Positions 1-39,644 of a DNA stretch of 39,644 nucleotides are shown here, in pieces (within the stretch, counting starts at the first letter, position 1; each line of letters opens with the position of its first letter). This stretch comes from a virus. The DNA lies in the IMG/VR virus record IMGVR_UViG_3300024520_007517; one strand, given 5' to 3'. The notes under the pieces were generated by a model that made no database searches, was not told where the DNA came from, and worked only from the letters and a program-made list of their open reading frames with translations. A program made the position numbers and the translations under genes.

Positions 1-189
1 CGCAGTTCTACCGATGCGCGCGGGGTGTCCGTTTACCCGGTCTCACGGTCAGCAGGGTTACCCGTACTGGAGCCGCTGTGATGGGATTGGACGACGCCAC
101 ACGAGTGGCGCCTGTTGTTGTAGGGAAGCGGTGGCTTAGGGCCGCCTGCCGGTATCAACCCAACCCGGCTCAGGCCCAGGGGGCCAGTG

Positions 190-205
190 ATCCCCAATGG
201 GGGAT
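190..205 (-). terminator. short hairpin (6 bp stem) after CDS 208..616
   Basis: atcccc-aatg-ggggat. Confidence 0.25.
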
Positions 206-207
206 GT

Positions 208-616
208 CTAGATCCAGCCGTACGACTTGATCTTGTAGTAGCGAGGCAGTGACGCCTCGGCGATGTAGGCTCGAGAACACCGCCGGCCGGCGGTGACCAT
301 GGCCACGCAGATGTGAGAGCCGTTCGGGCTCCCGTCCCACACGACCTGGATGCCGAGCGACCGCATCCGGTCGATGCGGTCGCTGTCGTCGAGAAGGAAC
401 AGCGGGCTGCGCCCGCCGGGGATGAACAGACGCCAGTCGCTCCACGTCACCTCCCGCTCGGGGGAGATGTAGATCATGTGCCTCCCCACGCACATGTCTC
501 CGCGCCTGCACACGACCTCGTCGTCGAAGGTCTTGTTGTCGAGGGGGAGTGAGTACAGGTCGATGCCGATTCGCTCCCGCACGCGCTTCTCGAAGTTGCC
601 GATGCTCTCAGTCATG
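208..616 (-). CDS. hypothetical protein (135 aa)
   Basis: track ORF 208..651; ATG at 616 preceded by GGAGG SD (alternative GTG at 651); GGGATAAG leader motif upstream; hairpin terminator downstream. Confidence 0.6.
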
Positions 617-678
617 ATTACCTCCTGACGTGCCACCAGAGAGGGCGGCACGTGAATGGTGTGATTGCTGTCGCTTCT

Positions 679-686
679 CTTATCCC
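679..686 (-). promoter_or_regulatory. GGGATAAG start-associated motif (core), 64 nt upstream of CDS 208..616
   Basis: reverse complement of cttatccc; consensus leader GGGATAAGAGAAG... Confidence 0.5.
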
Positions 687-705
687 TCTTCCCCCACCCC
701 AGTTG

Positions 706-1050
706 TCACTCCTTCTGGGCTTTGACCCAGTCGTGGTAGCCCTCGCGGGTGCTGCCATTCTCCACCTCGTACTGCCAGTCACGGACGGGGTGCTCGTCGT
801 CGTCACCCCAGTAGTCCTTGGGCGGCGAGGAGATCTCCAGGTTCTCGATGAAGACGAACTCCCGGTCCGTGATGACGTCGGTCTGGAAGTGCGGTCCCTT
901 CGTTCGAGAGCCCAGCTCAATGATGAGGCTGTCCCGGCCTGGCCGGATGACCAGTTGGGCCACCATCGGCTGGTCCCTGTTCACCTCGTCGAAGACGATG
1001 GCGTGGATGGCTCCGTTCTTCATGCGTGCGATCTTGGTGTTCAAGATCAC
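706..1050 (-). CDS. hypothetical protein (114 aa)
   Basis: C-terminal part of track ORF 706..1296; GTG start overlaps stop of upstream gene (GTGA); AAGGTG SD. Confidence 0.55.
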   Translation of the reverse strand: MILNTKIARMKNGAIHAIVFDEVNRDQPMVAQLVIRPGRDSLIIELGSRTKGPHFQTDVITDREFVFIENLEISSPPKDYWGDDDEHPVRDWQYEVENGSTREGYHDWVKAQKE

Positions 1051-1406
1051 GGCGTCACCTTCTGCGTGGCCGGGAAGATGGACCCGCACTCTCCACGGCA
1101 GGTGGCCGTGTCCTCGCTCACCTCCAAGGTGCCACTCTCGCACTTGGGGCACTCGTCGTCGGTCTCGTGGGTCATCCACGGACCATCGATCACCACCGCT
1201 GTCTCCTTCACGAGCAGCCACCCCTCCTTGGGGGCGAGGTCTGCCTTGGTGAGGTGGGCGTCCTCGGGGGTGGGGAACCGCCAGTCCATGGCCCACTCGT
1301 ACAAGTGGGGGTCAGCCCATGGGACCAGCAGTCGGGGCTCGGTCTCTCCGTCGGGCACCACCAGCTCTCGCCAGCAGTACCACTCTTCTGTCTTGTGCTC
1401 AGCCAT
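1047..1406 (-). CDS. hypothetical acidic Trp-rich protein (119 aa) with C-terminal CPKCE zinc knuckle
   Basis: track ORF; ATG with GAGGAA SD; overlaps upstream gene by 8 nt. Confidence 0.65.
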   Translation of the reverse strand: MAEHKTEEWYCWRELVVPDGETEPRLLVPWADPHLYEWAMDWRFPTPEDAHLTKADLAPKEGWLLVKETAVVIDGPWMTHETDDECPKCESGTLEVSEDTATCRGECGSIFPATQKVTP

Positions 1407-2286
1407 CTTCGCGTTCCTCTCTTCTCTCTTTGAGCACTTCGTTGGCGTGCTCTTGTGCCTTTTCTTGGCTCATCCCAGCCGAGCTGTGGACTCCGTTGAA
1501 TGGGCAGTTGTCCTTGATGAAGTAGACGTGGGGATCCGGGCAGGTGTCGTTGTCGTTGAGCTCCATCTCGACCTCGTAGTTGCGGACACGCTCGTCCGGG
1601 GCGTAGCCCTGGAGGCCCATGGCCGCCCGGCGGGAGAGCCACACGACGTTGGCGGTCGTGTTCTCCGGATCCGTGGGGCACCACATCTGGTCTCGGTGCC
1701 GAGTCAGCACCTTTCCGCAGTTCAAGCAGTGCCGGCTGCCGTCATCCCAGGCGTTGGCCCTCCAACAGTCGGTGCGACGTGTCTTGAGCACGGTCATCAC
1801 CTGCTCTTGGGCCTGCTCCGCGTTGATGGCGACGATGATGTCGACAGGCACGTGGTCTTGGGGCTCTGGGAGCGTGGTGTTGGCCTTCATCAGCTCGATC
1901 TTGACGCCGTGGTCCTTGGCGAACCGCGTCATCTCCTCTACGAAGCCCCTTGCCTCGCCCCAAGAGAGGCGAGAGTCGGGCTTCATCACTACGGACAGCG
2001 AGTCCACGATGACGACGGGGTCGCCGAGGCGCTTCTTGACGCCTGCATCGACCTCGCCGGCCCCGGTGTACCTCCCATTCTGGCGTTCGCCGTCGGCTGG
2101 GCAGGTGTGAGTGGGCGGAAGACCCTGTGCTCCCACCCGCCAGTGGCAGGCACGGCACTCCCACCCCGGCACCTTGCGAGTGCCGGAGGGGAAGTCGGTG
2201 AACTCGATCATCACGCCGTCGTAGTAGTCGTCGACGTTGTCGTCGGTGACCTCGTAGGGCCCACCGACGATGAGAATGCGGCTCAT
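1399..2286 (-). CDS. RecA-fold-like protein with two zinc-ribbon motifs; P-loop apparently degenerate (295 aa)
   Basis: track ORF; AAGGAGA SD; VVIVDSLSVVM resembles RecA/RadA/DnaB Walker-B; ILIVGGPY lacks GKS/T; CxxC...C pairs. Confidence 0.6.
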   Translation of the reverse strand: MSRILIVGGPYEVTDDNVDDYYDGVMIEFTDFPSGTRKVPGWECRACHWRVGAQGLPPTHTCPADGERQNGRYTGAGEVDAGVKKRLGDPVVIVDSLSVVMKPDSRLSWGEARGFVEEMTRFAKDHGVKIELMKANTTLPEPQDHVPVDIIVAINAEQAQEQVMTVLKTRRTDCWRANAWDDGSRHCLNCGKVLTRHRDQMWCPTDPENTTANVVWLSRRAAMGLQGYAPDERVRNYEVEMELNDNDTCPDPHVYFIKDNCPFNGVHSSAGMSQEKAQEHANEVLKERREEREDG

Positions 2287-2615
2287 GGCGTCTCCTTCAG
2301 TAGTCGGTCACGCTCGGCGTTGATCTTGGTCATCGCCAGCTTGCAGTTGAGGTAGAGCTGCATGCCCAAGGCACGCGGCTCCATCGGCATCTCGACGCAC
2401 TTGCACATGAGGTCGAGGTCACGGAACGTGAAGTTCCAGGCCGGGTCTTTGTCCCCATCCTCGAGCAGCATCTTCACGACGCTCAACAAGTGAGGGATCT
2501 TGCGCTTCACCGTGTAGTCGTAGTGGGACTCGGCCGAGGCCAAGAAGTAGTCGACCTCCTCGATGGTGAGGTCGAGGCGCACCAACACCTTGTAGTCGAA
2601 CCGCTTGACGATCAT
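2283..2615 (-). CDS. hypothetical protein (110 aa)
   Basis: internal ATG of track ORF 2283..2807 (MIVKRFDYKV...); start overlaps upstream stop (ATGA coupling). Confidence 0.55.
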   Translation of the reverse strand: MIVKRFDYKVLVRLDLTIEEVDYFLASAESHYDYTVKRKIPHLLSVVKMLLEDGDKDPAWNFTFRDLDLMCKCVEMPMEPRALGMQLYLNCKLAMTKINAERDRLLKETP

Positions 2616-2977
2616 CAGAAGATGTCGACGGCGTCGCCGTCTTCGTCGATGTCCGTGTCCACCTCGACACCCAGGTCGTGGAGCCTCCGCTCGAGCTCGC
2701 CGATGCGCCGCTTGATGAGCTCGCCGACGTTGAGCAACTCGTCGCGCGGGCCGACGTGGTGGAAGAGGAACTTGTTGCCCCGGCCGAGCTGAACCTTGAG
2801 GTGCCACACCTGCTGGCCCGGGGTGAGCTTGGGGTCATTCGCCAGCTGCTTCGAGATCTCGTTGTCCGACAGCTCCTCGATGGTGAGAGTGATGCACGCC
2901 TCTCCTTCGAGCAGCGGCAACAGGCGGTTGCGCTCTTCGAGGAACTCGAGCGACTTCTTCAGGTTCGAGGCCTTCAT
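2612..2977 (-). CDS. hypothetical acidic protein (121 aa)
   Basis: internal ATG of track ORF 2615..3169 (MKASNLKK...) with AAGGAGAAG SD. Confidence 0.65.
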
Positions 2978-3192
2978 GGCTTCTCCTTGTGGCGCTTCTC
3001 GCGCTGTTCTTGGCACACGGGGCACTTCAGGGTGGTGCCGTACCCGTAGCCCGACACGCGCACCCAGCCGCTGGGGACGGTGATCTCCAGCTTGTGCGGG
3101 TAGAGCGCGTCTTCTTCGTGTTCGATGCCGTTGAGCTCGGTCTCCACTCGTCGGTCGCAGTAGTCGCAACCGACTCGGATGAACAGCTTCAC
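2974..3192 (-). CDS. zinc-ribbon protein (72 aa, CxxC..CxxC)
   Basis: track ORF; GTG start with AAGGAGAAGAA SD. Confidence 0.6.
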   Translation of the reverse strand: MKLFIRVGCDYCDRRVETELNGIEHEEDALYPHKLEITVPSGWVRVSGYGYGTTLKCPVCQEQREKRHKEKP

Positions 3193-3524
3193 TTCTTCTC
3201 CTTCAGGGCTTCAGCCATCGTGGCGTCGAAGTCGACGAACCACTTGGTCAGCCCGCAAGTGCAGGGGGCTCGGTTTCGGTAGGCGCAGTCCGGGGCGTGC
3301 TGCCCGTACTTCTCGAGCGCAGCACGCAGGTGGAACTCGCGCATCACGGGCACCTCGACCGGCGGGCCACCGATCAGGTAGAGCACGCTCGTGTCCACGA
3401 TGAAGTCGAGGCCGTCGAGGCGGCGGATCTTGGAACGCGCACGCTCCAAGTACTCGATGAAGCGGAACTGCTCACCGTCGGCGCCGTCGTAGGAGACCTT
3501 GTCGTTGATGGTCAGGTAGCTCAT
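3189..3524 (-). CDS. hypothetical protein (111 aa)
   Basis: internal ATG (MSYLTINDKV...) of track ORF 3189..3641 with GGAGGTG SD. Confidence 0.65.
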   Translation of the reverse strand: MSYLTINDKVSYDGADGEQFRFIEYLERARSKIRRLDGLDFIVDTSVLYLIGGPPVEVPVMREFHLRAALEKYGQHAPDCAYRNRAPCTCGLTKWFVDFDATMAEALKEKK

Positions 3525-3745
3525 GAGGACACCTCCAAGTGCGTGGGCTTCGGCCATCGCAGGTCGAGAGTCAGGTCGGGCATGTTGCAGGCCTCGGCCA
3601 CGTGGTCGACCCACTCGCGGTCGATCTGGGCGATGAGCCACCCACTGTTGCCGAGCACCTTGAGGGTCTTGCCGCAGTTGGGGCAGTCGTAGGGGAGGTC
3701 GCGGACCTCGTGGTCTCGGTTGCAGTAGATGCAGCGCGCGGTCAC
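3521..3745 (-). CDS. zinc-ribbon protein (74 aa)
   Basis: track ORF; CIYC..CPNC motifs; GTG start overlapping upstream stop (GTGA). Confidence 0.6.
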   Translation of the reverse strand: MTARCIYCNRDHEVRDLPYDCPNCGKTLKVLGNSGWLIAQIDREWVDHVAEACNMPDLTLDLRWPKPTHLEVSS

Positions 3746-4047
3746 AGTGCCGCCGCAGCGTCGAAGGTCATGCCCGCCTCTTCGAGAGCGCCCTGGAGAC
3801 GGGTCAGCTCGCGAAGCACGCAGGCCTGGGCGTCAATGTGACCGACACCAACGTCGTCGGCGAAGATGACTTCGCGCACTTCGCCGATGTCGTCGCCGTC
3901 GTCGTACTCGAAGTAGAGGTAGGCGCCTTCGTCGGGCTCGACGCGGCACTCGACCCGGTAGTTGGCGGGCGGGTTGTTGATGAACTGGGTCAGCTTGCGC
4001 CACTTGTCGAGGATGGGCAGGTGTTCGATGATCGTGCCGTAGTGCAT
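3742..4047 (-). CDS. hypothetical acidic protein (101 aa)
   Basis: track ORF; GGAG SD; GGGATAAG motif 26 nt upstream. Confidence 0.65.
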   Translation of the reverse strand: MHYGTIIEHLPILDKWRKLTQFINNPPANYRVECRVEPDEGAYLYFEYDDGDDIGEVREVIFADDVGVGHIDAQACVLRELTRLQGALEEAGMTFDAAAAL

Positions 4048-4073
4048 GTTCGTCTCCGGGTGGGTGCAAAGCC

Positions 4074-4081
4074 CTTATCCC
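4074..4081 (-). promoter_or_regulatory. GGGATAAG motif, 26 nt upstream of CDS 3742..4047
   Basis: motif core on minus strand. Confidence 0.5.
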
Positions 4082-4110
4082 CCAAGGCAACTGGATGTTG
4101 TCGGCTAAGA

Positions 4111-4143
4111 AGCACTCCCCCTCCTGCGGGAGAGGAAGTGCTC
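4111..4143 (-). terminator. hairpin after CDS 4248..4610
   Basis: agcactcc...ggaagtgct with inner cctcc/ggagg. Confidence 0.4.
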
Positions 4144-4247
4144 GTTCGTGTCCACAGCTTCGAGTCAGCTGCGGTTCCCGCACGGGCGGGGAGCCTGCTC
4201 ATTGCCCTGTTCCCGATGCGGTTACATCGAGGGGCGGTCGGACAGGA

Positions 4248-4610
4248 CTAGGCGTGGAAGGGCAGTGCTCGCTGCCGGTCGATGGAGTGGATTCGTGGCG
4301 AGACGATGTACCAGGCACCTCCGAGCTTCGGGACGGCCATCTCGAAGTTCATCGCGACGCGGTAGGCGCGGGACATCTCGATCCGGTAGCTCAGCTCAAC
4401 CCGGTCGCCAACGCTCACAGTCGAGATCTTCTGGTGGAACAGAGAGATGACCGTGTTCAGTCGCTGCAGGGGATGGATGAAGTGGTGCGTTGGCTCGGAC
4501 GGGTCGGTGAAGGTGAAGAGGTCGAACACCTTGTCGCTCGAGCCGCGTCGCTTCGTGGGGAAGGTGACGGTCGCGGCGCCGCGGTAGATGAGGGTGGCAC
4601 GGGTGGACAT
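4248..4610 (-). CDS. hypothetical protein (120 aa)
   Basis: track ORF; GGGATAAG leader upstream; hairpin terminator downstream. Confidence 0.6.
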   Translation of the reverse strand: MSTRATLIYRGAATVTFPTKRRGSSDKVFDLFTFTDPSEPTHHFIHPLQRLNTVISLFHQKISTVSVGDRVELSYRIEMSRAYRVAMNFEMAVPKLGGAWYIVSPRIHSIDRQRALPFHA

Positions 4611-4646
4611 GAAGCGCTCCAGGCAATGGGGGTTGGTCTCACCTCA

Positions 4647-4654
4647 CTTATCCC
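4647..4654 (-). promoter_or_regulatory. GGGATAAG motif (GGGATAAGTGAGGTG), 36 nt upstream of CDS 4248..4610
   Basis: motif core on minus strand. Confidence 0.5.
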
Positions 4655-4733
4655 TCCCCAGTCGGCGCAGGCGTCAAAGCACCACGGGAGCGGCCCTGGT
4701 GAAGGAACGTGGGGTGCGGTGTGCATGGGGAGA

Positions 4734-4746
4734 GGGATAGGGAGAG
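4734..4746 (+). promoter_or_regulatory. plus-oriented GGGATAGGGAGAG SAS-like motif in non-coding region
   Basis: only plus-oriented copy found; downstream ORF 4709..4921 has low GC3. Confidence 0.3.
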
Positions 4747-4791
4747 CAAGGCGTCCGCCCCACAGTCCCGGGGCGAGATCATGCGGCAAAG

Positions 4792-4809
4792 GCAACAGCC
4801 GAGTTGTCA
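4792..4809. promoter_or_regulatory. operator-like inverted repeat CAAC-N6-GTTG
   Basis: ggcaacagccgagttgtcag. Confidence 0.35.
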
Positions 4810-4894
4810 GTTCCACGAGCCCGTGCGTAACCCCAGAGCAATGACAACTCAACCCCTCCCTACAGGCTTTGGCGCGAGACCGGCTGAAAAACAT

Positions 4895-4910
4895 GCAACA
4901 CCTAGTTGCC
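4895..4910. promoter_or_regulatory. operator-like inverted repeat GCAAC-N5-GTTGCC
   Basis: gcaacacctagttgcc. Confidence 0.4.
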
Positions 4911-4927
4911 CACATTCATAGCTAAAC

Positions 4928-4968
4928 ATGACCTCCCCCTATGGGGAGGAGGAGTGAGGGAGGTCATG
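4928..4968. terminator. 11-bp perfect inverted repeat hairpin after CDS 4988..5145
   Basis: catgacctccc-N19-gggaggtcatg. Confidence 0.5.
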
Positions 4969-4987
4969 TTCGCCAGGGCCGGGGCCT

Positions 4988-5145
4988 CTAGCTGTCGTCG
5001 CTGAAGCGGGCGATCAAGCGGCCGATGGTTGCCGAGTAGGCTCGGGCGGCGAGGCCGGGGATGAAGGTGGCGGCGATACCGGCGGCGAAGCCGGTGGCCA
5101 GGGTGCGGACGGTGGTCTTCGTGGCGACGCGGATGATTGCGGACA
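4988..5145 (-). CDS. small hydrophobic membrane protein (52 aa)
   Basis: ATG with AGGAGT SD inside track ORF 4988..5506; Ala/Gly-rich TM segment; terminator hairpin downstream. Confidence 0.55.
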
Positions 5146-5220
5146 TGGTGTGTACTCCTGGAGCCCTGGGGTTACGCCGGGCCAGCGTTGATTGAACGAA
5201 GGTGCCCCGAGGGGCGGGAA

Positions 5221-5553
5221 CTAGAGGGAGCGCAGGACCTTCAGGTCCTGGGGGGCCGTGACCCCGCAGTACGTGGCGACCTGGCGCCACGTCTTCGCTC
5301 CGATGTAGGCGGGCAGCCATATCCAGCTGCCCGCCAGGGCAACGATGACGATCACTGCCAGGGCCGCCCAGTCCTCTTCCGCCTTGGCGGCGGAGTAGAG
5401 GGAGATGCCGTAGTCCACAATGGACTCGACCTTCCCGCCGACCCAGACAACCAGGGCGGCGCTGAGGGCGAAGAAGGCAGCCTTGAGGCCCTGGATGAGG
5501 GGCCACATGGTCCAGGTCACGATTCTGGCAGAGAACTTGGCGAAGAGGTTCAT
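5221..5553 (-). CDS. membrane protein (110 aa, about 3 TM)
   Basis: track ORF; GGGATAAG leader 53 nt upstream. Confidence 0.65.
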   Translation of the reverse strand: MNLFAKFSARIVTWTMWPLIQGLKAAFFALSAALVVWVGGKVESIVDYGISLYSAAKAEEDWAALAVIVIVALAGSWIWLPAYIGAKTWRQVATYCGVTAPQDLKVLRSL

Positions 5554-5607
5554 GCTGGTCTCCAGGGAGGGGGTGATGGAGGTTGATCCTCCTTGGGTGA
5601 CATACTA

Positions 5608-5615
5608 CTTATCCC
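5608..5615 (-). promoter_or_regulatory. GGGATAAG motif, 53 nt upstream of CDS 5221..5553
   Basis: motif core on minus strand. Confidence 0.5.
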
Positions 5616-5786
5616 CCCTTTCGGCCCCAGTTCTGCATTCCGTGAGGCCGTATATGTCTGCAGCTACTTGAAAACCATTCGAGGGGCCCTTCATGGGTTG
5701 ACTGGGTACCCACTGCGATTTCAGATGTTTGCTGTCAACTCCCTGTTGCTATCTACGCCCATATATCCCGGCCCCAAATGTGGAGT

Positions 5787-5806
5787 GACAACCACTTGTT
5801 GCTAAG
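5787..5806. promoter_or_regulatory. operator-like IR GACAAC-N5-GTTGCTAAG
   Basis: gacaaccacttgttgctaag. Confidence 0.45.
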
Positions 5807-5866
5807 GATCATGGGCACGGGGTCCGGGCACAGGCGTCAGCCATATACCCGGACCCCGTGCGGTGT

Positions 5867-5888
5867 GACAACTAGGAGTTGCCTACCG
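5867..5888. promoter_or_regulatory. operator-like IR GACAAC-N5-GTTGCC
   Basis: gacaactaggagttgcctac. Confidence 0.45.
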
Positions 5889-6053
5889 AGTACGGCCCCG
5901 CCCCCGTTGGTACTCGGAGATCGGGTAGTCCTCCCTCAGAGCCTCCAGCGAAGCCATCGACGCCGAGAGCTTCTTCCGCACCTTGTCGTCGCGCTCGCTG
6001 TCGAGGGCCGCCTTCAGGGTGCGGATCATCCTGTCCAGTTCCTCTTGCAGCAT
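5883..6053 (-). CDS. small coiled-coil protein (56 aa)
   Basis: internal ATG of track ORF 5883..6170; high GC3; start overlaps upstream stop (TAATG). Confidence 0.45.
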   Translation of the reverse strand: MLQEELDRMIRTLKAALDSERDDKVRKKLSASMASLEALREDYPISEYQRGRGRTR

Positions 6054-6403
6054 TAGGCCGCCCCCGTGTGGTAGCCGTTCAGGGCCGCGTAGGCCATGTA
6101 GGCCTGACCCAACGGGGTGAGGCCTGAGCCGTAGCGCTTCCCGCGGCGGACAGCGCGCTCGAGCATGCACCCGAGCGCCAGGCTGAACGTCGTGTCTGAG
6201 CGGATGGTCTGGTCGACCGTGTAGGCCTCGCCCTTGTAGGCGAACTCGTCTCCGTCCTGGAGTCCCAGTAGGAGGCGGACGGGAACGTGGATGTCTCCGT
6301 CGACGTCATCCTGGGTGAGGGTCAGGCAGTGCTGGGTGGGGATGGGGCAGCGGGCGATGTCGAAGGACGTCGGGTTCTCAACGATGGCGATGCGGCTGGT
6401 CAT
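6053..6403 (-). CDS. hypothetical protein (116 aa)
   Basis: track ORF; AGGAGAT SD; operator IR plus GGCATAAG motif upstream. Confidence 0.7.
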   Translation of the reverse strand: MTSRIAIVENPTSFDIARCPIPTQHCLTLTQDDVDGDIHVPVRLLLGLQDGDEFAYKGEAYTVDQTIRSDTTFSLALGCMLERAVRRGKRYGSGLTPLGQAYMAYAALNGYHTGAA

Positions 6404-6431
6404 GATGATCTCCTGGTTTGGGTACAGATCT

Positions 6432-6439
6432 CTTATGCC
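6432..6439 (-). promoter_or_regulatory. GGCATAAG variant motif, 29 nt upstream of CDS 6053..6403, operator IR immediately upstream
   Basis: motif core on minus strand. Confidence 0.5.
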
Positions 6440-6442
6440 GCA

Positions 6443-6465
6443 GCAACAACTGCGAGTTGCCTAAG
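6443..6465. promoter_or_regulatory. operator-like IR GCAACAAC-N5-GTTGCCTAAG abutting promoter motif of CDS 6053..6403
   Basis: gcaacaactgcgagttgcctaag. Confidence 0.5.
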
Positions 6466-6472
6466 AACGATC

Positions 6473-6499
6473 GGGACCGAGGCGCAAAGCCTCGGTCCC
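6473..6499 (-). terminator. perfect 11-bp stem hairpin after CDS 6519..6743
   Basis: gggaccgaggc-gcaaa-gcctcggtccc. Confidence 0.55.
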
Positions 6500-6508
6500 G
6501 GGTTCGTG

Positions 6509-6530
6509 GAGACAACTGCTAGTTGTCCTC
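6509..6530. promoter_or_regulatory. operator-like IR GAGACAAC-N5-GTTGTCCTC at 3' end of CDS 6519..6743
   Basis: gagacaactgctagttgtcctc. Confidence 0.4.
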
Positions 6531-6743
6531 CCCGAGAACGATGGAGAGGCCGATACCGCCCTCTCCACGTGACCAATTCCGGGACACGACGACCAGCTCC
6601 GGGACGTGGCCCTTGTGGCTCAGATCCACCCCGTCCCAGAAGGGGGGATAGATGATGTCTCCCACCATGGGAGCGACGGGAAACTCCAGAGAGAGTCCCT
6701 CGCCGAGCCTGTCGGTGTTGATCCAGACGTCGACCTGAATCAT
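6519..6743 (-). CDS. hypothetical protein (74 aa)
   Basis: track ORF; ATGA overlap with upstream gene. Confidence 0.55.
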   Translation of the reverse strand: MIQVDVWINTDRLGEGLSLEFPVAPMVGDIIYPPFWDGVDLSHKGHVPELVVVSRNWSRGEGGIGLSIVLGEDN

Positions 6744-7201
6744 CACTCCCCCTCGCTGATGTCGACGCCGATGAGCGCGAAGGTGTCCCGGGCCACCAGC
6801 TCGTTGTACCGGGCCGACGCCTCTGGGAAGGCCCAGGCCACAGCCGCCTGGATGACGACGTGTCCGAGACCCCAGAGGGACATCATCAGGATGGCCATGA
6901 GCCAGCCGTCAACCTGCGCCAGGGCGAAGAGCGGGGCCACGAGCACTCCGGTGCCGCCGAGGATCCCGAGCTTGCCGTTCTTGAAGACCTTGGCGGCGAG
7001 CATCATCATCACGGGGATCGTGTAGCTCCACACGAGCACGGTGGCGTGGGCGAGGATGGGGTCGACCCCGTAGAGGCCGACGAGCAGGAGGACGCCGATG
7101 GCCATGTCCCAGAGGGAGATGCCGAGGCCCGCGCCCTTGCGGGTGGACTCCATGGCTGCGAATCCGGCGATGAGAGAGATCAGGTAGACGGTGATGATCA
7201 T
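6743..7201 (-). CDS. integral membrane protein (152 aa, multi-TM)
   Basis: track ORF; AGGAGAA SD; operator IR plus GGCATAAG leader upstream. Confidence 0.7.
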   Translation of the reverse strand: MIITVYLISLIAGFAAMESTRKGAGLGISLWDMAIGVLLLVGLYGVDPILAHATVLVWSYTIPVMMMLAAKVFKNGKLGILGGTGVLVAPLFALAQVDGWLMAILMMSLWGLGHVVIQAAVAWAFPEASARYNELVARDTFALIGVDISEGE

Positions 7202-7233
7202 GAGAAATTCTCCTAGGTTGGTGGTCTATTCTC

Positions 7234-7241
7234 CTTATGCC
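7234..7241 (-). promoter_or_regulatory. GGCATAAG variant motif, 35 nt upstream of CDS 6743..7201, operator IR immediately upstream
   Basis: motif core on minus strand. Confidence 0.5.
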
Positions 7242-7245
7242 GCCC

Positions 7246-7267
7246 TAACAACTGTGAGTTGCTAAAC
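7246..7267. promoter_or_regulatory. operator-like IR AACAAC-N5-GTTGCTAAAC abutting promoter motif of CDS 6743..7201
   Basis: taacaactgtgagttgctaaac. Confidence 0.5.
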
Positions 7268-7336
7268 AACCATGGGAGCGGGGCTCGAACCCGCGACCTC
7301 CTCTTGCGAGGCGCTCTACCAACTGAGCTATCCCTG
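7266..7336 (-). tRNA. tRNA-like element or degenerate tRNA (pseudo-tRNA or attP-type remnant)
   Basis: minus-strand read TCAGGGA-TA-GCTCAGTTGGTAGAGC...GCGGGTTCGAGCCCCGC-TCCCATG: canonical D-arm and T-arm, but anticodon region is too short (18 nt) and acceptor stem pairs only 4 of 7; a promoter/operator cassette sits directly upstream. Confidence 0.4.
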
Positions 7337-7344
7337 ACACTTCT

Positions 7345-7352
7345 CTTATGCC
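7345..7352 (-). promoter_or_regulatory. GGCATAAGAGAAGTG motif directly upstream of tRNA-like element, operator IR immediately upstream
   Basis: motif core on minus strand. Confidence 0.5.
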
Positions 7353-7355
7353 CCG

Positions 7356-7377
7356 TAGCAACCGTGAGTTGCCTAAG
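7356..7377. promoter_or_regulatory. operator-like IR GCAAC-N5-GTTGCCTAAG abutting promoter motif of tRNA-like element
   Basis: tagcaaccgtgagttgcctaag. Confidence 0.5.
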
Positions 7378-7382
7378 CAAGC

Positions 7383-7404
7383 GTCGCCCCCAGAAGGGGG
7401 ACGG
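7383..7404 (-). terminator. GC hairpin after CDS 7429..8604
   Basis: gtcgccccc-agaa-gggggacgg. Confidence 0.5.
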
Positions 7405-7428
7405 CGCGTTGCTCACGACCGAGTTGGA

Positions 7429-8604
7429 CTACAGGACGCCGAGGAGCTCCAGGAGCTCCATGGTCTCGGGACTGTGCGCGACCTTGATTCCCTTCGACAG
7501 ACCAGCCTTGACTCCTCGTTGGAACTCGTCGCCCTCGATGTGCCCGGCGCCGTTGCTCGACGCCTGCTCCAACCGCTTCACCTCCGCGTTCAAGCGCTGC
7601 ACCTCGGCGCTCAGCGCCATCTCGTCCGATGTCCGAGAGGTCTTCAGACGCTCGTTCTCCGACTTCAGACCCCGGCAGCTCTCATCCCGAGCCGCGATGT
7701 CTGCTCGCTGCACGCGCACCGCCCTCCGGTGCTCCGTGATCTCCTCCCGCAGGGAGAGGATGCTCACGTCGCGCTCCTGGAGCTGCTTCCTCAGGCCCTC
7801 GACCACCGTCAGGTGGCCCGCCAACGGCGACTCCGAGGTCTGCAGGGCTTCGAGCTGCTTCCGCAGGTCGTAGACCTCCTCCTCGGCAGCCCGACCGCTC
7901 TCCAGCAGCTGGTCCCGTCCGGCGTTGGCCAGACGGGCGGCCTCCTTGTGGGCGGCGATCTCCTTCTGCATGTTGGCGGCCTTGGCCTCGGCCTCCTCCT
8001 CCAAGGCACGGGAGTAGTCCCGAGCGTCTGCCAGCTCCTTCTGCGCCGTCTTCACCTTGCCCTGCAGCTCGGTGATCTCCTCGGTGAAGACGAGGGTGTC
8101 CGCCTCTTCCTTCTCTCGGGCGATGACCTGCTCGGTCTCTCGGTGGCGCCGGTGAGCAGCTGCGACGGCCTTGCCACTGACGGGCAGGCCGTCGGGGCTG
8201 GGAGACAGCGCGATGGCGATCTGGTCGTAGGTCTTGCCGGCAGCACGCATCGAGATGATCTTCTGGATGCGATCGGGCCCCCACTGGGTGCTCTGTCGCC
8301 TCGGGATGTTGCCGATGCCGGCCTCGGACAAGGCCTTCCTCGTCGCCGTCATGCTCTTGCTGACGTAGACGAGCGGGAGGCTCTTCTTCTTGGCCGTGCG
8401 CTCGGCCAGGTTCTTGAGAGGCGTGTTGGCCACGTCCCACATGAAGAGGATGACGTCGGCGCCCTTGGTCGACGTCGTCTTCGGGGAGCGCCGCCCCATA
8501 GACGTGACGTTGTGGGTGATGTCGACTCCGAGCCCTTTGAGCTTGGCGACGTACGAGCTGTTGTTGCGGGGGAAGCCGCCGATCAAAACTGCAGTAGTAC
8601 CCAT
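7429..8604 (-). CDS. hypothetical protein (391 aa): N-terminal alpha/beta domain, HTH-like segment (GKTYDQIAIAL), long C-terminal coiled coil
   Basis: internal ATG (MGTTAVLIGG...) of track ORF 7429..8898 with AGGAGAAA SD; operator-like IR (GCAATAACCGGTTGTCA) plus GGGATAAG leader upstream. Confidence 0.65.
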   Translation of the reverse strand: MGTTAVLIGGFPRNNSSYVAKLKGLGVDITHNVTSMGRRSPKTTSTKGADVILFMWDVANTPLKNLAERTAKKKSLPLVYVSKSMTATRKALSEAGIGNIPRRQSTQWGPDRIQKIISMRAAGKTYDQIAIALSPSPDGLPVSGKAVAAAHRRHRETEQVIAREKEEADTLVFTEEITELQGKVKTAQKELADARDYSRALEEEAEAKAANMQKEIAAHKEAARLANAGRDQLLESGRAAEEEVYDLRKQLEALQTSESPLAGHLTVVEGLRKQLQERDVSILSLREEITEHRRAVRVQRADIAARDESCRGLKSENERLKTSRTSDEMALSAEVQRLNAEVKRLEQASSNGAGHIEGDEFQRGVKAGLSKGIKVAHSPETMELLELLGVL

Positions 8605-8634
8605 TGAATTTCTCCTGGTAGTGGGTTCATCTGC

Positions 8635-8642
8635 CTTATCCC
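8635..8642 (-). promoter_or_regulatory. GGGATAAG motif, 35 nt upstream of CDS 7429..8604, operator-like IR upstream
   Basis: motif core on minus strand. Confidence 0.5.
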
Positions 8643-8646
8643 CCAA

Positions 8647-8668
8647 TGACAACCGGTTATTGCCTAAG
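8647..8668. promoter_or_regulatory. operator-like IR (degenerate half-site) GACAAC-N5-ATTGCCTAAG abutting promoter motif of CDS 7429..8604
   Basis: tgacaaccggttattgcctaag. Confidence 0.4.
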
Positions 8669-8673
8669 GGAGA

Positions 8674-8691
8674 TGCCCCCATGACGGGGCA
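8674..8691 (-). terminator. hairpin after CDS 8705..8920
   Basis: tgcccc-catgac-ggggca. Confidence 0.4.
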
Positions 8692-8704
8692 GAGCTCTGC
8701 TTGA

Positions 8705-8920
8705 CTACAGCCCCAGCTCCATGAGCTCGGACTCCTCCAGCTCGCGCTGGAGGAGTCCGACCCACATGTCTCGGACCTCTGGAGGCATGTCGGCCTCCTG
8801 CGCCTGGAACTCGCGGATGAGTCGCGCCCGTCGACGCTGGTTAGCTCGAGCCGGCCGGAGCAGGTCGAGCAAGAGGTACATGCCGGTCGCGCCGGCAATC
8901 CAGAGGAAGAGGTACAGCAT
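8705..8920 (-). CDS. small membrane-anchored protein (71 aa)
   Basis: track ORF; AAGGAGAT SD; hairpin downstream. Confidence 0.65.
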   Translation of the reverse strand: MLYLFLWIAGATGMYLLLDLLRPARANQRRRARLIREFQAQEADMPPEVRDMWVGLLQRELEESELMELGL

Positions 8921-8933
8921 TTGGGATCTCCTT

Positions 8934-9323
8934 TCAGAGAGTGAAGAGGGTGGCCATCACCTGGTTCCAGGTGATGTCAGGTTGGACGATGATGAGCTGG
9001 CGGCCCAGCTCGATGAGGCCGCAGAGGGCCACGTCGAACGCCTTCAGCTCGTCGGCCGAGACCGAGGCCTGGAGGTTGACGCCCTTGCCCTCGTAGAACG
9101 CCTTGCAGGCGGGCTGGAAGCTGAACGTCTCGCAGAAGAAGGCGTCCATCATCGAGCGGTAGCCGTCGACGTCGATCTCCATGTCGGTGAAGAGGAACCT
9201 CTGCACTGCCTTTCGGCGGAGCATCCGTTCGGCGGCGGGGAAGACGGTCTCGCTGACGCCTCCGCCGACGGAGAGACGCTGCTCAAGACGGACCTCGCAC
9301 TGCATGTGCATTCCGAGATTCAT
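8934..9323 (-). CDS. hypothetical protein (129 aa)
   Basis: track ORF; GAGGAGA SD. Confidence 0.65.
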   Translation of the reverse strand: MNLGMHMQCEVRLEQRLSVGGGVSETVFPAAERMLRRKAVQRFLFTDMEIDVDGYRSMMDAFFCETFSFQPACKAFYEGKGVNLQASVSADELKAFDVALCGLIELGRQLIIVQPDITWNQVMATLFTL

Positions 9324-9336
9324 GGCGGGTCTCCTC

Positions 9337-9447
9337 TCAGAGCTCGATGGGGGTGTCCAGGGCGGTCATGACCTGGAAGAAGTTCTTGGCCACGGCCACG
9401 GCCGCTCCGAGGGCGGCAGCAGCGACACAGGTGAGGAATACGCGCAT
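9337..9447 (-). CDS. small single-TM peptide (36 aa; MRVFLTCVAAAALGAAVAVAKNFF...)
   Basis: not in track (<60 aa); ATG with AGGAGAT SD; consensus GGGATAAGAGAAGTGAACCCAAAC leader 34 nt upstream. Confidence 0.5.
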   Translation of the reverse strand: MRVFLTCVAAAALGAAVAVAKNFFQVMTALDTPIEL

Positions 9448-9476
9448 GTGAAATCTCCTAGTTTGGGTTCACTTCT

Positions 9477-9484
9477 CTTATCCC
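9477..9484 (-). promoter_or_regulatory. GGGATAAGAGAAGTGAACCCAAAC motif, 34 nt upstream of CDS 9337..9447
   Basis: motif core on minus strand. Confidence 0.5.
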
Positions 9485-9572
9485 CCCTAGAAGGCCGTCG
9501 ATTTCTAAGAGTAAGAGGCGGGGCCCAGGTGCTTGTGCACCCGGACCCCGTGTCTACCTGACCATCTGCCTG

Positions 9573-9602
9573 GGTAGCGGGACCGCCGGCGGTCCCGCTA
9601 CC
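9573..9602. terminator. 30-bp perfect palindrome (bidirectional terminator candidate) after CDS 9618..10118
   Basis: ggtagcgggaccgcc/ggcggtcccgctacc. Confidence 0.6.
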
Positions 9603-9617
9603 AGATCAGGTTCTCAC

Positions 9618-10118
9618 TCACTCACTCCAGGCGCGCGTGCCCTCGCCGGGCTCGTCCTGCCCGTTGTCGAAGCTGTCGCGGACCGCCTGGCGGAGCCCGA
9701 TCTCCTCCGCCATGTACTGGGAGGCCTCCTTAGCCTCCCGCTCGAGGTCGGCGATGGTCCGGTGCATGGCCCGCAACTCGTCGGCAACGGCTGCCGCCCC
9801 GTCGTTGACCCCGCTGAGGTCCGGGGTCGGCATCCCGAACATCTGTCCGGCGGCCTCGTAGGCCGCGACCTTCGGCAGCCCGGCGTCGACCAGCGTCTCG
9901 AACGCGCCCGCGAATGCCTTCGCCTTCGCCTCGGCGACCTTGATGCCTTCCATTCGCACCGAGTTGACGCCCAGCGCCACGCCGGTGAAGGCGCCGGTGA
10001 CGAGCTCGATGTACTTCGTGCTCTGGGTGAAATCTTGGTCCATGCGGAGCTGGCGGTCTTCTCGCTGCAGTTCCAGCTGCTTCTTCAGATCGGCGGAGGG
10101 GTTCTTGGGGTTGCTCAT
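9618..10118 (-). CDS. hypothetical Ala-rich helical protein (166 aa)
   Basis: internal ATG (MSNPKNPSADLKK...) of track ORF 9618..10166 with GGAGAT SD; 30-bp perfect palindrome terminator downstream. Confidence 0.65.
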   Translation of the reverse strand: MSNPKNPSADLKKQLELQREDRQLRMDQDFTQSTKYIELVTGAFTGVALGVNSVRMEGIKVAEAKAKAFAGAFETLVDAGLPKVAAYEAAGQMFGMPTPDLSGVNDGAAAVADELRAMHRTIADLEREAKEASQYMAEEIGLRQAVRDSFDNGQDEPGEGTRAWSE

Positions 10119-10165
10119 GATCACGATCTCCAGTCGGGGAAAACCCGTAGGTGTCCGACAGATCA

Positions 10166-10173
10166 CTTATCCC
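10166..10173 (-). promoter_or_regulatory. GGGATAAGTGATCTGTCGGACA motif, 51 nt upstream of CDS 9618..10118
   Basis: motif core on minus strand; near-identical leader to copy at 11909. Confidence 0.5.
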
Positions 10174-10214
10174 CTCAAGGATCTTGAGTTGTGCAGAGCT
10201 AAGTTGAAAGACTC

Positions 10215-10255
10215 GCTGTCGGCGGGTGCTCGAGCCGAACGACCCCGCCGACAGC
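10215..10255 (-). terminator. 12-bp perfect stem hairpin
   Basis: gctgtcggcggg-N16-cccgccgacagc. Confidence 0.55.
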
Positions 10256-10280
10256 AGAGTCCTGGTTTGTTTGCACTCCC

Positions 10281-10288
10281 CTTATCCC
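10281..10288 (-). promoter_or_regulatory. orphan GGGATAAGGGGAGTGCAAACAAACCAGGAC leader with no ORF, running into hairpin 10215..10255
   Basis: motif core on minus strand between two terminators. Confidence 0.4.
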
Positions 10289-10321
10289 TCGCCCGCCCCG
10301 GAACTTCCGGGGCGGGCGAGG
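10287..10321. terminator. 35-nt perfect palindrome hairpin after CDS 10331..10450
   Basis: cctcgcccgccccggaa/cttccggggcgggcgagg. Confidence 0.6.
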
Positions 10322-10330
10322 AGGGATGCG

Positions 10331-10450
10331 CTAGCCGTCGTCTTTGTCGTCCTCCTTGCGCTCGACGAGGCTGTCAGCCCAGACGGAGGTGGCGAAGCCG
10401 GCGATGAAGGAGATGAGGGAGACGGCAAGGAAGCGGATGAGAGTGGTCAT
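10331..10450 (-). CDS. small single-TM peptide (39 aa; MTTLIRFLAVSLISFIAGFATSVW...)
   Basis: ATG with GGAGAA SD inside track ORF 10331..10666; consensus leader upstream; palindromic terminator downstream. Confidence 0.5.
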   Translation of the reverse strand: MTTLIRFLAVSLISFIAGFATSVWADSLVERKEDDKDDG

Positions 10451-10481
10451 GGGAAGTTCTCCAGGTTTGTGGTTCACTTCT

Positions 10482-10489
10482 CTTATCCC
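10482..10489 (-). promoter_or_regulatory. GGGATAAGAGAAGTGAACCACAAAC motif, 36 nt upstream of CDS 10331..10450
   Basis: motif core on minus strand. Confidence 0.5.
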
Positions 10490-10511
10490 CCCACTCAGAT
10501 CCCCAGTTGCA

Positions 10512-10676
10512 TCACCTCTGTCCCCTCCGCCAGGGGTTCCGAGGAGCCAGCTTGTGGTGGAGCACGACGACGACGTAGACCGCCGGGTAGACCAAGGTGG
10601 CCACCACGTCTCCGATGAGGAAGGCGGCCTCGCTGGCCCGGCGCTTCTCCTCCCTCTTGGGGTCAATCTTCGTCAT
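10512..10676 (-). CDS. small membrane protein (54 aa)
   Basis: internal ATG (MTKIDPKREEKRR...) of track ORF 10512..10733 with GGAGAGAC SD. Confidence 0.45.
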   Translation of the reverse strand: MTKIDPKREEKRRASEAAFLIGDVVATLVYPAVYVVVVLHHKLAPRNPWRRGQR

Positions 10677-10770
10677 GTCTCTCCAGTGGTAAGGCAGAGG
10701 TCGAACCGGCGGATCCGCATCATGAGTGTGCACTGTCCGTCCTTTCTTGTCCGTCCTCTAGCGCATTGAA

Positions 10771-10778
10771 CTTATCCC
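10771..10778 (-). promoter_or_regulatory. GGGATAAG motif, ~95 nt upstream of CDS 10512..10676
   Basis: motif core on minus strand; leader contains a 16-codon uORF ending ATGA at the gene start. Confidence 0.4.
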
Positions 10779-10895
10779 AGGTGATACCCCCGGTTTCACA
10801 GGCTAAATTGATGCGGTCCTTTCGGTCCGCGACTAGGGTCACGACTCCCTATAAAACAGCTGTCTGTGGTTTCAGTCACTTTACTCATCCCGCGA

Positions 10896-10925
10896 GGCGC
10901 CCCTGGATTTCACCCCAGGGGCGCC
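10896..10925 (-). terminator. 11-bp stem hairpin after CDS 10942..11115
   Basis: ggcgcccctgg-atttcacc-ccaggggcgcc. Confidence 0.55.
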
Positions 10926-10941
10926 CCTGTGGGCGAGTGTC

Positions 10942-11115
10942 TCAGCCTCGCCCATCCCCGTGCACGTGGGTCGGGAGCGTGGCGTCATGGAGCCAGTTCC
11001 CGAACCGTTGGTGTCCGGTGAAGATGTAGACGAGCTCGCCCAGTGGATGAGCCACGAGGTTGTGCGCCGTCCATTGGAGACGAGGGGGAAGACGATCGAT
11101 GAGGCGGATCAGCAT
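10942..11115 (-). CDS. hypothetical small protein (57 aa; MLIRLIDRLPPRLQWTAHNLVAHPLGELVYIF...)
   Basis: not in track; ATG with GGAGAA SD 31 nt downstream of GGGGTAAG leader; GC-rich hairpin terminator after stop. Confidence 0.45.
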   Translation of the reverse strand: MLIRLIDRLPPRLQWTAHNLVAHPLGELVYIFTGHQRFGNWLHDATLPTHVHGDGRG

Positions 11116-11149
11116 GGTCAGTTCTCCAGTTATATGAGTGACTGATCTA

Positions 11150-11157
11150 CTTACCCC
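11150..11157 (-). promoter_or_regulatory. GGGGTAAG variant motif, 31 nt upstream of CDS 10942..11115
   Basis: motif core on minus strand. Confidence 0.4.
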
Positions 11158-11176
11158 GCCGGAACCACACCGAATT

Positions 11177-11866
11177 TCATCCGACCGTGATCCACTTCTC
11201 CTCGTAGTCCACGACCGCCTTCGCCTCGCCCAGCAACTTCGCCCAGGCGAGCTGGAGCAGCTCCAGCTGGAAGAACTCGTCCTCGTGACCGTTGTGGGTC
11301 ACGATCAAGGCCTTGACCGCCCCCTCGCCCAGGAGGTCACGGGGGGACGCGTACCGAGAGTTGCCGCCGCCGAGGTTCCGCGTGAAGCGGTGGCTGGAGA
11401 CGGTGGGCTTCGGGCCGTTGCTGGCCAGGATCGTCACCAGAACGTGGGTGTACCCGTGCTCCGTCAGGTAGGCCCGCTCGATGTCCGTCGTCTGCGGGTC
11501 GCCGATGTAGGCCTCGACCGTGTACACCACGACACGTACTTCGGCGGGAGCCAGGTCGAGGTCGCTGAGGTCGCTGCGGTCGCGCACCACCACGGCCTCC
11601 CCGCGGTGGACGCGGGCCTGGAACATCTCGTCGTCGAGGACGGGCGGCATCGGCGCGTCCCCGCAGTAGACGAGATGGCAGGCCTCTTCCGGCAGGTCGA
11701 TGACACCGACGCCGGAAGCGGGGAAGTCGAACTCGCTGGCAGCGGTGTGCACGAAACCGACGATGCGGTCCTCGTTGTCTTCGGGGAGGGGGCGGACGAT
11801 GGTGCCGATGGCGGAGCCGTCGAGCTGGCTACCGGCGATGGCGTGGATGAAGAGCTTGGTGGTCAT
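11177..11866 (-). CDS. hypothetical protein (229 aa)
   Basis: track ORF; AGGAGATACC SD; leader motif 44 nt upstream. Confidence 0.7.
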   Translation of the reverse strand: MTTKLFIHAIAGSQLDGSAIGTIVRPLPEDNEDRIVGFVHTAASEFDFPASGVGVIDLPEEACHLVYCGDAPMPPVLDDEMFQARVHRGEAVVVRDRSDLSDLDLAPAEVRVVVYTVEAYIGDPQTTDIERAYLTEHGYTHVLVTILASNGPKPTVSSHRFTRNLGGGNSRYASPRDLLGEGAVKALIVTHNGHEDEFFQLELLQLAWAKLLGEAKAVVDYEEKWITVG

Positions 11867-11908
11867 GGGTATCTCCTGAGTCGGGGAAGTGTGTTGTCCG
11901 ACACCTCA

Positions 11909-11916
11909 CTTATCCC
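11909..11916 (-). promoter_or_regulatory. GGGATAAGTGAGGTGTCGGACA motif, 44 nt upstream of CDS 11177..11866
   Basis: motif core on minus strand. Confidence 0.5.
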
Positions 11917-11994
11917 TTCCCAGGACCTCCAAACGACAAAGGGCGCTCCCCCATCCCGGGGAGCGCCCTCGCGTCGCAGTCCTGTGGTAGTCGG

Positions 11995-12480
11995 TCAGGC
12001 GGCCTGCTTCTTCGCCTTGCTCGCCTTGGCCTTCTTCGCGCGGCATCCGCGGCAGTGGCTCTGCGAGGCCGTGCGAATCTTCTCGCCGTCCTTGGTCTTC
12101 GTCTTCATCCGGCGGTAGCCGAACATCTCGGCGATGTCGCCCGTCTCCTTGCAGCTCGGGCAGGTCTTCTCGCCGGTCGGGCCGCCCTCGGGGGCCGACT
12201 TCTTCTTGGCGGGAGCCTTCTTCGCGGGAGCCTTCTTCTTGGCCGGAGCCTTCTTCTTGGCCTTCGGCTTCTCGGCCGTGCCGCTCTCCAGCTTGGTCAG
12301 CCGGGTCTGCGCGGGCTTGACCACGAGGACGCGGGTGTCGCGAGGCTCGATGCCTTCGGCCTCGTTGCCCACGAGGGCACGGAGGACGTCGGCGCTCTCC
12401 TCCTTGCGGACGGCGTTGCGGGCATCGACGCCGCGCATGTCCAAGATCTCGGTGACGCGCTCTTCGGTGGTCTTGCTCAT
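11995..12480 (-). CDS. histone-like DNA-binding protein: Lys/Ala/Pro (PAKK) repeat tail plus C-terminal CxxC..CxxC zinc ribbon (161 aa)
   Basis: internal ATG (MSKTTEERVTEIL...) of track ORF 11995..12537 with GGAG SD; AKKKAPAKKKAPAKKAPAKKK repeat. Confidence 0.6.
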   Translation of the reverse strand: MSKTTEERVTEILDMRGVDARNAVRKEESADVLRALVGNEAEGIEPRDTRVLVVKPAQTRLTKLESGTAEKPKAKKKAPAKKKAPAKKAPAKKKSAPEGGPTGEKTCPSCKETGDIAEMFGYRRMKTKTKDGEKIRTASQSHCRGCRAKKAKASKAKKQAA

Positions 12481-12555
12481 GTTCTGGCTCCAGTTAGGTG
12501 ATCTGCGGATCTTGACACCACGGATCGTGGGGCGCAACCCTAAGGATCAATTTCT

Positions 12556-12579
12556 GGCGGCCCCCCGAAGGGGACCGCC
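12556..12579 (-). terminator. hairpin after CDS 12591..13058
   Basis: ggcggcccc-ccgaa-ggggaccgcc. Confidence 0.45.
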
Positions 12580-12590
12580 GAGTGAGTGGT

Positions 12591-13058
12591 TTACAGGGAG
12601 ACGATCAGGCCCTGGCCGGCGCCGCCCTCGAAGGCGGGTCCGACCGAGGAGAACGGGGATCCGTCCTTGTTGCAGAGGGACAGGTGGAACACCCGCTCCT
12701 CGTCAACCAGCGGCAGGCCCATCCCCGCGAGGAGCTCGCCCCGCCAGAAGTGCCAGGCCTCCTGGTCCTGGAGCCGGACGGCCCAGGACCACTTCTCCCC
12801 GTGCTTCTGCAGCTCCGCCTCCTCCAGGAGGGAGACGTCCGGAGGCGCCGGCAGCTCGCCCTCCCGACCGATCCAGGTCTTGAGGACCGGCCGGTGGGGC
12901 TTGAGCGAGCCGAAGCTGGCGACCGTGACGTGCAGCCGTTCCAGTGGGAGAGGCACCGCCTCAGGGTACTGCCCCGAGATCTCGACCTGGAGCTTCCCCG
13001 CCGTGGCCAGGGCGGCCTCGGACGGGGTGACGCTGATGAAGGTCTTGGTGACGTGCAT
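12591..13058 (-). CDS. 2H phosphoesterase superfamily protein (LigT/2'-5' RNA ligase/cyclic phosphodiesterase-like, 155 aa)
   Basis: internal ATG (MHVTKTF...) of track ORF 12591..13148 with GGGGAGAAG SD; two H-x-T/S-x motifs (LHVTVA and FHLSLC) spaced as in LigT. Confidence 0.5.
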   Translation of the reverse strand: MHVTKTFISVTPSEAALATAGKLQVEISGQYPEAVPLPLERLHVTVASFGSLKPHRPVLKTWIGREGELPAPPDVSLLEEAELQKHGEKWSWAVRLQDQEAWHFWRGELLAGMGLPLVDEERVFHLSLCNKDGSPFSSVGPAFEGGAGQGLIVSL

Positions 13059-13333
13059 CAGGCTTCTCCCCAGGCGACGCCCTCCATGAAGGCCTCCTTG
13101 TGGCTCTTCTCGTCGATGCTCTCGATGCCCGTGATGGGGTCGGTCCACATCTTCATCTCCCGCTCCTTGAGGATCTCCGCCTCGACCTCGTACGCTGCGC
13201 GCATGCGAGCCTTGAGCGTCTCTTTCTCGCCCGTCTTACGGGCCTTAACTTTGGCTGGGGTGAACTGGTACGCCACCCACGCAGCCATGGCCGCGTAGAT
13301 GGTGAAGAGGATGACGCGGGCGAGTGCCTTCAT
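13058..13333 (-). CDS. membrane-anchored protein (91 aa)
   Basis: track ORF; AGGAGATCC SD; leader motif 32 nt upstream. Confidence 0.65.
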   Translation of the reverse strand: MKALARVILFTIYAAMAAWVAYQFTPAKVKARKTGEKETLKARMRAAYEVEAEILKEREMKMWTDPITGIESIDEKSHKEAFMEGVAWGEA

Positions 13334-13362
13334 GTGGATCTCCTGGTAGGTGGTCTATCTCT

Positions 13363-13370
13363 CTTATCCC
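13363..13370 (-). promoter_or_regulatory. GGGATAAGAGAGATAGACCACC motif, 32 nt upstream of CDS 13058..13333
   Basis: motif core on minus strand; paralogous to copy at 7234. Confidence 0.5.
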
Positions 13371-13375
13371 TCAGA

Positions 13376-13801
13376 TCAGTGCCCGTTCTCATGGGCGAAC
13401 ACCTCCGCCTCCTCGTGGGTCAGGATGACGCCGAAGTAGTCGGTACGGACGGTGGTGGTCTCTACGACCGTTTTTCCGTCCACGCACCAAGTGTGCTGGT
13501 GCCAGATTCCGTCCTCGCTGAGGGCGTAGCCGGTGACGATGGATAGTTCTTCGTCGGCCAGCCACTCAGCTACGGAGTTAGCGTGGCACTGACTTCGTGC
13601 CCCTTCTCGCAGCTGAAGAGACTCGGGCCTAGATGCCTCACCCCTCTCCAGTAGTATTGGCAGATCCTCCTCTGAGAAGGGAAAGCAGACTTCCTCCCCG
13701 CCGGCGGAGAGCAGTCGCTCCCTCAGCTCGGTCATTCGTGGTTGGCGCTCGACTGCCATGTCGATCAGACGCTGCAGGTGCTTCTTTTGCCGTGGTGTCA
13801 T
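13376..13801 (-). CDS. hypothetical protein (141 aa)
   Basis: track ORF; GGGATAAG leader upstream. Confidence 0.6.
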   Translation of the reverse strand: MTPRQKKHLQRLIDMAVERQPRMTELRERLLSAGGEEVCFPFSEEDLPILLERGEASRPESLQLREGARSQCHANSVAEWLADEELSIVTGYALSEDGIWHQHTWCVDGKTVVETTTVRTDYFGVILTHEEAEVFAHENGH

Positions 13802-13833
13802 CGTGAGCTCTTGTCGGCCATAGGTTCATCTGG

Positions 13834-13841
13834 CTTATCCC
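13834..13841 (-). promoter_or_regulatory. GGGATAAGCCAGATGAACC motif upstream of CDS 13376..13801
   Basis: motif core on minus strand. Confidence 0.5.
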
Positions 13842-13874
13842 GCGCAGTTGACCGTTCTGTACTAAGCGAGAGCC

Positions 13875-13900
13875 CTCCCCCGTGCATCGGTGCGGGGGAG
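13875..13900 (-). terminator. 8-bp stem hairpin after CDS 13912..14235
   Basis: ctcccccg-tgcatcggtg-cgggggag. Confidence 0.5.
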
Positions 13901-13911
13901 AACTCTGCTTG

Positions 13912-14235
13912 TCACGTGGCGACCAGGCGCCTCCGGGTCCAGAAGGATCCGGGGCCCCGGGTCTTCTGGACAGGAGACGCTACTTCCGTCGGAATGCCGT
14001 CCGTTACCAGCTCCGGTGGAGCGGTAGGGGTAGTCGGAAGGGTCGCACGCGCGATCACCGCCCGTTGAAGGTGCACGGCAAGCCGCATCTTCAACAGGAT
14101 CTTCTTGCGCCGCTGCCGGCGTCGTCGCTTCATCTTCTTCGTAGACCCGGCTCGTACTCCGGGTCCTCCAGCTCTCAGCAGGCTCTTCTGGCTTCCCGGT
14201 CGGGGATGCCCTTGGTGGTGGTGGCGGTGAATCAC
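13912..14235 (-). CDS. hypothetical basic Arg/Lys-rich protein (107 aa)
   Basis: track ORF; GC3 about 85% in this frame versus about 25% for competing frame 13862..14314; GTG start 5 nt after upstream stop; hairpin terminator just downstream. Confidence 0.45.
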   Translation of the reverse strand: MIHRHHHQGHPRPGSQKSLLRAGGPGVRAGSTKKMKRRRRQRRKKILLKMRLAVHLQRAVIARATLPTTPTAPPELVTDGIPTEVASPVQKTRGPGSFWTRRRLVAT

Positions 14236-14240
14236 TCTCT

Positions 14241-14552
14241 CTACTTTCTCTCAGCGGTTCCGAAGAAGGAGGCCCAACGGGCTTTCTTCTTCGCTTCGTG
14301 GACACCCCGCTCAATGATCTCTTGCTCTGATTCCCCGAGAGTCTCTCGGAGAGCCTTGTTCCCTAGAAGAGCGAGCTCCTCTGGCAAGAAGATCCCTGTG
14401 CGGCCGTCATCCACTTTGTAGACGATCCCCTCGTTATCACGCCTGGCTCGGTGGCTCACGGAAGCTCCGACTTGGGCACTGAAGAGGGGGGTGAGGAGGG
14501 GGATCAGGAAGGCGGTCACAGCCCCGAATCCCCAGATCAGTGCGTACAGCAT
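14241..14552 (-). CDS. membrane-anchored protein (103 aa)
   Basis: internal ATG (MLYALIWGFG...) of track ORF 14241..14573 with GGAGG SD. Confidence 0.6.
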   Translation of the reverse strand: MLYALIWGFGAVTAFLIPLLTPLFSAQVGASVSHRARRDNEGIVYKVDDGRTGIFLPEELALLGNKALRETLGESEQEIIERGVHEAKKKARWASFFGTAERK

Positions 14553-14573
14553 CGGTGTGCCTCCTCGCGGCAA

Positions 14574-14605
14574 GCCGCGGCCCCCCGTGAAGGGAGACCG
14601 CGGCC
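14574..14605 (-). terminator. hairpin after CDS 14624..15421
   Basis: gccgcgg-N18-ccgcggc. Confidence 0.4.
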
Positions 14606-14623
14606 GTACCAGGAGAGGCAGCC

Positions 14624-15421
14624 CTACTTGGGGCTGCTCTTGGAGCGGCGACTAAAGAACAGGATCGTTCCTTCGGTTACCGCCACCAGGCCCGCGCCGA
14701 CCGTGACCACCACGGCGCGGGATTCCGGGAGGAAGCCGATCTTGCTCGCCAAGAACTTGTAGCCGAAGCCGAAGGCCAGGCCTTCGACGGCGGAGCGGAG
14801 CGGGTCGAAGGGCGCGCGGCCCATGATGCGGCTGCCGTCGAGGTAGACCTGACCCCAGGGGGTCGTGGCCTGCTTGTCGGCGACGGCCTCCTGGGCGGCA
14901 ATGCGCGCCTGCTCGATGACGCTCTGGGTCTCCTCCTGCATGGCGCTGAGGATCACCAGCTCCAGCCCCGAGGCGAGAGCGGAGACCTCCTCTTGGTCCT
15001 CTACCTTCATGGACAGGACGTACTCCCGGACGATGGCTCCCAGCGCCTCCGGGCTCACGGCGTTGGACAAGTCGACCTTGGTGGCCACCTTGCCGTCGGA
15101 GACGAGCTGGTTGAACGTGGAGAGCTCGGCCTCCATCTTCTTCCAGGTCTTCTGGCCCAGGATCTGGGTCAGGCGCTCGTCGGCCACGCCCATCAAGGCC
15201 TTGCTGGCGTGCTCGGCAGCGGCGCCGGCGACGAACTCGCCGACCATCTTCGCGACCTTCGGGTTCAGGTCCTCGGTGCGCTCGAGGCCAGCGATGATCA
15301 GGGCCTCCAGAACCAAGCTCTTGTCGTCATCGGTCAGGTCATCGAACGCGACGGCGGTCATGCCACCATCCTCTGGCAGAAGGATGGCTTCGGGGGTCTT
15401 CTTCTTCGCGGAATCAGTCAC
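14624..15421 (-). CDS. hypothetical protein with C-terminal hydrophobic segment (265 aa)
   Basis: track ORF; GTG start with AGGAGAGAC SD; leader motif 57 nt upstream; hairpin downstream. Confidence 0.65.
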   Translation of the reverse strand: MTDSAKKKTPEAILLPEDGGMTAVAFDDLTDDDKSLVLEALIIAGLERTEDLNPKVAKMVGEFVAGAAAEHASKALMGVADERLTQILGQKTWKKMEAELSTFNQLVSDGKVATKVDLSNAVSPEALGAIVREYVLSMKVEDQEEVSALASGLELVILSAMQEETQSVIEQARIAAQEAVADKQATTPWGQVYLDGSRIMGRAPFDPLRSAVEGLAFGFGYKFLASKIGFLPESRAVVVTVGAGLVAVTEGTILFFSRRSKSSPK

Positions 15422-15474
15422 GGTGTCTCTCCTAGAAACATGGAAATGGGCATGTGCCCGGGGGTAGTACTTCC

Positions 15475-15482
15475 CTTATCCC
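15475..15482 (-). promoter_or_regulatory. GGGATAAG motif, 57 nt upstream of CDS 14624..15421 (in divergent region)
   Basis: motif core on minus strand. Confidence 0.5.
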
Positions 15483-15502
15483 CGCCAACCCCCGTTTTTT
15501 CA

Positions 15503-15520
15503 GGCAACCAAATAGTTGCC
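15503..15520. promoter_or_regulatory. operator-like IR GGCAAC-N6-GTTGCC in divergent intergenic region
   Basis: ggcaaccaaatagttgcc. Confidence 0.4.
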
Positions 15521-15571
15521 AATCGAGATCTGAAGGCACATACTGGGGTGCGGGTGGATCCCGCAGAAAGG

Positions 15572-15769
15572 ATGGGCAGTACGGTGTTGGCGTCTCTCGA
15601 AATCCCGCTGCAGCGAGTGGACCAGGAGATCTGGAAGGTGCGCGAGTCCCTTCAGACTGCTCACGGAGAGGAAGCATCCGAGTTGCGTCAGCGGCTCCGG
15701 AAGCTCCGTCGGATCCGTGATCTGGCTGAGGACGTCGTGAGCCTCCCGGCCCGAACCGCAGCCGCGTAG
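15572..15769 (+). CDS. small helical protein (65 aa)
   Basis: ATG 3 nt after GAAAGG; C-terminal part of track ORF 14993..15769; first gene of plus block. Confidence 0.45.
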   Translation: MGSTVLASLEIPLQRVDQEIWKVRESLQTAHGEEASELRQRLRKLRRIRDLAEDVVSLPARTAAA

Positions 15770-15771
15770 CG

Positions 15772-16560
15772 ATGCGAGTTCGTGTACTGCACGTGGGCCC
15801 AGACAAGGGGATCCACGAAAGGTCGAGAACGCTCTGGGAGAGGGCATCCACTGTGGTGGGCCCGTCCGCATACATCGCCATCCCGGACGACTCGTCGGGC
15901 CGCTCCCTGAGGGACTGGCTCTCCTTCCAGTTGAAGGGCTACCGCCCAACCCTGCTGGTCACACATTGCGATGAAGCAGTCGGTCCCGCTGCCTGGGCGG
16001 CAGCGGGACCGACTCGCGTGATTTGCCACCGCTACACCGCCACGAAGATGAAGCGGGGGACCCTCCAAGCGGCTACGCGGCGGGTCACCTTCGTCGTGCA
16101 CTCCGAGGAGGCCGCGAAGTCCCTGGCGGAGGTGAGTGCCCGAACTCATCGGGTTGATCCCGAGCCTCTGTGGCTGACCCCGACGCCCGCCCCGGAGAAG
16201 TACTCCGTCGGGGCAGCCAGAGCGCAGGACGCCTTGAAGATCTCGAAGCACTTCGAGGCACACAAGATCGACATACCCGTGATCACGGGATCGTCGAGAG
16301 AGCTGTTGCGAGAGGCCTCCGTTGTGGTAGATCTGTCGGTCCGCCCAGAGTTGAACCCGCTCTTGCTAGAAGCTCGACGCTGGGGGAGACTGGTGGCTAT
16401 CCCGGAAGGGGTGCCGCAGGCCTCGGCGTACGGAGAGGGAAGCATCATGTTCACGGCCAAGACCTTCTACTCCAGCCTCCTGAATCCGCCGGCGACTCCT
16501 GAGCCCTACGACTACCGAGGGCTCACCGAGCTGCGGAAGCTCTACGCGGGACGAGCATGA
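15772..16560 (+). CDS. compact GT-B (GT4-like) glycosyltransferase (262 aa)
   Basis: track ORF; MRVRVLHVG start and C-terminal ...LLLEARRWGRLVAIPEGV... resemble GT4 nucleotide-sugar binding region. Confidence 0.4.
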   Translation: MRVRVLHVGPDKGIHERSRTLWERASTVVGPSAYIAIPDDSSGRSLRDWLSFQLKGYRPTLLVTHCDEAVGPAAWAAAGPTRVICHRYTATKMKRGTLQAATRRVTFVVHSEEAAKSLAEVSARTHRVDPEPLWLTPTPAPEKYSVGAARAQDALKISKHFEAHKIDIPVITGSSRELLREASVVVDLSVRPELNPLLLEARRWGRLVAIPEGVPQASAYGEGSIMFTAKTFYSSLLNPPATPEPYDYRGLTELRKLYAGRA

Positions 16561-16826
16561 GCTTCACGACCCCTCGGCTGAACCGAACTGCAGCCCGACG
16601 ACAGTCTTGCCGAGCCCGGCTTGGGCGACCGAAGCCGTCCCAGGCCACTGCACGAGACACGGTGGACTTCTTCTCGCATACAGCGGCCCTGGCAGAGTGG
16701 TACCGGGCGGAGTTCCTCCCTTCCACCCTAGGCAACATCCTGGTCCAGGGCTTGTCCTCAGAGACTGATCCCCTGTCCCGGGCAGTCAAGACAGGTGACC
16801 TCGAGGAGATCGTCGAATGGCGATGA
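16557..16826 (+). CDS. hypothetical protein (89 aa)
   Basis: track ORF; ATGA overlap with previous gene. Confidence 0.5.
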   Translation: MSFTTPRLNRTAARRQSCRARLGRPKPSQATARDTVDFFSHTAALAEWYRAEFLPSTLGNILVQGLSSETDPLSRAVKTGDLEEIVEWR

Positions 16827-17116
16827 TGTCCACCGGCACGAAGATCCTCACCGAGGAGGATGTGGCCCTGTTGGTGAGGGTGGAGAGGCTCGCTCTCAGC
16901 TTCGACGGGGTCGACTTCTGCTCCGCTGACCGAGTGCCGGGGGAGAAAGCCATCTCCCTCCGTCTGGGCGTGGACCGCTCGGTGGGCAGGGCGAGGAAGA
17001 CCTGGTTGAGGGCGGTGCTCACCAACCGCGTCGAGCAGCAGGGTTGGACCCCAAATATCCGAATCCTGCTGGGTTCGTGCCAAGCGAGATCCTCGAATGT
17101 TGAAAGTTCTGACTAG
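16817..17116 (+). CDS. hypothetical protein (99 aa)
   Basis: track ORF; overlapping start/stop. Confidence 0.5.
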   Translation: MAMMSTGTKILTEEDVALLVRVERLALSFDGVDFCSADRVPGEKAISLRLGVDRSVGRARKTWLRAVLTNRVEQQGWTPNIRILLGSCQARSSNVESSD

Positions 17117-17273
17117 CCCCCGATGCCCCAAGTGCAAGCAGAGCAACATGCAGAGATACGGGTACCGGAAGGACAAGGGCGGCTCGGAGTACGGCTGCCA
17201 GAACCCAGAGTGTCAATACACGCAGGTCATCCCCACCCTGCGCCTACGGCTGACCCCCAGCCGAACGAGCTGA
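17097..17273 (+). CDS. zinc-ribbon protein (58 aa; CPKC...CQNPEC)
   Basis: not in track; high GC3 in this frame; overlaps N-terminal region of track ORF 17123..17455 in another frame. Confidence 0.45.
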   Translation: MLKVLTSPRCPKCKQSNMQRYGYRKDKGGSEYGCQNPECQYTQVIPTLRLRLTPSRTS

Positions 17274-17455
17274 TCCGCTCGCTCGACTCGGAGCGCCTCC
17301 GCCGAGGCCTCACCCACCGAGAAATCGGCGAGATGTGCGGCATGAAGAGGCAGCAGGTCTCTCGCCTGTTCGCCGGCAACGACCCGCGGCTGTCTACAGT
17401 GCAGCGCGTGGCCGAGGCCCTGGGCCTCCGCGTAGGAATCGTACTGACTCCTTGA
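17265..17455 (+). CDS. XRE-family helix-turn-helix DNA-binding protein (start unresolved)
   Basis: C-terminal ~60 aa of track ORF 17123..17455: LTHREIGEMCGMKRQQVSRLFAGNDPRLSTVQRVAEALGL is a classic XRE HTH; no canonical start after the frame becomes coding. Confidence 0.5.
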
Positions 17456-17501
17456 CAGGCTCTGGGCGGCCCGTACATCCTGTCAGCACGATTGTACGCA
17501 C

Positions 17502-17984
17502 ATGTCCTTATCTGAATCACAGCTGAAGCTCCTCCGCACCCTCGAGGCGCAGCCCTACGCGGAGCTGAGCCCCGACAACAAGCTGTTGTTGCGGAGGATG
17601 CAGGAGAAGGCTTCAGGGCTGCCAGTCAACAAGGCGGCTGGCAGCGGCAAGTCGATCCTGGACATGATTCAGATCGGCCGAGAGGAGGGGGCCGGGCAAG
17701 GGACCCCGGTTCAATCTGCACCCCCACGCCGCGCACCGTTGTCCCGGCAATGCGCCGGATGTGGTACGGAAACTCGAGCGAAGGCGGCGGTGGGCAAGAA
17801 CATCTACCGATGCCCGAACCCCAAGTGTCGACGGGTCTGGAGCAGCCGGTCCGCCACACGAGTCGAAGCCATTGAGCCGGTGCCCGTGTCCCCCGACATC
17901 GACCTCCCCTTGGAGGGGGCCCCCGAGTACTTGGTCTCTGGCCAGAAATCCCGAATCTACTCCGGCACCCGCGGAGAGGAGTGA
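17502..17984 (+). CDS. zinc-finger protein (160 aa; CAGCG...CPNPKC)
   Basis: track ORF; high GC3. Confidence 0.6.
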   Translation: MSLSESQLKLLRTLEAQPYAELSPDNKLLLRRMQEKASGLPVNKAAGSGKSILDMIQIGREEGAGQGTPVQSAPPRRAPLSRQCAGCGTETRAKAAVGKNIYRCPNPKCRRVWSSRSATRVEAIEPVPVSPDIDLPLEGAPEYLVSGQKSRIYSGTRGEE

Positions 17985-17986
17985 CA

Positions 17987-18927
17987 TGTCCGACGACGTG
18001 AACATCGAGAACCAACCCACCACGACCACTGAGGCCGATCGCGCCCGGTCCCTACTCGCCCGTTCCCGAGGAGGGACATCCGACCGCCCCGTCGGGCCTC
18101 CCCGGACGGACACCCCCAGCTTCCGAGACGTGGTGCAGCAGGAGGTGGTCCCCCCGCGTCCCGGCATCCCCACGATGAAGCCCGGCGAGCTCCGTCAGAG
18201 GCTGCAGACCGGGGATGCCGTGCCCGGTATTGGCTCCGCCTACCCAGAGAACCAGCCCGGCCCCTCCCGAGCCCCGGGCCTGCGACCAGAGACCGCCGAG
18301 ATGCTGCAAGCCGTAGCCGAGGCGACGGAGGCAGCGCAGAACGCTCCAGCCGAACCACCCGCTCCCCCCGCTGCCCCGAAGGCGGAGGTCAAGGACCCAG
18401 ACGACGACGTCCTATCCGCGGCCGAGGTAGCGGCGACCCTCCGAGGCCTGCAGGGGCAGTCCACCTACTCTCCGGTGCGGGCCATCTTCACCAACGCCCG
18501 ACGTGAGGCTCTGGAGAAGGAGCTGAAGCCCCTGAGCATCAGCGACATCCTCATGAACCAGGACGCCCGTCAGCGGGTGCCTCTGGCCGAAGGCATCCAC
18601 GTCACCTACCGCTCGTTGAACGGCCATGAGACGGACTTCATCGAGAAGTTCATCTGGGACCGCTTCAACGGGGATCTGACTCAGCAGATGTACGCGATGA
18701 CGAGCAGCTTGGTGGCCCTCACCCTCTCGATGATCCAGGTGGGCAAGACGAATTTGCCCGAATGCCGCGGGGAGTACGGTGACGTCAACGAGAAGCTCTT
18801 CACCCAAAAGTGGAAGGCGTGCCTGAAGTGGCCCGCCTTCATCCTTGAGGCCGCCGACATCAACCGAGTCTGGTTCGAGGAGCGATGCTCGAAGCTGCTG
18901 AACGTGGCTGCGGTGGGAAATGGCTGA
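17987..18927 (+). CDS. hypothetical protein (313 aa), Pro/Ala-rich N-terminus
   Basis: internal ATG (MSDDVNIENQ...) of track ORF 17761..18927 with GGAGAGGAG SD. Confidence 0.65.
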
Positions 18928-19430
18928 GGACCCCTGCTGGGTGGGCGAGGGCGAAGATCTGGTACGCCAAGCTGGGTCGTCCGCCTCGTCCAGGAACCTG
19001 GCAGGAGGTCCTGGCCATCTTGGTGGTCCTTGGCGAGAGCGAACTCGACGTGGCCAAGACAAGAGTGCTGGTCCAAGCGGCCCGGCAGGCGAAGTCAACC
19101 ACGGAGGACTTCGCCGGGTACATCGACGCCGCCTTCCCCTACCGGAAGCGGATGCAGGACGACGTCAAAGAGCAGCAGAGAAAGGTACTTGAGCAGTGGA
19201 CAGAGATGGGCAAGATCCCGATTCGACCCAAGGAGAGGGACGATCCTCAGAGAGGAATGCGGGAACGGATGCGGGAGAAGGGGCGTCAGGTCTCAAGACG
19301 CCCCACGGTACCGGGTCCTCTGCCAGAAGCATGGACCACTCCACCGAAGCCAACTCGATCTGTTGGCTCGACCGCTTCCGCCTATGCGCGAGTACCTGTA
19401 AAGCTGCGACCAGCACACCGACCGGAGTGA
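18885..19430 (+). CDS. hypothetical basic protein (181 aa; true start may be downstream)
   Basis: track ORF; 43-nt overlap with previous gene; low GC3 in overlap. Confidence 0.45.
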   Translation: MLEAAERGCGGKWLRTPAGWARAKIWYAKLGRPPRPGTWQEVLAILVVLGESELDVAKTRVLVQAARQAKSTTEDFAGYIDAAFPYRKRMQDDVKEQQRKVLEQWTEMGKIPIRPKERDDPQRGMRERMREKGRQVSRRPTVPGPLPEAWTTPPKPTRSVGSTASAYARVPVKLRPAHRPE

Positions 19431-19510
19431 TTTGCAACTTCCTTCAATCCCCCCAGACCCCATCGCTGCCACCACCCCACGTGCAGGCAGCGGCGCCCAA
19501 GGTGAAACCA

Positions 19511-19872
19511 TGATCAACTGCATTCGCGCTCTTCAATCCATCGAAATGAGCAACGGCTCCATGAGCAACGTGCTCGTGCTTCGCAACAAGCTGGGACAGG
19601 AACTAGAGCTCTCTGTGTCCGGGACGGACCTGCAGAGGGTGATGGGACTTCTCCAGGCTGAGGACAACGCCCACAAGTCCACCGAGGAGCCGGGCCTGTC
19701 CGATGAGGAGATCGATCTGATTCGTAGGCACCGTTCCAACGGGCACACCCGCCCCGCCCCCTCTGCGAGCGAGACGGAAGCGATGGCCGACCGTCTGATG
19801 CGGGGTGAGGAGATCGGGGACACCCCCTTTACGGATGAACAGCAGCAACTCTCCACCCCCTTCACCGGCTAA
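19511..19872 (+). CDS. hypothetical acidic protein (120 aa)
   Basis: internal ATG (MINCIRALQS...) of track ORF 19432..19872 with AAGGTGAAA SD. Confidence 0.55.
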
Positions 19873-19875
19873 ACG

Positions 19876-20217
19876 ATGTACTTGGCCGACCCCAAGGCGA
19901 AGATGATCTTCCTAGCCGATACCTTCGGAGACCGTCCCCGTATGGGGCTGACGGGAGGGAAGCTGTATGCCGTGAGTAAGGCTCGCCTCCCAAAACTACG
20001 GGCCGGGGGATATGCGATCCACCACCTGGAGTGGATTCACCCGGATCAGGACCTCAACGCAGAGGGACGATTGTTCTCGGTTGAGGTCACTAGCCTCCCT
20101 GGAGAGCGTCCAGGAGTTCGACGCTTGACTGACGACAACGGTTGGTCCCTCTGGATGACGTCAGGTGGGGGACGAGCGGTCGTGTTCGCGGTCACGCAGG
20201 CGAACAACAATGGCTGA
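19876..20217 (+). CDS. hypothetical protein (113 aa)
   Basis: track ORF; start 3 nt after previous stop. Confidence 0.55.
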   Translation: MYLADPKAKMIFLADTFGDRPRMGLTGGKLYAVSKARLPKLRAGGYAIHHLEWIHPDQDLNAEGRLFSVEVTSLPGERPGVRRLTDDNGWSLWMTSGGGRAVVFAVTQANNNG

Positions 20218-20512
20218 CGCACAAGTGATGGAGAGGCTTCTGATCCTGGAGCACAAGCTCGACGCGCTCCTGGGAGCGCTGAAGATCGGCATACCTCCGA
20301 TGGCCTCCGGCACTCAGTGCCCGGCCTGTGAGAAGGAGATCCGCTATGCGGCGGACTTCGTCTCGAAGATGATCCTCCGTTCCTGCGGCTGCGGGCACGG
20401 TCAACAAGCGCCGATGATTGGATTCGGCGATCTGACACCAGGAGTAAATGATGGCAGGCCAACTCAACACGTATGGCGCGGACCCGAACCAGGCGATCTC
20501 GAAGAGGGCTAG
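20210..20512 (+). CDS. zinc-ribbon protein (100 aa; CPAC...CGCGH)
   Basis: internal ATG (MADAQVMERL...) of track ORF 20165..20512; ATGGCTGA overlap; GC3 drops in last 60 nt where next gene begins. Confidence 0.5.
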   Translation: MADAQVMERLLILEHKLDALLGALKIGIPPMASGTQCPACEKEIRYAADFVSKMILRSCGCGHGQQAPMIGFGDLTPGVNDGRPTQHVWRGPEPGDLEEG

Positions 20513-20831
20513 CCGCTCTCGTGCGAAGACGCCTGCCTTCCTGGGCCTGACGGTCGGAAAGGTCGTGGCCATCAAGCTCCACGATCCCAAGCAGCGCAAG
20601 GACGTGACCCGTCTGACGCTGGTCTTCAACGAGCACACCGACACGCCCCAGGTCCTGCTCTTCCCCGCCAACACGGCCTTCGAGAGCCTGCGTCCCGACC
20701 TCACCGACCAGGTGGTCGAGAAGGTGCGCGGCTTCGACGAGTTCTTGGCCTCCCAGCCTGAGCGTGCCGCCGAGGCCGCCGAAGAGCTGGGCGGCGACGA
20801 GGCCGACGACGGTGAGGTCGCCGAGCTGTGA
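20448..20831 (+). CDS. hypothetical protein with acidic C-terminus (127 aa)
   Basis: track ORF; AGGAG SD just before tandem ATGs. Confidence 0.65.
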   Translation: MMAGQLNTYGADPNQAISKRASRSRAKTPAFLGLTVGKVVAIKLHDPKQRKDVTRLTLVFNEHTDTPQVLLFPANTAFESLRPDLTDQVVEKVRGFDEFLASQPERAAEAAEELGGDEADDGEVAEL

Positions 20832-21208
20832 AAGCCGAGAAGGTCAAACCCCTGGGCAACTGGGTCTTCCTACGCATGGAGCCTCGCCGGGAGAGGATCG
20901 GCCTCATCCACCTCCCCGGCGAGAAGACCGGGGTGGAGAAGGTCGGCTACAACGTCGCCTGCGTCCTCAAAGCGGGCCCGGGGGTCGAGGAGGACAAGAA
21001 GGGTGTGATCTCGAACTTCCAGCCGCAGCGTGAGCTGCAGCCCGGGGTGCGGGTGATCGTCCGGGACTTCCACTCCGACTACCACCCCATCGACGTGGAG
21101 GAGGACGGGAAGCACTTCTTGATCCACTTCAACGACGTCGAGGCCATCCTCGCCGAAGGCGCTTCCCTGGGGGAGTGGTCCGGGATCCAGGATGCCCAGG
21201 CGAGCTGA
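20828..21208 (+). CDS. GroES/Cpn10-like co-chaperonin (126 aa)
   Basis: track ORF; aligns by eye to GroES: KPLGNWVFLR ~ RPLHDRVIVK; LIHLPGEKTGVEK mobile loop; AGPGV ~ VGNG; LQPGVRVIV ~ VKVGDIVIF; C-terminal DVEAIL ~ DILAIV; GTGA overlap with previous gene. Confidence 0.6.
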   Translation: MKAEKVKPLGNWVFLRMEPRRERIGLIHLPGEKTGVEKVGYNVACVLKAGPGVEEDKKGVISNFQPQRELQPGVRVIVRDFHSDYHPIDVEEDGKHFLIHFNDVEAILAEGASLGEWSGIQDAQAS

Positions 21209-21395
21209 CCGACGCGGGGAGCAAGACCCCTACAGGGCGCGGGGGCGCAAGGACCCCATCGACTTCCGTCCCTTCGGATCGGCGCCCTTCGAGGATGAGG
21301 AAGAGGGGGAGGTCTTCATCGAGGAGGCCACACGAGTACTGATCGGGGAGGCCATGGCCTGCCTCATGCCGAAGAAGAGGAAACGCCTGAAATGA
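21192..21395 (+). CDS. small acidic protein with basic C-terminus (67 aa)
   Basis: track ORF; high GC3. Confidence 0.5.
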   Translation: MPRRADRRGEQDPYRARGRKDPIDFRPFGSAPFEDEEEGEVFIEEATRVLIGEAMACLMPKKRKRLK

Positions 21396-22207
21396 GCCTG
21401 CCCATCCGAGTTCACCGAGTCCCTGTCCACGAAGTGGTCCTCTCCATCTACCCCACGGGGAAGTCCCGACTGGAGCTGACTCCGCTGTGCAAGACCTCCG
21501 GAGGCAAGGTCACTCCCTGGCTGGCCGAGGCGCTCTACCAGCTCCACTGCCGAGTCCAGGATGCCGGAGGAGACTTCCGGGTCACGGGGGCCTACCGCAG
21601 CTACGCGATGCAGGCCGCGGCTCGGGAGAAGTACGAGAGGTGGGTCGCGGCCGGCAATCCGAAGCGGAGCGACCCTGCCTGGAACGAGAAGACGATGAAG
21701 GCCGCCTTCGTGGCCAAGCCGGGCTCGTCCCTGCACAACGCGGCGTCGGCTACCGACCTGGACTACATGCGGGCGGCGCCGGCGGCCGTGGCGAAGGACA
21801 AGAAGCTAGACTGGCTCTGGGAGCAGATGGAGGGACTGGGCTTCACAGCCATCATCAGCGAGCCCGACGAGAAGGCCAGCGAGTCCTGGCACTTCAACTG
21901 CTACGGCCCCTGGGCCCATGTGGCCGAGAAGTACGGCCAGACCCACGTTGCCATGTGCATCATCCTGGACATCGGCGAGGGCGACTGGACCTGGAAGCAC
22001 TGGGTGCAGGCGCAGATCCACCGTCTCGGCGCCGACATCGGCAAGGTCGACGGCGTCTGGGGCAAGAAGACCCGCGCCGGCGCTTCGGTGCTGGGCGTGC
22101 TGCTCGGCGATGAAGAGTCGGTGTCGGCCGCCTTCTGCGCCATGTCGGTGAACCCGGGACGCTACCTCTGGGAGATCCAGAGCGACGGCAGCGCGGTGGT
22201 GACCTGA
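21392..22207 (+). CDS. endolysin: peptidase M15 (VanY/L-Ala-D-Glu peptidase-like) plus C-terminal PG_binding_1 domain (271 aa)
   Basis: track ORF; motifs TGAYRSYAMQ, SSLHNAASATDLD, ESWHF match the M15 Zn-ligand pattern; C-terminal GKVDGVWGKKTRAGASVLGVLLG matches peptidoglycan-binding repeat. Confidence 0.65.
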   Translation: MSLPIRVHRVPVHEVVLSIYPTGKSRLELTPLCKTSGGKVTPWLAEALYQLHCRVQDAGGDFRVTGAYRSYAMQAAAREKYERWVAAGNPKRSDPAWNEKTMKAAFVAKPGSSLHNAASATDLDYMRAAPAAVAKDKKLDWLWEQMEGLGFTAIISEPDEKASESWHFNCYGPWAHVAEKYGQTHVAMCIILDIGEGDWTWKHWVQAQIHRLGADIGKVDGVWGKKTRAGASVLGVLLGDEESVSAAFCAMSVNPGRYLWEIQSDGSAVVT

Positions 22208-22593
22208 TGAGAACCATTCTGTGGACAGGTGCCCGGCTGCAGCCGGTTGGGCACCGAGAGAAGCGGCCCCGGGTCCGCCGACGGCGCCCGCAACCCTTCA
22301 AGAAGGTGTTGCCACTCATCCGAGAGAAGATGCTCGAGCTACGAGAGGCAGGGTACGACTTCATACTCACGGCCGAAGGCGTGGGCAAGGATCTGGGCCT
22401 GGACAGCAGCTCGGTGAAGCGCGCCTTCGGGCAGCTCCGCATCGAGGGAATCATGGGTCCTCCTCAGAACCACGCACCGGGCAACACCTGGCGCGGAGGG
22501 GGCTATGACGAGTACTCCGGGTGGCACCCCACGACATGGCGCCTGCGACTCAAGACTGAGGAGCTGGCGGAGGAAGACAAGGAGTCCGCATGA
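22207..22593 (+). CDS. hypothetical protein, possible winged-helix (128 aa)
   Basis: track ORF; TGATG overlap. Confidence 0.5.
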   Translation: MRTILWTGARLQPVGHREKRPRVRRRRPQPFKKVLPLIREKMLELREAGYDFILTAEGVGKDLGLDSSSVKRAFGQLRIEGIMGPPQNHAPGNTWRGGGYDEYSGWHPTTWRLRLKTEELAEEDKESA

Positions 22594-22844
22594 GCAACTT
22601 GATCAGTTTGAAGAATGCCGTCAGCGGCGCCCTCACCCGGCTCGGCAACCGCCGGCTGCGCGGAGAGGTCCTGCGTCTCCGGCCCGAGTGGTACGAGATC
22701 GCGGAAGAGGCCATCATCGAAGAGCAGGGGACCGCCCCCATCCTGGCCTTCCTGGGGCTGAACCTGGAGCAGGGTGACGAGAACATCGTCGTCACCAGCG
22801 GCATGTTCGGGTCCCAGTCGGAGTTCCTGGAGTTCTCGGAATGA
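22590..22844 (+). CDS. hypothetical protein (84 aa)
   Basis: track ORF; ATGA overlap. Confidence 0.5.
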   Translation: MSNLISLKNAVSGALTRLGNRRLRGEVLRLRPEWYEIAEEAIIEEQGTAPILAFLGLNLEQGDENIVVTSGMFGSQSEFLEFSE

Positions 22845-23131
22845 CCGACAAGCACTTCCACTTCCACATCCACGAGGATGACGTGAAGGAGCCGGCTGCG
22901 GGTGCCCCAGCTGCACCTCTCCAAGCGACCGTCACCAACATCCCCATGCACGGAGGCGTGGTGACGGTGGGACTGCCTCTGGCCGTCAGTACCGAGACAC
23001 AGCTGATGCGGCTGACCCATCAGCTGCTCTACGCATTCGCCTCCCTTCAAGACCCCCGGGTCAACGCGGCCCTCAAGGCCGTGGGCTGCACCGTCAAAGA
23101 CAACAACGGCAAAGACCTGATCCCCGTATAG
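22841..23131 (+). CDS. hypothetical protein (96 aa)
   Basis: track ORF; ATGA overlap. Confidence 0.5.
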   Translation: MTDKHFHFHIHEDDVKEPAAGAPAAPLQATVTNIPMHGGVVTVGLPLAVSTETQLMRLTHQLLYAFASLQDPRVNAALKAVGCTVKDNNGKDLIPV

Positions 23132-23140
23132 GAGCCAGAG

Positions 23141-23704
23141 ATGACCGCACTACCCAAGCTCGAAGGCAACTACGAGCCCCTCAAGATCTACCTTGAAGAG
23201 TCGACGACGTGGACGGCCCCGGAGCGCAACTCCGTCCTGCGGGCGATCAAGCAGTGGAACTGGGCCGACCCGGAGAGGGCACAGTATCTGCCGCCTCTGA
23301 TGGAGATCGCCGAGTTCCAGAGGCAGAGCGACGTGACGGTCAACTGGGTGGAGGAGGTCGACGCCCTCCTCCTGGTCGTAGGACACCCCGTGATCCTCAA
23401 GGACAGCGCCTTCGGGTGCTGCGTCACCGATACCGAGACAGGGCAGGTGGACATCTACCTTGACCGCAACATGCACAGGCAGCTTGGGCCGGGATGGCGC
23501 GTGCCGGTGGCTCTGCACGAGCTGGGGCATGCCGGAGGGCTGCGCCACTCCGACGCCACGGTGCCCTCCGGCATCATGCAGCCGGGACTGGTGAACCTCG
23601 ACGAGGGTCACGGCTTCCGCATGGTCACTCAGCTCGAGCGAGAACGCCTACGAGAACTCCGAGTCGACAGCGTCGTCGGCGTAGACAGCCTGGAAGGCAA
23701 CTGA
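23141..23704 (+). CDS. metzincin-type zinc metalloprotease (187 aa)
   Basis: track ORF; AGGAGCC SD; exact HExxHxxGxxH motif (HELGHAGGLRH). Confidence 0.55.
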   Translation: MTALPKLEGNYEPLKIYLEESTTWTAPERNSVLRAIKQWNWADPERAQYLPPLMEIAEFQRQSDVTVNWVEEVDALLLVVGHPVILKDSAFGCCVTDTETGQVDIYLDRNMHRQLGPGWRVPVALHELGHAGGLRHSDATVPSGIMQPGLVNLDEGHGFRMVTQLERERLRELRVDSVVGVDSLEGN

Positions 23705-23705
23705 C

Positions 23706-24185
23706 ATGAACTTCTTCTCCTCCCCTTTCGAGGCCCTCCTCATCGCCGTCAAGCCCCGCAAGCAGGGGCCCGATGACGACCGCGTCCTCGTCGTCGACCT
23801 GGTCATGGACATTCTGGTACCCGACATCTCGATGGCCTACCAGCTCGATGACAGTGCCGGCGACTTGCTCTTCGGGCCGACGGCCGGGCTGCTGAAGCAG
23901 GCTGCCGTGCTGACCGGCCGGCAGCAGTGCGGCACCTTCGACCTATCGGTCGGCTTCGCCCCCATCCTCAACGAGCAGGATGAGAACGTGAGCCTCTTCT
24001 TCGACTCGACCAAGGTCAAGATCACCCACCTGAAGCCGGACGCGGAGGAGACCTCCATGGTTCGCTCAGTGATGACGGTGTCCCCCGACGATCACCGCGC
24101 CGTGCAGCTGATGATGGAGCGCATCGAAGACGCCATCTGGTGCGTTGGCACCGAGTCCATCATGGAGAAGGAAGAGGCGGCCTGA
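23706..24185 (+). CDS. hypothetical protein (159 aa)
   Basis: track ORF; start 2 nt after previous stop. Confidence 0.55.
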   Translation: MNFFSSPFEALLIAVKPRKQGPDDDRVLVVDLVMDILVPDISMAYQLDDSAGDLLFGPTAGLLKQAAVLTGRQQCGTFDLSVGFAPILNEQDENVSLFFDSTKVKITHLKPDAEETSMVRSVMTVSPDDHRAVQLMMERIEDAIWCVGTESIMEKEEAA

Positions 24186-24544
24186 TGCACTGCTTCTTCC
24201 TCAACCAGAAGGCAGCCAACGAGGCTGCTGCGACGAAGCTCGTCGCCGAAGGCCATGACGAGGGCGAGGCGTTGGAGGCCGTGCGGGAACTGGCCCTGCC
24301 TCCCATCCTCGAGGTGCAGTGGATGTGGTTCCCGAACTTCATCGCCACCGACACGCCGATGCAGAATCGCCTCTACAAGGCCTGGTCCTCTCGCTGGGCA
24401 GGCCAGGAGGTGGTCGATGGTCAGCTTGAGTGCGCCGACGAGATGCACGAGTGGATCTTGGACTGGGTGACGGTCCAATACCCCTTCGTCGAGGGTCTGA
24501 AGGGCTACCTGAAGGGCATCGAACAAGTCCGCCAGGCTGCGTAG
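24185..24544 (+). CDS. hypothetical protein (119 aa)
   Basis: internal ATG (MHCFFLNQKA...) of track ORF 24140..24544; TGATG overlap. Confidence 0.5.
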   Translation: MHCFFLNQKAANEAAATKLVAEGHDEGEALEAVRELALPPILEVQWMWFPNFIATDTPMQNRLYKAWSSRWAGQEVVDGQLECADEMHEWILDWVTVQYPFVEGLKGYLKGIEQVRQAA

Positions 24545-24612
24545 TGGCGCTAGCCCCTCCCATCCGGCGGCCCCGGACTTTCTCGGGGCCGAAGGTACGC
24601 TCCCGGAAGCTC

Positions 24613-26823
24613 GTGTCCGTCTTGATGGCGGCTTACCAGGCGCAGGAGTGGGTGGTGGCCGCGGCAGCGTCAGTTCTCGACCAGGCACTTCCCGCAGGAT
24701 GGGACTTGGAGCTTCTGGTGTGCGTTGACGGCTGCACCGCCACGCTGAAGGCGGTGCAGGGTCTTCACGACCCAAGGGTGGGAGTGGCGGCACTGGACAA
24801 GAACTACGGCACCTACATCGCCACCAACACCATCCTGGGCATGTCCCGGGGCGAGCTGGTGACCTGCATGGGGGCCGACGACATCATGCTGCCGACCCGG
24901 CTCCTCAAGCTGGTCGGTGCGATGGAGAGGCACCCAGAGGTGGGCCTGGCCGGAGCGTGGTACACCCGAACAGACGAAGATCTGAACTTCCTAGAGCATC
25001 GGAACACCTGCGGCGACGGCACCTGGGTACATCGCAGAAGCATCCTGGTGGGGAAGCTCGGGGGCTTCATGCCGTGGACGTGCGGAGCCGACTCAGAGGT
25101 GGTGGTGCGGACCTCCTACCTGGGGGCCAAGAGGCATCAAGTGCGAGAGCATCTGTACCTGCACCGCCAACACCCGAAGCAGCTCACCGCGGACCCGAAA
25201 ACCGCCGCGGGGTCCAAAGTACGGGAGGGCTACGTCGAGATCATCGAACGCGCCAGGACCCGCTATAAGGGAGGGGCGAGGCCCCAGCGCATCGTTCCCG
25301 TAAAGGGGAAGGTGGCGTCCTTGGGAGGCTTCTTGCGGAAGACCAAGGAGGCGCCTCCGAAGGCCGAGCTGAAAGAGGTGTCGATGGCCTCTATCCCTGC
25401 CCGAAGAAAGACCCTGAAGGAAGCGGTGGAAAGCCTCCTCCCCCAAGTGGATCGGGTCAACGTCTACCTCAACGAGTACCGGGACGTGCCGAGCTTCCTG
25501 AATCACCCCAAGATCCGGGTCGCCCGCAGCCAGAAGCACGGGAACCGGGGAGACGCGGGGAAGTTCTTTTGGTCGGGGAGGGGCCGGGGGTACCACCTGA
25601 CCGCCGACGACGACATTATCTACCCAAAGGGGTACGTCACCCGCCTGGTAAATGCCATTGACCACTACGGCCGCAGGGCCGTCTTGAGCTTCCATGGCAC
25701 TGTGCTGAGACCGGGAGCGAAGGTCTACTACAAGGACCGGGTGACCACTTTCCGCTGCTTGGATGGGGTAGACGGCAACCACCCGGTGCATGTCGCGGGC
25801 ACGGGAGTCATGGGGTACCACTCTGACGCCTTGAAGGTGACCCCCGAGGACTTCAAGCACCCCAACATGGCGGATGTGTGGATGGGGCTTCTGTGCCAGA
25901 AGGCGCGGGTGCCCTGCGTCGTCCTCCAGCACAAGGGCGGGTGGCTCAAAAGCCATTGGATCCCGGACACCATCTTTCGGAAGTCCGCGGACCACCTGGA
26001 TGGGTCCTTCATGGACTCATCCGTTCAACAGAACCGAGCCATCCAGTCGGTCTCATGGGATCTGCTTCCCGCCCCCGCCTTCCGGATAGGGGTGGTGATG
26101 CCCATTTGGCGGCGCGAGCCAGTGGCTCGCGCCGCGCTCAGGCACCTACACCGGCTTCGAGTGGCCCTTCAGAAGGAGGGGGTCAGCCTTCGGGTGGTGA
26201 TCGTGGGCTCCGAGAAAGAGGTCTCCGCCTCCTTGGTGAGGGAGGCGGGGCGAGGGGAGTTCCGCTATGTGGAGTGGCCGAACTCCCCGCTGGGGAGCAA
26301 GTTCCAGGCCGGAGTGGATGCCGTCCGAAAGTGGGGAGTGGATGCAGCGGTCATCAACGGGTCTGACGACTTTCTCTCCCTCTCCGTCTTCAAGCACTAC
26401 GTCGCAAGGCACTACGACGGGGCGCCGTTGATGGGCGTGAAGGATGCGACCCTACTGGATACGGCCTCCGGCAAAGCCGCGTACTGGGCGGGGTACACGA
26501 GGAATCGAGCCAGGATCGGAGAGCCGGCCGGCACAGGCCGATTCTATTCGGCGCGGACGCTGGACTCTCTGGGGTGGGAGCTGTACCCCACGCACCTATC
26601 GATGGGCCTCGACGCCGCGTGCATGAAGCGGTTGGGGGCGAGAAAGTTCGAGCTGGTGGGGCAACCCACCGCCCACCTCGTGGCCCTCAAGACTGCGGAC
26701 GCGCTCAACGCCTTCCCCGGAGGAGGAGCCGTGGTTTCCTCTGAGGGGGCGCTCACCAACCTGTTCCCCGGGACTCAGGAAGATATTCGGCGATTGTTGG
26801 GGGGCCCTCGTGCAGGTGCATGA
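24613..26823 (+). CDS. multidomain glycosyltransferase (~736 aa): N-terminal GT2 (GT-A) domain plus two further GT-A-like domains
   Basis: track ORF 24430..26823, start placed at GTG 24613 (alternatives TTG 24622, ATG 24625) after stop of previous gene; KLVSVLMAAYQ...LLVCVDGC...CMGADDIM is the GT2 signature with DxD; second DDD motif (LTADDDIIY) and third Rossmann-like region (IGVVMPIW...VVIVGSEKE...INGSDDF). Confidence 0.65.
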   Translation: MSVLMAAYQAQEWVVAAAASVLDQALPAGWDLELLVCVDGCTATLKAVQGLHDPRVGVAALDKNYGTYIATNTILGMSRGELVTCMGADDIMLPTRLLKLVGAMERHPEVGLAGAWYTRTDEDLNFLEHRNTCGDGTWVHRRSILVGKLGGFMPWTCGADSEVVVRTSYLGAKRHQVREHLYLHRQHPKQLTADPKTAAGSKVREGYVEIIERARTRYKGGARPQRIVPVKGKVASLGGFLRKTKEAPPKAELKEVSMASIPARRKTLKEAVESLLPQVDRVNVYLNEYRDVPSFLNHPKIRVARSQKHGNRGDAGKFFWSGRGRGYHLTADDDIIYPKGYVTRLVNAIDHYGRRAVLSFHGTVLRPGAKVYYKDRVTTFRCLDGVDGNHPVHVAGTGVMGYHSDALKVTPEDFKHPNMADVWMGLLCQKARVPCVVLQHKGGWLKSHWIPDTIFRKSADHLDGSFMDSSVQQNRAIQSVSWDLLPAPAFRIGVVMPIWRREPVARAALRHLHRLRVALQKEGVSLRVVIVGSEKEVSASLVREAGRGEFRYVEWPNSPLGSKFQAGVDAVRKWGVDAAVINGSDDFLSLSVFKHYVARHYDGAPLMGVKDATLLDTASGKAAYWAGYTRNRARIGEPAGTGRFYSARTLDSLGWELYPTHLSMGLDAACMKRLGARKFELVGQPTAHLVALKTADALNAFPGGGAVVSSEGALTNLFPGTQEDIRRLLGGPRAGA

Positions 26824-27718
26824 GCTGCTACGCGTCCTGCACGAGCGGGGCCTTCTACTCCAGGTGCTGGGGACCACGGAGGGGGCGGCCCTACGCCCCC
26901 ACTCCTTGACCTCCGCCGGTCCAGGGTCGGTCTGCTTCTCCCAGTCCCCCACTCCGGAGATCTTTGAGCAGGCCGCGCAAAGGGGTACGGCTCTGCTCTT
27001 ATCGGCCCCCTTCGAGTTCCCGTGGAGGGAGGACATGCCGATCGCGGTCTGCGATCGGGTTCGGTTGGCCTTTGCCGTCGTGACGGGATTGTTTGAGCCG
27101 CCCCCTGTACCGGGCGTACACCCGACCGCGGTGGTGGATGGCTACGTTGACCCCTCGTCGACGGTGGGGGCTATGTGCTACGTCGGGCCGGGATGCTCGG
27201 TGGGCGCGGGGTCGGTGCTTCATCCGGGGGTGGTCCTGGTGCGGAACGTCCGGGTCGGAGAGCGCTGTATCGTGCACTCAGGGGCCGTCCTGGGGGCAGA
27301 CGGTTTCGGCTATGCCCGCGATCAGGACGGTCGACTGGAGAAGATCCGGCACTTTGGGGGAGTCGTTCTAGAGGACCACGTCGACATTGGCCCGAACTCC
27401 AACGTGAACGCGGGCACCCTCGACCCGACTCGGCTCTGCTTCGGAGCGAAAGTAGACGCCCTCTGCCACATCGGGCACAACGCCCAGATAGGCCGGCACG
27501 CTGCCCTCGCTGCCGGGACCATTCTGGGGAGGTCGGCCCTCGGTGAGGCGTCCTGGACCGGGCTGAACAGCACCATCCTGCCGGGGAATGACGTGGGGGA
27601 CCGGGGGACGGTGGCTGCTCACGCTCTGGTGACCCGGGAGGTTCCTCCAGATACTACGGCGGTGGGAGTTCCCGCCCGGGCCATTTCTCGAGTACGCAAG
27701 CCCGGGGACATGTGGTGA
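26810..27718 (+). CDS. LpxD-like left-handed beta-helix (hexapeptide-repeat) sugar N-acyltransferase (302 aa)
   Basis: track ORF; GTG start overlapping previous gene; LpxD-type N-terminal region, then hexapeptide repeats VHPTAVVDGYVDPSSTVGAMCYVGPGCSVGAGSVLHPGVVLVRNVRVGERCIVHSGAVLG. Confidence 0.65.
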   Translation: MQVHELLRVLHERGLLLQVLGTTEGAALRPHSLTSAGPGSVCFSQSPTPEIFEQAAQRGTALLLSAPFEFPWREDMPIAVCDRVRLAFAVVTGLFEPPPVPGVHPTAVVDGYVDPSSTVGAMCYVGPGCSVGAGSVLHPGVVLVRNVRVGERCIVHSGAVLGADGFGYARDQDGRLEKIRHFGGVVLEDHVDIGPNSNVNAGTLDPTRLCFGAKVDALCHIGHNAQIGRHAALAAGTILGRSALGEASWTGLNSTILPGNDVGDRGTVAAHALVTREVPPDTTAVGVPARAISRVRKPGDMW

Positions 27719-28341
27719 TCCCCCTCCGTGGAACAGTTCTGGCCCTCGGTCCACACCCCGACGATGTGGAGCTGGGGTGTGGAGGCCTGCTGGCGCGTCT
27801 CAAGGGCTGCAAGAAGCACATCCGCGTCTTCTCGGACTGCGAGAAGTCCATCCCAGAGGGGTTCACCACCGAGGACCTCATCGCGGAGTGCCATGAGGCT
27901 GCCGCACTGCTGGGGGCATCCTGCGAGGTCCTCGACTTCCCCGTACGGGACTTCCCGGCGCAGAGGCAGGAGATCCTGGAGGCGCTCGTAGGACTGAACA
28001 AGGAGCTGCGCCCAGACGTGGTGCTGGTCCCCTCGTCTACCGACATACACCAGGACCACCGGGTGATCTTCGAGGAAGCCGTTCGGGCCTTCCGAACATG
28101 CACCGTTCTTGGGTACGAGGTCTCTTGGAGCAATAAGGCCCACCGGCCGTCCTTGTTCGTTGCTCTAGGGCGGGAGGACGTAGAAGTGAAACTTTCTGCC
28201 CTCAGGTGCTACCAAACTCAGGCGATAGGCAGGAGCTACTTCAAGGACGACGAGATGTTTGTGGCCCCTCTGAGGGTCAGAGGATTACAGATCAGGCAGC
28301 TTTACGCGGAGGCGTTTGAGGTCTTGCTGGGGGTCATCTGA
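27712..28341 (+). CDS. PIG-L/LmbE family N-acetylglucosaminyl deacetylase (209 aa)
   Basis: track ORF; signature LALGPHPDDVELGCGG (AHPDDE-type zinc-binding motif), HQDH. Confidence 0.65.
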   Translation: MVIPLRGTVLALGPHPDDVELGCGGLLARLKGCKKHIRVFSDCEKSIPEGFTTEDLIAECHEAAALLGASCEVLDFPVRDFPAQRQEILEALVGLNKELRPDVVLVPSSTDIHQDHRVIFEEAVRAFRTCTVLGYEVSWSNKAHRPSLFVALGREDVEVKLSALRCYQTQAIGRSYFKDDEMFVAPLRVRGLQIRQLYAEAFEVLLGVI

Positions 28342-28920
28342 ATGTACGACGAGGCACTTTATTGGGATTCGCGGTATCTCGCGGGAGGGAACAGCGGCTC
28401 CGGCTCTCGAGGGAAGGAGGGGGACTGGAAGGCCCGCTTCGTGATCGAGGAGGCGAAGAGAGCCAAGCCGCAGACAGTCTTGGACCTTGGCAGCGGGGAC
28501 GGCGTAGTAGGCGCTCAGATCATGCGCTCTCTGCCGAGCTCCCTCTACCTCGGGGTGGACATCTCTTCCGCCGCCGTAGAGTCCTCCTGCCGGCAGAGGA
28601 CCCCCAACATGCAGTTCCTCGTCGAGGATCTTGTATCTTCCCGGCACACGGCGGACCTGGTCCTTTGCCTCGATGTCCTGTTCCACCTGCCCACAGAGCA
28701 GCGGCAGCGAGAGGCTCTTGAGGCGATAGGTAGATCCTTCGAGAAGTCGGCGGTTGTCGCCGCGTGGAACAGCGGAGTGCTGTCCCTGGGGGAGCTCGCG
28801 CCACACTGCTTCTTCTTCCCCTTCGTGCCCCCACCGGGCACCGTGATCTACAAGCAGGAGACGCTGCCCATGAACCCCGTGAAGACTATGTACGTCCTGC
28901 ACAGGTCGGAGGTGGGATGA
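28342..28920 (+). CDS. class I SAM-dependent methyltransferase (192 aa)
   Basis: track ORF; motif I VLDLGSGDG, post-I acidic residue, DLVLCLDVLFHL. Confidence 0.6.
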   Translation: MYDEALYWDSRYLAGGNSGSGSRGKEGDWKARFVIEEAKRAKPQTVLDLGSGDGVVGAQIMRSLPSSLYLGVDISSAAVESSCRQRTPNMQFLVEDLVSSRHTADLVLCLDVLFHLPTEQRQREALEAIGRSFEKSAVVAAWNSGVLSLGELAPHCFFFPFVPPPGTVIYKQETLPMNPVKTMYVLHRSEVG

Positions 28921-29417
28921 CGTACTGGAACAAGAGGAAGCAGCATGTCTACTACCGCGAGGTCTTAGCGGTAGCTCGGAGGACCGCCCCCAAAGCGACC
29001 AGCCTCCTTGATGTGGGGACAGGCCCTTGCGAGTACCCAGCGTGGTTCGATTGGATCCCGCGGAAGGTGCTGGTGGACAAGGGCAACACCCCTCCTGTGC
29101 CCGGGGCCGAGTGCATTCGGGCCGACTTCATGACCTACCAGACGGCCGAGCGCTTTGACCTCGTCACCTGCCTGCAGGTCCTGGAGCATCTGCAAGATCC
29201 AGCAGCCATGGCGCGGCGCTTGCTCGCCCACGGCAAGAAGGTGATCGTGTCGGTGCCGTACATGTGGCCGGAGAACTTCTGCAAGTACCATGTGCAGGAC
29301 CCAGTCAGCACCAAGAAGCTGCTCTCCTGGTTCCCGGTCAAGCCCATCGAGACCCTGAAGGTGACCGAGCCCGGGAACATCTCCAGGATGATCGCCGTGT
29401 TCCCTGGGAGAGCATGA
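28917..29417 (+). CDS. class I SAM-dependent methyltransferase (166 aa)
   Basis: internal ATG (MTYWNKRKQH...) of track ORF 28764..29417; ATGA overlap; LLDVGTGPCEY and FDLVTCLQVLEHLQDP. Confidence 0.55.
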   Translation: MTYWNKRKQHVYYREVLAVARRTAPKATSLLDVGTGPCEYPAWFDWIPRKVLVDKGNTPPVPGAECIRADFMTYQTAERFDLVTCLQVLEHLQDPAAMARRLLAHGKKVIVSVPYMWPENFCKYHVQDPVSTKKLLSWFPVKPIETLKVTEPGNISRMIAVFPGRA

Positions 29418-30145
29418 GCCTCCGCCGCAGCCATCTCACCTTCTCTGTCGGCCTGTCCGTCAAGGGCCGGGAGTCCCAGCGCCTGGATAGGTGTCTGGAG
29501 AGCCTGGAGCAGCAGACGCTGCGCCCTGTGCAGATCGTCGTGGTGGAGATGGCCGAGAAGGGCCTCTTCAAGCACCGAGCCACCTGCGTGCGCTTCGGGG
29601 TGCGTCACCTGCAGGTGGAGGATGACGAGGGCCTCTTCCCGCTGGCCAGGCTGGCCAACATCGCAGGCCGTCAGCTCATGGGCTCGGCCACCCACTTCGT
29701 CAAGACGGACATGGACGCCGTCTTCCACCCCGAGCTGCTGCGGCAGCTGGCGCTTCGCGTGGATGAGGACCCTCGAGGCCTGGTGAGCGTGCGCCCCCGC
29801 CGGCTGCTCAAGAAGTACTCGTATCCTGGAGGCCCCGAGCGATGGTGCCGCGACGCACAGCTGGTGAAGGGGGACGAGAAGATGTGGGGCCTGTGCATGG
29901 CTCACGACTTCGACTCCTTCGGTGAGCTCCGCGGATTCGACGAGGCCTTCGTGGGCTGGGGAGGGGAGGACCGCAACTACGTCTACCGGGCGGAGCAAGC
30001 AGGGCGGACAGCGAGGATGCTGGACATGGGCCCTCTGCTGGCCCACCAGTGGCACTCCGTCGAGAAGGGCTCCCGGGTGAACGCCTGCAAGAACAAGGAG
30101 TGGCGGAAGAGGGCCCAGAGGAATGGGACGGGGTGGGGCCGGTGA
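29414..30145 (+). CDS. family 2 glycosyltransferase (243 aa)
   Basis: internal ATG (MSLRRSHLTFSVGLSV...) of track ORF 29264..30145; ATGA overlap; GT2 N-terminal beta-strand, DMDAVF (DxD), GFDEAFVGWGGEDRNYVYR (GT2 C-terminal GEDxD motif). Confidence 0.65.
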   Translation: MSLRRSHLTFSVGLSVKGRESQRLDRCLESLEQQTLRPVQIVVVEMAEKGLFKHRATCVRFGVRHLQVEDDEGLFPLARLANIAGRQLMGSATHFVKTDMDAVFHPELLRQLALRVDEDPRGLVSVRPRRLLKKYSYPGGPERWCRDAQLVKGDEKMWGLCMAHDFDSFGELRGFDEAFVGWGGEDRNYVYRAEQAGRTARMLDMGPLLAHQWHSVEKGSRVNACKNKEWRKRAQRNGTGWGR

Positions 30146-30963
30146 ACCTGCTCCGCAAAGGGCGGGTCGACGACGAGGCCGCCGTGCCCAGCTACAAGGA
30201 GCCGAAGGACACTAGGCCGTTCCAGGTGAGCGCCGTCATACCCATCAAGGACCGTCCCTCCAAGCACCTGGCCGCTTCCGTCCGCTTCCTGCTTGCACAG
30301 TCCCTCCCGGTGCACGAGATCATCGTGGTGGATCAGGCCAGCAAGCCGGAGCTGCGGAGAGAGTACGCATCGATCTTGAAGGCACCCAAGACGAAGCACC
30401 TGATCCGAGACACGCCCGACCAGTGGAATAAGCCTATGGCGGCCAACGCCGGCATCCGGGCCACCAGCCCAGAGAGCACCCACATACTCAACCTCGACTG
30501 CGACATGCTCTTCGGCCCCAATGCCCTGGACACTCTTAGGTCGCTAGCCGACAAGTACGGCGGGGAGGTTCTGGTGTACGGTCACCGGCATGATCTGCTC
30601 GACGCCAGCACGCTGCTGTCTCGGCGCCCCAGGTGGAGGACTCTGCTAAGAAACCTGCGCCTCACAGATCGGGTCGCCAACCCCTGGCACTTTGTACCGA
30701 GAGATTGGATCCACCGGGTGCGTGGGTACGACGAGAGGATGTGGGGCCGCGGCGCCATGGATAACGACATGACCTCTCGGGCTGAGAGGGATCCATCCAT
30801 CGCGGTAGCTCAAGTCAATGAGAAACAGCCGTTGGCCATCCACTACAACCACTCCAGGCCGCCTTGGCCAGAGACCCATAAGAGGCCGGAGACCGCCCTG
30901 AATTGCCACCTGAGGAACACAGATCTCTCTATCGTGAGGAACGACGAGAACTGGGGAGCCTGA
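30142..30963 (+). CDS. family 2 glycosyltransferase (273 aa)
   Basis: track ORF 30049..30963; GTG start overlapping previous stop (GTGA); VSAVIPIKDRPS...IIVVDQAS...LNLDCDMLF. Confidence 0.55.
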   Translation: MNLLRKGRVDDEAAVPSYKEPKDTRPFQVSAVIPIKDRPSKHLAASVRFLLAQSLPVHEIIVVDQASKPELRREYASILKAPKTKHLIRDTPDQWNKPMAANAGIRATSPESTHILNLDCDMLFGPNALDTLRSLADKYGGEVLVYGHRHDLLDASTLLSRRPRWRTLLRNLRLTDRVANPWHFVPRDWIHRVRGYDERMWGRGAMDNDMTSRAERDPSIAVAQVNEKQPLAIHYNHSRPPWPETHKRPETALNCHLRNTDLSIVRNDENWGA

Positions 30964-31109
30964 CATGGGATGCAACTGCCGCAAGCAAGCCAAACCGCAG
31001 AGAGCTACCCGGCCCGTGCGTACTCGTGTAGTGTACGCACAACGTGGAGTACAAGTCCGCAAGCCACGCGAGAGCAGCGAGCAGGTGGACAAGAAGGTGA
31101 GGAGGATCG

Positions 31110-31298
31110 GTGAGCAGTAACGACGCCCGAATGCAGATCCGCCTGCCCCAGGATCTGAAGAAGTTCGCCCTCGATGAGGCGGCGGAGGACCAGAAGGCGA
31201 AGGGCAATGCGTCCTTGCTGATCCGCCACATGCTCGAAGAGCGACGACGCAAGAAGCTCGCTGCAGCCGTTGAAGGGATCGAGATCCATGAGTTCTGA
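31110..31298 (+). CDS. ribbon-helix-helix (Arc/MetJ/CopG-like) DNA-binding protein (62 aa)
   Basis: track ORF; GTG start with GAGGAGGA SD; ARMQIRLPQDLKKFALDEAAEDQKAKGNASLLIRHMLEE fits RHH beta-alpha-alpha. Confidence 0.55.
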   Translation: MSSNDARMQIRLPQDLKKFALDEAAEDQKAKGNASLLIRHMLEERRRKKLAAAVEGIEIHEF

Positions 31299-31980
31299 GA
31301 AGAAGGTCGAGCGCTCCCACCGCTTGGTACGGACCGACCCTGTGGGAATCTCCTCCCAGCTCCGAGAGGAGCTGAAGATGGGCGGGGTCTCCGGGGTCGC
31401 CATCGACATCGAGGGCCGGACCATCCTCGTGGAGCGGCTGGCCTCCGTCCAGCAGCAGCTCGACCTACACAACGAGGCGCAGGAGGCCCAGACCATCGTA
31501 GATCCGGTGGAGTACGCCCTGGAGAACCTCTCCGAGATGAACGTCCAGGGCTTCACTCTGCGGGAGGCGATGTTCGAGGTCGCCGATGCAGCCATCGGCG
31601 GCGGAGGAGCCATCGTCTCCTGGGTCTGTGGGGACCCCCAGCGAGTCGCGAAGATGCTCGACCGGCAGATGCCGCGTCTGCAGTCCCACCCGCTTTTCAT
31701 CCTGCAGGCTGCCCTGCGCCATTCTCCAAGGCTCAGCGAGACGGATGTGGTCGCCTGCATCGGCCCCTCCCTGGATGACCCCGCCGAAGTGGTCGCCGGG
31801 ATTCTCTTCCGTCTTGAGGACATCACCGCTCCCCGTGGAGAGAGCCATGAACACCATCCTGTCAGTGCTAATCGAGAGCTCCCTGGTCCCGAGGCAGGCC
31901 GTGGATCTGCTACTCAGGCACGGCCTTCTGGACCAGGCAGAAGCCGACCGCTATGGGCGGGACCCGCTCCCGGCCGATGA
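31288..31980 (+). CDS. hypothetical protein (about 190-230 aa; C-terminal extent uncertain)
   Basis: internal ATG (MSSEKKVERSH...) of track ORF 31270..31980, overlapping RHH stop; GC3 collapses after ~31850 where next gene starts. Confidence 0.45.
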   Translation: MSSEKKVERSHRLVRTDPVGISSQLREELKMGGVSGVAIDIEGRTILVERLASVQQQLDLHNEAQEAQTIVDPVEYALENLSEMNVQGFTLREAMFEVADAAIGGGGAIVSWVCGDPQRVAKMLDRQMPRLQSHPLFILQAALRHSPRLSETDVVACIGPSLDDPAEVVAGILFRLEDITAPRGESHEHHPVSANRELPGPEAGRGSATQARPSGPGRSRPLWAGPAPGR

Positions 31981-32302
31981 AGAGGGACTTCAAGAGCTTG
32001 CGGAGAAGGTCGAAGCGGCCCTGGCCAACGTCCCAGATGCGGAGTCTCTTGACGACATCGAGCGAGGGGCGGACGTTCTGGTCCATGGGCAGTTCGGCAG
32101 CCACGTCCGGCTGGCAGGGAAGGTCTGCAAGCAGGCTCTCTACATCTGCCTGCCACCCGACGTGGAGGAGGACAACCTGTTCGTTGGCCTCCCCACGGAG
32201 TTCGACATCTCCGCGTGGGGTGGGAGCACTACGGGAGTGAAGTACCGGGATCCAGAAGTAGTCCAGCATCGCGGCAAGCGGTGGTTGAGGGTGGAGCTGT
32301 AG
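31847..32302 (+). CDS. hypothetical acidic protein (151 aa)
   Basis: internal ATG (MNTILSVLIESS...) of track ORF 31586..32302 with GGAGAGAG SD; high GC3. Confidence 0.6.
   Translation: MNTILSVLIESSLVPRQAVDLLLRHGLLDQAEADRYGRDPLPADEEGLQELAEKVEAALANVPDAESLDDIERGADVLVHGQFGSHVRLAGKVCKQALYICLPPDVEEDNLFVGLPTEFDISAWGGSTTGVKYRDPEVVQHRGKRWLRVEL

Positions 32303-39644: not shown

Follow-up and report, generated by a model that had tools for sequence, protein, structure and literature searches.

Palindromes and promoter cassettes in the left arm

The DNA analysed here, referred to as the window, is a 39,644-nucleotide fragment of an uncultivated large phage. Sequence from several independent samples was assembled near-identically (99.92-100%), and the repeats described below are therefore not assembly artefacts. 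The nearest relatives are phage contigs of 114-405 kb, and the source phage looks like a jumbo phage. The left arm of the contig is a string of small orphan genes with one cassette each; a cassette begins with a terminator hairpin (...CTTAG tail), followed by a -35-like slot, the -10-like box GG[G/C]ATAAG and a predicted start site about 7 nt later, with a conserved leader, Shine-Dalgarno sequence and ATG closing the series. Interspersed with these elements is a palindrome, RCAACT-N3-AGTTGY, which occurs about 14 times, nearly always between genes, and comprises two RCAACT half-sites with centres 9-10 bp, i.e., about one helical turn, apart.

In the window, the exact core, CAAC-N5-GTTG, has 12 occurrences, whereas shuffled sequences predict 0.37 and none of them reached 12, and the form with a 6-nt spacer gave three matches (0.40 expected), two of them intergenic, namely the copies at 4792 and 15503. 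The ten copies listed in the initial annotation are indeed all present, with the corrections that those at 4792 and 15503 have the 6-nt spacer and that at 8647 has one mismatch (CAACCGGTTATTG). Its count of "at least 10" was exceeded, and two good intergenic copies (4088-4100 and 5736-5748) had been missed; the CTAAG extension that it included is real in about six copies, but lies outside the palindrome and comes from the terminator hairpins upstream, whose tail it forms. The matrix scan that it had suggested was run with a half-site matrix, and 11 intergenic N5-type sites (scores 15.9-23.3), two N6-type sites (20.1-21.8) and one coding site (17574) were set apart from background by a clean score gap; the best score across 30 shuffles was 17.5. 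An equal frequency in coding sequence, named at the outset as an argument against operators, was not observed: of the 12 exact copies, 9 lie between genes or on a stop codon in a window that is about 12.5% non-coding (binomial P 1e-6), and 13 of the 14 high-scoring matrix sites are intergenic. Eleven of the 14 sites are packed into one 4.6-kb block (4.09-8.66 kb).

Half of the 14 palindromes, which carry no strand assignment, do not adjoin a promoter box. The copy at 4792..4807 (GGCAACAGCCGAGTTGTC, 6-nt spacer; score 21.8) lies in a 340-bp non-coding stretch upstream of promoter P4654, and that at 4895..4909 (TGCAACACCTAGTTGCC; 18.7) has the terminator of gene 4988-5147 immediately before it and a T-run after it. 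Two others, 53 bp apart, are near GGGATATA, a variant -10-like box: the copy at 5735..5749 (GTCAACTCCCTGTTGCT; 18.6) flanks this box, and that at 5788..5802 (18.8), with CTTAG ahead, is 19 nt upstream of it on the minus strand. The copy at 5868..5882 (23.0) directly follows the stop codon of gene 5883-6056 and precedes a minus-strand hairpin with a 13-bp stem (5816..5860, read from the sequence), which separates it from the palindrome at 5788. Similarly, the best copy (GACAACTGCTAGTTGTC, 6512..6526; 23.3) extends over the stop codon of gene 6519-6746, directly ahead of a minus-strand, intrinsic-terminator-like hairpin (6472..6500; tail ending in CTTAG), beyond which lies the palindrome at 6446. 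The copy reported earlier in the divergent region is present at 15503..15520 (GGCAACCAAATAGTTGCC, 6-nt spacer; 20.1), at a distance of 22 nt on the upstream side of the P15482 box. The plus strand has a single sigma-70-like match (15516-15544), and its -35 (TTGCCA) is overlapped by this copy. These seven copies have unrelated flanks and only the palindrome in common with the others, which indicates that selection acts on the palindrome itself. The coding copy (17574..17590; 20.5), within ORF 17502-17984 and 120 bp downstream of a gene for an XRE-family protein, is possibly a 14th member and possibly a chance match.

A promoter family and the register of the palindrome

The GG[G/C]ATAAG box was found 18 times against 0.76 expected, always on the minus strand, which is the strand of the downstream gene. 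Every box has a terminator before it and, 26-63 nt after it, either the start of a minus-strand gene or a tRNA-like RNA; the boxes precede a Shine-Dalgarno sequence and ATG, and T13/G14 are conserved. The box behaves as a -10 element with a predicted transcription start about 7 nt later; its GATAAG differs from the canonical sigma-70 -10, and "-35" is used here as a positional label. The GGCATAAG/GGGATAAG motif of the initial annotation is real, but the 18-copy promoter family to which it belongs, a minority of which has the palindrome, had been overlooked.

In five of the 18 promoters, all on the minus strand, a palindrome occupies the -35 slot and spacer. P4081 (box 4074..4081, GGGATAAG; gene 3742-4047) has the copy at 4087..4101 (GGCAACTGGATGTTGTC on the plus strand; score 21.8), the GTTG end of which is 6 nt ahead of the 8-mer. 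The next three boxes are all GGCATAAG: P6439 (6432..6439; gene 6053-6403) with the copy at 6446..6460 (22.7), P7241 (7234..7241; gene 6743-7201) with that at 7248..7262 (22.3), and P7352 (7345..7352; tRNA-like RNA) with that at 7358..7372 (19.7). Finally, P8642 (8635..8642, GGGATAAG; gene 7429-8604 for a 391-aa protein) carries a degenerate copy at 8649..8663 with one core mismatch (15.9), just as the initial annotation had noted. Its other four abutting cassettes included those of 6053, 6743 and the tRNA-like RNA, correctly, but also, as probable, the 5221 cassette, the nearest palindrome of which is about 120 bp upstream; the fifth abutting cassette is that of 3742-4047. P15482 (15475..15482, minus strand, GGGATAAG), which serves the left arm's first gene, has its N6 palindrome farther upstream. 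The remaining 12 promoters of the class, all minus-strand GGGATAAG boxes, are without a full palindrome (679, 4647, 5608, 9477, 10166, 10281, 10482, 10771, 11909, 13363, 13834 and 34911); all except the one at 34911 lie in the minus-strand span 679..13841, which also encloses the palindrome-bearing boxes at 4074, 6432, 7234, 7345 and 8635. An unrelated 180.8-kb phage contig, IMGVR_UViG_3300009008_000005, has the same GGGATAAG-N5-TGAACCC promoter and leader without the palindrome. Since both these 12 promoters and those of the contig lack it, the palindrome is best viewed as an add-on regulatory site.

The GTTG end lies 6-7 nt ahead of the 8-mer in all five cases (4081, 6439, 7241, 7352 and 8642), a register for which sets of 18 randomly placed anchors give 0.07 cases on average. 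The palindrome is thus located at about -35 to -21, where it covers the -35 slot together with the first, upstream two-thirds of the spacer. Given its placement exactly on the -35 side of five phage-specific promoters, a two-part regulator protein most likely docks on it.

It could be argued that the left arm of the palindrome is simply a -35 element with a fortuitous partner, and indeed RCAACT or a TGCAAC-like sequence is in the -35 slot of 9 of about 22 promoters, in four of them as a lone RCAACT half-site without a full palindrome (among these the palindrome-less boxes at 679, 10166 and 10482 of the 679..13841 span, with half-sites at 686, 10173 and 10489). These lone half-sites in the same slot suggest that the left arm may be a good -35 element; nonetheless, 14 full palindromes cannot be chance, and half of them are away from a promoter box. 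A sigma-54-like -24/-12 element was also considered, as GGCAAC-N-TTGC superficially resembles TGGCAC-N5-TTGC, but the GG-to-GC spacing, read from the sequence, is 2 nt over the strict sigma-54 spacing. As for a restriction or modification target, phages usually deplete such targets rather than enrich them between genes. Taken together, these readings are the least probable of those considered here, and very improbable in absolute terms.

Sequence conservation, hairpins and cassette duplication

If the copies folded as RNA in read-through transcripts, they could act in processing, in transcript stability or as an aid to termination. Some copies fold at -6 to -8 kcal/mol (z-scores as low as -5), two precede terminators (5868 and 6512), that at 4895 is followed by a T-run, and the G-T arm combinations would pair as G-U in the sense strand. 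The predicted hairpins are weak overall, however (-2.1 to -8.3 kcal/mol), with 4 of 10 copies at just -2.1 to -3.6 kcal/mol, and compensatory variation is absent, the same letters recurring instead; A-C arm combinations are also present (4087 and 4792). Moreover, the promoter-embedded copies are placed between the terminator tail and the inferred start site, and hence outside the main, mature transcripts. The outer R position assorts freely between the arms, and the CAAC/GTTG core is the same in differing flanks. The conserved feature of the palindrome is its sequence and not its hairpin strength, and a role as an RNA hairpin is improbable, slightly more so than the duplication of cassettes considered below.

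The three best promoter-embedded copies have GGCATAAG in common, in 33-43-nt cassettes that are 79-85% identical (repeat-search family D6; the 85% figure was read from the sequence), and part of the repetition is therefore due to common descent. The palindrome could accordingly be imagined as a passenger, or a recombination point, of mobile terminator-promoter modules that duplicate and shuffle orphan genes, in the manner of the promoter-early-stem-loop (PeSL) cassettes of T4-type phages. An unbiased repeat search returned promoter/leader families of 19-46 nt, including a 43-nt unit of box plus palindrome in three copies; all genes are orphans, each in its own cassette; and P7352 and P7241 are near-duplicates on either side of the tRNA-like gene. 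The latter RNA (7274..7334, minus strand, from P7352), in which a GCAA tetraloop replaces the anticodon loop, is thus flanked by two palindrome-bearing promoter cassettes; its tRNA-like position 1 is 7337, 1 nt past the conserved T13-G14 of P7352. The unrelated flanks of the seven copies that share the palindrome only argue against such a by-product, as does the fact that most promoter cassettes lack the palindrome, and we regard it as rather improbable.

A putative operator family and its regulator

The explanation that we favour, and consider reasonably likely, is that the palindromes are operators for a phage-encoded, sequence-specific dimeric regulator; its binding, sign and identity are inferred here from the DNA sequence. 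The regulator is probably a repressor, a choice over activation that follows from the position of the sites: a dimer on about -35 to -21 of the five promoters would exclude RNA polymerase and so repress by occlusion. Of the dimeric repressor architecture proposed in the initial annotation, the operator-like palindromes, their intergenic location and their fixed promoter position were thus upheld, with repression itself argued from position only. The extra copies at the 3' ends of upstream genes before terminators (5868 and 6512), and those in two long non-coding stretches, would form paired sites 53-110 bp apart that may allow cooperative binding or a block to read-through. The 6-nt-spacer copy in the divergent region may control the plus-strand promoter leading to the operon that contains the XRE gene.

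An unlikely, though not negligible, alternative is that the sites bind a dimeric activator or dual-function regulator in a temporal-class switch, comparable to lambda CII at -35 or a MerR-type protein in the spacer, which would turn on the promoter subset with GGCAAC or AGCAAC in the -35 slot and the GGCATAAG variant of the -10. All three of the best promoter-embedded copies indeed have this deviant box, with the first base of the -35-like TGCAAC replaced, and temporal control is usual for jumbo-phage gene blocks; it also agrees with this that no lysogeny gene, integrase included, was recognised in the approximately 52 kb recovered. However, a site at about -35 to -21 takes in the -35 slot itself, as is usual for occlusion, and cassette duplication can account for the shared GGCATAAG. 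The core promoter scores are alike, and no lower, with the palindrome than without it, so that the promoters do not look activator-dependent, and copies at gene 3' ends and in leaders have no obvious activator role.

With respect to the putative repressor, three candidate binders had been named. The XRE-family protein (17210..17455, plus strand; start codon uncertain) is the only one with a confirmed HTH (Pfam E 2.8e-10; PHROGs), and its gene belongs to the operon downstream of the divergent-region site, 120 bp from site 17574. The 391-aa protein (7429..8604, minus strand), encoded inside the palindrome cluster, has a DUF2325-like N-terminus, a possible HTH and a long coiled coil; its marginal HTH_23 match (E 0.15) and unusable structure model (pLDDT 48) make it a weak candidate. 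The 62-aa protein (31110..31298, plus strand) has a ribbon-helix-helix-like sequence pattern and is an unconfirmed candidate, with no Pfam match and a sole PHROG match to a family of unknown function. No candidate binder gene with convincing DNA-binding homology adjoins the main cluster.

Comparison with known phage systems

If these assignments are correct, the palindrome and its regulator would constitute a switch of a well-known type, though the virus is unfamiliar. The CI-Cro operators of lambda, 434 and P22, whose regulators are dimeric HTH repressors of the XRE family, resemble the present sites in being short palindromes, present in several copies, whose half-sites are separated by about one helical turn and which overlap core promoter elements, with one site in a divergent control region and an XRE-family HTH gene present. 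In contrast to them, the promoter here departs from the sigma-70 type (-10 box GATAAG), the sites are distributed over at least five separate small promoters and gene 3' ends instead of tandem OR/OL arrays, the regulator gene is not beside the main cluster, and this probable jumbo phage shows no lysogeny module in the approximately 52 kb seen. Accordingly, the likeness to immunity operators proposed in the initial annotation is not supported.

Its analogy with stoperators fared no better. In Cluster A mycobacteriophages, the stoperators of the L5 gp71-type repressor are 13-bp asymmetric, monomer-bound sites, more than 20 of which are found across the genome in an orientation that tracks transcription (PMC9283540). 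The present sites are like them in that many copies of one short site are found in short intergenic spaces, at promoters and between genes, where they could block both initiation and read-through; they differ in being symmetric palindromes concentrated (11 of 14) in one 4.6-kb block.

The SAS of Cluster K mycobacteriophages (GGGATAGGAGCCC) is asymmetric, starts with GGGATA, and occurs in 11-19 copies, all oriented alike, upstream of non-structural genes; it includes the ribosome-binding site and is 3-7 bp from the start codon. Ahead of about half of the copies is an inverted repeat (ESAS), thought to be protein-binding, with 17-bp arms and a variable 4-13-bp spacer (PMC3203893). The 18 boxes described here, 5-6 of them preceded by a palindrome, are reminiscent of this arrangement, but are 26-63 nt upstream and distinct from the Shine-Dalgarno sequence; one copy precedes an RNA gene, and the palindrome arms are 6-7 bp with a fixed spacer. 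In the PeSL cassettes of T4-type phages, each small orphan gene is enclosed between a conserved promoter and a stem-loop or terminator, and cassettes are duplicated around inserted genes (PMC2839356). The present arm resembles them in both respects, a likeness confined to the promoter/terminator cassettes and not extending to the palindrome, and the promoter consensus differs.

Lastly, the temperate phage phiC31 (41 kb), the repressor gene of which is known, has conserved inverted repeats (CIRs) that are bound by its repressor at many intergenic positions of the early region, together with non-canonical early promoters and terminators. As in phiC31, a conserved inverted repeat recurs here at many intergenic positions, in an unrelated sequence.

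Genomic setting of the window

The window is a whole metagenomic contig of 39,644 bp with a G+C content of 63%. Overlapping pieces of it were found in the assemblies of several other samples at 99.92-100% identity, and variation from assembly to assembly is essentially nil. When the window was compared with phage and plasmid collections by megablast and blastn, no DNA-level relative was retrieved; among 5.8 billion proteins, the 391-aa protein encoded at 7429-8604 (-) matched itself and no other homologue. No match was obtained in two metagenome scans with the 265-aa and 313-aa proteins, with a chimeric multi-protein homology query, or with the XRE protein as query in IMG/VR.

An 885-aa product encoded at 36734-39391 (-) carries a major-vault-protein (MVP) shoulder and repeat domains. 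Relatives with 35-41% identity occur in phage contigs of 114-405 kb, including the 'huge phage' records LR756500-3, while the best relative, a 188-kb contig (ERZ27249009 k141_382418), encodes a version that is 69% identical and is syntenic with the window at 23.7-39.6 kb. Since the relatives of the MVP-like protein sit on contigs of such length, the window most likely represents part of a jumbo-phage genome. Homologues of this protein number in the thousands in huge-phage contigs and in metagenome-assembled genomes of Myxococcota.

The genes are arranged in a minus-strand block of small orphans with no Pfam family (208-15421), a plus-strand block of tightly packed genes (15853-34661), and a second minus-strand block (34658-39391). 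The plus-strand block encodes the XRE helix-turn-helix (HTH) protein, VanY, three glycosyltransferases, an acetyltransferase, a deacetylase and methyltransferases. Within it lies a sugar-modification cluster at 24430-30963 (+), comprising three family-2 glycosyltransferases, a hexapeptide acyltransferase, a PIG-L deacetylase and two methyltransferases; the cluster is partly missing from the 188-kb relative, which has no counterpart of window 24.6-28.9 kb.

A minus-strand promoter family

The 8-mer GG[G/C]ATAAG occurs 18 times against 0.76 expected, at 679-15482 and 34911-34918, and all copies are on the minus strand; four further copies lie at 8203-12212 (+) of L147, the left extension of the same genome. 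The boxes are situated 26-63 nt upstream of minus-strand gene starts, apart from one that precedes a tRNA-like RNA instead and an exceptional copy at 10281-10288, which has no nearby start codon and precedes the next box by about 100 nt. Each box is followed by a conserved leader, agaagTGAACCacaAACCAGGAGA...ATG, in which the AGGAG is separate from the box. Many boxes come directly after a G+C-rich hairpin with a T-containing tail that ends in CTTAG; CTTAG was considered as part of the operator or of a -35 element and was dropped, as it is the terminator tail.

When the promoters were aligned on the 8-mer (positions 0-7), T13 was kept in 16 of 18 and G14 in 15 of 18, and a weak TG(C/A)AA or RCAACT element appeared at -22 to -16 of the alignment. 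Position 1 of the tRNA-like RNA is 7337, one base past G14 of its promoter. Together, T13/G14 and this RNA end fit a transcription start at about position 14; GATAAG would then lie at -12 to -7 and the upstream element would be the -35 slot, a spacer of 18 nt separating the two. Sigma-70-type factors require a T at -7, and GATAAG is without that T. On the 188-kb relative, a weak precomputed Sigma70_r3 match marks a gene, truncated at the end of the locus, as at most a putative sigma-factor gene.

A promoter matrix scan of the window added two weaker copies, at 36651 (before a ligase-like gene) and 10891, and found no copy on the plus strand. The 19-kb plus-strand block would therefore belong to another transcription class, which implies, on motif distribution, that the window contains two such classes. 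A scan of IMG/VR for box plus leader, in which the other matches were mostly single and due to chance, recovered IMGVR_UViG_3300009008_000005 (180.8 kb), where the promoter and leader, GGGATAAG-N5-TGAACCC...GGAGG-ATG, also follow terminators (loci L140, L105 and L158). The promoter type thus extends beyond this phage, and its non-canonical elements (-10 GATAAG, -35 TGCAAC-like) are common to at least two phage contigs. This points to a non-canonical promoter specificity that the two phages would have in common; as the two contigs have almost no protein similarity in the loci compared, it could, more speculatively, reflect a dedicated sigma factor or polymerase specificity.

Some side observations concern this promoter family. 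The leaders of P10173 (10118-10173) and P11916 (11866-11916), promoters named by box coordinate and both on the minus strand, are 88% identical over 25 nt and have in common a 5' hairpin, GTCGG...CCGAC, that is absent from other leaders. A minus-strand GGTATAAG box at 33751-33758 lies in an intergenic gap between plus-strand genes, and GGGTATAAG is found in the corresponding gap of the 188-kb relative (locus L024, roughly 16400-16440); the box may be a conserved antisense promoter.

A recurrent palindrome clustered in intergenic DNA

The initial annotation had listed ten operator-like copies of an inverted repeat with the core CAAC-N5-GTTG. The recurrence is real and has strong statistics, as the window contains 12 exact copies of this core against 0.37 expected and 12 were reached in no shuffle, but the details of the list needed correction: the copy at 8647 has one mismatch, those at 4793 and 15505 have a 6-nt spacer, and two good copies, at 4088 and 5736, had been overlooked. 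The version with a 6-nt spacer has three matches in the window (0.40 expected), two of them being the listed copies just named, while the 4-nt version has none. In its full form, RCAACT-N3-AGTTGY, the palindrome is two-fold symmetric, with arms of 6-7 bp, a constant 3-nt spacer (4 nt in two copies), and half-site centers 9 bp apart (10 bp in two copies).

A matrix was then built from 20 half-sites (consensus R-R-C-A-A-C-T), a position-weight-matrix scan having been proposed beforehand as a check, and it set the intergenic family apart in the window. Eleven intergenic N5-type sites scored 15.9-23.3 bits, two N6-type sites 20.1 and 21.8 bits, and one coding site, 17574, 20.5 bits; next in rank were a coding match at 2916 (13.4 bits) and others at or below 11.7, and the best score in 30 shuffles was 17.5. 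The matrix separates the palindrome family from the background. Equal frequency in coding sequence, which had been named as a ground for rejecting the operator reading, was not what was found: of the 12 exact copies, 9 lie between genes or on a stop codon, although only about 12.5% of the window is non-coding (P = 1e-6). Moreover, 11 of the 14 sites are confined to 4087-8663, and the 9.8 kb of the same genome past the left end, with its four more promoters, holds a single palindrome, which is intergenic.

Several sites lie away from a core promoter. Palindromes 5868 and 6512 are each at the 3' end of the upstream gene, ahead of its terminator, and each is paired with a promoter copy 66-80 bp downstream. 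Palindromes 4792 and 4895 occupy the non-coding stretch 4650-4990, and palindromes 5735 and 5788, 53 bp apart and flanking a GGGATATA box, the non-coding stretch 5560-5880; these stretches are 320-340 bp long with no convincing ORF. Each holds two to three palindromes, and 5560-5880 additionally contains GGGATATA/GGGTATAT boxes and a hairpin that is strong; such stretches may encode regulated small RNAs or long leaders. Finally, palindrome 15503-15520 is located in the divergent region, where its right arm contains the -35 TTGCCA of TTGCCA-17-CATACT, the sole sigma-70-like plus-strand match, such matches overall being at chance frequency.

Beyond this genome, the palindrome was absent from the part of the 188-kb relative that matches window 23.7-39.6 kb, and hence the coding match at 38123 in the window is not conserved there. 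A search of IMG/VR for the operator plus CTTAG gave one chance match, within coding sequence. Across 185,579 species genomes, palindrome plus box gave 24 single matches, about the number estimated by chance, none with clustered copies.

The palindrome is an addition to a subset of promoters

In P4081, P6439, P7241, P7352 and P8642, the right arm of the palindrome ends 6-7 nt before the 8-mer, whereas random anchors gave a mean of 0.07 such cases per 18. In these five promoters the palindrome lies at about -35 to -21 of the probable start, and its distal arm, GGCAACT, occupies the -35 slot. Overall, a palindrome is found upstream of 5-6 of the 18 boxes. The initial annotation, in placing operator-like repeats on the -35 side of some promoters, was right in kind and wrong or unproven in particulars.

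The location of the distal arm raises the question of whether the repeat is a mere -35 element or some other motif. A lone RCAACT is indeed present in the -35 slot of three promoters that have no palindrome, and of one in the left extension. Nonetheless, 12 promoters of the same class do without the palindrome, and no such palindrome was found in the compared loci of the 181-kb phage with the same promoter type. Core promoters score alike with and without it. We regard a mere -35 element, or some other motif, as very improbable. Because of the 12 promoters and the 181-kb phage, the palindrome is, by its distribution, an addition to a subset of promoters, separate from the promoter proper.

Known motifs were also considered. 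In the sigma-54 consensus (TGGCAC-N5-TTGC), the spacing between GG at -24 and GC at -12 does not vary. A sigma-54 promoter was rejected: GG and GC are 14 nt apart in GGCAAC-N6-TTGC, where the consensus has 12, and the right arm is GTTGT in most copies. LexA, CIRCE and IdeR boxes differ from the palindrome in core or spacing. A restriction target was likewise dropped.

Probable recognition as DNA rather than RNA

An inverted repeat may also act as an RNA hairpin, and hairpins of -2.1 to -8.3 kcal/mol are indeed predicted for the palindromes. However, 4 of 10 are at or above -3.6 kcal/mol, whereas nearby terminator stems consist of 12-13 G+C-rich pairs. The outer purine of the arms assorts freely (GC/AC, AC/GC, GC/GC and AC/AC are all present), which shows that pairing is not maintained there. 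Copies embedded in promoters come after the terminator tail and before the probable start, and would thus be outside the main transcripts. In addition, identical letters recur in unrelated flanks. Taken together, these properties favor recognition of double-stranded DNA by a dimer with reading heads one helical turn apart, and leave the RNA hairpin a slim chance.

The recurrence in unrelated flanks also bears on the view that the palindromes are scars of cassette duplication. Promoter-plus-terminator modules are present in the window and are partly duplicated, as this view would have it; with the same letters recurring in flanks that are unrelated, we consider it improbable, if somewhat less so than the hairpin.

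Proposed mechanism and candidate regulators

We consider it probable that the palindrome is a protein-binding operator exerting negative control. In the proposed mechanism, a dimeric phage-encoded regulator would bind RCAACT-N3-AGTTGY and, at five promoters, would compete with the polymerase for the -35 slot, while the upstream partner sites could serve either cooperative binding or as a roadblock to read-through. The 4.09-8.66 kb block, which encodes four predicted membrane proteins, several orphans, the 391-aa protein and the tRNA-like RNA, would be switched as one unit, and the site in the divergent region would couple this switch to the plus-strand operon with the XRE gene. The main rival is an activator or dual regulator, which we judge unlikely.

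A broader reading is that palindrome and GG[G/C]ATAAG box constitute a private transcription program of an uncultivated phage clade of about 180-190 kb, in which this phage would have evolved an operator of its own by mirroring the -35 element, to gate the membrane-protein genes and the tRNA-like RNA. We offer it tentatively, as an idea with a small chance of being right.

Three proteins had been named as candidate binders. The XRE protein is the only one among the candidates with a confirmed HTH (Pfam, 2.8e-10; PHROG transcriptional regulators), and its gene (17210-17455) is 1.7 kb from site 15503 and 120 bp upstream of 17574, the sole high-scoring site in coding sequence. The distance to the main cluster is 8.5 kb or more. 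The 391-aa protein is encoded inside the palindrome cluster and its own promoter has a degenerate copy; it gave a sub-threshold DUF2325 match, HTH_23 at E 0.15 and a coiled coil, with no convincing HTH. AlphaFold on its N-terminal 176 residues produced an unusable model (pLDDT 48.5), and a PDB sequence search retrieved nothing relevant. The 62-aa 'RHH' protein (31110-31298) has a plausible sequence pattern, and its sole match was a PHROG family of unknown function (E 0.0014), with no supporting match in Pfam or PDB. Just beyond the left end of the window, a 214-aa protein (L147 8686-9330) showed a weak winged-helix match (E 0.008).

It is to be noted that, at 17097-17455 (+), the XRE frame is without a good start codon and overlaps a 58-aa zinc-ribbon ORF in the -1 frame (17097-17273, +; Zn_ribbon_Top1, E 1e-5). 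This could be explained by fusion through a frameshift, by a GTG start at 17210 or by an indel in the assembly.

Comparison with known regulatory systems

The functionally closest elements are the classical operators of dimeric HTH repressors in phages (lambda/XRE type), with which the palindromes share a length of about 14-17 bp, half-sites about one helical turn apart, and, in the five promoters, overlap with core promoter elements. The likeness to stoperators that had been suggested did not hold. Cluster A stoperators are 13-bp asymmetric sites for a monomeric two-domain repressor, with more than 20 sites genome-wide whose orientation follows transcription (PMC9283540). In contrast, the sites here are two-fold symmetric, so that orientation is undefined, and they are concentrated in 4.09-8.66 kb, with only one extra site in the additional sequence. 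Similarly, a role in immunity or lysogeny was unsupported: no integrase, excisionase, partition or other lysogeny function was recognized by Pfam in 65 window ORFs scanned directly, in the left extension of about 10 kb (precomputed annotation plus direct scans of three ORFs), or in one ORF of the right extension.

The most similar layout is that of the SAS/ESAS elements of Cluster K mycobacteriophages, in which a GGGATA... motif in one orientation precedes non-structural genes and an inverted repeat precedes some of them. The SAS, 13 bp long, includes the ribosome-binding site and precedes the start codon by 3-7 bp, and ESAS are inverted repeats, imperfect and 17 bp long, whose spacer varies from 4 to 13 bp, before about half of the SAS copies (PMC3203893). 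The box described here differs in its greater distance from the start codon (26-63 nt), the separate AGGAG and the copy before an RNA gene, and the palindrome in its shorter arms (6-7 bp), fixed spacer and occurrence at 5-6 of 18 boxes. The terminator-promoter modules around orphan genes also recall the PeSL cassettes of T4-type phages, where orphan genes are bordered by a conserved early promoter and a stem-loop, at which related genomes have recombined (PMC2839356). The palindrome adds a member to a class of elements already known, from a large phage that is uncharacterized in other respects.

Almost nothing is known of how uncultivated large phages control transcription, and the main value of the contig is a readable regulatory grammar with an unusual promoter class. 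This grammar is complete, i.e., terminator, -35 slot, unusual -10 box, leader and optional operator, and indicates which orphan genes would be co-regulated. A second large phage contig, apparently unrelated, is already picked out by the promoter model, and the window also points to a tRNA-like RNA under regulation. Should the palindromes be operators, the 4.09-8.66-kb block would be a module with a switch of its own; the short palindromes are testable DNA probes for finding the regulator.

The tRNA-like RNA and a basic protein

The tRNA-like RNA at 7274-7334 (-) scored 40.7 bits against the Rfam tRNA model and was not detected by ARAGORN. Its D and T arms are intact, only four acceptor pairs are matched, and a GCAA tetraloop caps the anticodon stem, which means that it has no anticodon. 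It has its own palindrome-bearing promoter, with its 5' end at the probable transcription start. In the broader, tentative reading given above, such an RNA would perhaps be a decoy against host enzymes or defenses that target tRNA.

Elsewhere in the window, a 161-aa protein encoded at 11995-12480 (-) carries KKAPAKK repeats, a basic region resembling histone-H1/HU tails, followed by CxxC...CxxC, and may be a DNA-coating or nucleoid protein.

What the first reader, a model, noticed from the sequence alone, without database searches (positions are those of the whole stretch)
7225..7420. Degenerate tRNA-like element embedded in its own operator/promoter/terminator cassette
Minus strand 7336..7266 has a textbook D-arm (TAGCTCAGTTGGTAGAGC) and T-arm (GCGGGTTCGAGCCCCGC). 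The anticodon-arm region is too short and the acceptor stem pairs at only 4 of 7 positions. So it is not a canonical tRNA. It is flanked upstream by an operator IR plus GGCATAAGAGAAGTG motif, and another operator/promoter cassette follows. It could be a pseudo-tRNA, a tRNA-derived regulatory RNA (a vault-RNA-like partner for the MVP homologue is worth considering), or an attP core remnant.
Basis: partly seen in the sequence, partly recalled or inferred. Interest (0 to 1): 0.55.

Follow-up and report, generated by a model that had tools for sequence, protein, structure and literature searches.

The report
Anticodon-less tRNA-like small RNA gene
A novel phage-like genome carries a small gene with its own promoter for an RNA that keeps the body of a tRNA but has a 4-base-pair capped stub instead of an anticodon loop; a distant relative keeps the same arrangement, so it is probably a working tRNA mimic rather than a dead tRNA gene, though its job is unknown.

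Summary
Minus strand about 7338..7269 matches the Rfam tRNA model (40.7 bits; threshold 29). D arm, variable loop and T arm are perfect. The anticodon arm is a 12-nt stub, CCUC-GCAA-GAGG. ARAGORN calls nothing.

The acceptor has 4 contiguous pairs, or 7-8 pairs with one bulged A.

The "GGCATAAGAGAAGTG" motif is one of 18 strand-specific promoter-like sites (G[GC]ATAAG: 18 on minus, 0 on plus). The other 17 precede ribosome-binding sites or, once, a short hairpin unit. This one precedes the tRNA-like sequence, and a second promoter follows for the next gene.

One relative was found, a 1.5-kb metagenome contig (L131). It has the same order: terminator, promoter, tRNA-like element, promoter. It keeps the same 13-nt stub length, the shared CUCGCAA and two compensatory acceptor pairs. 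Its flanking genes are otherwise unrelated.

No integrase, host tRNA match, Ro60 gene, or vault RNA or Y RNA model hit was found. Relatives of the major vault protein (MVP) gene in huge phages have no tRNA-like neighbour.

Best reading: a separately transcribed, non-decoding tRNA-mimic small RNA with an unknown partner. It is a new variant of a known kind, and only two members support it.

The parts
7381..7407 (-). GC-rich terminator-like hairpin (GCGCCGUCCCCC-UUCU-GGGGGCGACGC) after the stop codon (7431..7429) of the upstream 391-aa DUF2325/coiled-coil gene. It is followed by UUGCUUAGG.
   Evidence: Sequence and fold of the promoter-upstream regions. Similar hairpins followed by a YTTAG motif precede many other promoters in the window.
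7338..7376 (-). Promoter-like cassette P1. It holds CTTAGG, the inverted repeat GCAACTCACGGTTGC (7372..7358; -35-like region or operator) and the core GGGGCATAAGAGAAGTG (7354..7338). The predicted transcription start is near G7338 (inferred).
   Evidence: 18 G[GC]ATAAG sites, all on the minus strand. The same motif occurs 3 times in the relative L131 and in large IMG/VR contigs. No sigma-70 consensus promoter is found. The start site is inferred from the usual 7-nt spacing after the -10-like hexamer.
7269..7338 (-). tRNA-like RNA. Acceptor-like helix: 7338..7331 paired with 7277..7269, A7273 bulged. U8/A9: 7330..7329. D arm: 7328..7313. G26: 7312. Anticodon stub CCUC-GCAA-GAGG: 7311..7300. Variable loop AGGUC: 7299..7295. 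T arm: 7294..7278. No CCA is encoded.
   Evidence: Rfam tRNA 40.7 bits over 7334..7274. ARAGORN finds nothing. The cloverleaf energy is -24.1 kcal/mol against an MFE of -26.5. The homologue in L131 760..825 scores 35.8 bits. Alignments A3 and A4.
7300..7311 (-). Anticodon-arm replacement: a 4-bp stem capped by the GNRA tetraloop GCAA. It has no anticodon, no U33 and no R37.
   Evidence: CM alignment. No single 5-nt deletion from a canonical arm can give this sequence. L131 keeps the 13-nt length and the heptamer CUCGCAA, with the 3' strand shifted by one position (CUCG-CAA-CGAG).
7225..7268 (-). Promoter-like cassette P2 for the downstream gene. It holds GTTTAGC (7267..7261), the inverted repeat GCAACTCACAGTTGT (7262..7248) and the core GGCATAAGG (7241..7233). 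The leader ATAGACCACCAACC follows.
   Evidence: The leader is nearly identical to the one after the promoter at 13369. L131 has an equivalent second promoter right after its tRNA-like element.
6743..7213 (-). Ribosome-binding site AGGAGA (7213..7208) and the 152-aa multi-pass membrane protein gene (ATG at 7201). This is the first gene downstream of P2. It is not part of the RNA but bounds the cassette.
   Evidence: The protein has no Pfam or PHROG family and no homologue other than itself in 5.8 billion proteins.

Best explanation
The element is a stand-alone gene for a small (about 70-nt) RNA that mimics a tRNA but cannot decode.

Proposed mechanism:
- Transcription starts from a dedicated copy of the element's own promoter type, at or within a few bases of the first acceptor nucleotide (G7338, inferred).
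- The RNA folds into a tRNA-like L shape with an intact D-loop/T-loop elbow, variable loop and T arm.
- The anticodon arm has been remodelled into a 4-bp stem closed by a stable GCAA tetraloop, so the RNA cannot read codons.
- The acceptor helix is 7-8 bp with one bulge. Its 5' strand overlaps the conserved start region of the promoter.

Likely function (inferred): it acts in trans through the tRNA elbow and the acceptor/T-arm minihelix. It would serve as a decoy, competitor or handle for a host or phage factor that recognises tRNA shape. Candidates are RNase P, CCA-adding or modification enzymes, or a tRNA-directed toxin or defence nuclease.

Shown here: tRNA descent, loss of the anticodon loop, promoter context, and retention in a second, diverged genome.

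Inferred only: transcription start, 3' end, trans action and the identity of the partner.
For: 1. tRNA descent with an intact core. Rfam tRNA scores 40.7 bits. All D/T-loop and variable-loop consensus positions are present (U8, A14, G15/C48, G18G19, A21, GTTCGA, C61).

2. Non-decoding. The 12-nt stub replaces the 17-nt arm and ARAGORN calls nothing. The alternative minimum-energy fold with a 7-nt loop cannot form in L131 (sequence).

3. The stub is not a simple lesion. No single 5-nt deletion from a canonical arm (5 bp, U33, R37) yields it. It is a C-G-closed GNRA tetraloop.

4. Dedicated promoter. There are 18 G[GC]ATAAG sites, all on the minus strand. Sixteen are followed by a leader, ribosome-binding site and start codon. 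This one is followed by the tRNA-like sequence 3-6 nt after the conserved GAAGTG. An independent promoter (P2) then serves the next gene.

5. Retention in a diverged relative. L131 has the same order: terminator, promoter, tRNA-like, promoter, gene. In blastn between L131 and the window, the only long match is the promoter plus tRNA-like stretch (84% over 76 nt); the one other hit is a weak 56-nt promoter-region match (77%). Only one weak protein link exists (45% over 31 aa) and the flanking genes differ.

6. Structure is kept between the two. Acceptor pairs 7-66 and 6-67 both change on both sides (A-U to G-C, G-C to A-U). The stub keeps 13 nt and 4 bp through a register shift. D and T stems are identical. 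Both fold as cloverleaves within about 2 kcal/mol of the MFE.

7. The same design occurs elsewhere. The arrangement GAGC-N-4bp-GNRA-4bp-AGGUC is found in Ro60-linked Y-RNA-like tRNA mimics. Many other viral contigs carry anticodon-stub tRNA-likes that score 36-56 bits on the tRNA model.
Against: - Only two members are known. Two compensatory pairs in two sequences have no statistical weight (141 of 500 shuffles do as well).
- There are no expression data.
- Folding energies are not better than shuffles (z = -0.85 and +0.17). This is common for tRNAs.
- The acceptor helix is imperfect and bulged at different places in the two members, and no CCA is encoded. Recognition by RNase P, RNase Z or the CCA-adding enzyme is therefore uncertain.
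- The 3' end is undefined, because there is no terminator between the element and P2.
- No partner protein is conserved next to it. The neighbours differ between the window and L131, and a census of neighbours of 35 similar elements found no shared partner relevant here.
- Part of the conservation could reflect promoter overlap and the generic conservation of tRNA arms.
Confidence: 0.55

Rival explanations
1. It is a decaying tRNA pseudogene. A phage tRNA gene lost its anticodon loop and part of its acceptor pairing. It is transcriptionally or functionally inert and persists by chance.
For: ARAGORN makes no call. The anticodon arm is truncated and only 4 acceptor pairs are contiguous. Degenerate tRNA-like sequences are common in viral contigs, some inside tRNA arrays (L028, L091). 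Folding energy is not exceptional.
Against: The truncated state, the CUCGCAA heptamer and the dedicated promoter are all shared with L131. Outside the promoter-like sequences, the rest of L131 is unalignable with the window. The changes between the two keep the helices. The stub needs more than one mutational step and ends in a stable GNRA hairpin. Forty core positions show no lesion.
Confidence: 0.17
2. It is a cis-acting RNA element rather than a trans-acting small RNA. In this view P1 and P2 are tandem promoters for the downstream operon. The tRNA-like fold in the P1 transcript would serve as a processing site (RNase P, Z or E), a 5' stabiliser, or a terminator or insulator between transcription units.
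For: No terminator lies between the element and the downstream gene. The element takes the place that a terminator hairpin occupies in front of other promoters, and it is followed by the same YTTAG motif. In an unrelated low-GC phage family, stub tRNA-likes lie directly upstream of a conserved operon on the same strand.
Against: The downstream genes differ between the window and L131, while the element is conserved. P2 is a complete promoter with its own leader, so the gene does not need P1. A mere hairpin would not need an intact tRNA elbow.
Confidence: 0.15
3. It is a vault-RNA-like or Y-RNA-like partner. The RNA would be the non-coding component of a particle built from the MVP homologue (36734..39391), or it would bind a host Ro60 protein.
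For: An 885-aa protein with MVP shoulder and vault repeat domains is encoded in the same genome. Ro60-linked Y-RNA-like tRNA mimics in metagenomes carry the same 4-bp plus GNRA stub. Published work shows that YrlA RNAs are tRNA mimics lacking an anticodon loop (PMC4201824; 10.1101/312249).
Against: No Vault or YrlA model hit at E<=10. No TROVE/TEP1/Ro60 protein is found (Pfam; tblastn). There is no Ro60-binding helix. The strand order is natural, not permuted. MVP homologues in huge phages have no tRNA-like hit within 17-20 kb.
Confidence: 0.06
4. It is an attP core or a remnant of integration into a host tRNA gene.
For: Many temperate phages integrate into tRNA genes and carry tRNA-derived sequence (general knowledge).
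Against: No integrase or recombinase domain is present in any scanned ORF of 140 aa or more. Both tRNA halves are present and there is an internal remodelling. A dedicated promoter is conserved in L131. The genome-collection scan for a tRNA sharing both halves found only an unrelated CPR tRNA-Ala.
Confidence: 0.03

Closest known systems
YrlA-type bacterial and phage Y RNAs (Rfam RF02553; Chen et al. 2014, PMC4201824; Wang et al. 2018, 10.1101/312249)
   Same: Both are non-coding RNAs with a close tRNA mimic. They keep the D and T arms, the Levitt pair and the elbow, and they have no anticodon loop. The Ro60-linked variants found here (L126-L149) carry the identical GAGC-N-4bp-GNRA-4bp-AGGUC stub.
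   Different: YrlA is circularly permuted, with a closed acceptor hairpin and a Ro60-binding helix, and it lies next to rsr. The window element has natural strand order, an open acceptor helix, no Ro60-binding helix, no Ro60 gene and no YrlA model hit.
Ordinary phage-encoded tRNA genes
   Same: Both are short genes in an intergenic region of a phage-like genome. The tRNA covariance model scores above threshold, and the D arm, variable loop and T arm are canonical.
   Different: There is no anticodon loop, so the RNA cannot decode. The acceptor helix is bulged. The 5' end probably coincides with the transcription start, rather than being made by RNase P.
Bacillus cereus tRNA-Other (pseudo-tRNA with a regulatory role; PMC3399842)
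   Same: Both are tRNA-derived RNAs that do not work in translation yet have, or are proposed to have, a cellular function.
   Different: tRNA-Other is chromosomal. As far as I recall, it keeps an anticodon-like arm. It has no relation in sequence or context to this element.
tmRNA tRNA-like domain, and phage small stable RNAs made with tRNA machinery (T4 species 1/2 RNAs; P1 C4 and P4 CI RNAs). This comparison rests on my own knowledge.
   Same: All are tRNA-like acceptor/T-arm modules without a functional anticodon, used for purposes other than decoding or processed by tRNA enzymes.
   Different: Those RNAs have extra functional domains (mRNA-like or antisense regions). No such domain or target complementarity was found here.
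Eukaryotic vault RNA (RF00006)
   Same: Both are small RNAs with tRNA-like box A and box B sequences, and both co-occur in one genome with an MVP-family protein.
   Different: There is no model match and no TEP1/TROVE protein. In bacteria there is no Pol III reason for box A and box B. There is no linkage between the MVP gene and a tRNA-like element in other phages.

Membership tests
Decoding tRNA (Rfam RF00005) | Covariance-model score at or above the gathering threshold | tested here: met
   40.7 bits against 29; E=2.3e-5 for the window. L131 homologue: 35.8 bits.
Decoding tRNA (Rfam RF00005) | 5-bp anticodon stem with a 7-nt loop carrying U33, an anticodon and R37 | tested here: not met
   The arm is 4 bp plus the GCAA tetraloop, 12 nt instead of 17. 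ARAGORN calls nothing. The alternative 7-nt-loop fold is not conserved in L131.
Decoding tRNA (Rfam RF00005) | Uninterrupted 7-bp acceptor stem with discriminator and CCA end | tested here: not met
   Four contiguous pairs, or 7-8 only with A7273 bulged. No CCA is encoded. L131 has 7 pairs with a bulged C.
Decoding tRNA (Rfam RF00005) | Conserved core nucleotides for the L shape (U8, A14, G15:C48, G18G19, A21, G53-T54-psi55-C56, A58, C61) | tested here: met
   All are present in the sequence 7330..7278. The actual fold was not tested.
YrlA / bacterial Y RNA (RF02553) | Encoded next to a Ro60/Rsr (TROVE) gene | tested here: not met
   No ORF scanned with Pfam matched TROVE. tblastn with a Ro60 protein finds nothing in the window.
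YrlA / bacterial Y RNA (RF02553) | Ro60-binding helix formed by the 5' and 3' ends, and a permuted tRNA-like module with a closed acceptor hairpin | tested here: not met
   The order is natural and the acceptor is open. There is no YrlA hit at E<=10. Compare L128, which scores 20.8 bits and lies upstream of a TROVE gene.
YrlA / bacterial Y RNA (RF02553) | tRNA-like module lacking an anticodon loop | tested here: met
   The same stub design is seen in the Ro60-linked loci.
Vault RNA (RF00006) as MVP partner | Match to the vault RNA model | tested here: not met
   No hit at E<=10 in 7150..7480.
Vault RNA (RF00006) as MVP partner | Co-occurrence with MVP and a TROVE-domain RNA-binding protein (TEP1) | tested here: not met
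   An MVP-like protein is present but no TROVE protein was found. MVP homologues in huge phages have no tRNA-like hit within 17-20 kb.
Vault RNA (RF00006) as MVP partner | Physical association of the RNA with the MVP particle | not testable with these tools
   This needs purification of the particle or a pull-down.
tRNA-gene attP core | Integrase encoded by the element | tested here: not met
   No recombinase family in any scanned ORF.
tRNA-gene attP core | Identity to the 3' part of a host tRNA gene | tested here: inconclusive
   The single genome-collection scan required both halves. It returned only an unrelated CPR tRNA-Ala(GGC).
Neutral tRNA pseudogene | No constraint: relatives lack it or show helix-breaking changes | tested here: not met
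   L131 retains it with its promoter. Two acceptor pairs change on both sides and the stub length is kept. With only two sequences the test is weak.

The most novel reading that the evidence does not exclude
The window and L131 elements may be the first recognised members of a class of phage small RNAs: promoter-driven, natural-order tRNA bodies whose anticodon loop has been replaced by a capped stub. They would act as decoys or sponges for host factors that recognise tRNA shape, for example tRNA-directed defence nucleases or toxins. A less likely alternative is that the RNA is a component of a particle built from the MVP-like protein. Many other anticodon-stub tRNA-likes in viral contigs hint that such RNAs could be widespread and overlooked, because tRNA finders reject them.
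Probability: 0.15. Interest if true: 0.75.

Novelty: new variant of a known kind. Interest (0 to 1): 0.47.

Why it matters
tRNA-shaped RNAs that do not decode are known (Y RNAs, the tmRNA domain, tRNA-Other). A free-standing phage version with its own promoter and a deliberately capped anticodon stub has not, to my knowledge or in the papers searched, been described.

If it is functional, it points to a tRNA-recognising host process that this group of viruses needs to manipulate. tRNA-directed immunity is an obvious candidate.

It also shows that standard tRNA finders discard such genes. ARAGORN rejected or mis-called nearly all of the 20-odd similar viral elements tested, while the Rfam tRNA model scored most of those rescanned above threshold. 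Their true frequency in viral genomes is therefore unknown.

If it turns out to be a relic, the finding is ordinary.

Tried and rejected
Searches for relatives that found nothing:
- Both neighbour proteins and a third protein (152, 391 and 110 aa) have no homologue except themselves in the 5.8-billion-protein database.
- The search for related loci on viral contigs found nothing.
- Exact and consensus DNA patterns found nothing in viral contigs.
- Two other datasets hold the same phage with an identical intergenic region, so they give no variation.

Other searches:
- Phage GenBank search: only generic matches to real tRNA-Cys and tRNA-Gly genes.
- A loose pattern for a promoter followed by a tRNA was swamped by unrelated AT-rich contigs.
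- The host tRNA or attB search in genome contigs returned one unrelated CPR tRNA-Ala.
- Antisense targets of the conserved CUCGCAA stub occur only at chance level.
- Large viral contigs that share the promoter motif have no tRNA-like element in the fetched parts.
- A census of proteins next to 35 other stub elements found no partner relevant to this window. The only recurrent family was DUF6353, in an unrelated low-GC family.
- The fetched 42.4-kb and 36.3-kb stretches around the MVP homologues of huge phages contain no tRNA-like element.
- Literature searches for anticodon-less phage tRNA-likes, the promoter motif and DUF6353 found nothing directly relevant.

Readings rejected:
- The minimum-energy alternative with a 7-nt 'AAG' loop. 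It leaves no position 26 and a 1-nt variable loop, and L131 cannot form it.
- CTTAG as a fixed -35 element. Its spacing to the core varies from 18 to 32 nt.
Full report
**The observation**

On the minus strand the region reads:

- the stop codon of a 391-aa gene (7431..7429);
- a GC-rich hairpin (about 7407..7381);
- TTGCTTAGG;
- the inverted repeat GCAACTCACGGTTGC (7372..7358);
- GGGGCATAAGAGAAGTG (7354..7338);
- a tRNA-like sequence;
- GTTTAGC plus a second inverted repeat, GCAACTCACAGTTGT (7262..7248);
- GGCATAAGG (7241..7233);
- a leader, the ribosome-binding site AGGAGA, and the ATG (7201) of a 152-aa membrane protein.

The Rfam tRNA model matches 7334..7274 with 40.7 bits (gathering score 29; E=2.3e-5 for the 39.6-kb window). 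It covers model positions 4-67. Four nucleotides stand where the model has nine in the anticodon region. A permissive scan of 7150..7480 (E<=10) returns nothing else: no vault RNA, Y RNA or tmRNA.

ARAGORN finds no tRNA in the window. With thresholds lowered to 50-80% it produces only nonsense folds that use the real D arm as an anticodon arm.

D arm (7328..7313), variable loop AGGUC (7299..7295) and T arm (7294..7278) are textbook. The anticodon arm is G26 plus CCUC-GCAA-GAGG (7312..7300). Only four acceptor pairs are contiguous.

One refinement: with A7273 bulged, the acceptor helix extends to 7-8 pairs. That cloverleaf is within 2.4 kcal/mol of the minimum free energy.

**What the flanking motifs are**

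The heptamer G[GC]ATAAG occurs 18 times on the minus strand and never on the plus strand. The longer motif has 9 matches at up to 3 mismatches, against 0.58 expected.

Sixteen of the 18 sites are followed, after a conserved GA(A/G)(G/A)TG(A/T)(A/C)C leader of 25-50 nt, by a Shine-Dalgarno sequence and a start codon of a minus-strand gene. Many are preceded by a GC-rich hairpin and a YTTAG motif. No sigma-70 consensus promoter is present.

I read these sites as the promoters of this element's early, minus-strand transcription units. They would be recognised by an unidentified sigma factor or polymerase. This is an inference from position and repetition.

Two sites are not followed by a gene. 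One is at 7351, followed after 3-6 nt by the tRNA-like sequence. The other is at 10287, followed only by a leader and a strong hairpin.

The inverted repeat CAAC-N5-GTTG lies about 17 nt upstream of the ATAAG core, in a -35-like position. It appears in three adjacent promoters (7351, 7240, 6438) and in looser form in several others. It may be an operator, part of the promoter, or both.

With the usual 7-nt spacing after the -10-like hexamer, the start site would be G7338. That is the first nucleotide of the acceptor helix (inference).

**Is the stub a lesion or a design?**

I enumerated every way of inserting five contiguous nucleotides into CCUCGCAAGAGG. None gives a canonical arm with five pairs, U33 and a purine at position 37. 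The stub therefore needed more than one mutational step. The result is a C-G-closed GNRA tetraloop on a 4-bp helix.

The minimum-energy alternative has a 5-bp stem, a 7-nt loop GCAAGAG, no position 26 and a 1-nt variable loop. It is not a viable tRNA geometry, and the homologue described below cannot form it.

**Relatives**

The genome is an orphan.

- The two neighbouring proteins and a third protein have no homologue but themselves among 5.8 billion proteins.
- The same genome occurs in two other datasets with an identical intergenic region.
- GenBank phages match only through generic similarity to real tRNA-Cys and tRNA-Gly genes.

I ran one metagenome scan for the architecture GGTAGAGC-N5-GNRA-N4-AGGTC-N3-GGTTCGA. 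It returned 25 loci. One of them, L131 (1,497 bp, 68% GC), is a true relative.

- It has three GGGATAAG promoters with the same leader and ribosome-binding-site geometry.
- It has the same cassette: terminator hairpin, GGGGATAAGAGGAGTG, then GUCAGCAG-UA-GCUCAGUGGUAGAGC-CG-CUCG-CAA-CGAG-AGGUC-GCGGGUUCGAGUCCCGC-CUCUGAC, then TTAGCC and a second promoter and gene.
- In blastn between L131 and the window, the only long match is the promoter plus tRNA-like stretch (84% over 76 nt); the one other hit is a weak 56-nt promoter-region match (77%).
- At protein level there is one weak link (45% over 31 aa), to a window gene located elsewhere. The genes flanking the cassette are unrelated.
- The L131 element scores 35.8 bits on the tRNA model.

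Comparing the two elements:

- Acceptor pairs 7-66 and 6-67 both change on both sides (A-U to G-C, G-C to A-U).
- The distance from D stem to variable loop is 13 nt in both.
- The heptamer CUCGCAA is shared, and a 4-bp hairpin is kept by a one-nucleotide shift of the 3' strand.
- Both acceptor helices have 7 or more pairs with one bulge, at different positions.
- Both share the 5' GUGUCAG that overlaps the promoter's start region. In L131 the predicted start is exactly the first paired nucleotide.

These shared derived features argue that the truncated element, together with its promoter, is old and has been retained while the rest diverged beyond recognition.

The caveat is that two sequences give no statistical power. 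In 141 of 500 shuffles the covariation is as high.

attP:
- No integrase or other recombinase family turned up in any ORF scanned with Pfam or PHROGs.
It found only a tRNA-Ala(GGC) of a Candidatus Magasanikbacteria genome, which differs in its acceptor and anticodon arm.
- A dedicated, conserved promoter makes no sense for an attachment site.

Vault RNA:
- The 885-aa protein at 36734..39391 does have MVP shoulder and vault repeat domains. It has 36% identical homologues in 462-735-kb phage genomes.
- There is no Vault model hit and no TROVE or TEP1-like protein.
- The fetched 42.4-kb and 36.3-kb stretches around two of those homologues contain no tRNA or tRNA-like match.
- The idea is unsupported but not excluded.

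**Context from other anticodon-stub tRNA-likes**

A looser scan of viral contigs used the D-arm 3' half, then 10-15 nt, then the variable loop and T arm.

Among these are well over a dozen unrelated sequences whose anticodon arm is a 3-5-bp stem with a 3-6-nt loop. Several have GNRA loops: GAAA in L024, L055 and L092, and GCAA in L114. ARAGORN rejects or mislabels most of them. Of those rescanned with the Rfam tRNA model, most score 36-56 bits.

My pattern required intact D and T arms, so this set cannot show that lesions avoid the core. It does show that such elements are recurrent.

In the metagenome scan, 17 of the 25 loci belong to one family of permuted tRNA-likes with the same GAGC-N-4bp-GNRA-4bp-AGGUC stub. 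They lie about 40-140 nt upstream of a Ro60 (TROVE plus vWA) gene. They are Y-RNA-like tRNA mimics.

Published work shows that YrlA RNAs are close tRNA mimics without an anticodon loop. They are modified by TruB and DusA, and in one case cut by RNase P and given CCA (PMC4201824; 10.1101/312249). This is the nearest known functional analogue.

The window element fails the defining features of that family. It has no Ro60 gene, no Ro60-binding helix, natural strand order and no YrlA hit.

A census of 131 proteins encoded within 2.5 kb of 35 distinct stub elements found no shared partner relevant here.

**Most likely mechanism**

I commit to a separately transcribed, non-decoding tRNA-mimic small RNA (confidence about 0.55).

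- Shown: descent from tRNA, an intact elbow and T arm, replacement of the anticodon loop, promoter context, and retention with structure-preserving changes in a second genome.
- Inferred: start at G7338, a 3' end near the YTTAG that follows, action in trans through the elbow and acceptor/T minihelix, and the nature of the partner.
- My preferred partner class is a host factor that recognises tRNA shape. That includes processing or modification enzymes and tRNA-directed toxins or defence nucleases. No result here distinguishes among them.

Rivals are a neutral pseudogene (0.17), a cis-acting leader, processing or insulator element (0.15), a vault-like or Ro60 partner RNA (0.06) and an attP remnant (0.03).

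**Novelty and verdict**

This is a new variant of a known kind, the tRNA-mimic non-coding RNAs. It is of moderate interest. It would surprise few specialists that a phage carries a degenerate tRNA. The dedicated promoter, the capped stub and the conservation in a distant relative lift it above a relic. tRNA finders reject such genes routinely, so they may be more common than annotation suggests. The evidence rests on two members and no expression data, so I score interest at 0.47.

Noticed in passing
window 36734-39391 (-): An 885-aa protein has major vault protein shoulder (E=4.5e-24) and vault repeat domains. Homologues at 36% identity over 93-94% of its length occur in 462-735-kb uncultured 'huge phage' genomes (LR756500, LR756501, LR756503). 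Its role in a 39.6-kb element is unknown.
   Followed up: partly
window, 18 sites on the minus strand (685, 4080, 4653, 5614, 6438, 7240, 7351, 8641, 9483, 10172, 10287, 10488, 10777, 11915, 13369, 13840, 15481, 34917): A strictly strand-specific promoter-like motif, GG(G/C)ATAAG-N-GA..TG, has a (G/A)CAAC-like element about 17 nt upstream. It does not match the sigma-70 consensus. The same motif is dense in L131 and in large IMG/VR contigs of 164-202 kb (L336, L343, L276/L342) and in L290/L278. This suggests a shared, unidentified transcription specificity.
   Followed up: partly
window 10199-10290 (-): A second promoter has no gene behind it. GGGATAAGG is followed by a 25-nt leader, a strong hairpin (CUGUCGGCGGG...CCCGCCGACAG) and CAACUUAGC, directly before the next promoter (10172). 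It may be another small RNA or an attenuator. A similar promoter-hairpin-TTAGCC unit is seen in L336 near position 259.
   Followed up: no
window, upstream of many promoters (e.g. 7366-7362, 7266-7262, 6456-6452, 9511-9507): A YTTAG(G/C) motif lies between terminator-like hairpins and the promoter core. Its spacing to the core varies from 18 to 32 nt. TTAG occurs 23 times on minus and 9 times on plus. It could be the terminator tail or an upstream promoter element, and this is unresolved.
   Followed up: partly
L126-L128, L130, L132, L136-L138, L140, L141, L143-L149 (e.g. L128 8588-8725): This is a family of permuted tRNA-like RNAs directly upstream of a Ro60 (TROVE plus vWA) gene. They keep a 4-bp, GNRA-capped anticodon stub and a closed acceptor hairpin. 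Their ends appear to leave through the D loop, not through the anticodon stem as in published YrlA. The Rfam YrlA model gives only 20.8 bits (threshold 69), so current models miss them.
   Followed up: partly
L133, L134, L135, L139 (e.g. L133 6340-6480): A second permuted tRNA-like family has the order GGUAGAGC, GCGC-GNGA-GCGC stub, T arm, closed 7-bp acceptor hairpin, UAGCUCAG. In L133 it lies just after an array of 13 tRNA genes, and L135 comes from a 1.18-Mb contig. No Ro60 homologue is found in the fetched DNA and no Rfam family matches.
   Followed up: no
L003, L005, L024, L076, L129 and about 60 near-identical contigs from sample 3300045988: In low-GC phage contigs, a tRNA-like element with a 4-5-bp stem and a 4-6-nt loop (for example CCAC-ACUUCC-GUGG) lies directly upstream, on the same strand, of a small ORF and a DUF6353 (PF19880) gene. 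This linkage is conserved across diverged members. No paper in the library mentions DUF6353.
   Followed up: partly
window 21392-31000 (+): The plus-strand block has a VanY-type peptidase (endolysin-like), three glycosyltransferases, a PIG-L deacetylase, a hexapeptide acyltransferase and a SAM methyltransferase. No terminase, portal, capsid or tail family was detected in any ORF scanned. The virion type of this element is therefore unknown.
   Followed up: partly
L159, L172, L174, L236, L238, L248, L255, L258, L266, L268: In viral contigs of 0.43-0.45 GC, a conserved motif of about 30 nt (CCCCATAGCAAGCATTCGGATAAGTGTAATG and variants) lies immediately upstream of ordinary tRNA genes. It resembles a phage-specific promoter with a GGATAAGTG core similar to the one in the window.
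   Followed up: no

Follow-up and report, generated by a model that had tools for sequence, protein, structure and literature searches.

What would a virus do with seven consecutive genes for building and modifying a sugar chain, and on which acceptor would the product be placed? The question is raised by positions 24613-30963 of a 39.6-kb metagenome contig, the whole of which forms the window (39,644 nucleotides). The reading we favour, to which we give a probability of roughly 0.45, is that the locus is a variable phage island whose soluble enzymes assemble and edit a glycan, with virion proteins as the likeliest target. Host-envelope glycans are the main rival as target. The genes, with the two that flank them, are the following.

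24140..24544, + strand: conserved left flank, 134 aa, function unassigned (homologues in L021, L017)
24613..26823, + strand: three-domain glycosyltransferase, 736 aa (PmHS2-collinear over domains 1-2)
24613..25300, + strand: domain 1, GT2-type GT-A, DxD motif (GADD) (PF00535, 70.8 bits)
25357..26080, + strand: domain 2, KfiA/GT45-like, DDD motif (TADDDIIYP) (phmmer against PDB)
26092..26823, + strand: domain 3, predicted divergent GT-A glycosyltransferase, invariant GSDD motif (AF2, Foldseek, homologues)
26810..27718, + strand: LpxD-like left-handed beta-helix N-acyltransferase, 302 aa (NCBIfam, PDB, alignment)
27715..28341, + strand: PIG-L/LmbE-family de-N-acetylase, 208-209 aa (PF02585, 66.3 bits)
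28342..28920, + strand: class I SAM-dependent methyltransferase 1, 192 aa, motif I VLDLGSGDG (Pfam)
28917..29417, + strand: class I SAM-dependent methyltransferase 2, 166 aa from ATG 28917 (Methyltransf_23, 33.1 bits)
29414..30145, + strand: accessory GT-A glycosyltransferase, 243 aa, Glyco_transf_7C signature, DMD motif (PF02709, 29.3 bits)
30142..30963, + strand: accessory GT2 glycosyltransferase, 273 aa from GTG 30142, DCD motif (PF00535, 40.9 bits)
31270..31980, + strand: conserved right flank, 236 aa, function unassigned (homologues in L021, L017)

The seven ORFs of the island are co-directional and showed coding-type GC3 values of 0.74-0.81. Starts and stops overlap or abut at their junctions: starts at 26810/26816 against a stop at 26823 between the large glycosyltransferase and the LpxD-like gene (8-14 nt overlap), GTGA at 27715 ahead of the PIG-L gene, an abutting TGA-ATG at 28341/28342, ATGA at 28917 between the methyltransferases (with GGAGG upstream) and at 29414, and GTGA at 30142. 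This pattern fits translational coupling and bears out the contiguous, coupled cluster of the preliminary description. A Pfam scan placed all seven proteins above at least one curated family cut-off, and their catalytic motifs were intact: every glycosyltransferase domain has its DxD, the acyltransferase its His-Asn pair, and the deacetylase both HPDD and HxDH. A cluster that builds and modifies a glycan, as had been proposed, was upheld, on a phage-like element. Since none of the seven proteins contains a 19-residue window reaching Kyte-Doolittle 1.6, we read them as soluble, cytoplasmic enzymes. Flippase, polymerase, ABC exporter and phosphoglycosyl transferase families were all missing from the Pfam results for the window ORFs, and the island was read as self-contained.

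The largest protein had been described as a three-domain GT2, but it combines a GT2 domain, a KfiA/GT45-like domain and a divergent GT-A domain. Alternative starts are the JGI call at 24544 (759 aa) and an ATG at 24625; P0001, encoded on a contig of 39,644 bp, is 100% identical, and in L021, a relative, two ORFs of 495 aa and 241 aa cover this sequence. Domain 1 (residues 2-172) aligned with PmHS2 residues 38-212, a weak match (E 0.005), as well as with SpsA and K4 chondroitin synthase. Domain 2 matched no Pfam model in the Pfam scan. In phmmer searches against the PDB, residues 249-459 matched residues 297-516 of PmHS2 (8vh7, E 1e-22), and the domain also matched KfiA (5z8b, E 4e-12 to 8e-13). 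We take the CAZy family of this PmHS2 half to be GT45, PmHS2/KfiA then being GT2 plus GT45, and domain 2 is a predicted alpha-N-acetylglucosaminyltransferase on these similarities. Domain 3 (residues ~494-736) is, according to its AF2 model (pLDDT 94.5), a divergent GT-A fold; Foldseek matched it to AvpGT, WrtF, a Leptospira GT2 and K4CP in the PDB (E 6e-8 to 4e-6), and to uncultured Caudovirales GT-A proteins in BFVD (TM 0.74-0.81). It has 1660 remote homologues, and a weak PF00535 match was seen in 8 of 40 homologues. No sequence similarity to domain 2 or domain 3 was found in GenBank phages. At 25-35% identity sugar specificities are not readable, so the substrates given here for the glycosyltransferases are predictions. 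Elsewhere the GT45-like domain is fused with FkbM or class I methyltransferases (P0003, P0004, P0006, P0007, P0016 and L030) and, in P0052, with a hexapeptide acyltransferase. The repeated methyltransferase fusions suggest that methylation is tied to the same glycan.

The naming of the next gene as an LpxD-like N-acyltransferase held in part. The protein matched Hexapep (65.9 bits, Pfam) and LpxD structures in the PDB (E 2e-30, with the N-terminal domain covered at residues 32-134); it retains the UDP/uridine-binding N-terminal domain and, in the alignment, the catalytic His223-Asn224 and Phe43. However, it scored below the cut-offs of the LpxD models (181.6 bits against 207 for NCBIfam LpxD, 170.5 against 242.5 for TIGR01853), and the alignment showed it to be short of one coil of 18 residues and of the helical domain that docks ACP at the C-terminus. 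The PIG-L/LmbE deacetylase (alternative start 27712) proved to be as first described, with both the HPDD and HxDH metal-binding motifs; its PDB matches were TT1542 and BshB, and its score against the BshB1 model (69.9 bits) was below the 182.5 cut-off. The two genes are adjacent, and usually overlapping, in the window, L021, L027/L028, L030 and a 64-kb JGI contig, that is, on at least five independent phage-like contigs, and in three the pair lies directly 3' of a GT2/GT45-like multidomain glycosyltransferase. Such recurrent adjacency argues for a real functional pair of deacetylase and N-acyltransferase, although the two might act on different sugars. The LpxC/LpxD analogy drawn earlier stands as far as the pair goes, but not for long-chain acyl-ACP chemistry, the ACP-docking domain being absent.

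Both methyltransferases announced in the preliminary description were found, each above a Pfam cut-off. Methyltransferase 1 passed those of Methyltransf_12/25/11/23 (38.2 bits for Methyltransf_12) and is 76% identical to its L021 orthologue; methyltransferase 2 is 70% identical to its own. The Glyco_transf_7C enzyme is 44% identical to the product of an L021 gene upstream of the core and 38% to one of L017, and the last GT2 protein, whose longest ORF begins at 30049, is about 25% identical to GTb of L021. The genes of these two small enzymes occupy other places in L021 and have diverged further; we regard them as accessory and the remaining five of the seven as the conserved core.

This core (24625-29408, 4.8 kb) shares 73.6% nucleotide identity with the syntenic 97.9-kb contig L021, while the flanks barely align; its proteins share 66-80% identity, and the figure for backbone genes is 35-49%. 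Conservation of such a block indicated that the cluster is not a chance arrangement. Homologues of the left-flank gene lie directly upstream of glycosyltransferase genes in L021 (34%) and L017 (41%), and those of the right-flank gene directly downstream of the island (41% and 33%, respectively). Between the two flank genes there is one gene in L017, seven in the window and nine in L021. Judged by these relatives, the locus is a variable island in a conserved backbone. The L021 version carries an extra inositol-dehydrogenase-like GFO/IDH/MocA oxidoreductase gene. A gene for a peptidoglycan hydrolase precedes the locus by a few kb in three of its versions.

The contig was read as part of an uncultured large, probably jumbo, phage. 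Its sole lineage marker, a vault-protein-like gene, indicates uncultured jumbo or huge phages: homologues of this gene occur on 20 IMG/VR contigs of 34-405 kb, the majority longer than 110 kb, and in phage records of 462-735 kb. This ran against the actinophage framing proposed at first, and comparisons at the DNA and protein levels revealed no resemblance to the glycosylation genes of actinophages. The window also carries DUF551, M15 peptidase and DNA ligase genes. The assignment to a phage relies on the IMG/VR class of the relatives and on one marker gene, no hallmark structural gene having been detected in the window.

In the reading we favour, the soluble enzymes would work in the cytoplasm of the infected cell, building a short glycan or polymer and editing it. 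Up to five glycosyl transfers could come from the large three-domain protein together with the two small GT-A enzymes, and one of these transfers, that of the KfiA/GT45-like domain, would by homology add an alpha-linked GlcNAc-type residue. The PIG-L enzyme would strip an N-acetyl group, and the LpxD-like enzyme would acylate the exposed amine anew with another group, the donor probably being acyl-CoA and not long-chain acyl-ACP, given the missing docking domain. Acyl editing could precede transfer, with the UDP-sugar as substrate, or follow it, with the glycan as substrate. The UDP-sugar route fits the retained UDP-binding domain and the tolerance of KfiA/PmHS2 for N-acyl UDP-GlcNAc analogues; KfiA is an alpha-1,4-GlcNAc transferase, and GlcNTFA (N-trifluoroacetyl-glucosamine) can replace GlcNAc during chain elongation (PMC12834895). 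The two methyltransferases would then methylate the edited product. By analogy with virion glycosylation in mycobacteriophages and in chloroviruses/giant viruses, the likeliest acceptors would be phage structural proteins: virus-encoded multidomain glycosyltransferases and GT-GT-methyltransferase proteins glycosylate capsids (PMC7826918), and mycobacteriophage virion glycans are known, as cited in PMC12619734. Against this reading, neither the window nor the retrieved flanks yielded an identifiable structural gene, for capsid, tail or otherwise, whose product could serve as acceptor.

The island might instead use lipid-linked or capsule intermediates of the host at the cytoplasmic membrane face and produce or change a polysaccharide of the cell surface, exported by host machinery; a heparosan-like capsule with GlcNAc, an O-antigen or lipid-A-proximal sugars would be examples. 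We consider this rather unlikely, though a serious contender. If true, receptors would be masked and other phages excluded, or the cell surface changed. Heparosan synthase and LpxD work at the membrane inner face, on lipid-linked or nucleotide substrates, for envelope polymers, and on this ground host-surface remodelling fits equally well. The nearest characterised homologues are indeed capsule enzymes (PmHS2/KfiA) and a lipid A enzyme (LpxD), and peripheral glycosyltransferases without transmembrane segments are normal in O-antigen and capsule assembly. The upstream peptidoglycan hydrolase gene points the same way, as do the large cyanophages whose many cell-wall/LPS genes were interpreted by the authors as modifying the host surface (PMC12801897). 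On the other hand, the window yielded no initiating phosphoglycosyl transferase, flippase, polymerase, ligase, ABC transporter or UDP-glucose dehydrogenase, the LpxD-like protein lacks both the ACP-docking domain and an lpxD-fabZ-lpxA context, and the GT-GT-methyltransferase fusions of the homologues resemble capsid-glycosylating giant-virus enzymes.

Three other explanations appeared far less probable. Phage GT-A enzymes attach Hex, HexNAc and di-HexNAc to 5hmC, and ParB-like partitioning proteins are named among their neighbours (bioRxiv 10.1101/2023.12.21.572611); in phages Bolt007, V-YDF132 and DLP3, at most a few genes separate PIG-L from a ParB-like gene. The island could accordingly place HexNAc-type sugars on a modified base of phage DNA such as 5hmC or 5hmU, to be deacetylated, re-acylated or methylated against host nucleases. 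Yet such pathways are usually clustered (same source), and cytosine C5-methyltransferase, TET/5mYOX dioxygenase, thymidylate-synthase-like hydroxymethylase and ParB were absent from all ORFs of the 39.6-kb window and from the called genes of L021 and L027. Moreover, five glycosyltransferase domains and an N-acyl swap far exceed any known DNA glycan, which made this explanation improbable. It is quite improbable that the contig stems from a cellular chromosome, plasmid or other giant element and that the cluster is an ordinary locus for cell wall or exopolysaccharide. In favour of this, the window ORFs matched no terminase, capsid, portal or tail family, and P0060, a more distant LpxD-like homologue (43% identity), is encoded in a polysaccharide locus of cellular appearance, together with Wzx-like, WecG, DegT and UDP-glucose dehydrogenase genes. 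However, a pattern scan across 185,579 species genomes gave the LpxD-like protein a best match of 37% identity, and the four retrieved cellular loci, three of which have a second, LpxA-like hexapeptide gene downstream, all lacked both PIG-L and glycosyltransferase homologues, which spoke against a host chromosomal cell-wall origin. The relatives L017 and L001 are IMG/VR viral contigs, other carriers of the module hold GIY-YIG/NUMOD3, thymidylate kinase, Amidase_2 and an intein-containing helicase, about 85% of window ORFs have no family, and no tRNA or housekeeping gene was found in the window. Finally, a soluble glycoside, for instance a thiol- or aminoglycoside-like GlcN conjugate as in mycothiol or bacillithiol, was suggested by the best named matches of the deacetylase (BshB and MshB-type enzymes) and by the L021 oxidoreductase. 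This is very improbable: to our knowledge, thiol and aminoglycoside pathways all use a GT4 (GT-B) enzyme for GlcNAc transfer, and the island has none, nor a ligase or cysteine-adding enzyme, while five GT-A domains are excessive for a monoglycoside. A GT4-like enzyme had been placed at 15772, but Pfam (even at E<=1), NCBIfam, PHROGs, PDB sequences and local phmmer gave it no support.

How does the island compare with known systems? The order of chemical steps would parallel that of the rhizobial Nod factor, in which the GT2 enzyme NodC builds a GlcNAc chain, NodB deacetylates it, NodA re-acylates it and NodS methylates it. NodB is a CE4 enzyme and NodA is not a hexapeptide protein, so this is analogy alone, with no homology implied. 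Lipid A synthesis follows the same logic of glucosamine de-N-acetylation and then N-acylation (LpxC/LpxD). Here the acyltransferase is a true LpxD homologue with uridine-binding N-domain, beta-helix and catalytic His-Asn, although it falls below both family cut-offs, has one helix coil fewer and is without the C-terminal ACP-recognition helices; the deacetylase is of the PIG-L family, not LpxC, and neither lpxA nor fabZ is a neighbour. With Pasteurella multocida PmHS2/PmHS1 and E. coli K5 KfiA, the 736-aa protein shares the order of a GT2 half (weak match) and a KfiA-like half (clear homology, DDD motif retained), but it has a third GT-A domain appended, a viral setting, and no UDP-glucose dehydrogenase or Kps export genes near the island; any polymerase activity or PmHS2-like sugar specificity would be putative.

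MshB, BshB and PIG-L proteins of cultured phages belong to the same family as the island deacetylase, with the same metal-binding motifs and 26-34% identity. In Arthrobacter phage Bolt007 (genes 65-67), Stenotrophomonas phage DLP3 (genes 96-102) and Vibrio phage V-YDF132, the PIG-L genes adjoin glycosyltransferase, oxidoreductase or methyltransferase genes, as in the island; however, the partner glycosyltransferases and oxidoreductase show no BLAST similarity to those of the island, and these loci contain no LpxD-like or GT45-like gene. The elaborateness of the cluster, once thought unusual, lost weight given DLP3, with its PIG-L, WcaG, WecE, methyltransferase and glycosyltransferase set (PMC7326821), and a cultured cyanomyovirus reported with 13 glycosyltransferases and 22 cell-wall genes (PMC12801897). 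What is new among phages is the combination of sugar-chain building, an acyl swap on glucosamine and methylation. Mycobacteriophage loci of the Che8/Corndog type (Freeman et al. 2023, as cited in PMC12619734) hold glycosyltransferases, sometimes with O-methyltransferases, outside the structural module and, according to the same citation, decorate capsid and tail-tube C-termini, the kind of role proposed for the island. They have far fewer enzymes and no deacetylase/acyltransferase pair, and the island contig is not that of an actinophage. Chlorovirus PBCV-1 (A064R, A111/114R) and giant-virus clusters differ in being from eukaryotic viruses in which the capsid target is proven, whereas that of the phage island is a proposal. 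Nevertheless, their enzymes are soluble, virus-encoded and independent of the host secretory machinery, methylated sugars are involved, and their GT-GT-methyltransferase architecture recurs in the island homologues. The likeness drawn is one of architecture: one viral polypeptide carries three glycan-building domains, as here.

Seven consecutive plus-strand ORFs of the window, from 24613 to 30963, each reached a Pfam gathering cut-off, in the order GT2, Hexapep, PIG-L, two class I methyltransferases, Glyco_transf_7C and GT2:

24613-26823 (+): glycosyltransferase of 736 aa with three domains (GT2), hereafter the big GT
directly downstream (+): LpxD-like acyltransferase (Hexapep)
next in order (+): PIG-L deacetylase
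28342-28920 (+): class I methyltransferase MT1
28917-29417 (+): class I methyltransferase MT2
29414-30145 (+): first small GT (Glyco_transf_7C)
30142-30963 (+): second small GT (GT2)

The preliminary description, made from the sequence alone, had assigned all seven ORFs to glycan-related families and called them translationally coupled. Profile searches left none of them below a gathering cut-off, and the coupling stands since successive genes overlap or abut, the junctions being an overlap of 8-14 nt, then GTGA, TGA-ATG, ATGA, ATGA and GTGA. None of the seven proteins carries a transmembrane-grade hydrophobic segment. The window is a JGI metagenome contig in its entirety, since the protein record P0001, 100% identical to the big GT, has a longest contig of 39,644 bp. 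GC content was ~63% along the whole window, without compositional break at the cluster, and GC3 delineated three strand blocks (minus, 1-15421; plus, 15772-34480; minus, 34658-39391). Scanning for promoters and terminators gave chance-level results, and operon boundaries were not called. Collectively, the island encodes five GT-type catalytic domains, a de-N-acetylase, an N-acyltransferase and two methyltransferases, in proteins that are soluble, genetically coupled and co-inherited.

Co-inheritance was apparent from related contigs. L021, a 97.9-kb ENA contig, was syntenic with the window. Positions 24625-29408, spanning the big GT through MT2, aligned to it as one 4.8-kb block of 73.6% nucleotide identity, flanked by scattered short matches only. 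Proteins in this block were 66-80% identical, and those of the backbone 35-49%. L021 encodes the third GT domain in an ORF of its own (241 aa) and has a GFO/IDH/MocA oxidoreductase after the core; its two small GTs are found upstream of the core, on the other side from those of the window. In L017, a 96.8-kb IMG/VR contig, the same flanking genes enclose a single GT. Between two conserved genes (24140-24544 and 31270-31980 in the window), L017 thus has 1 gene (6255-8340), the window 7 and L021 9 (8076-16454), which makes the locus a variable island within a conserved backbone. L021 also carries two adjoining response-regulator receiver-domain genes (5463-6265), with no kinase near.

The big GT had been described as a three-domain GT2. 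Three domains were found, and the first is indeed GT2 (PF00535, 70.8 bits for a cut-off of 23.3) with a DxD-type GADD motif; the ORF ending at 30963 scored 40.9 bits with the same profile and has DCD. Against PDB sequences, the big GT gave two collinear matching pieces. Residues 2-172 matched the GT2 half of PmHS2, the heparosan synthase of Pasteurella, weakly (E 0.005), SpsA and K4 chondroitin synthase being about equally good. Residues 249-459 matched PmHS2 residues 297-516 (E 1e-22) and E. coli K5 KfiA residues 9-159 (E 4e-12), and they keep the acidic DDD motif (TADDDIIYP aligned with TCDDDIIYP). In heparosan synthesis, KfiA is the alpha-1,4-N-acetylglucosaminyltransferase (PMC12834895). 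Being homologous to KfiA and to PmHS1/2 in their C-terminal half, domain 2 is KfiA/GT45-like and a predicted alpha-GlcNAc transferase. Residues ~494-736 had no match in Pfam or, by phmmer, among PDB sequences; a word-indexed homologue search returned a single close homologue, and an exhaustive search returned 1660 remote ones. An AlphaFold model built on a 2-sequence alignment (pLDDT 39.6) was discarded in favor of one built on a 40-sequence alignment (pLDDT 94.5). The latter adopts a GT-A glycosyltransferase fold, with structural matches in the PDB to AvpGT, WrtF, a Leptospira GT2 and K4CP, and in BFVD to GT-A proteins of uncultured Caudovirales (TM 0.74-0.81). Since domain 2 matches PmHS2/KfiA and domain 3 models as GT-A, the protein is not made of three GT2 domains; its architecture is GT2, GT45-like and divergent GT-A. 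Neither of the small GTs had a phmmer match against PDB sequences.

Assignment of the deacetylase to the PIG-L/LmbE family was upheld, with PF02585 at 66.3 bits (cut-off 28.2) and both zinc-binding motifs, HPDD and HxDH, kept as PHPDDVE and DIHQDH in alignments to TT1542 and BshB. The protein scored 69.9 bits against the BshB1 equivalog TIGR04001, short of the cut-off of 182.5, and its exact look-up returned no record. Likewise, both class I SAM methyltransferases were recovered above cut-off with their glycine-rich motif I, MT1 through Methyltransf_12 (38.2 bits) and Methyltransf_25 (37.3 bits) with LDLGSGDG, and MT2 through Methyltransf_23 (33.1 bits) with LDVGTG. As for the GT4-like enzyme proposed at 15772, no profile or sequence search gave a match of any kind to ORF 15772-16560, with no GT-B/Glycos_transf_1 match in Pfam (E<=1), NCBIfam, PHROGs, PDB sequences or local phmmer. 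Bacillithiol or mycothiol synthesis was rejected, as there was no GT4 and no ligase.

The LpxD-like protein matched PDB LpxD sequences with E down to 2e-30, N-terminal domain included. In the region of the uridine-binding N-terminal domain of LpxD, its residues 32-134 align to residues 52-155 of P. aeruginosa LpxD (E 3.5e-7), with Phe43 conserved and the second aromatic position shifted; PF04613 gave no match. The left-handed beta-helix is present, and H223-N224, with the catalytic His equivalent to E. coli His239, is invariant in phage-clade and chromosomal LpxD sequences. Judged from these alignments, it is a genuine homologue of LpxD. Yet, it fell below the curated cut-offs (TIGR01853, 170.5 versus 242.5 bits; NF002060, 181.6 versus 207 bits), and in the alignment the phage clade stops about 15-50 residues short of chromosomal LpxDs, without the helical tail and without one 18-residue coil. 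The C-terminal tail of LpxD docks acyl-ACP, and the PDB matches included the LpxD-ACP complexes 4IHF/G/H. Thus, the proposed LpxD-like N-acyltransferase holds as to homology and the catalytic His-Asn, and departs from LpxD in its scores and in lacking the ACP-docking tail. Its neighbors are GT and PIG-L genes, unlike the lpxD-fabZ-lpxA context of LpxD. With sub-cut-off scores, no C-terminal tail and no such context, a canonical role in lipid A synthesis was rejected. The clade has members of ~302 aa that are 54-100% identical, followed by a sharp fall to ordinary LpxDs at about 35-45%. An IMG/VR scan with the protein found no relative.

In every other carrier with readable context, the LpxD-like gene is directly followed by a PIG-L gene. 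The pair comes after a 1208-aa GT2/GT45-like/FkbM protein in the contigs L027/L028, where neighbors include GIY-YIG, thymidylate kinase and Amidase_2 genes, and after a 984-aa protein of the same composition in L030, which has two PIG-L genes. The latter are tandem paralogues (3878-5097 of this 5.3-kb contig), 26% and 66% identical to that of the window. In a JGI contig of 64 kb, which also encodes an intein-containing helicase, the pair sits within a 14-gene sugar island (RmlC/RmlD-like, GT1/GT4 and FkbM genes). Among homologues of the GT45-like domain, fusion partners were FkbM or class I methyltransferases and, in one case, a hexapeptide acyltransferase. The protein with the latter fusion, P0052 (629 aa), is found on contigs of up to 137 kb and joins GT2, hexapeptide acyltransferase and GT45-like domains in one chain, and its domain composition makes it a Rosetta-stone link between acylation and a putative alpha-GlcNAc-transferase domain. 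The preliminary description had allowed for homologous clusters being host chromosomal loci. In an exact-peptide-pattern scan of 185,579 species genomes, which has limited sensitivity, the best LpxD-like match was 37% identical. An LpxA-like second hexapeptide gene lay downstream in three of the four cellular loci retrieved and PIG-L or GT homologues in none, which counts against a host chromosomal locus. LpxD relatives at greater distance, whether of cellular genomes or of metagenome contigs, mostly had a downstream LpxA-like hexapeptide gene as well, and no PIG-L.

Outside the island, recognizable ORFs of the window encode a major-vault-protein-like protein (885 aa), an ATP-dependent DNA ligase, a VanY/M15 peptidase, a DUF551 protein and HTH regulators; most others had no family. 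Features are as follows:

7429-8898 (-): 489-aa ORF with a sub-threshold DUF2325 match and a weak RNase E-type PHROG match
21392-22207 (+): VanY/M15 peptidase, endolysin-like
23141-23704 (+): 187-aa ORF whose HExxH metalloprotease signature is weak (Matrixin, E 2e-4, sub-cut-off)
35138-36694 (-): ATP-dependent DNA ligase-like protein, 518 aa, with a weak Pfam match and PHROG 114, 46% identical to its L021 orthologue
36734-39391 (-): vault-like protein, with Pfam MVP_shoulder (85 bits) and one Vault_3 repeat

The two plus-strand ORFs lie 1-3 kb upstream of the island, and a cell-wall hydrolase is also found a few kb upstream of the glycan genes in L021 and L027. The vault-like protein looks like a full-length-sized homologue of the eukaryotic major vault protein. 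It shared 36% identity, across 93% of its length, with proteins of uncultured phages of 462-735 kb, and 20 IMG/VR contigs (34-405 kb) had homologues at 35-41%; flanks of the gene in relatives were not conserved with the window. The contig had no tRNAs and no detected hallmark virion or packaging gene. The vault-like marker and the IMG/VR relatives point to a fragment of an uncultured large phage, an indirect conclusion in the absence of structural hallmark genes. An actinophage origin, as implied by the preliminary description, was rejected. Against 50,697 GenBank phage records, megablast and blastn with the cluster and tblastn with the DNA ligase gave no match, and tblastn with the big GT gave four weak N-terminal GT2 matches only, no actinophage among them. 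Comparison with mycobacteriophage virion-glycosylation loci accordingly showed no homology to actinophage GTs, and genes for capsid and tail proteins, the tail-tube and capsid C-termini being what such loci glycosylate, are not on the contig.

The island is thus a real, conserved, phage-borne island for glycan assembly and editing, from which we infer product and target. Glycosylation of mycobacteriophages shields virions from antibodies, and phage glycosylation also remodels host surfaces. We favor virion proteins as the target, with a probability of roughly 0.45, because lipid-carrier and export genes are absent and because the GT-GT-methyltransferase fusions in homologues recall the glycosylation of chlorovirus capsids (PMC7826918) and of mycobacteriophage virions, the latter as far as cited in PMC12619734. 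Host-envelope remodelling ranked second and seems less probable. DNA hypermodification would have a precedent in HexNAc on 5hmC (bioRxiv 10.1101/2023.12.21.572611), but it appears very improbable, as a C5-methyltransferase, a 5mYOX dioxygenase and a thymidylate-synthase-like hydroxymethylase were found in none of the window, L021 and L027; ParB, 5mYOX and ThyS genes sought in its support were not found either. In Arthrobacter phage Bolt007 (genes 62-67), Vibrio phage V-YDF132 and Stenotrophomonas phage DLP3 (genes 96-104), a PIG-L gene lies beside GT, oxidoreductase or methyltransferase genes, a few genes from ParB-like/Noc-like genes, which hints at a possible link to DNA modification in these phages. 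Unlike these loci, the window has no ParB.

To our knowledge, experimental work on phages has dealt with small GT sets only. The island had been deemed more elaborate than is usual in actinophages; since multi-gene sugar clusters are documented in cultured phages, elaborateness alone is not new. Cyanomyovirus S-SCSM2R has 13 GTs and 22 cell-wall genes (PMC12801897), DLP3 has PIG-L, WcaG, WecE, a methyltransferase and a GT (PMC7326821), and Arthrobacter phages have an oxidoreductase, GT and deacetylase cluster. Homology of the Arthrobacter phage oxidoreductase and GT with island genes was rejected after comparison. The GenBank phage records searched held neither a GT45-like domain nor a PIG-L/truncated-LpxD pair, and a full-text literature search on GT45/KfiA in phages yielded no paper mentioning GT45 or KfiA. 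Within these records and this search, we could not find described for phages the putative KfiA/GT45-like domain or the conserved pair of PIG-L with a truncated, apparently ACP-independent LpxD homologue. By its composition, the pair implies an N-acyl swap on glucosamine.

One transfer would install an alpha-GlcNAc-type residue, whose acetyl group would be exchanged for another acyl group. Given the pairing of a deacetylase with an acyltransferase, the new group would not be acetyl, or else the two enzymes would act on different amines. The absence of the ACP-docking domain suggests CoA as the acyl donor. Several characterized PIG-L enzymes act on alpha-GlcNAc glycosides, and editing may take place after transfer. 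Alternatively, it may occur at the UDP-sugar level, which would fit with the apparently retained LpxD N-domain and with GlcNTFA units being able to replace GlcNAc in chain elongation (PMC12834895). If true, the island would offer a new enzyme pair for N-acyl-glucosamine glycans, of relevance to chemoenzymatic heparosan/heparin work, which needs N-modified GlcN units, and a marker for hypervariable surface-glycan islands of jumbo phages. Demonstration of target and product would be needed for more than a moderate scientific gain.

A bolder proposal, which we consider unlikely, is a viral glycosaminoglycan-type pathway, wherein a heparosan-synthase-like GT2/GT45 polymerase would make a GlcNAc polymer, the PIG-L/LpxD-like pair would de-N-acetylate and re-N-acylate it, with methylation, and the resulting N-acyl-glucosamine polymer would coat virions or infected cells. 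A PmHS-type locus comprises UDP-glucose dehydrogenase and Kps-type ABC export, and Pfam scans of the window ORFs found neither family. Bifunctional heparosan synthases have a glucuronyltransferase GT2 half and then a GT45 half in one chain; the first two domains of the big GT are collinear with PmHS2 in order, with a GT2 half that matches it only at E 0.005, and SpsA and chondroitin synthase about equally well.
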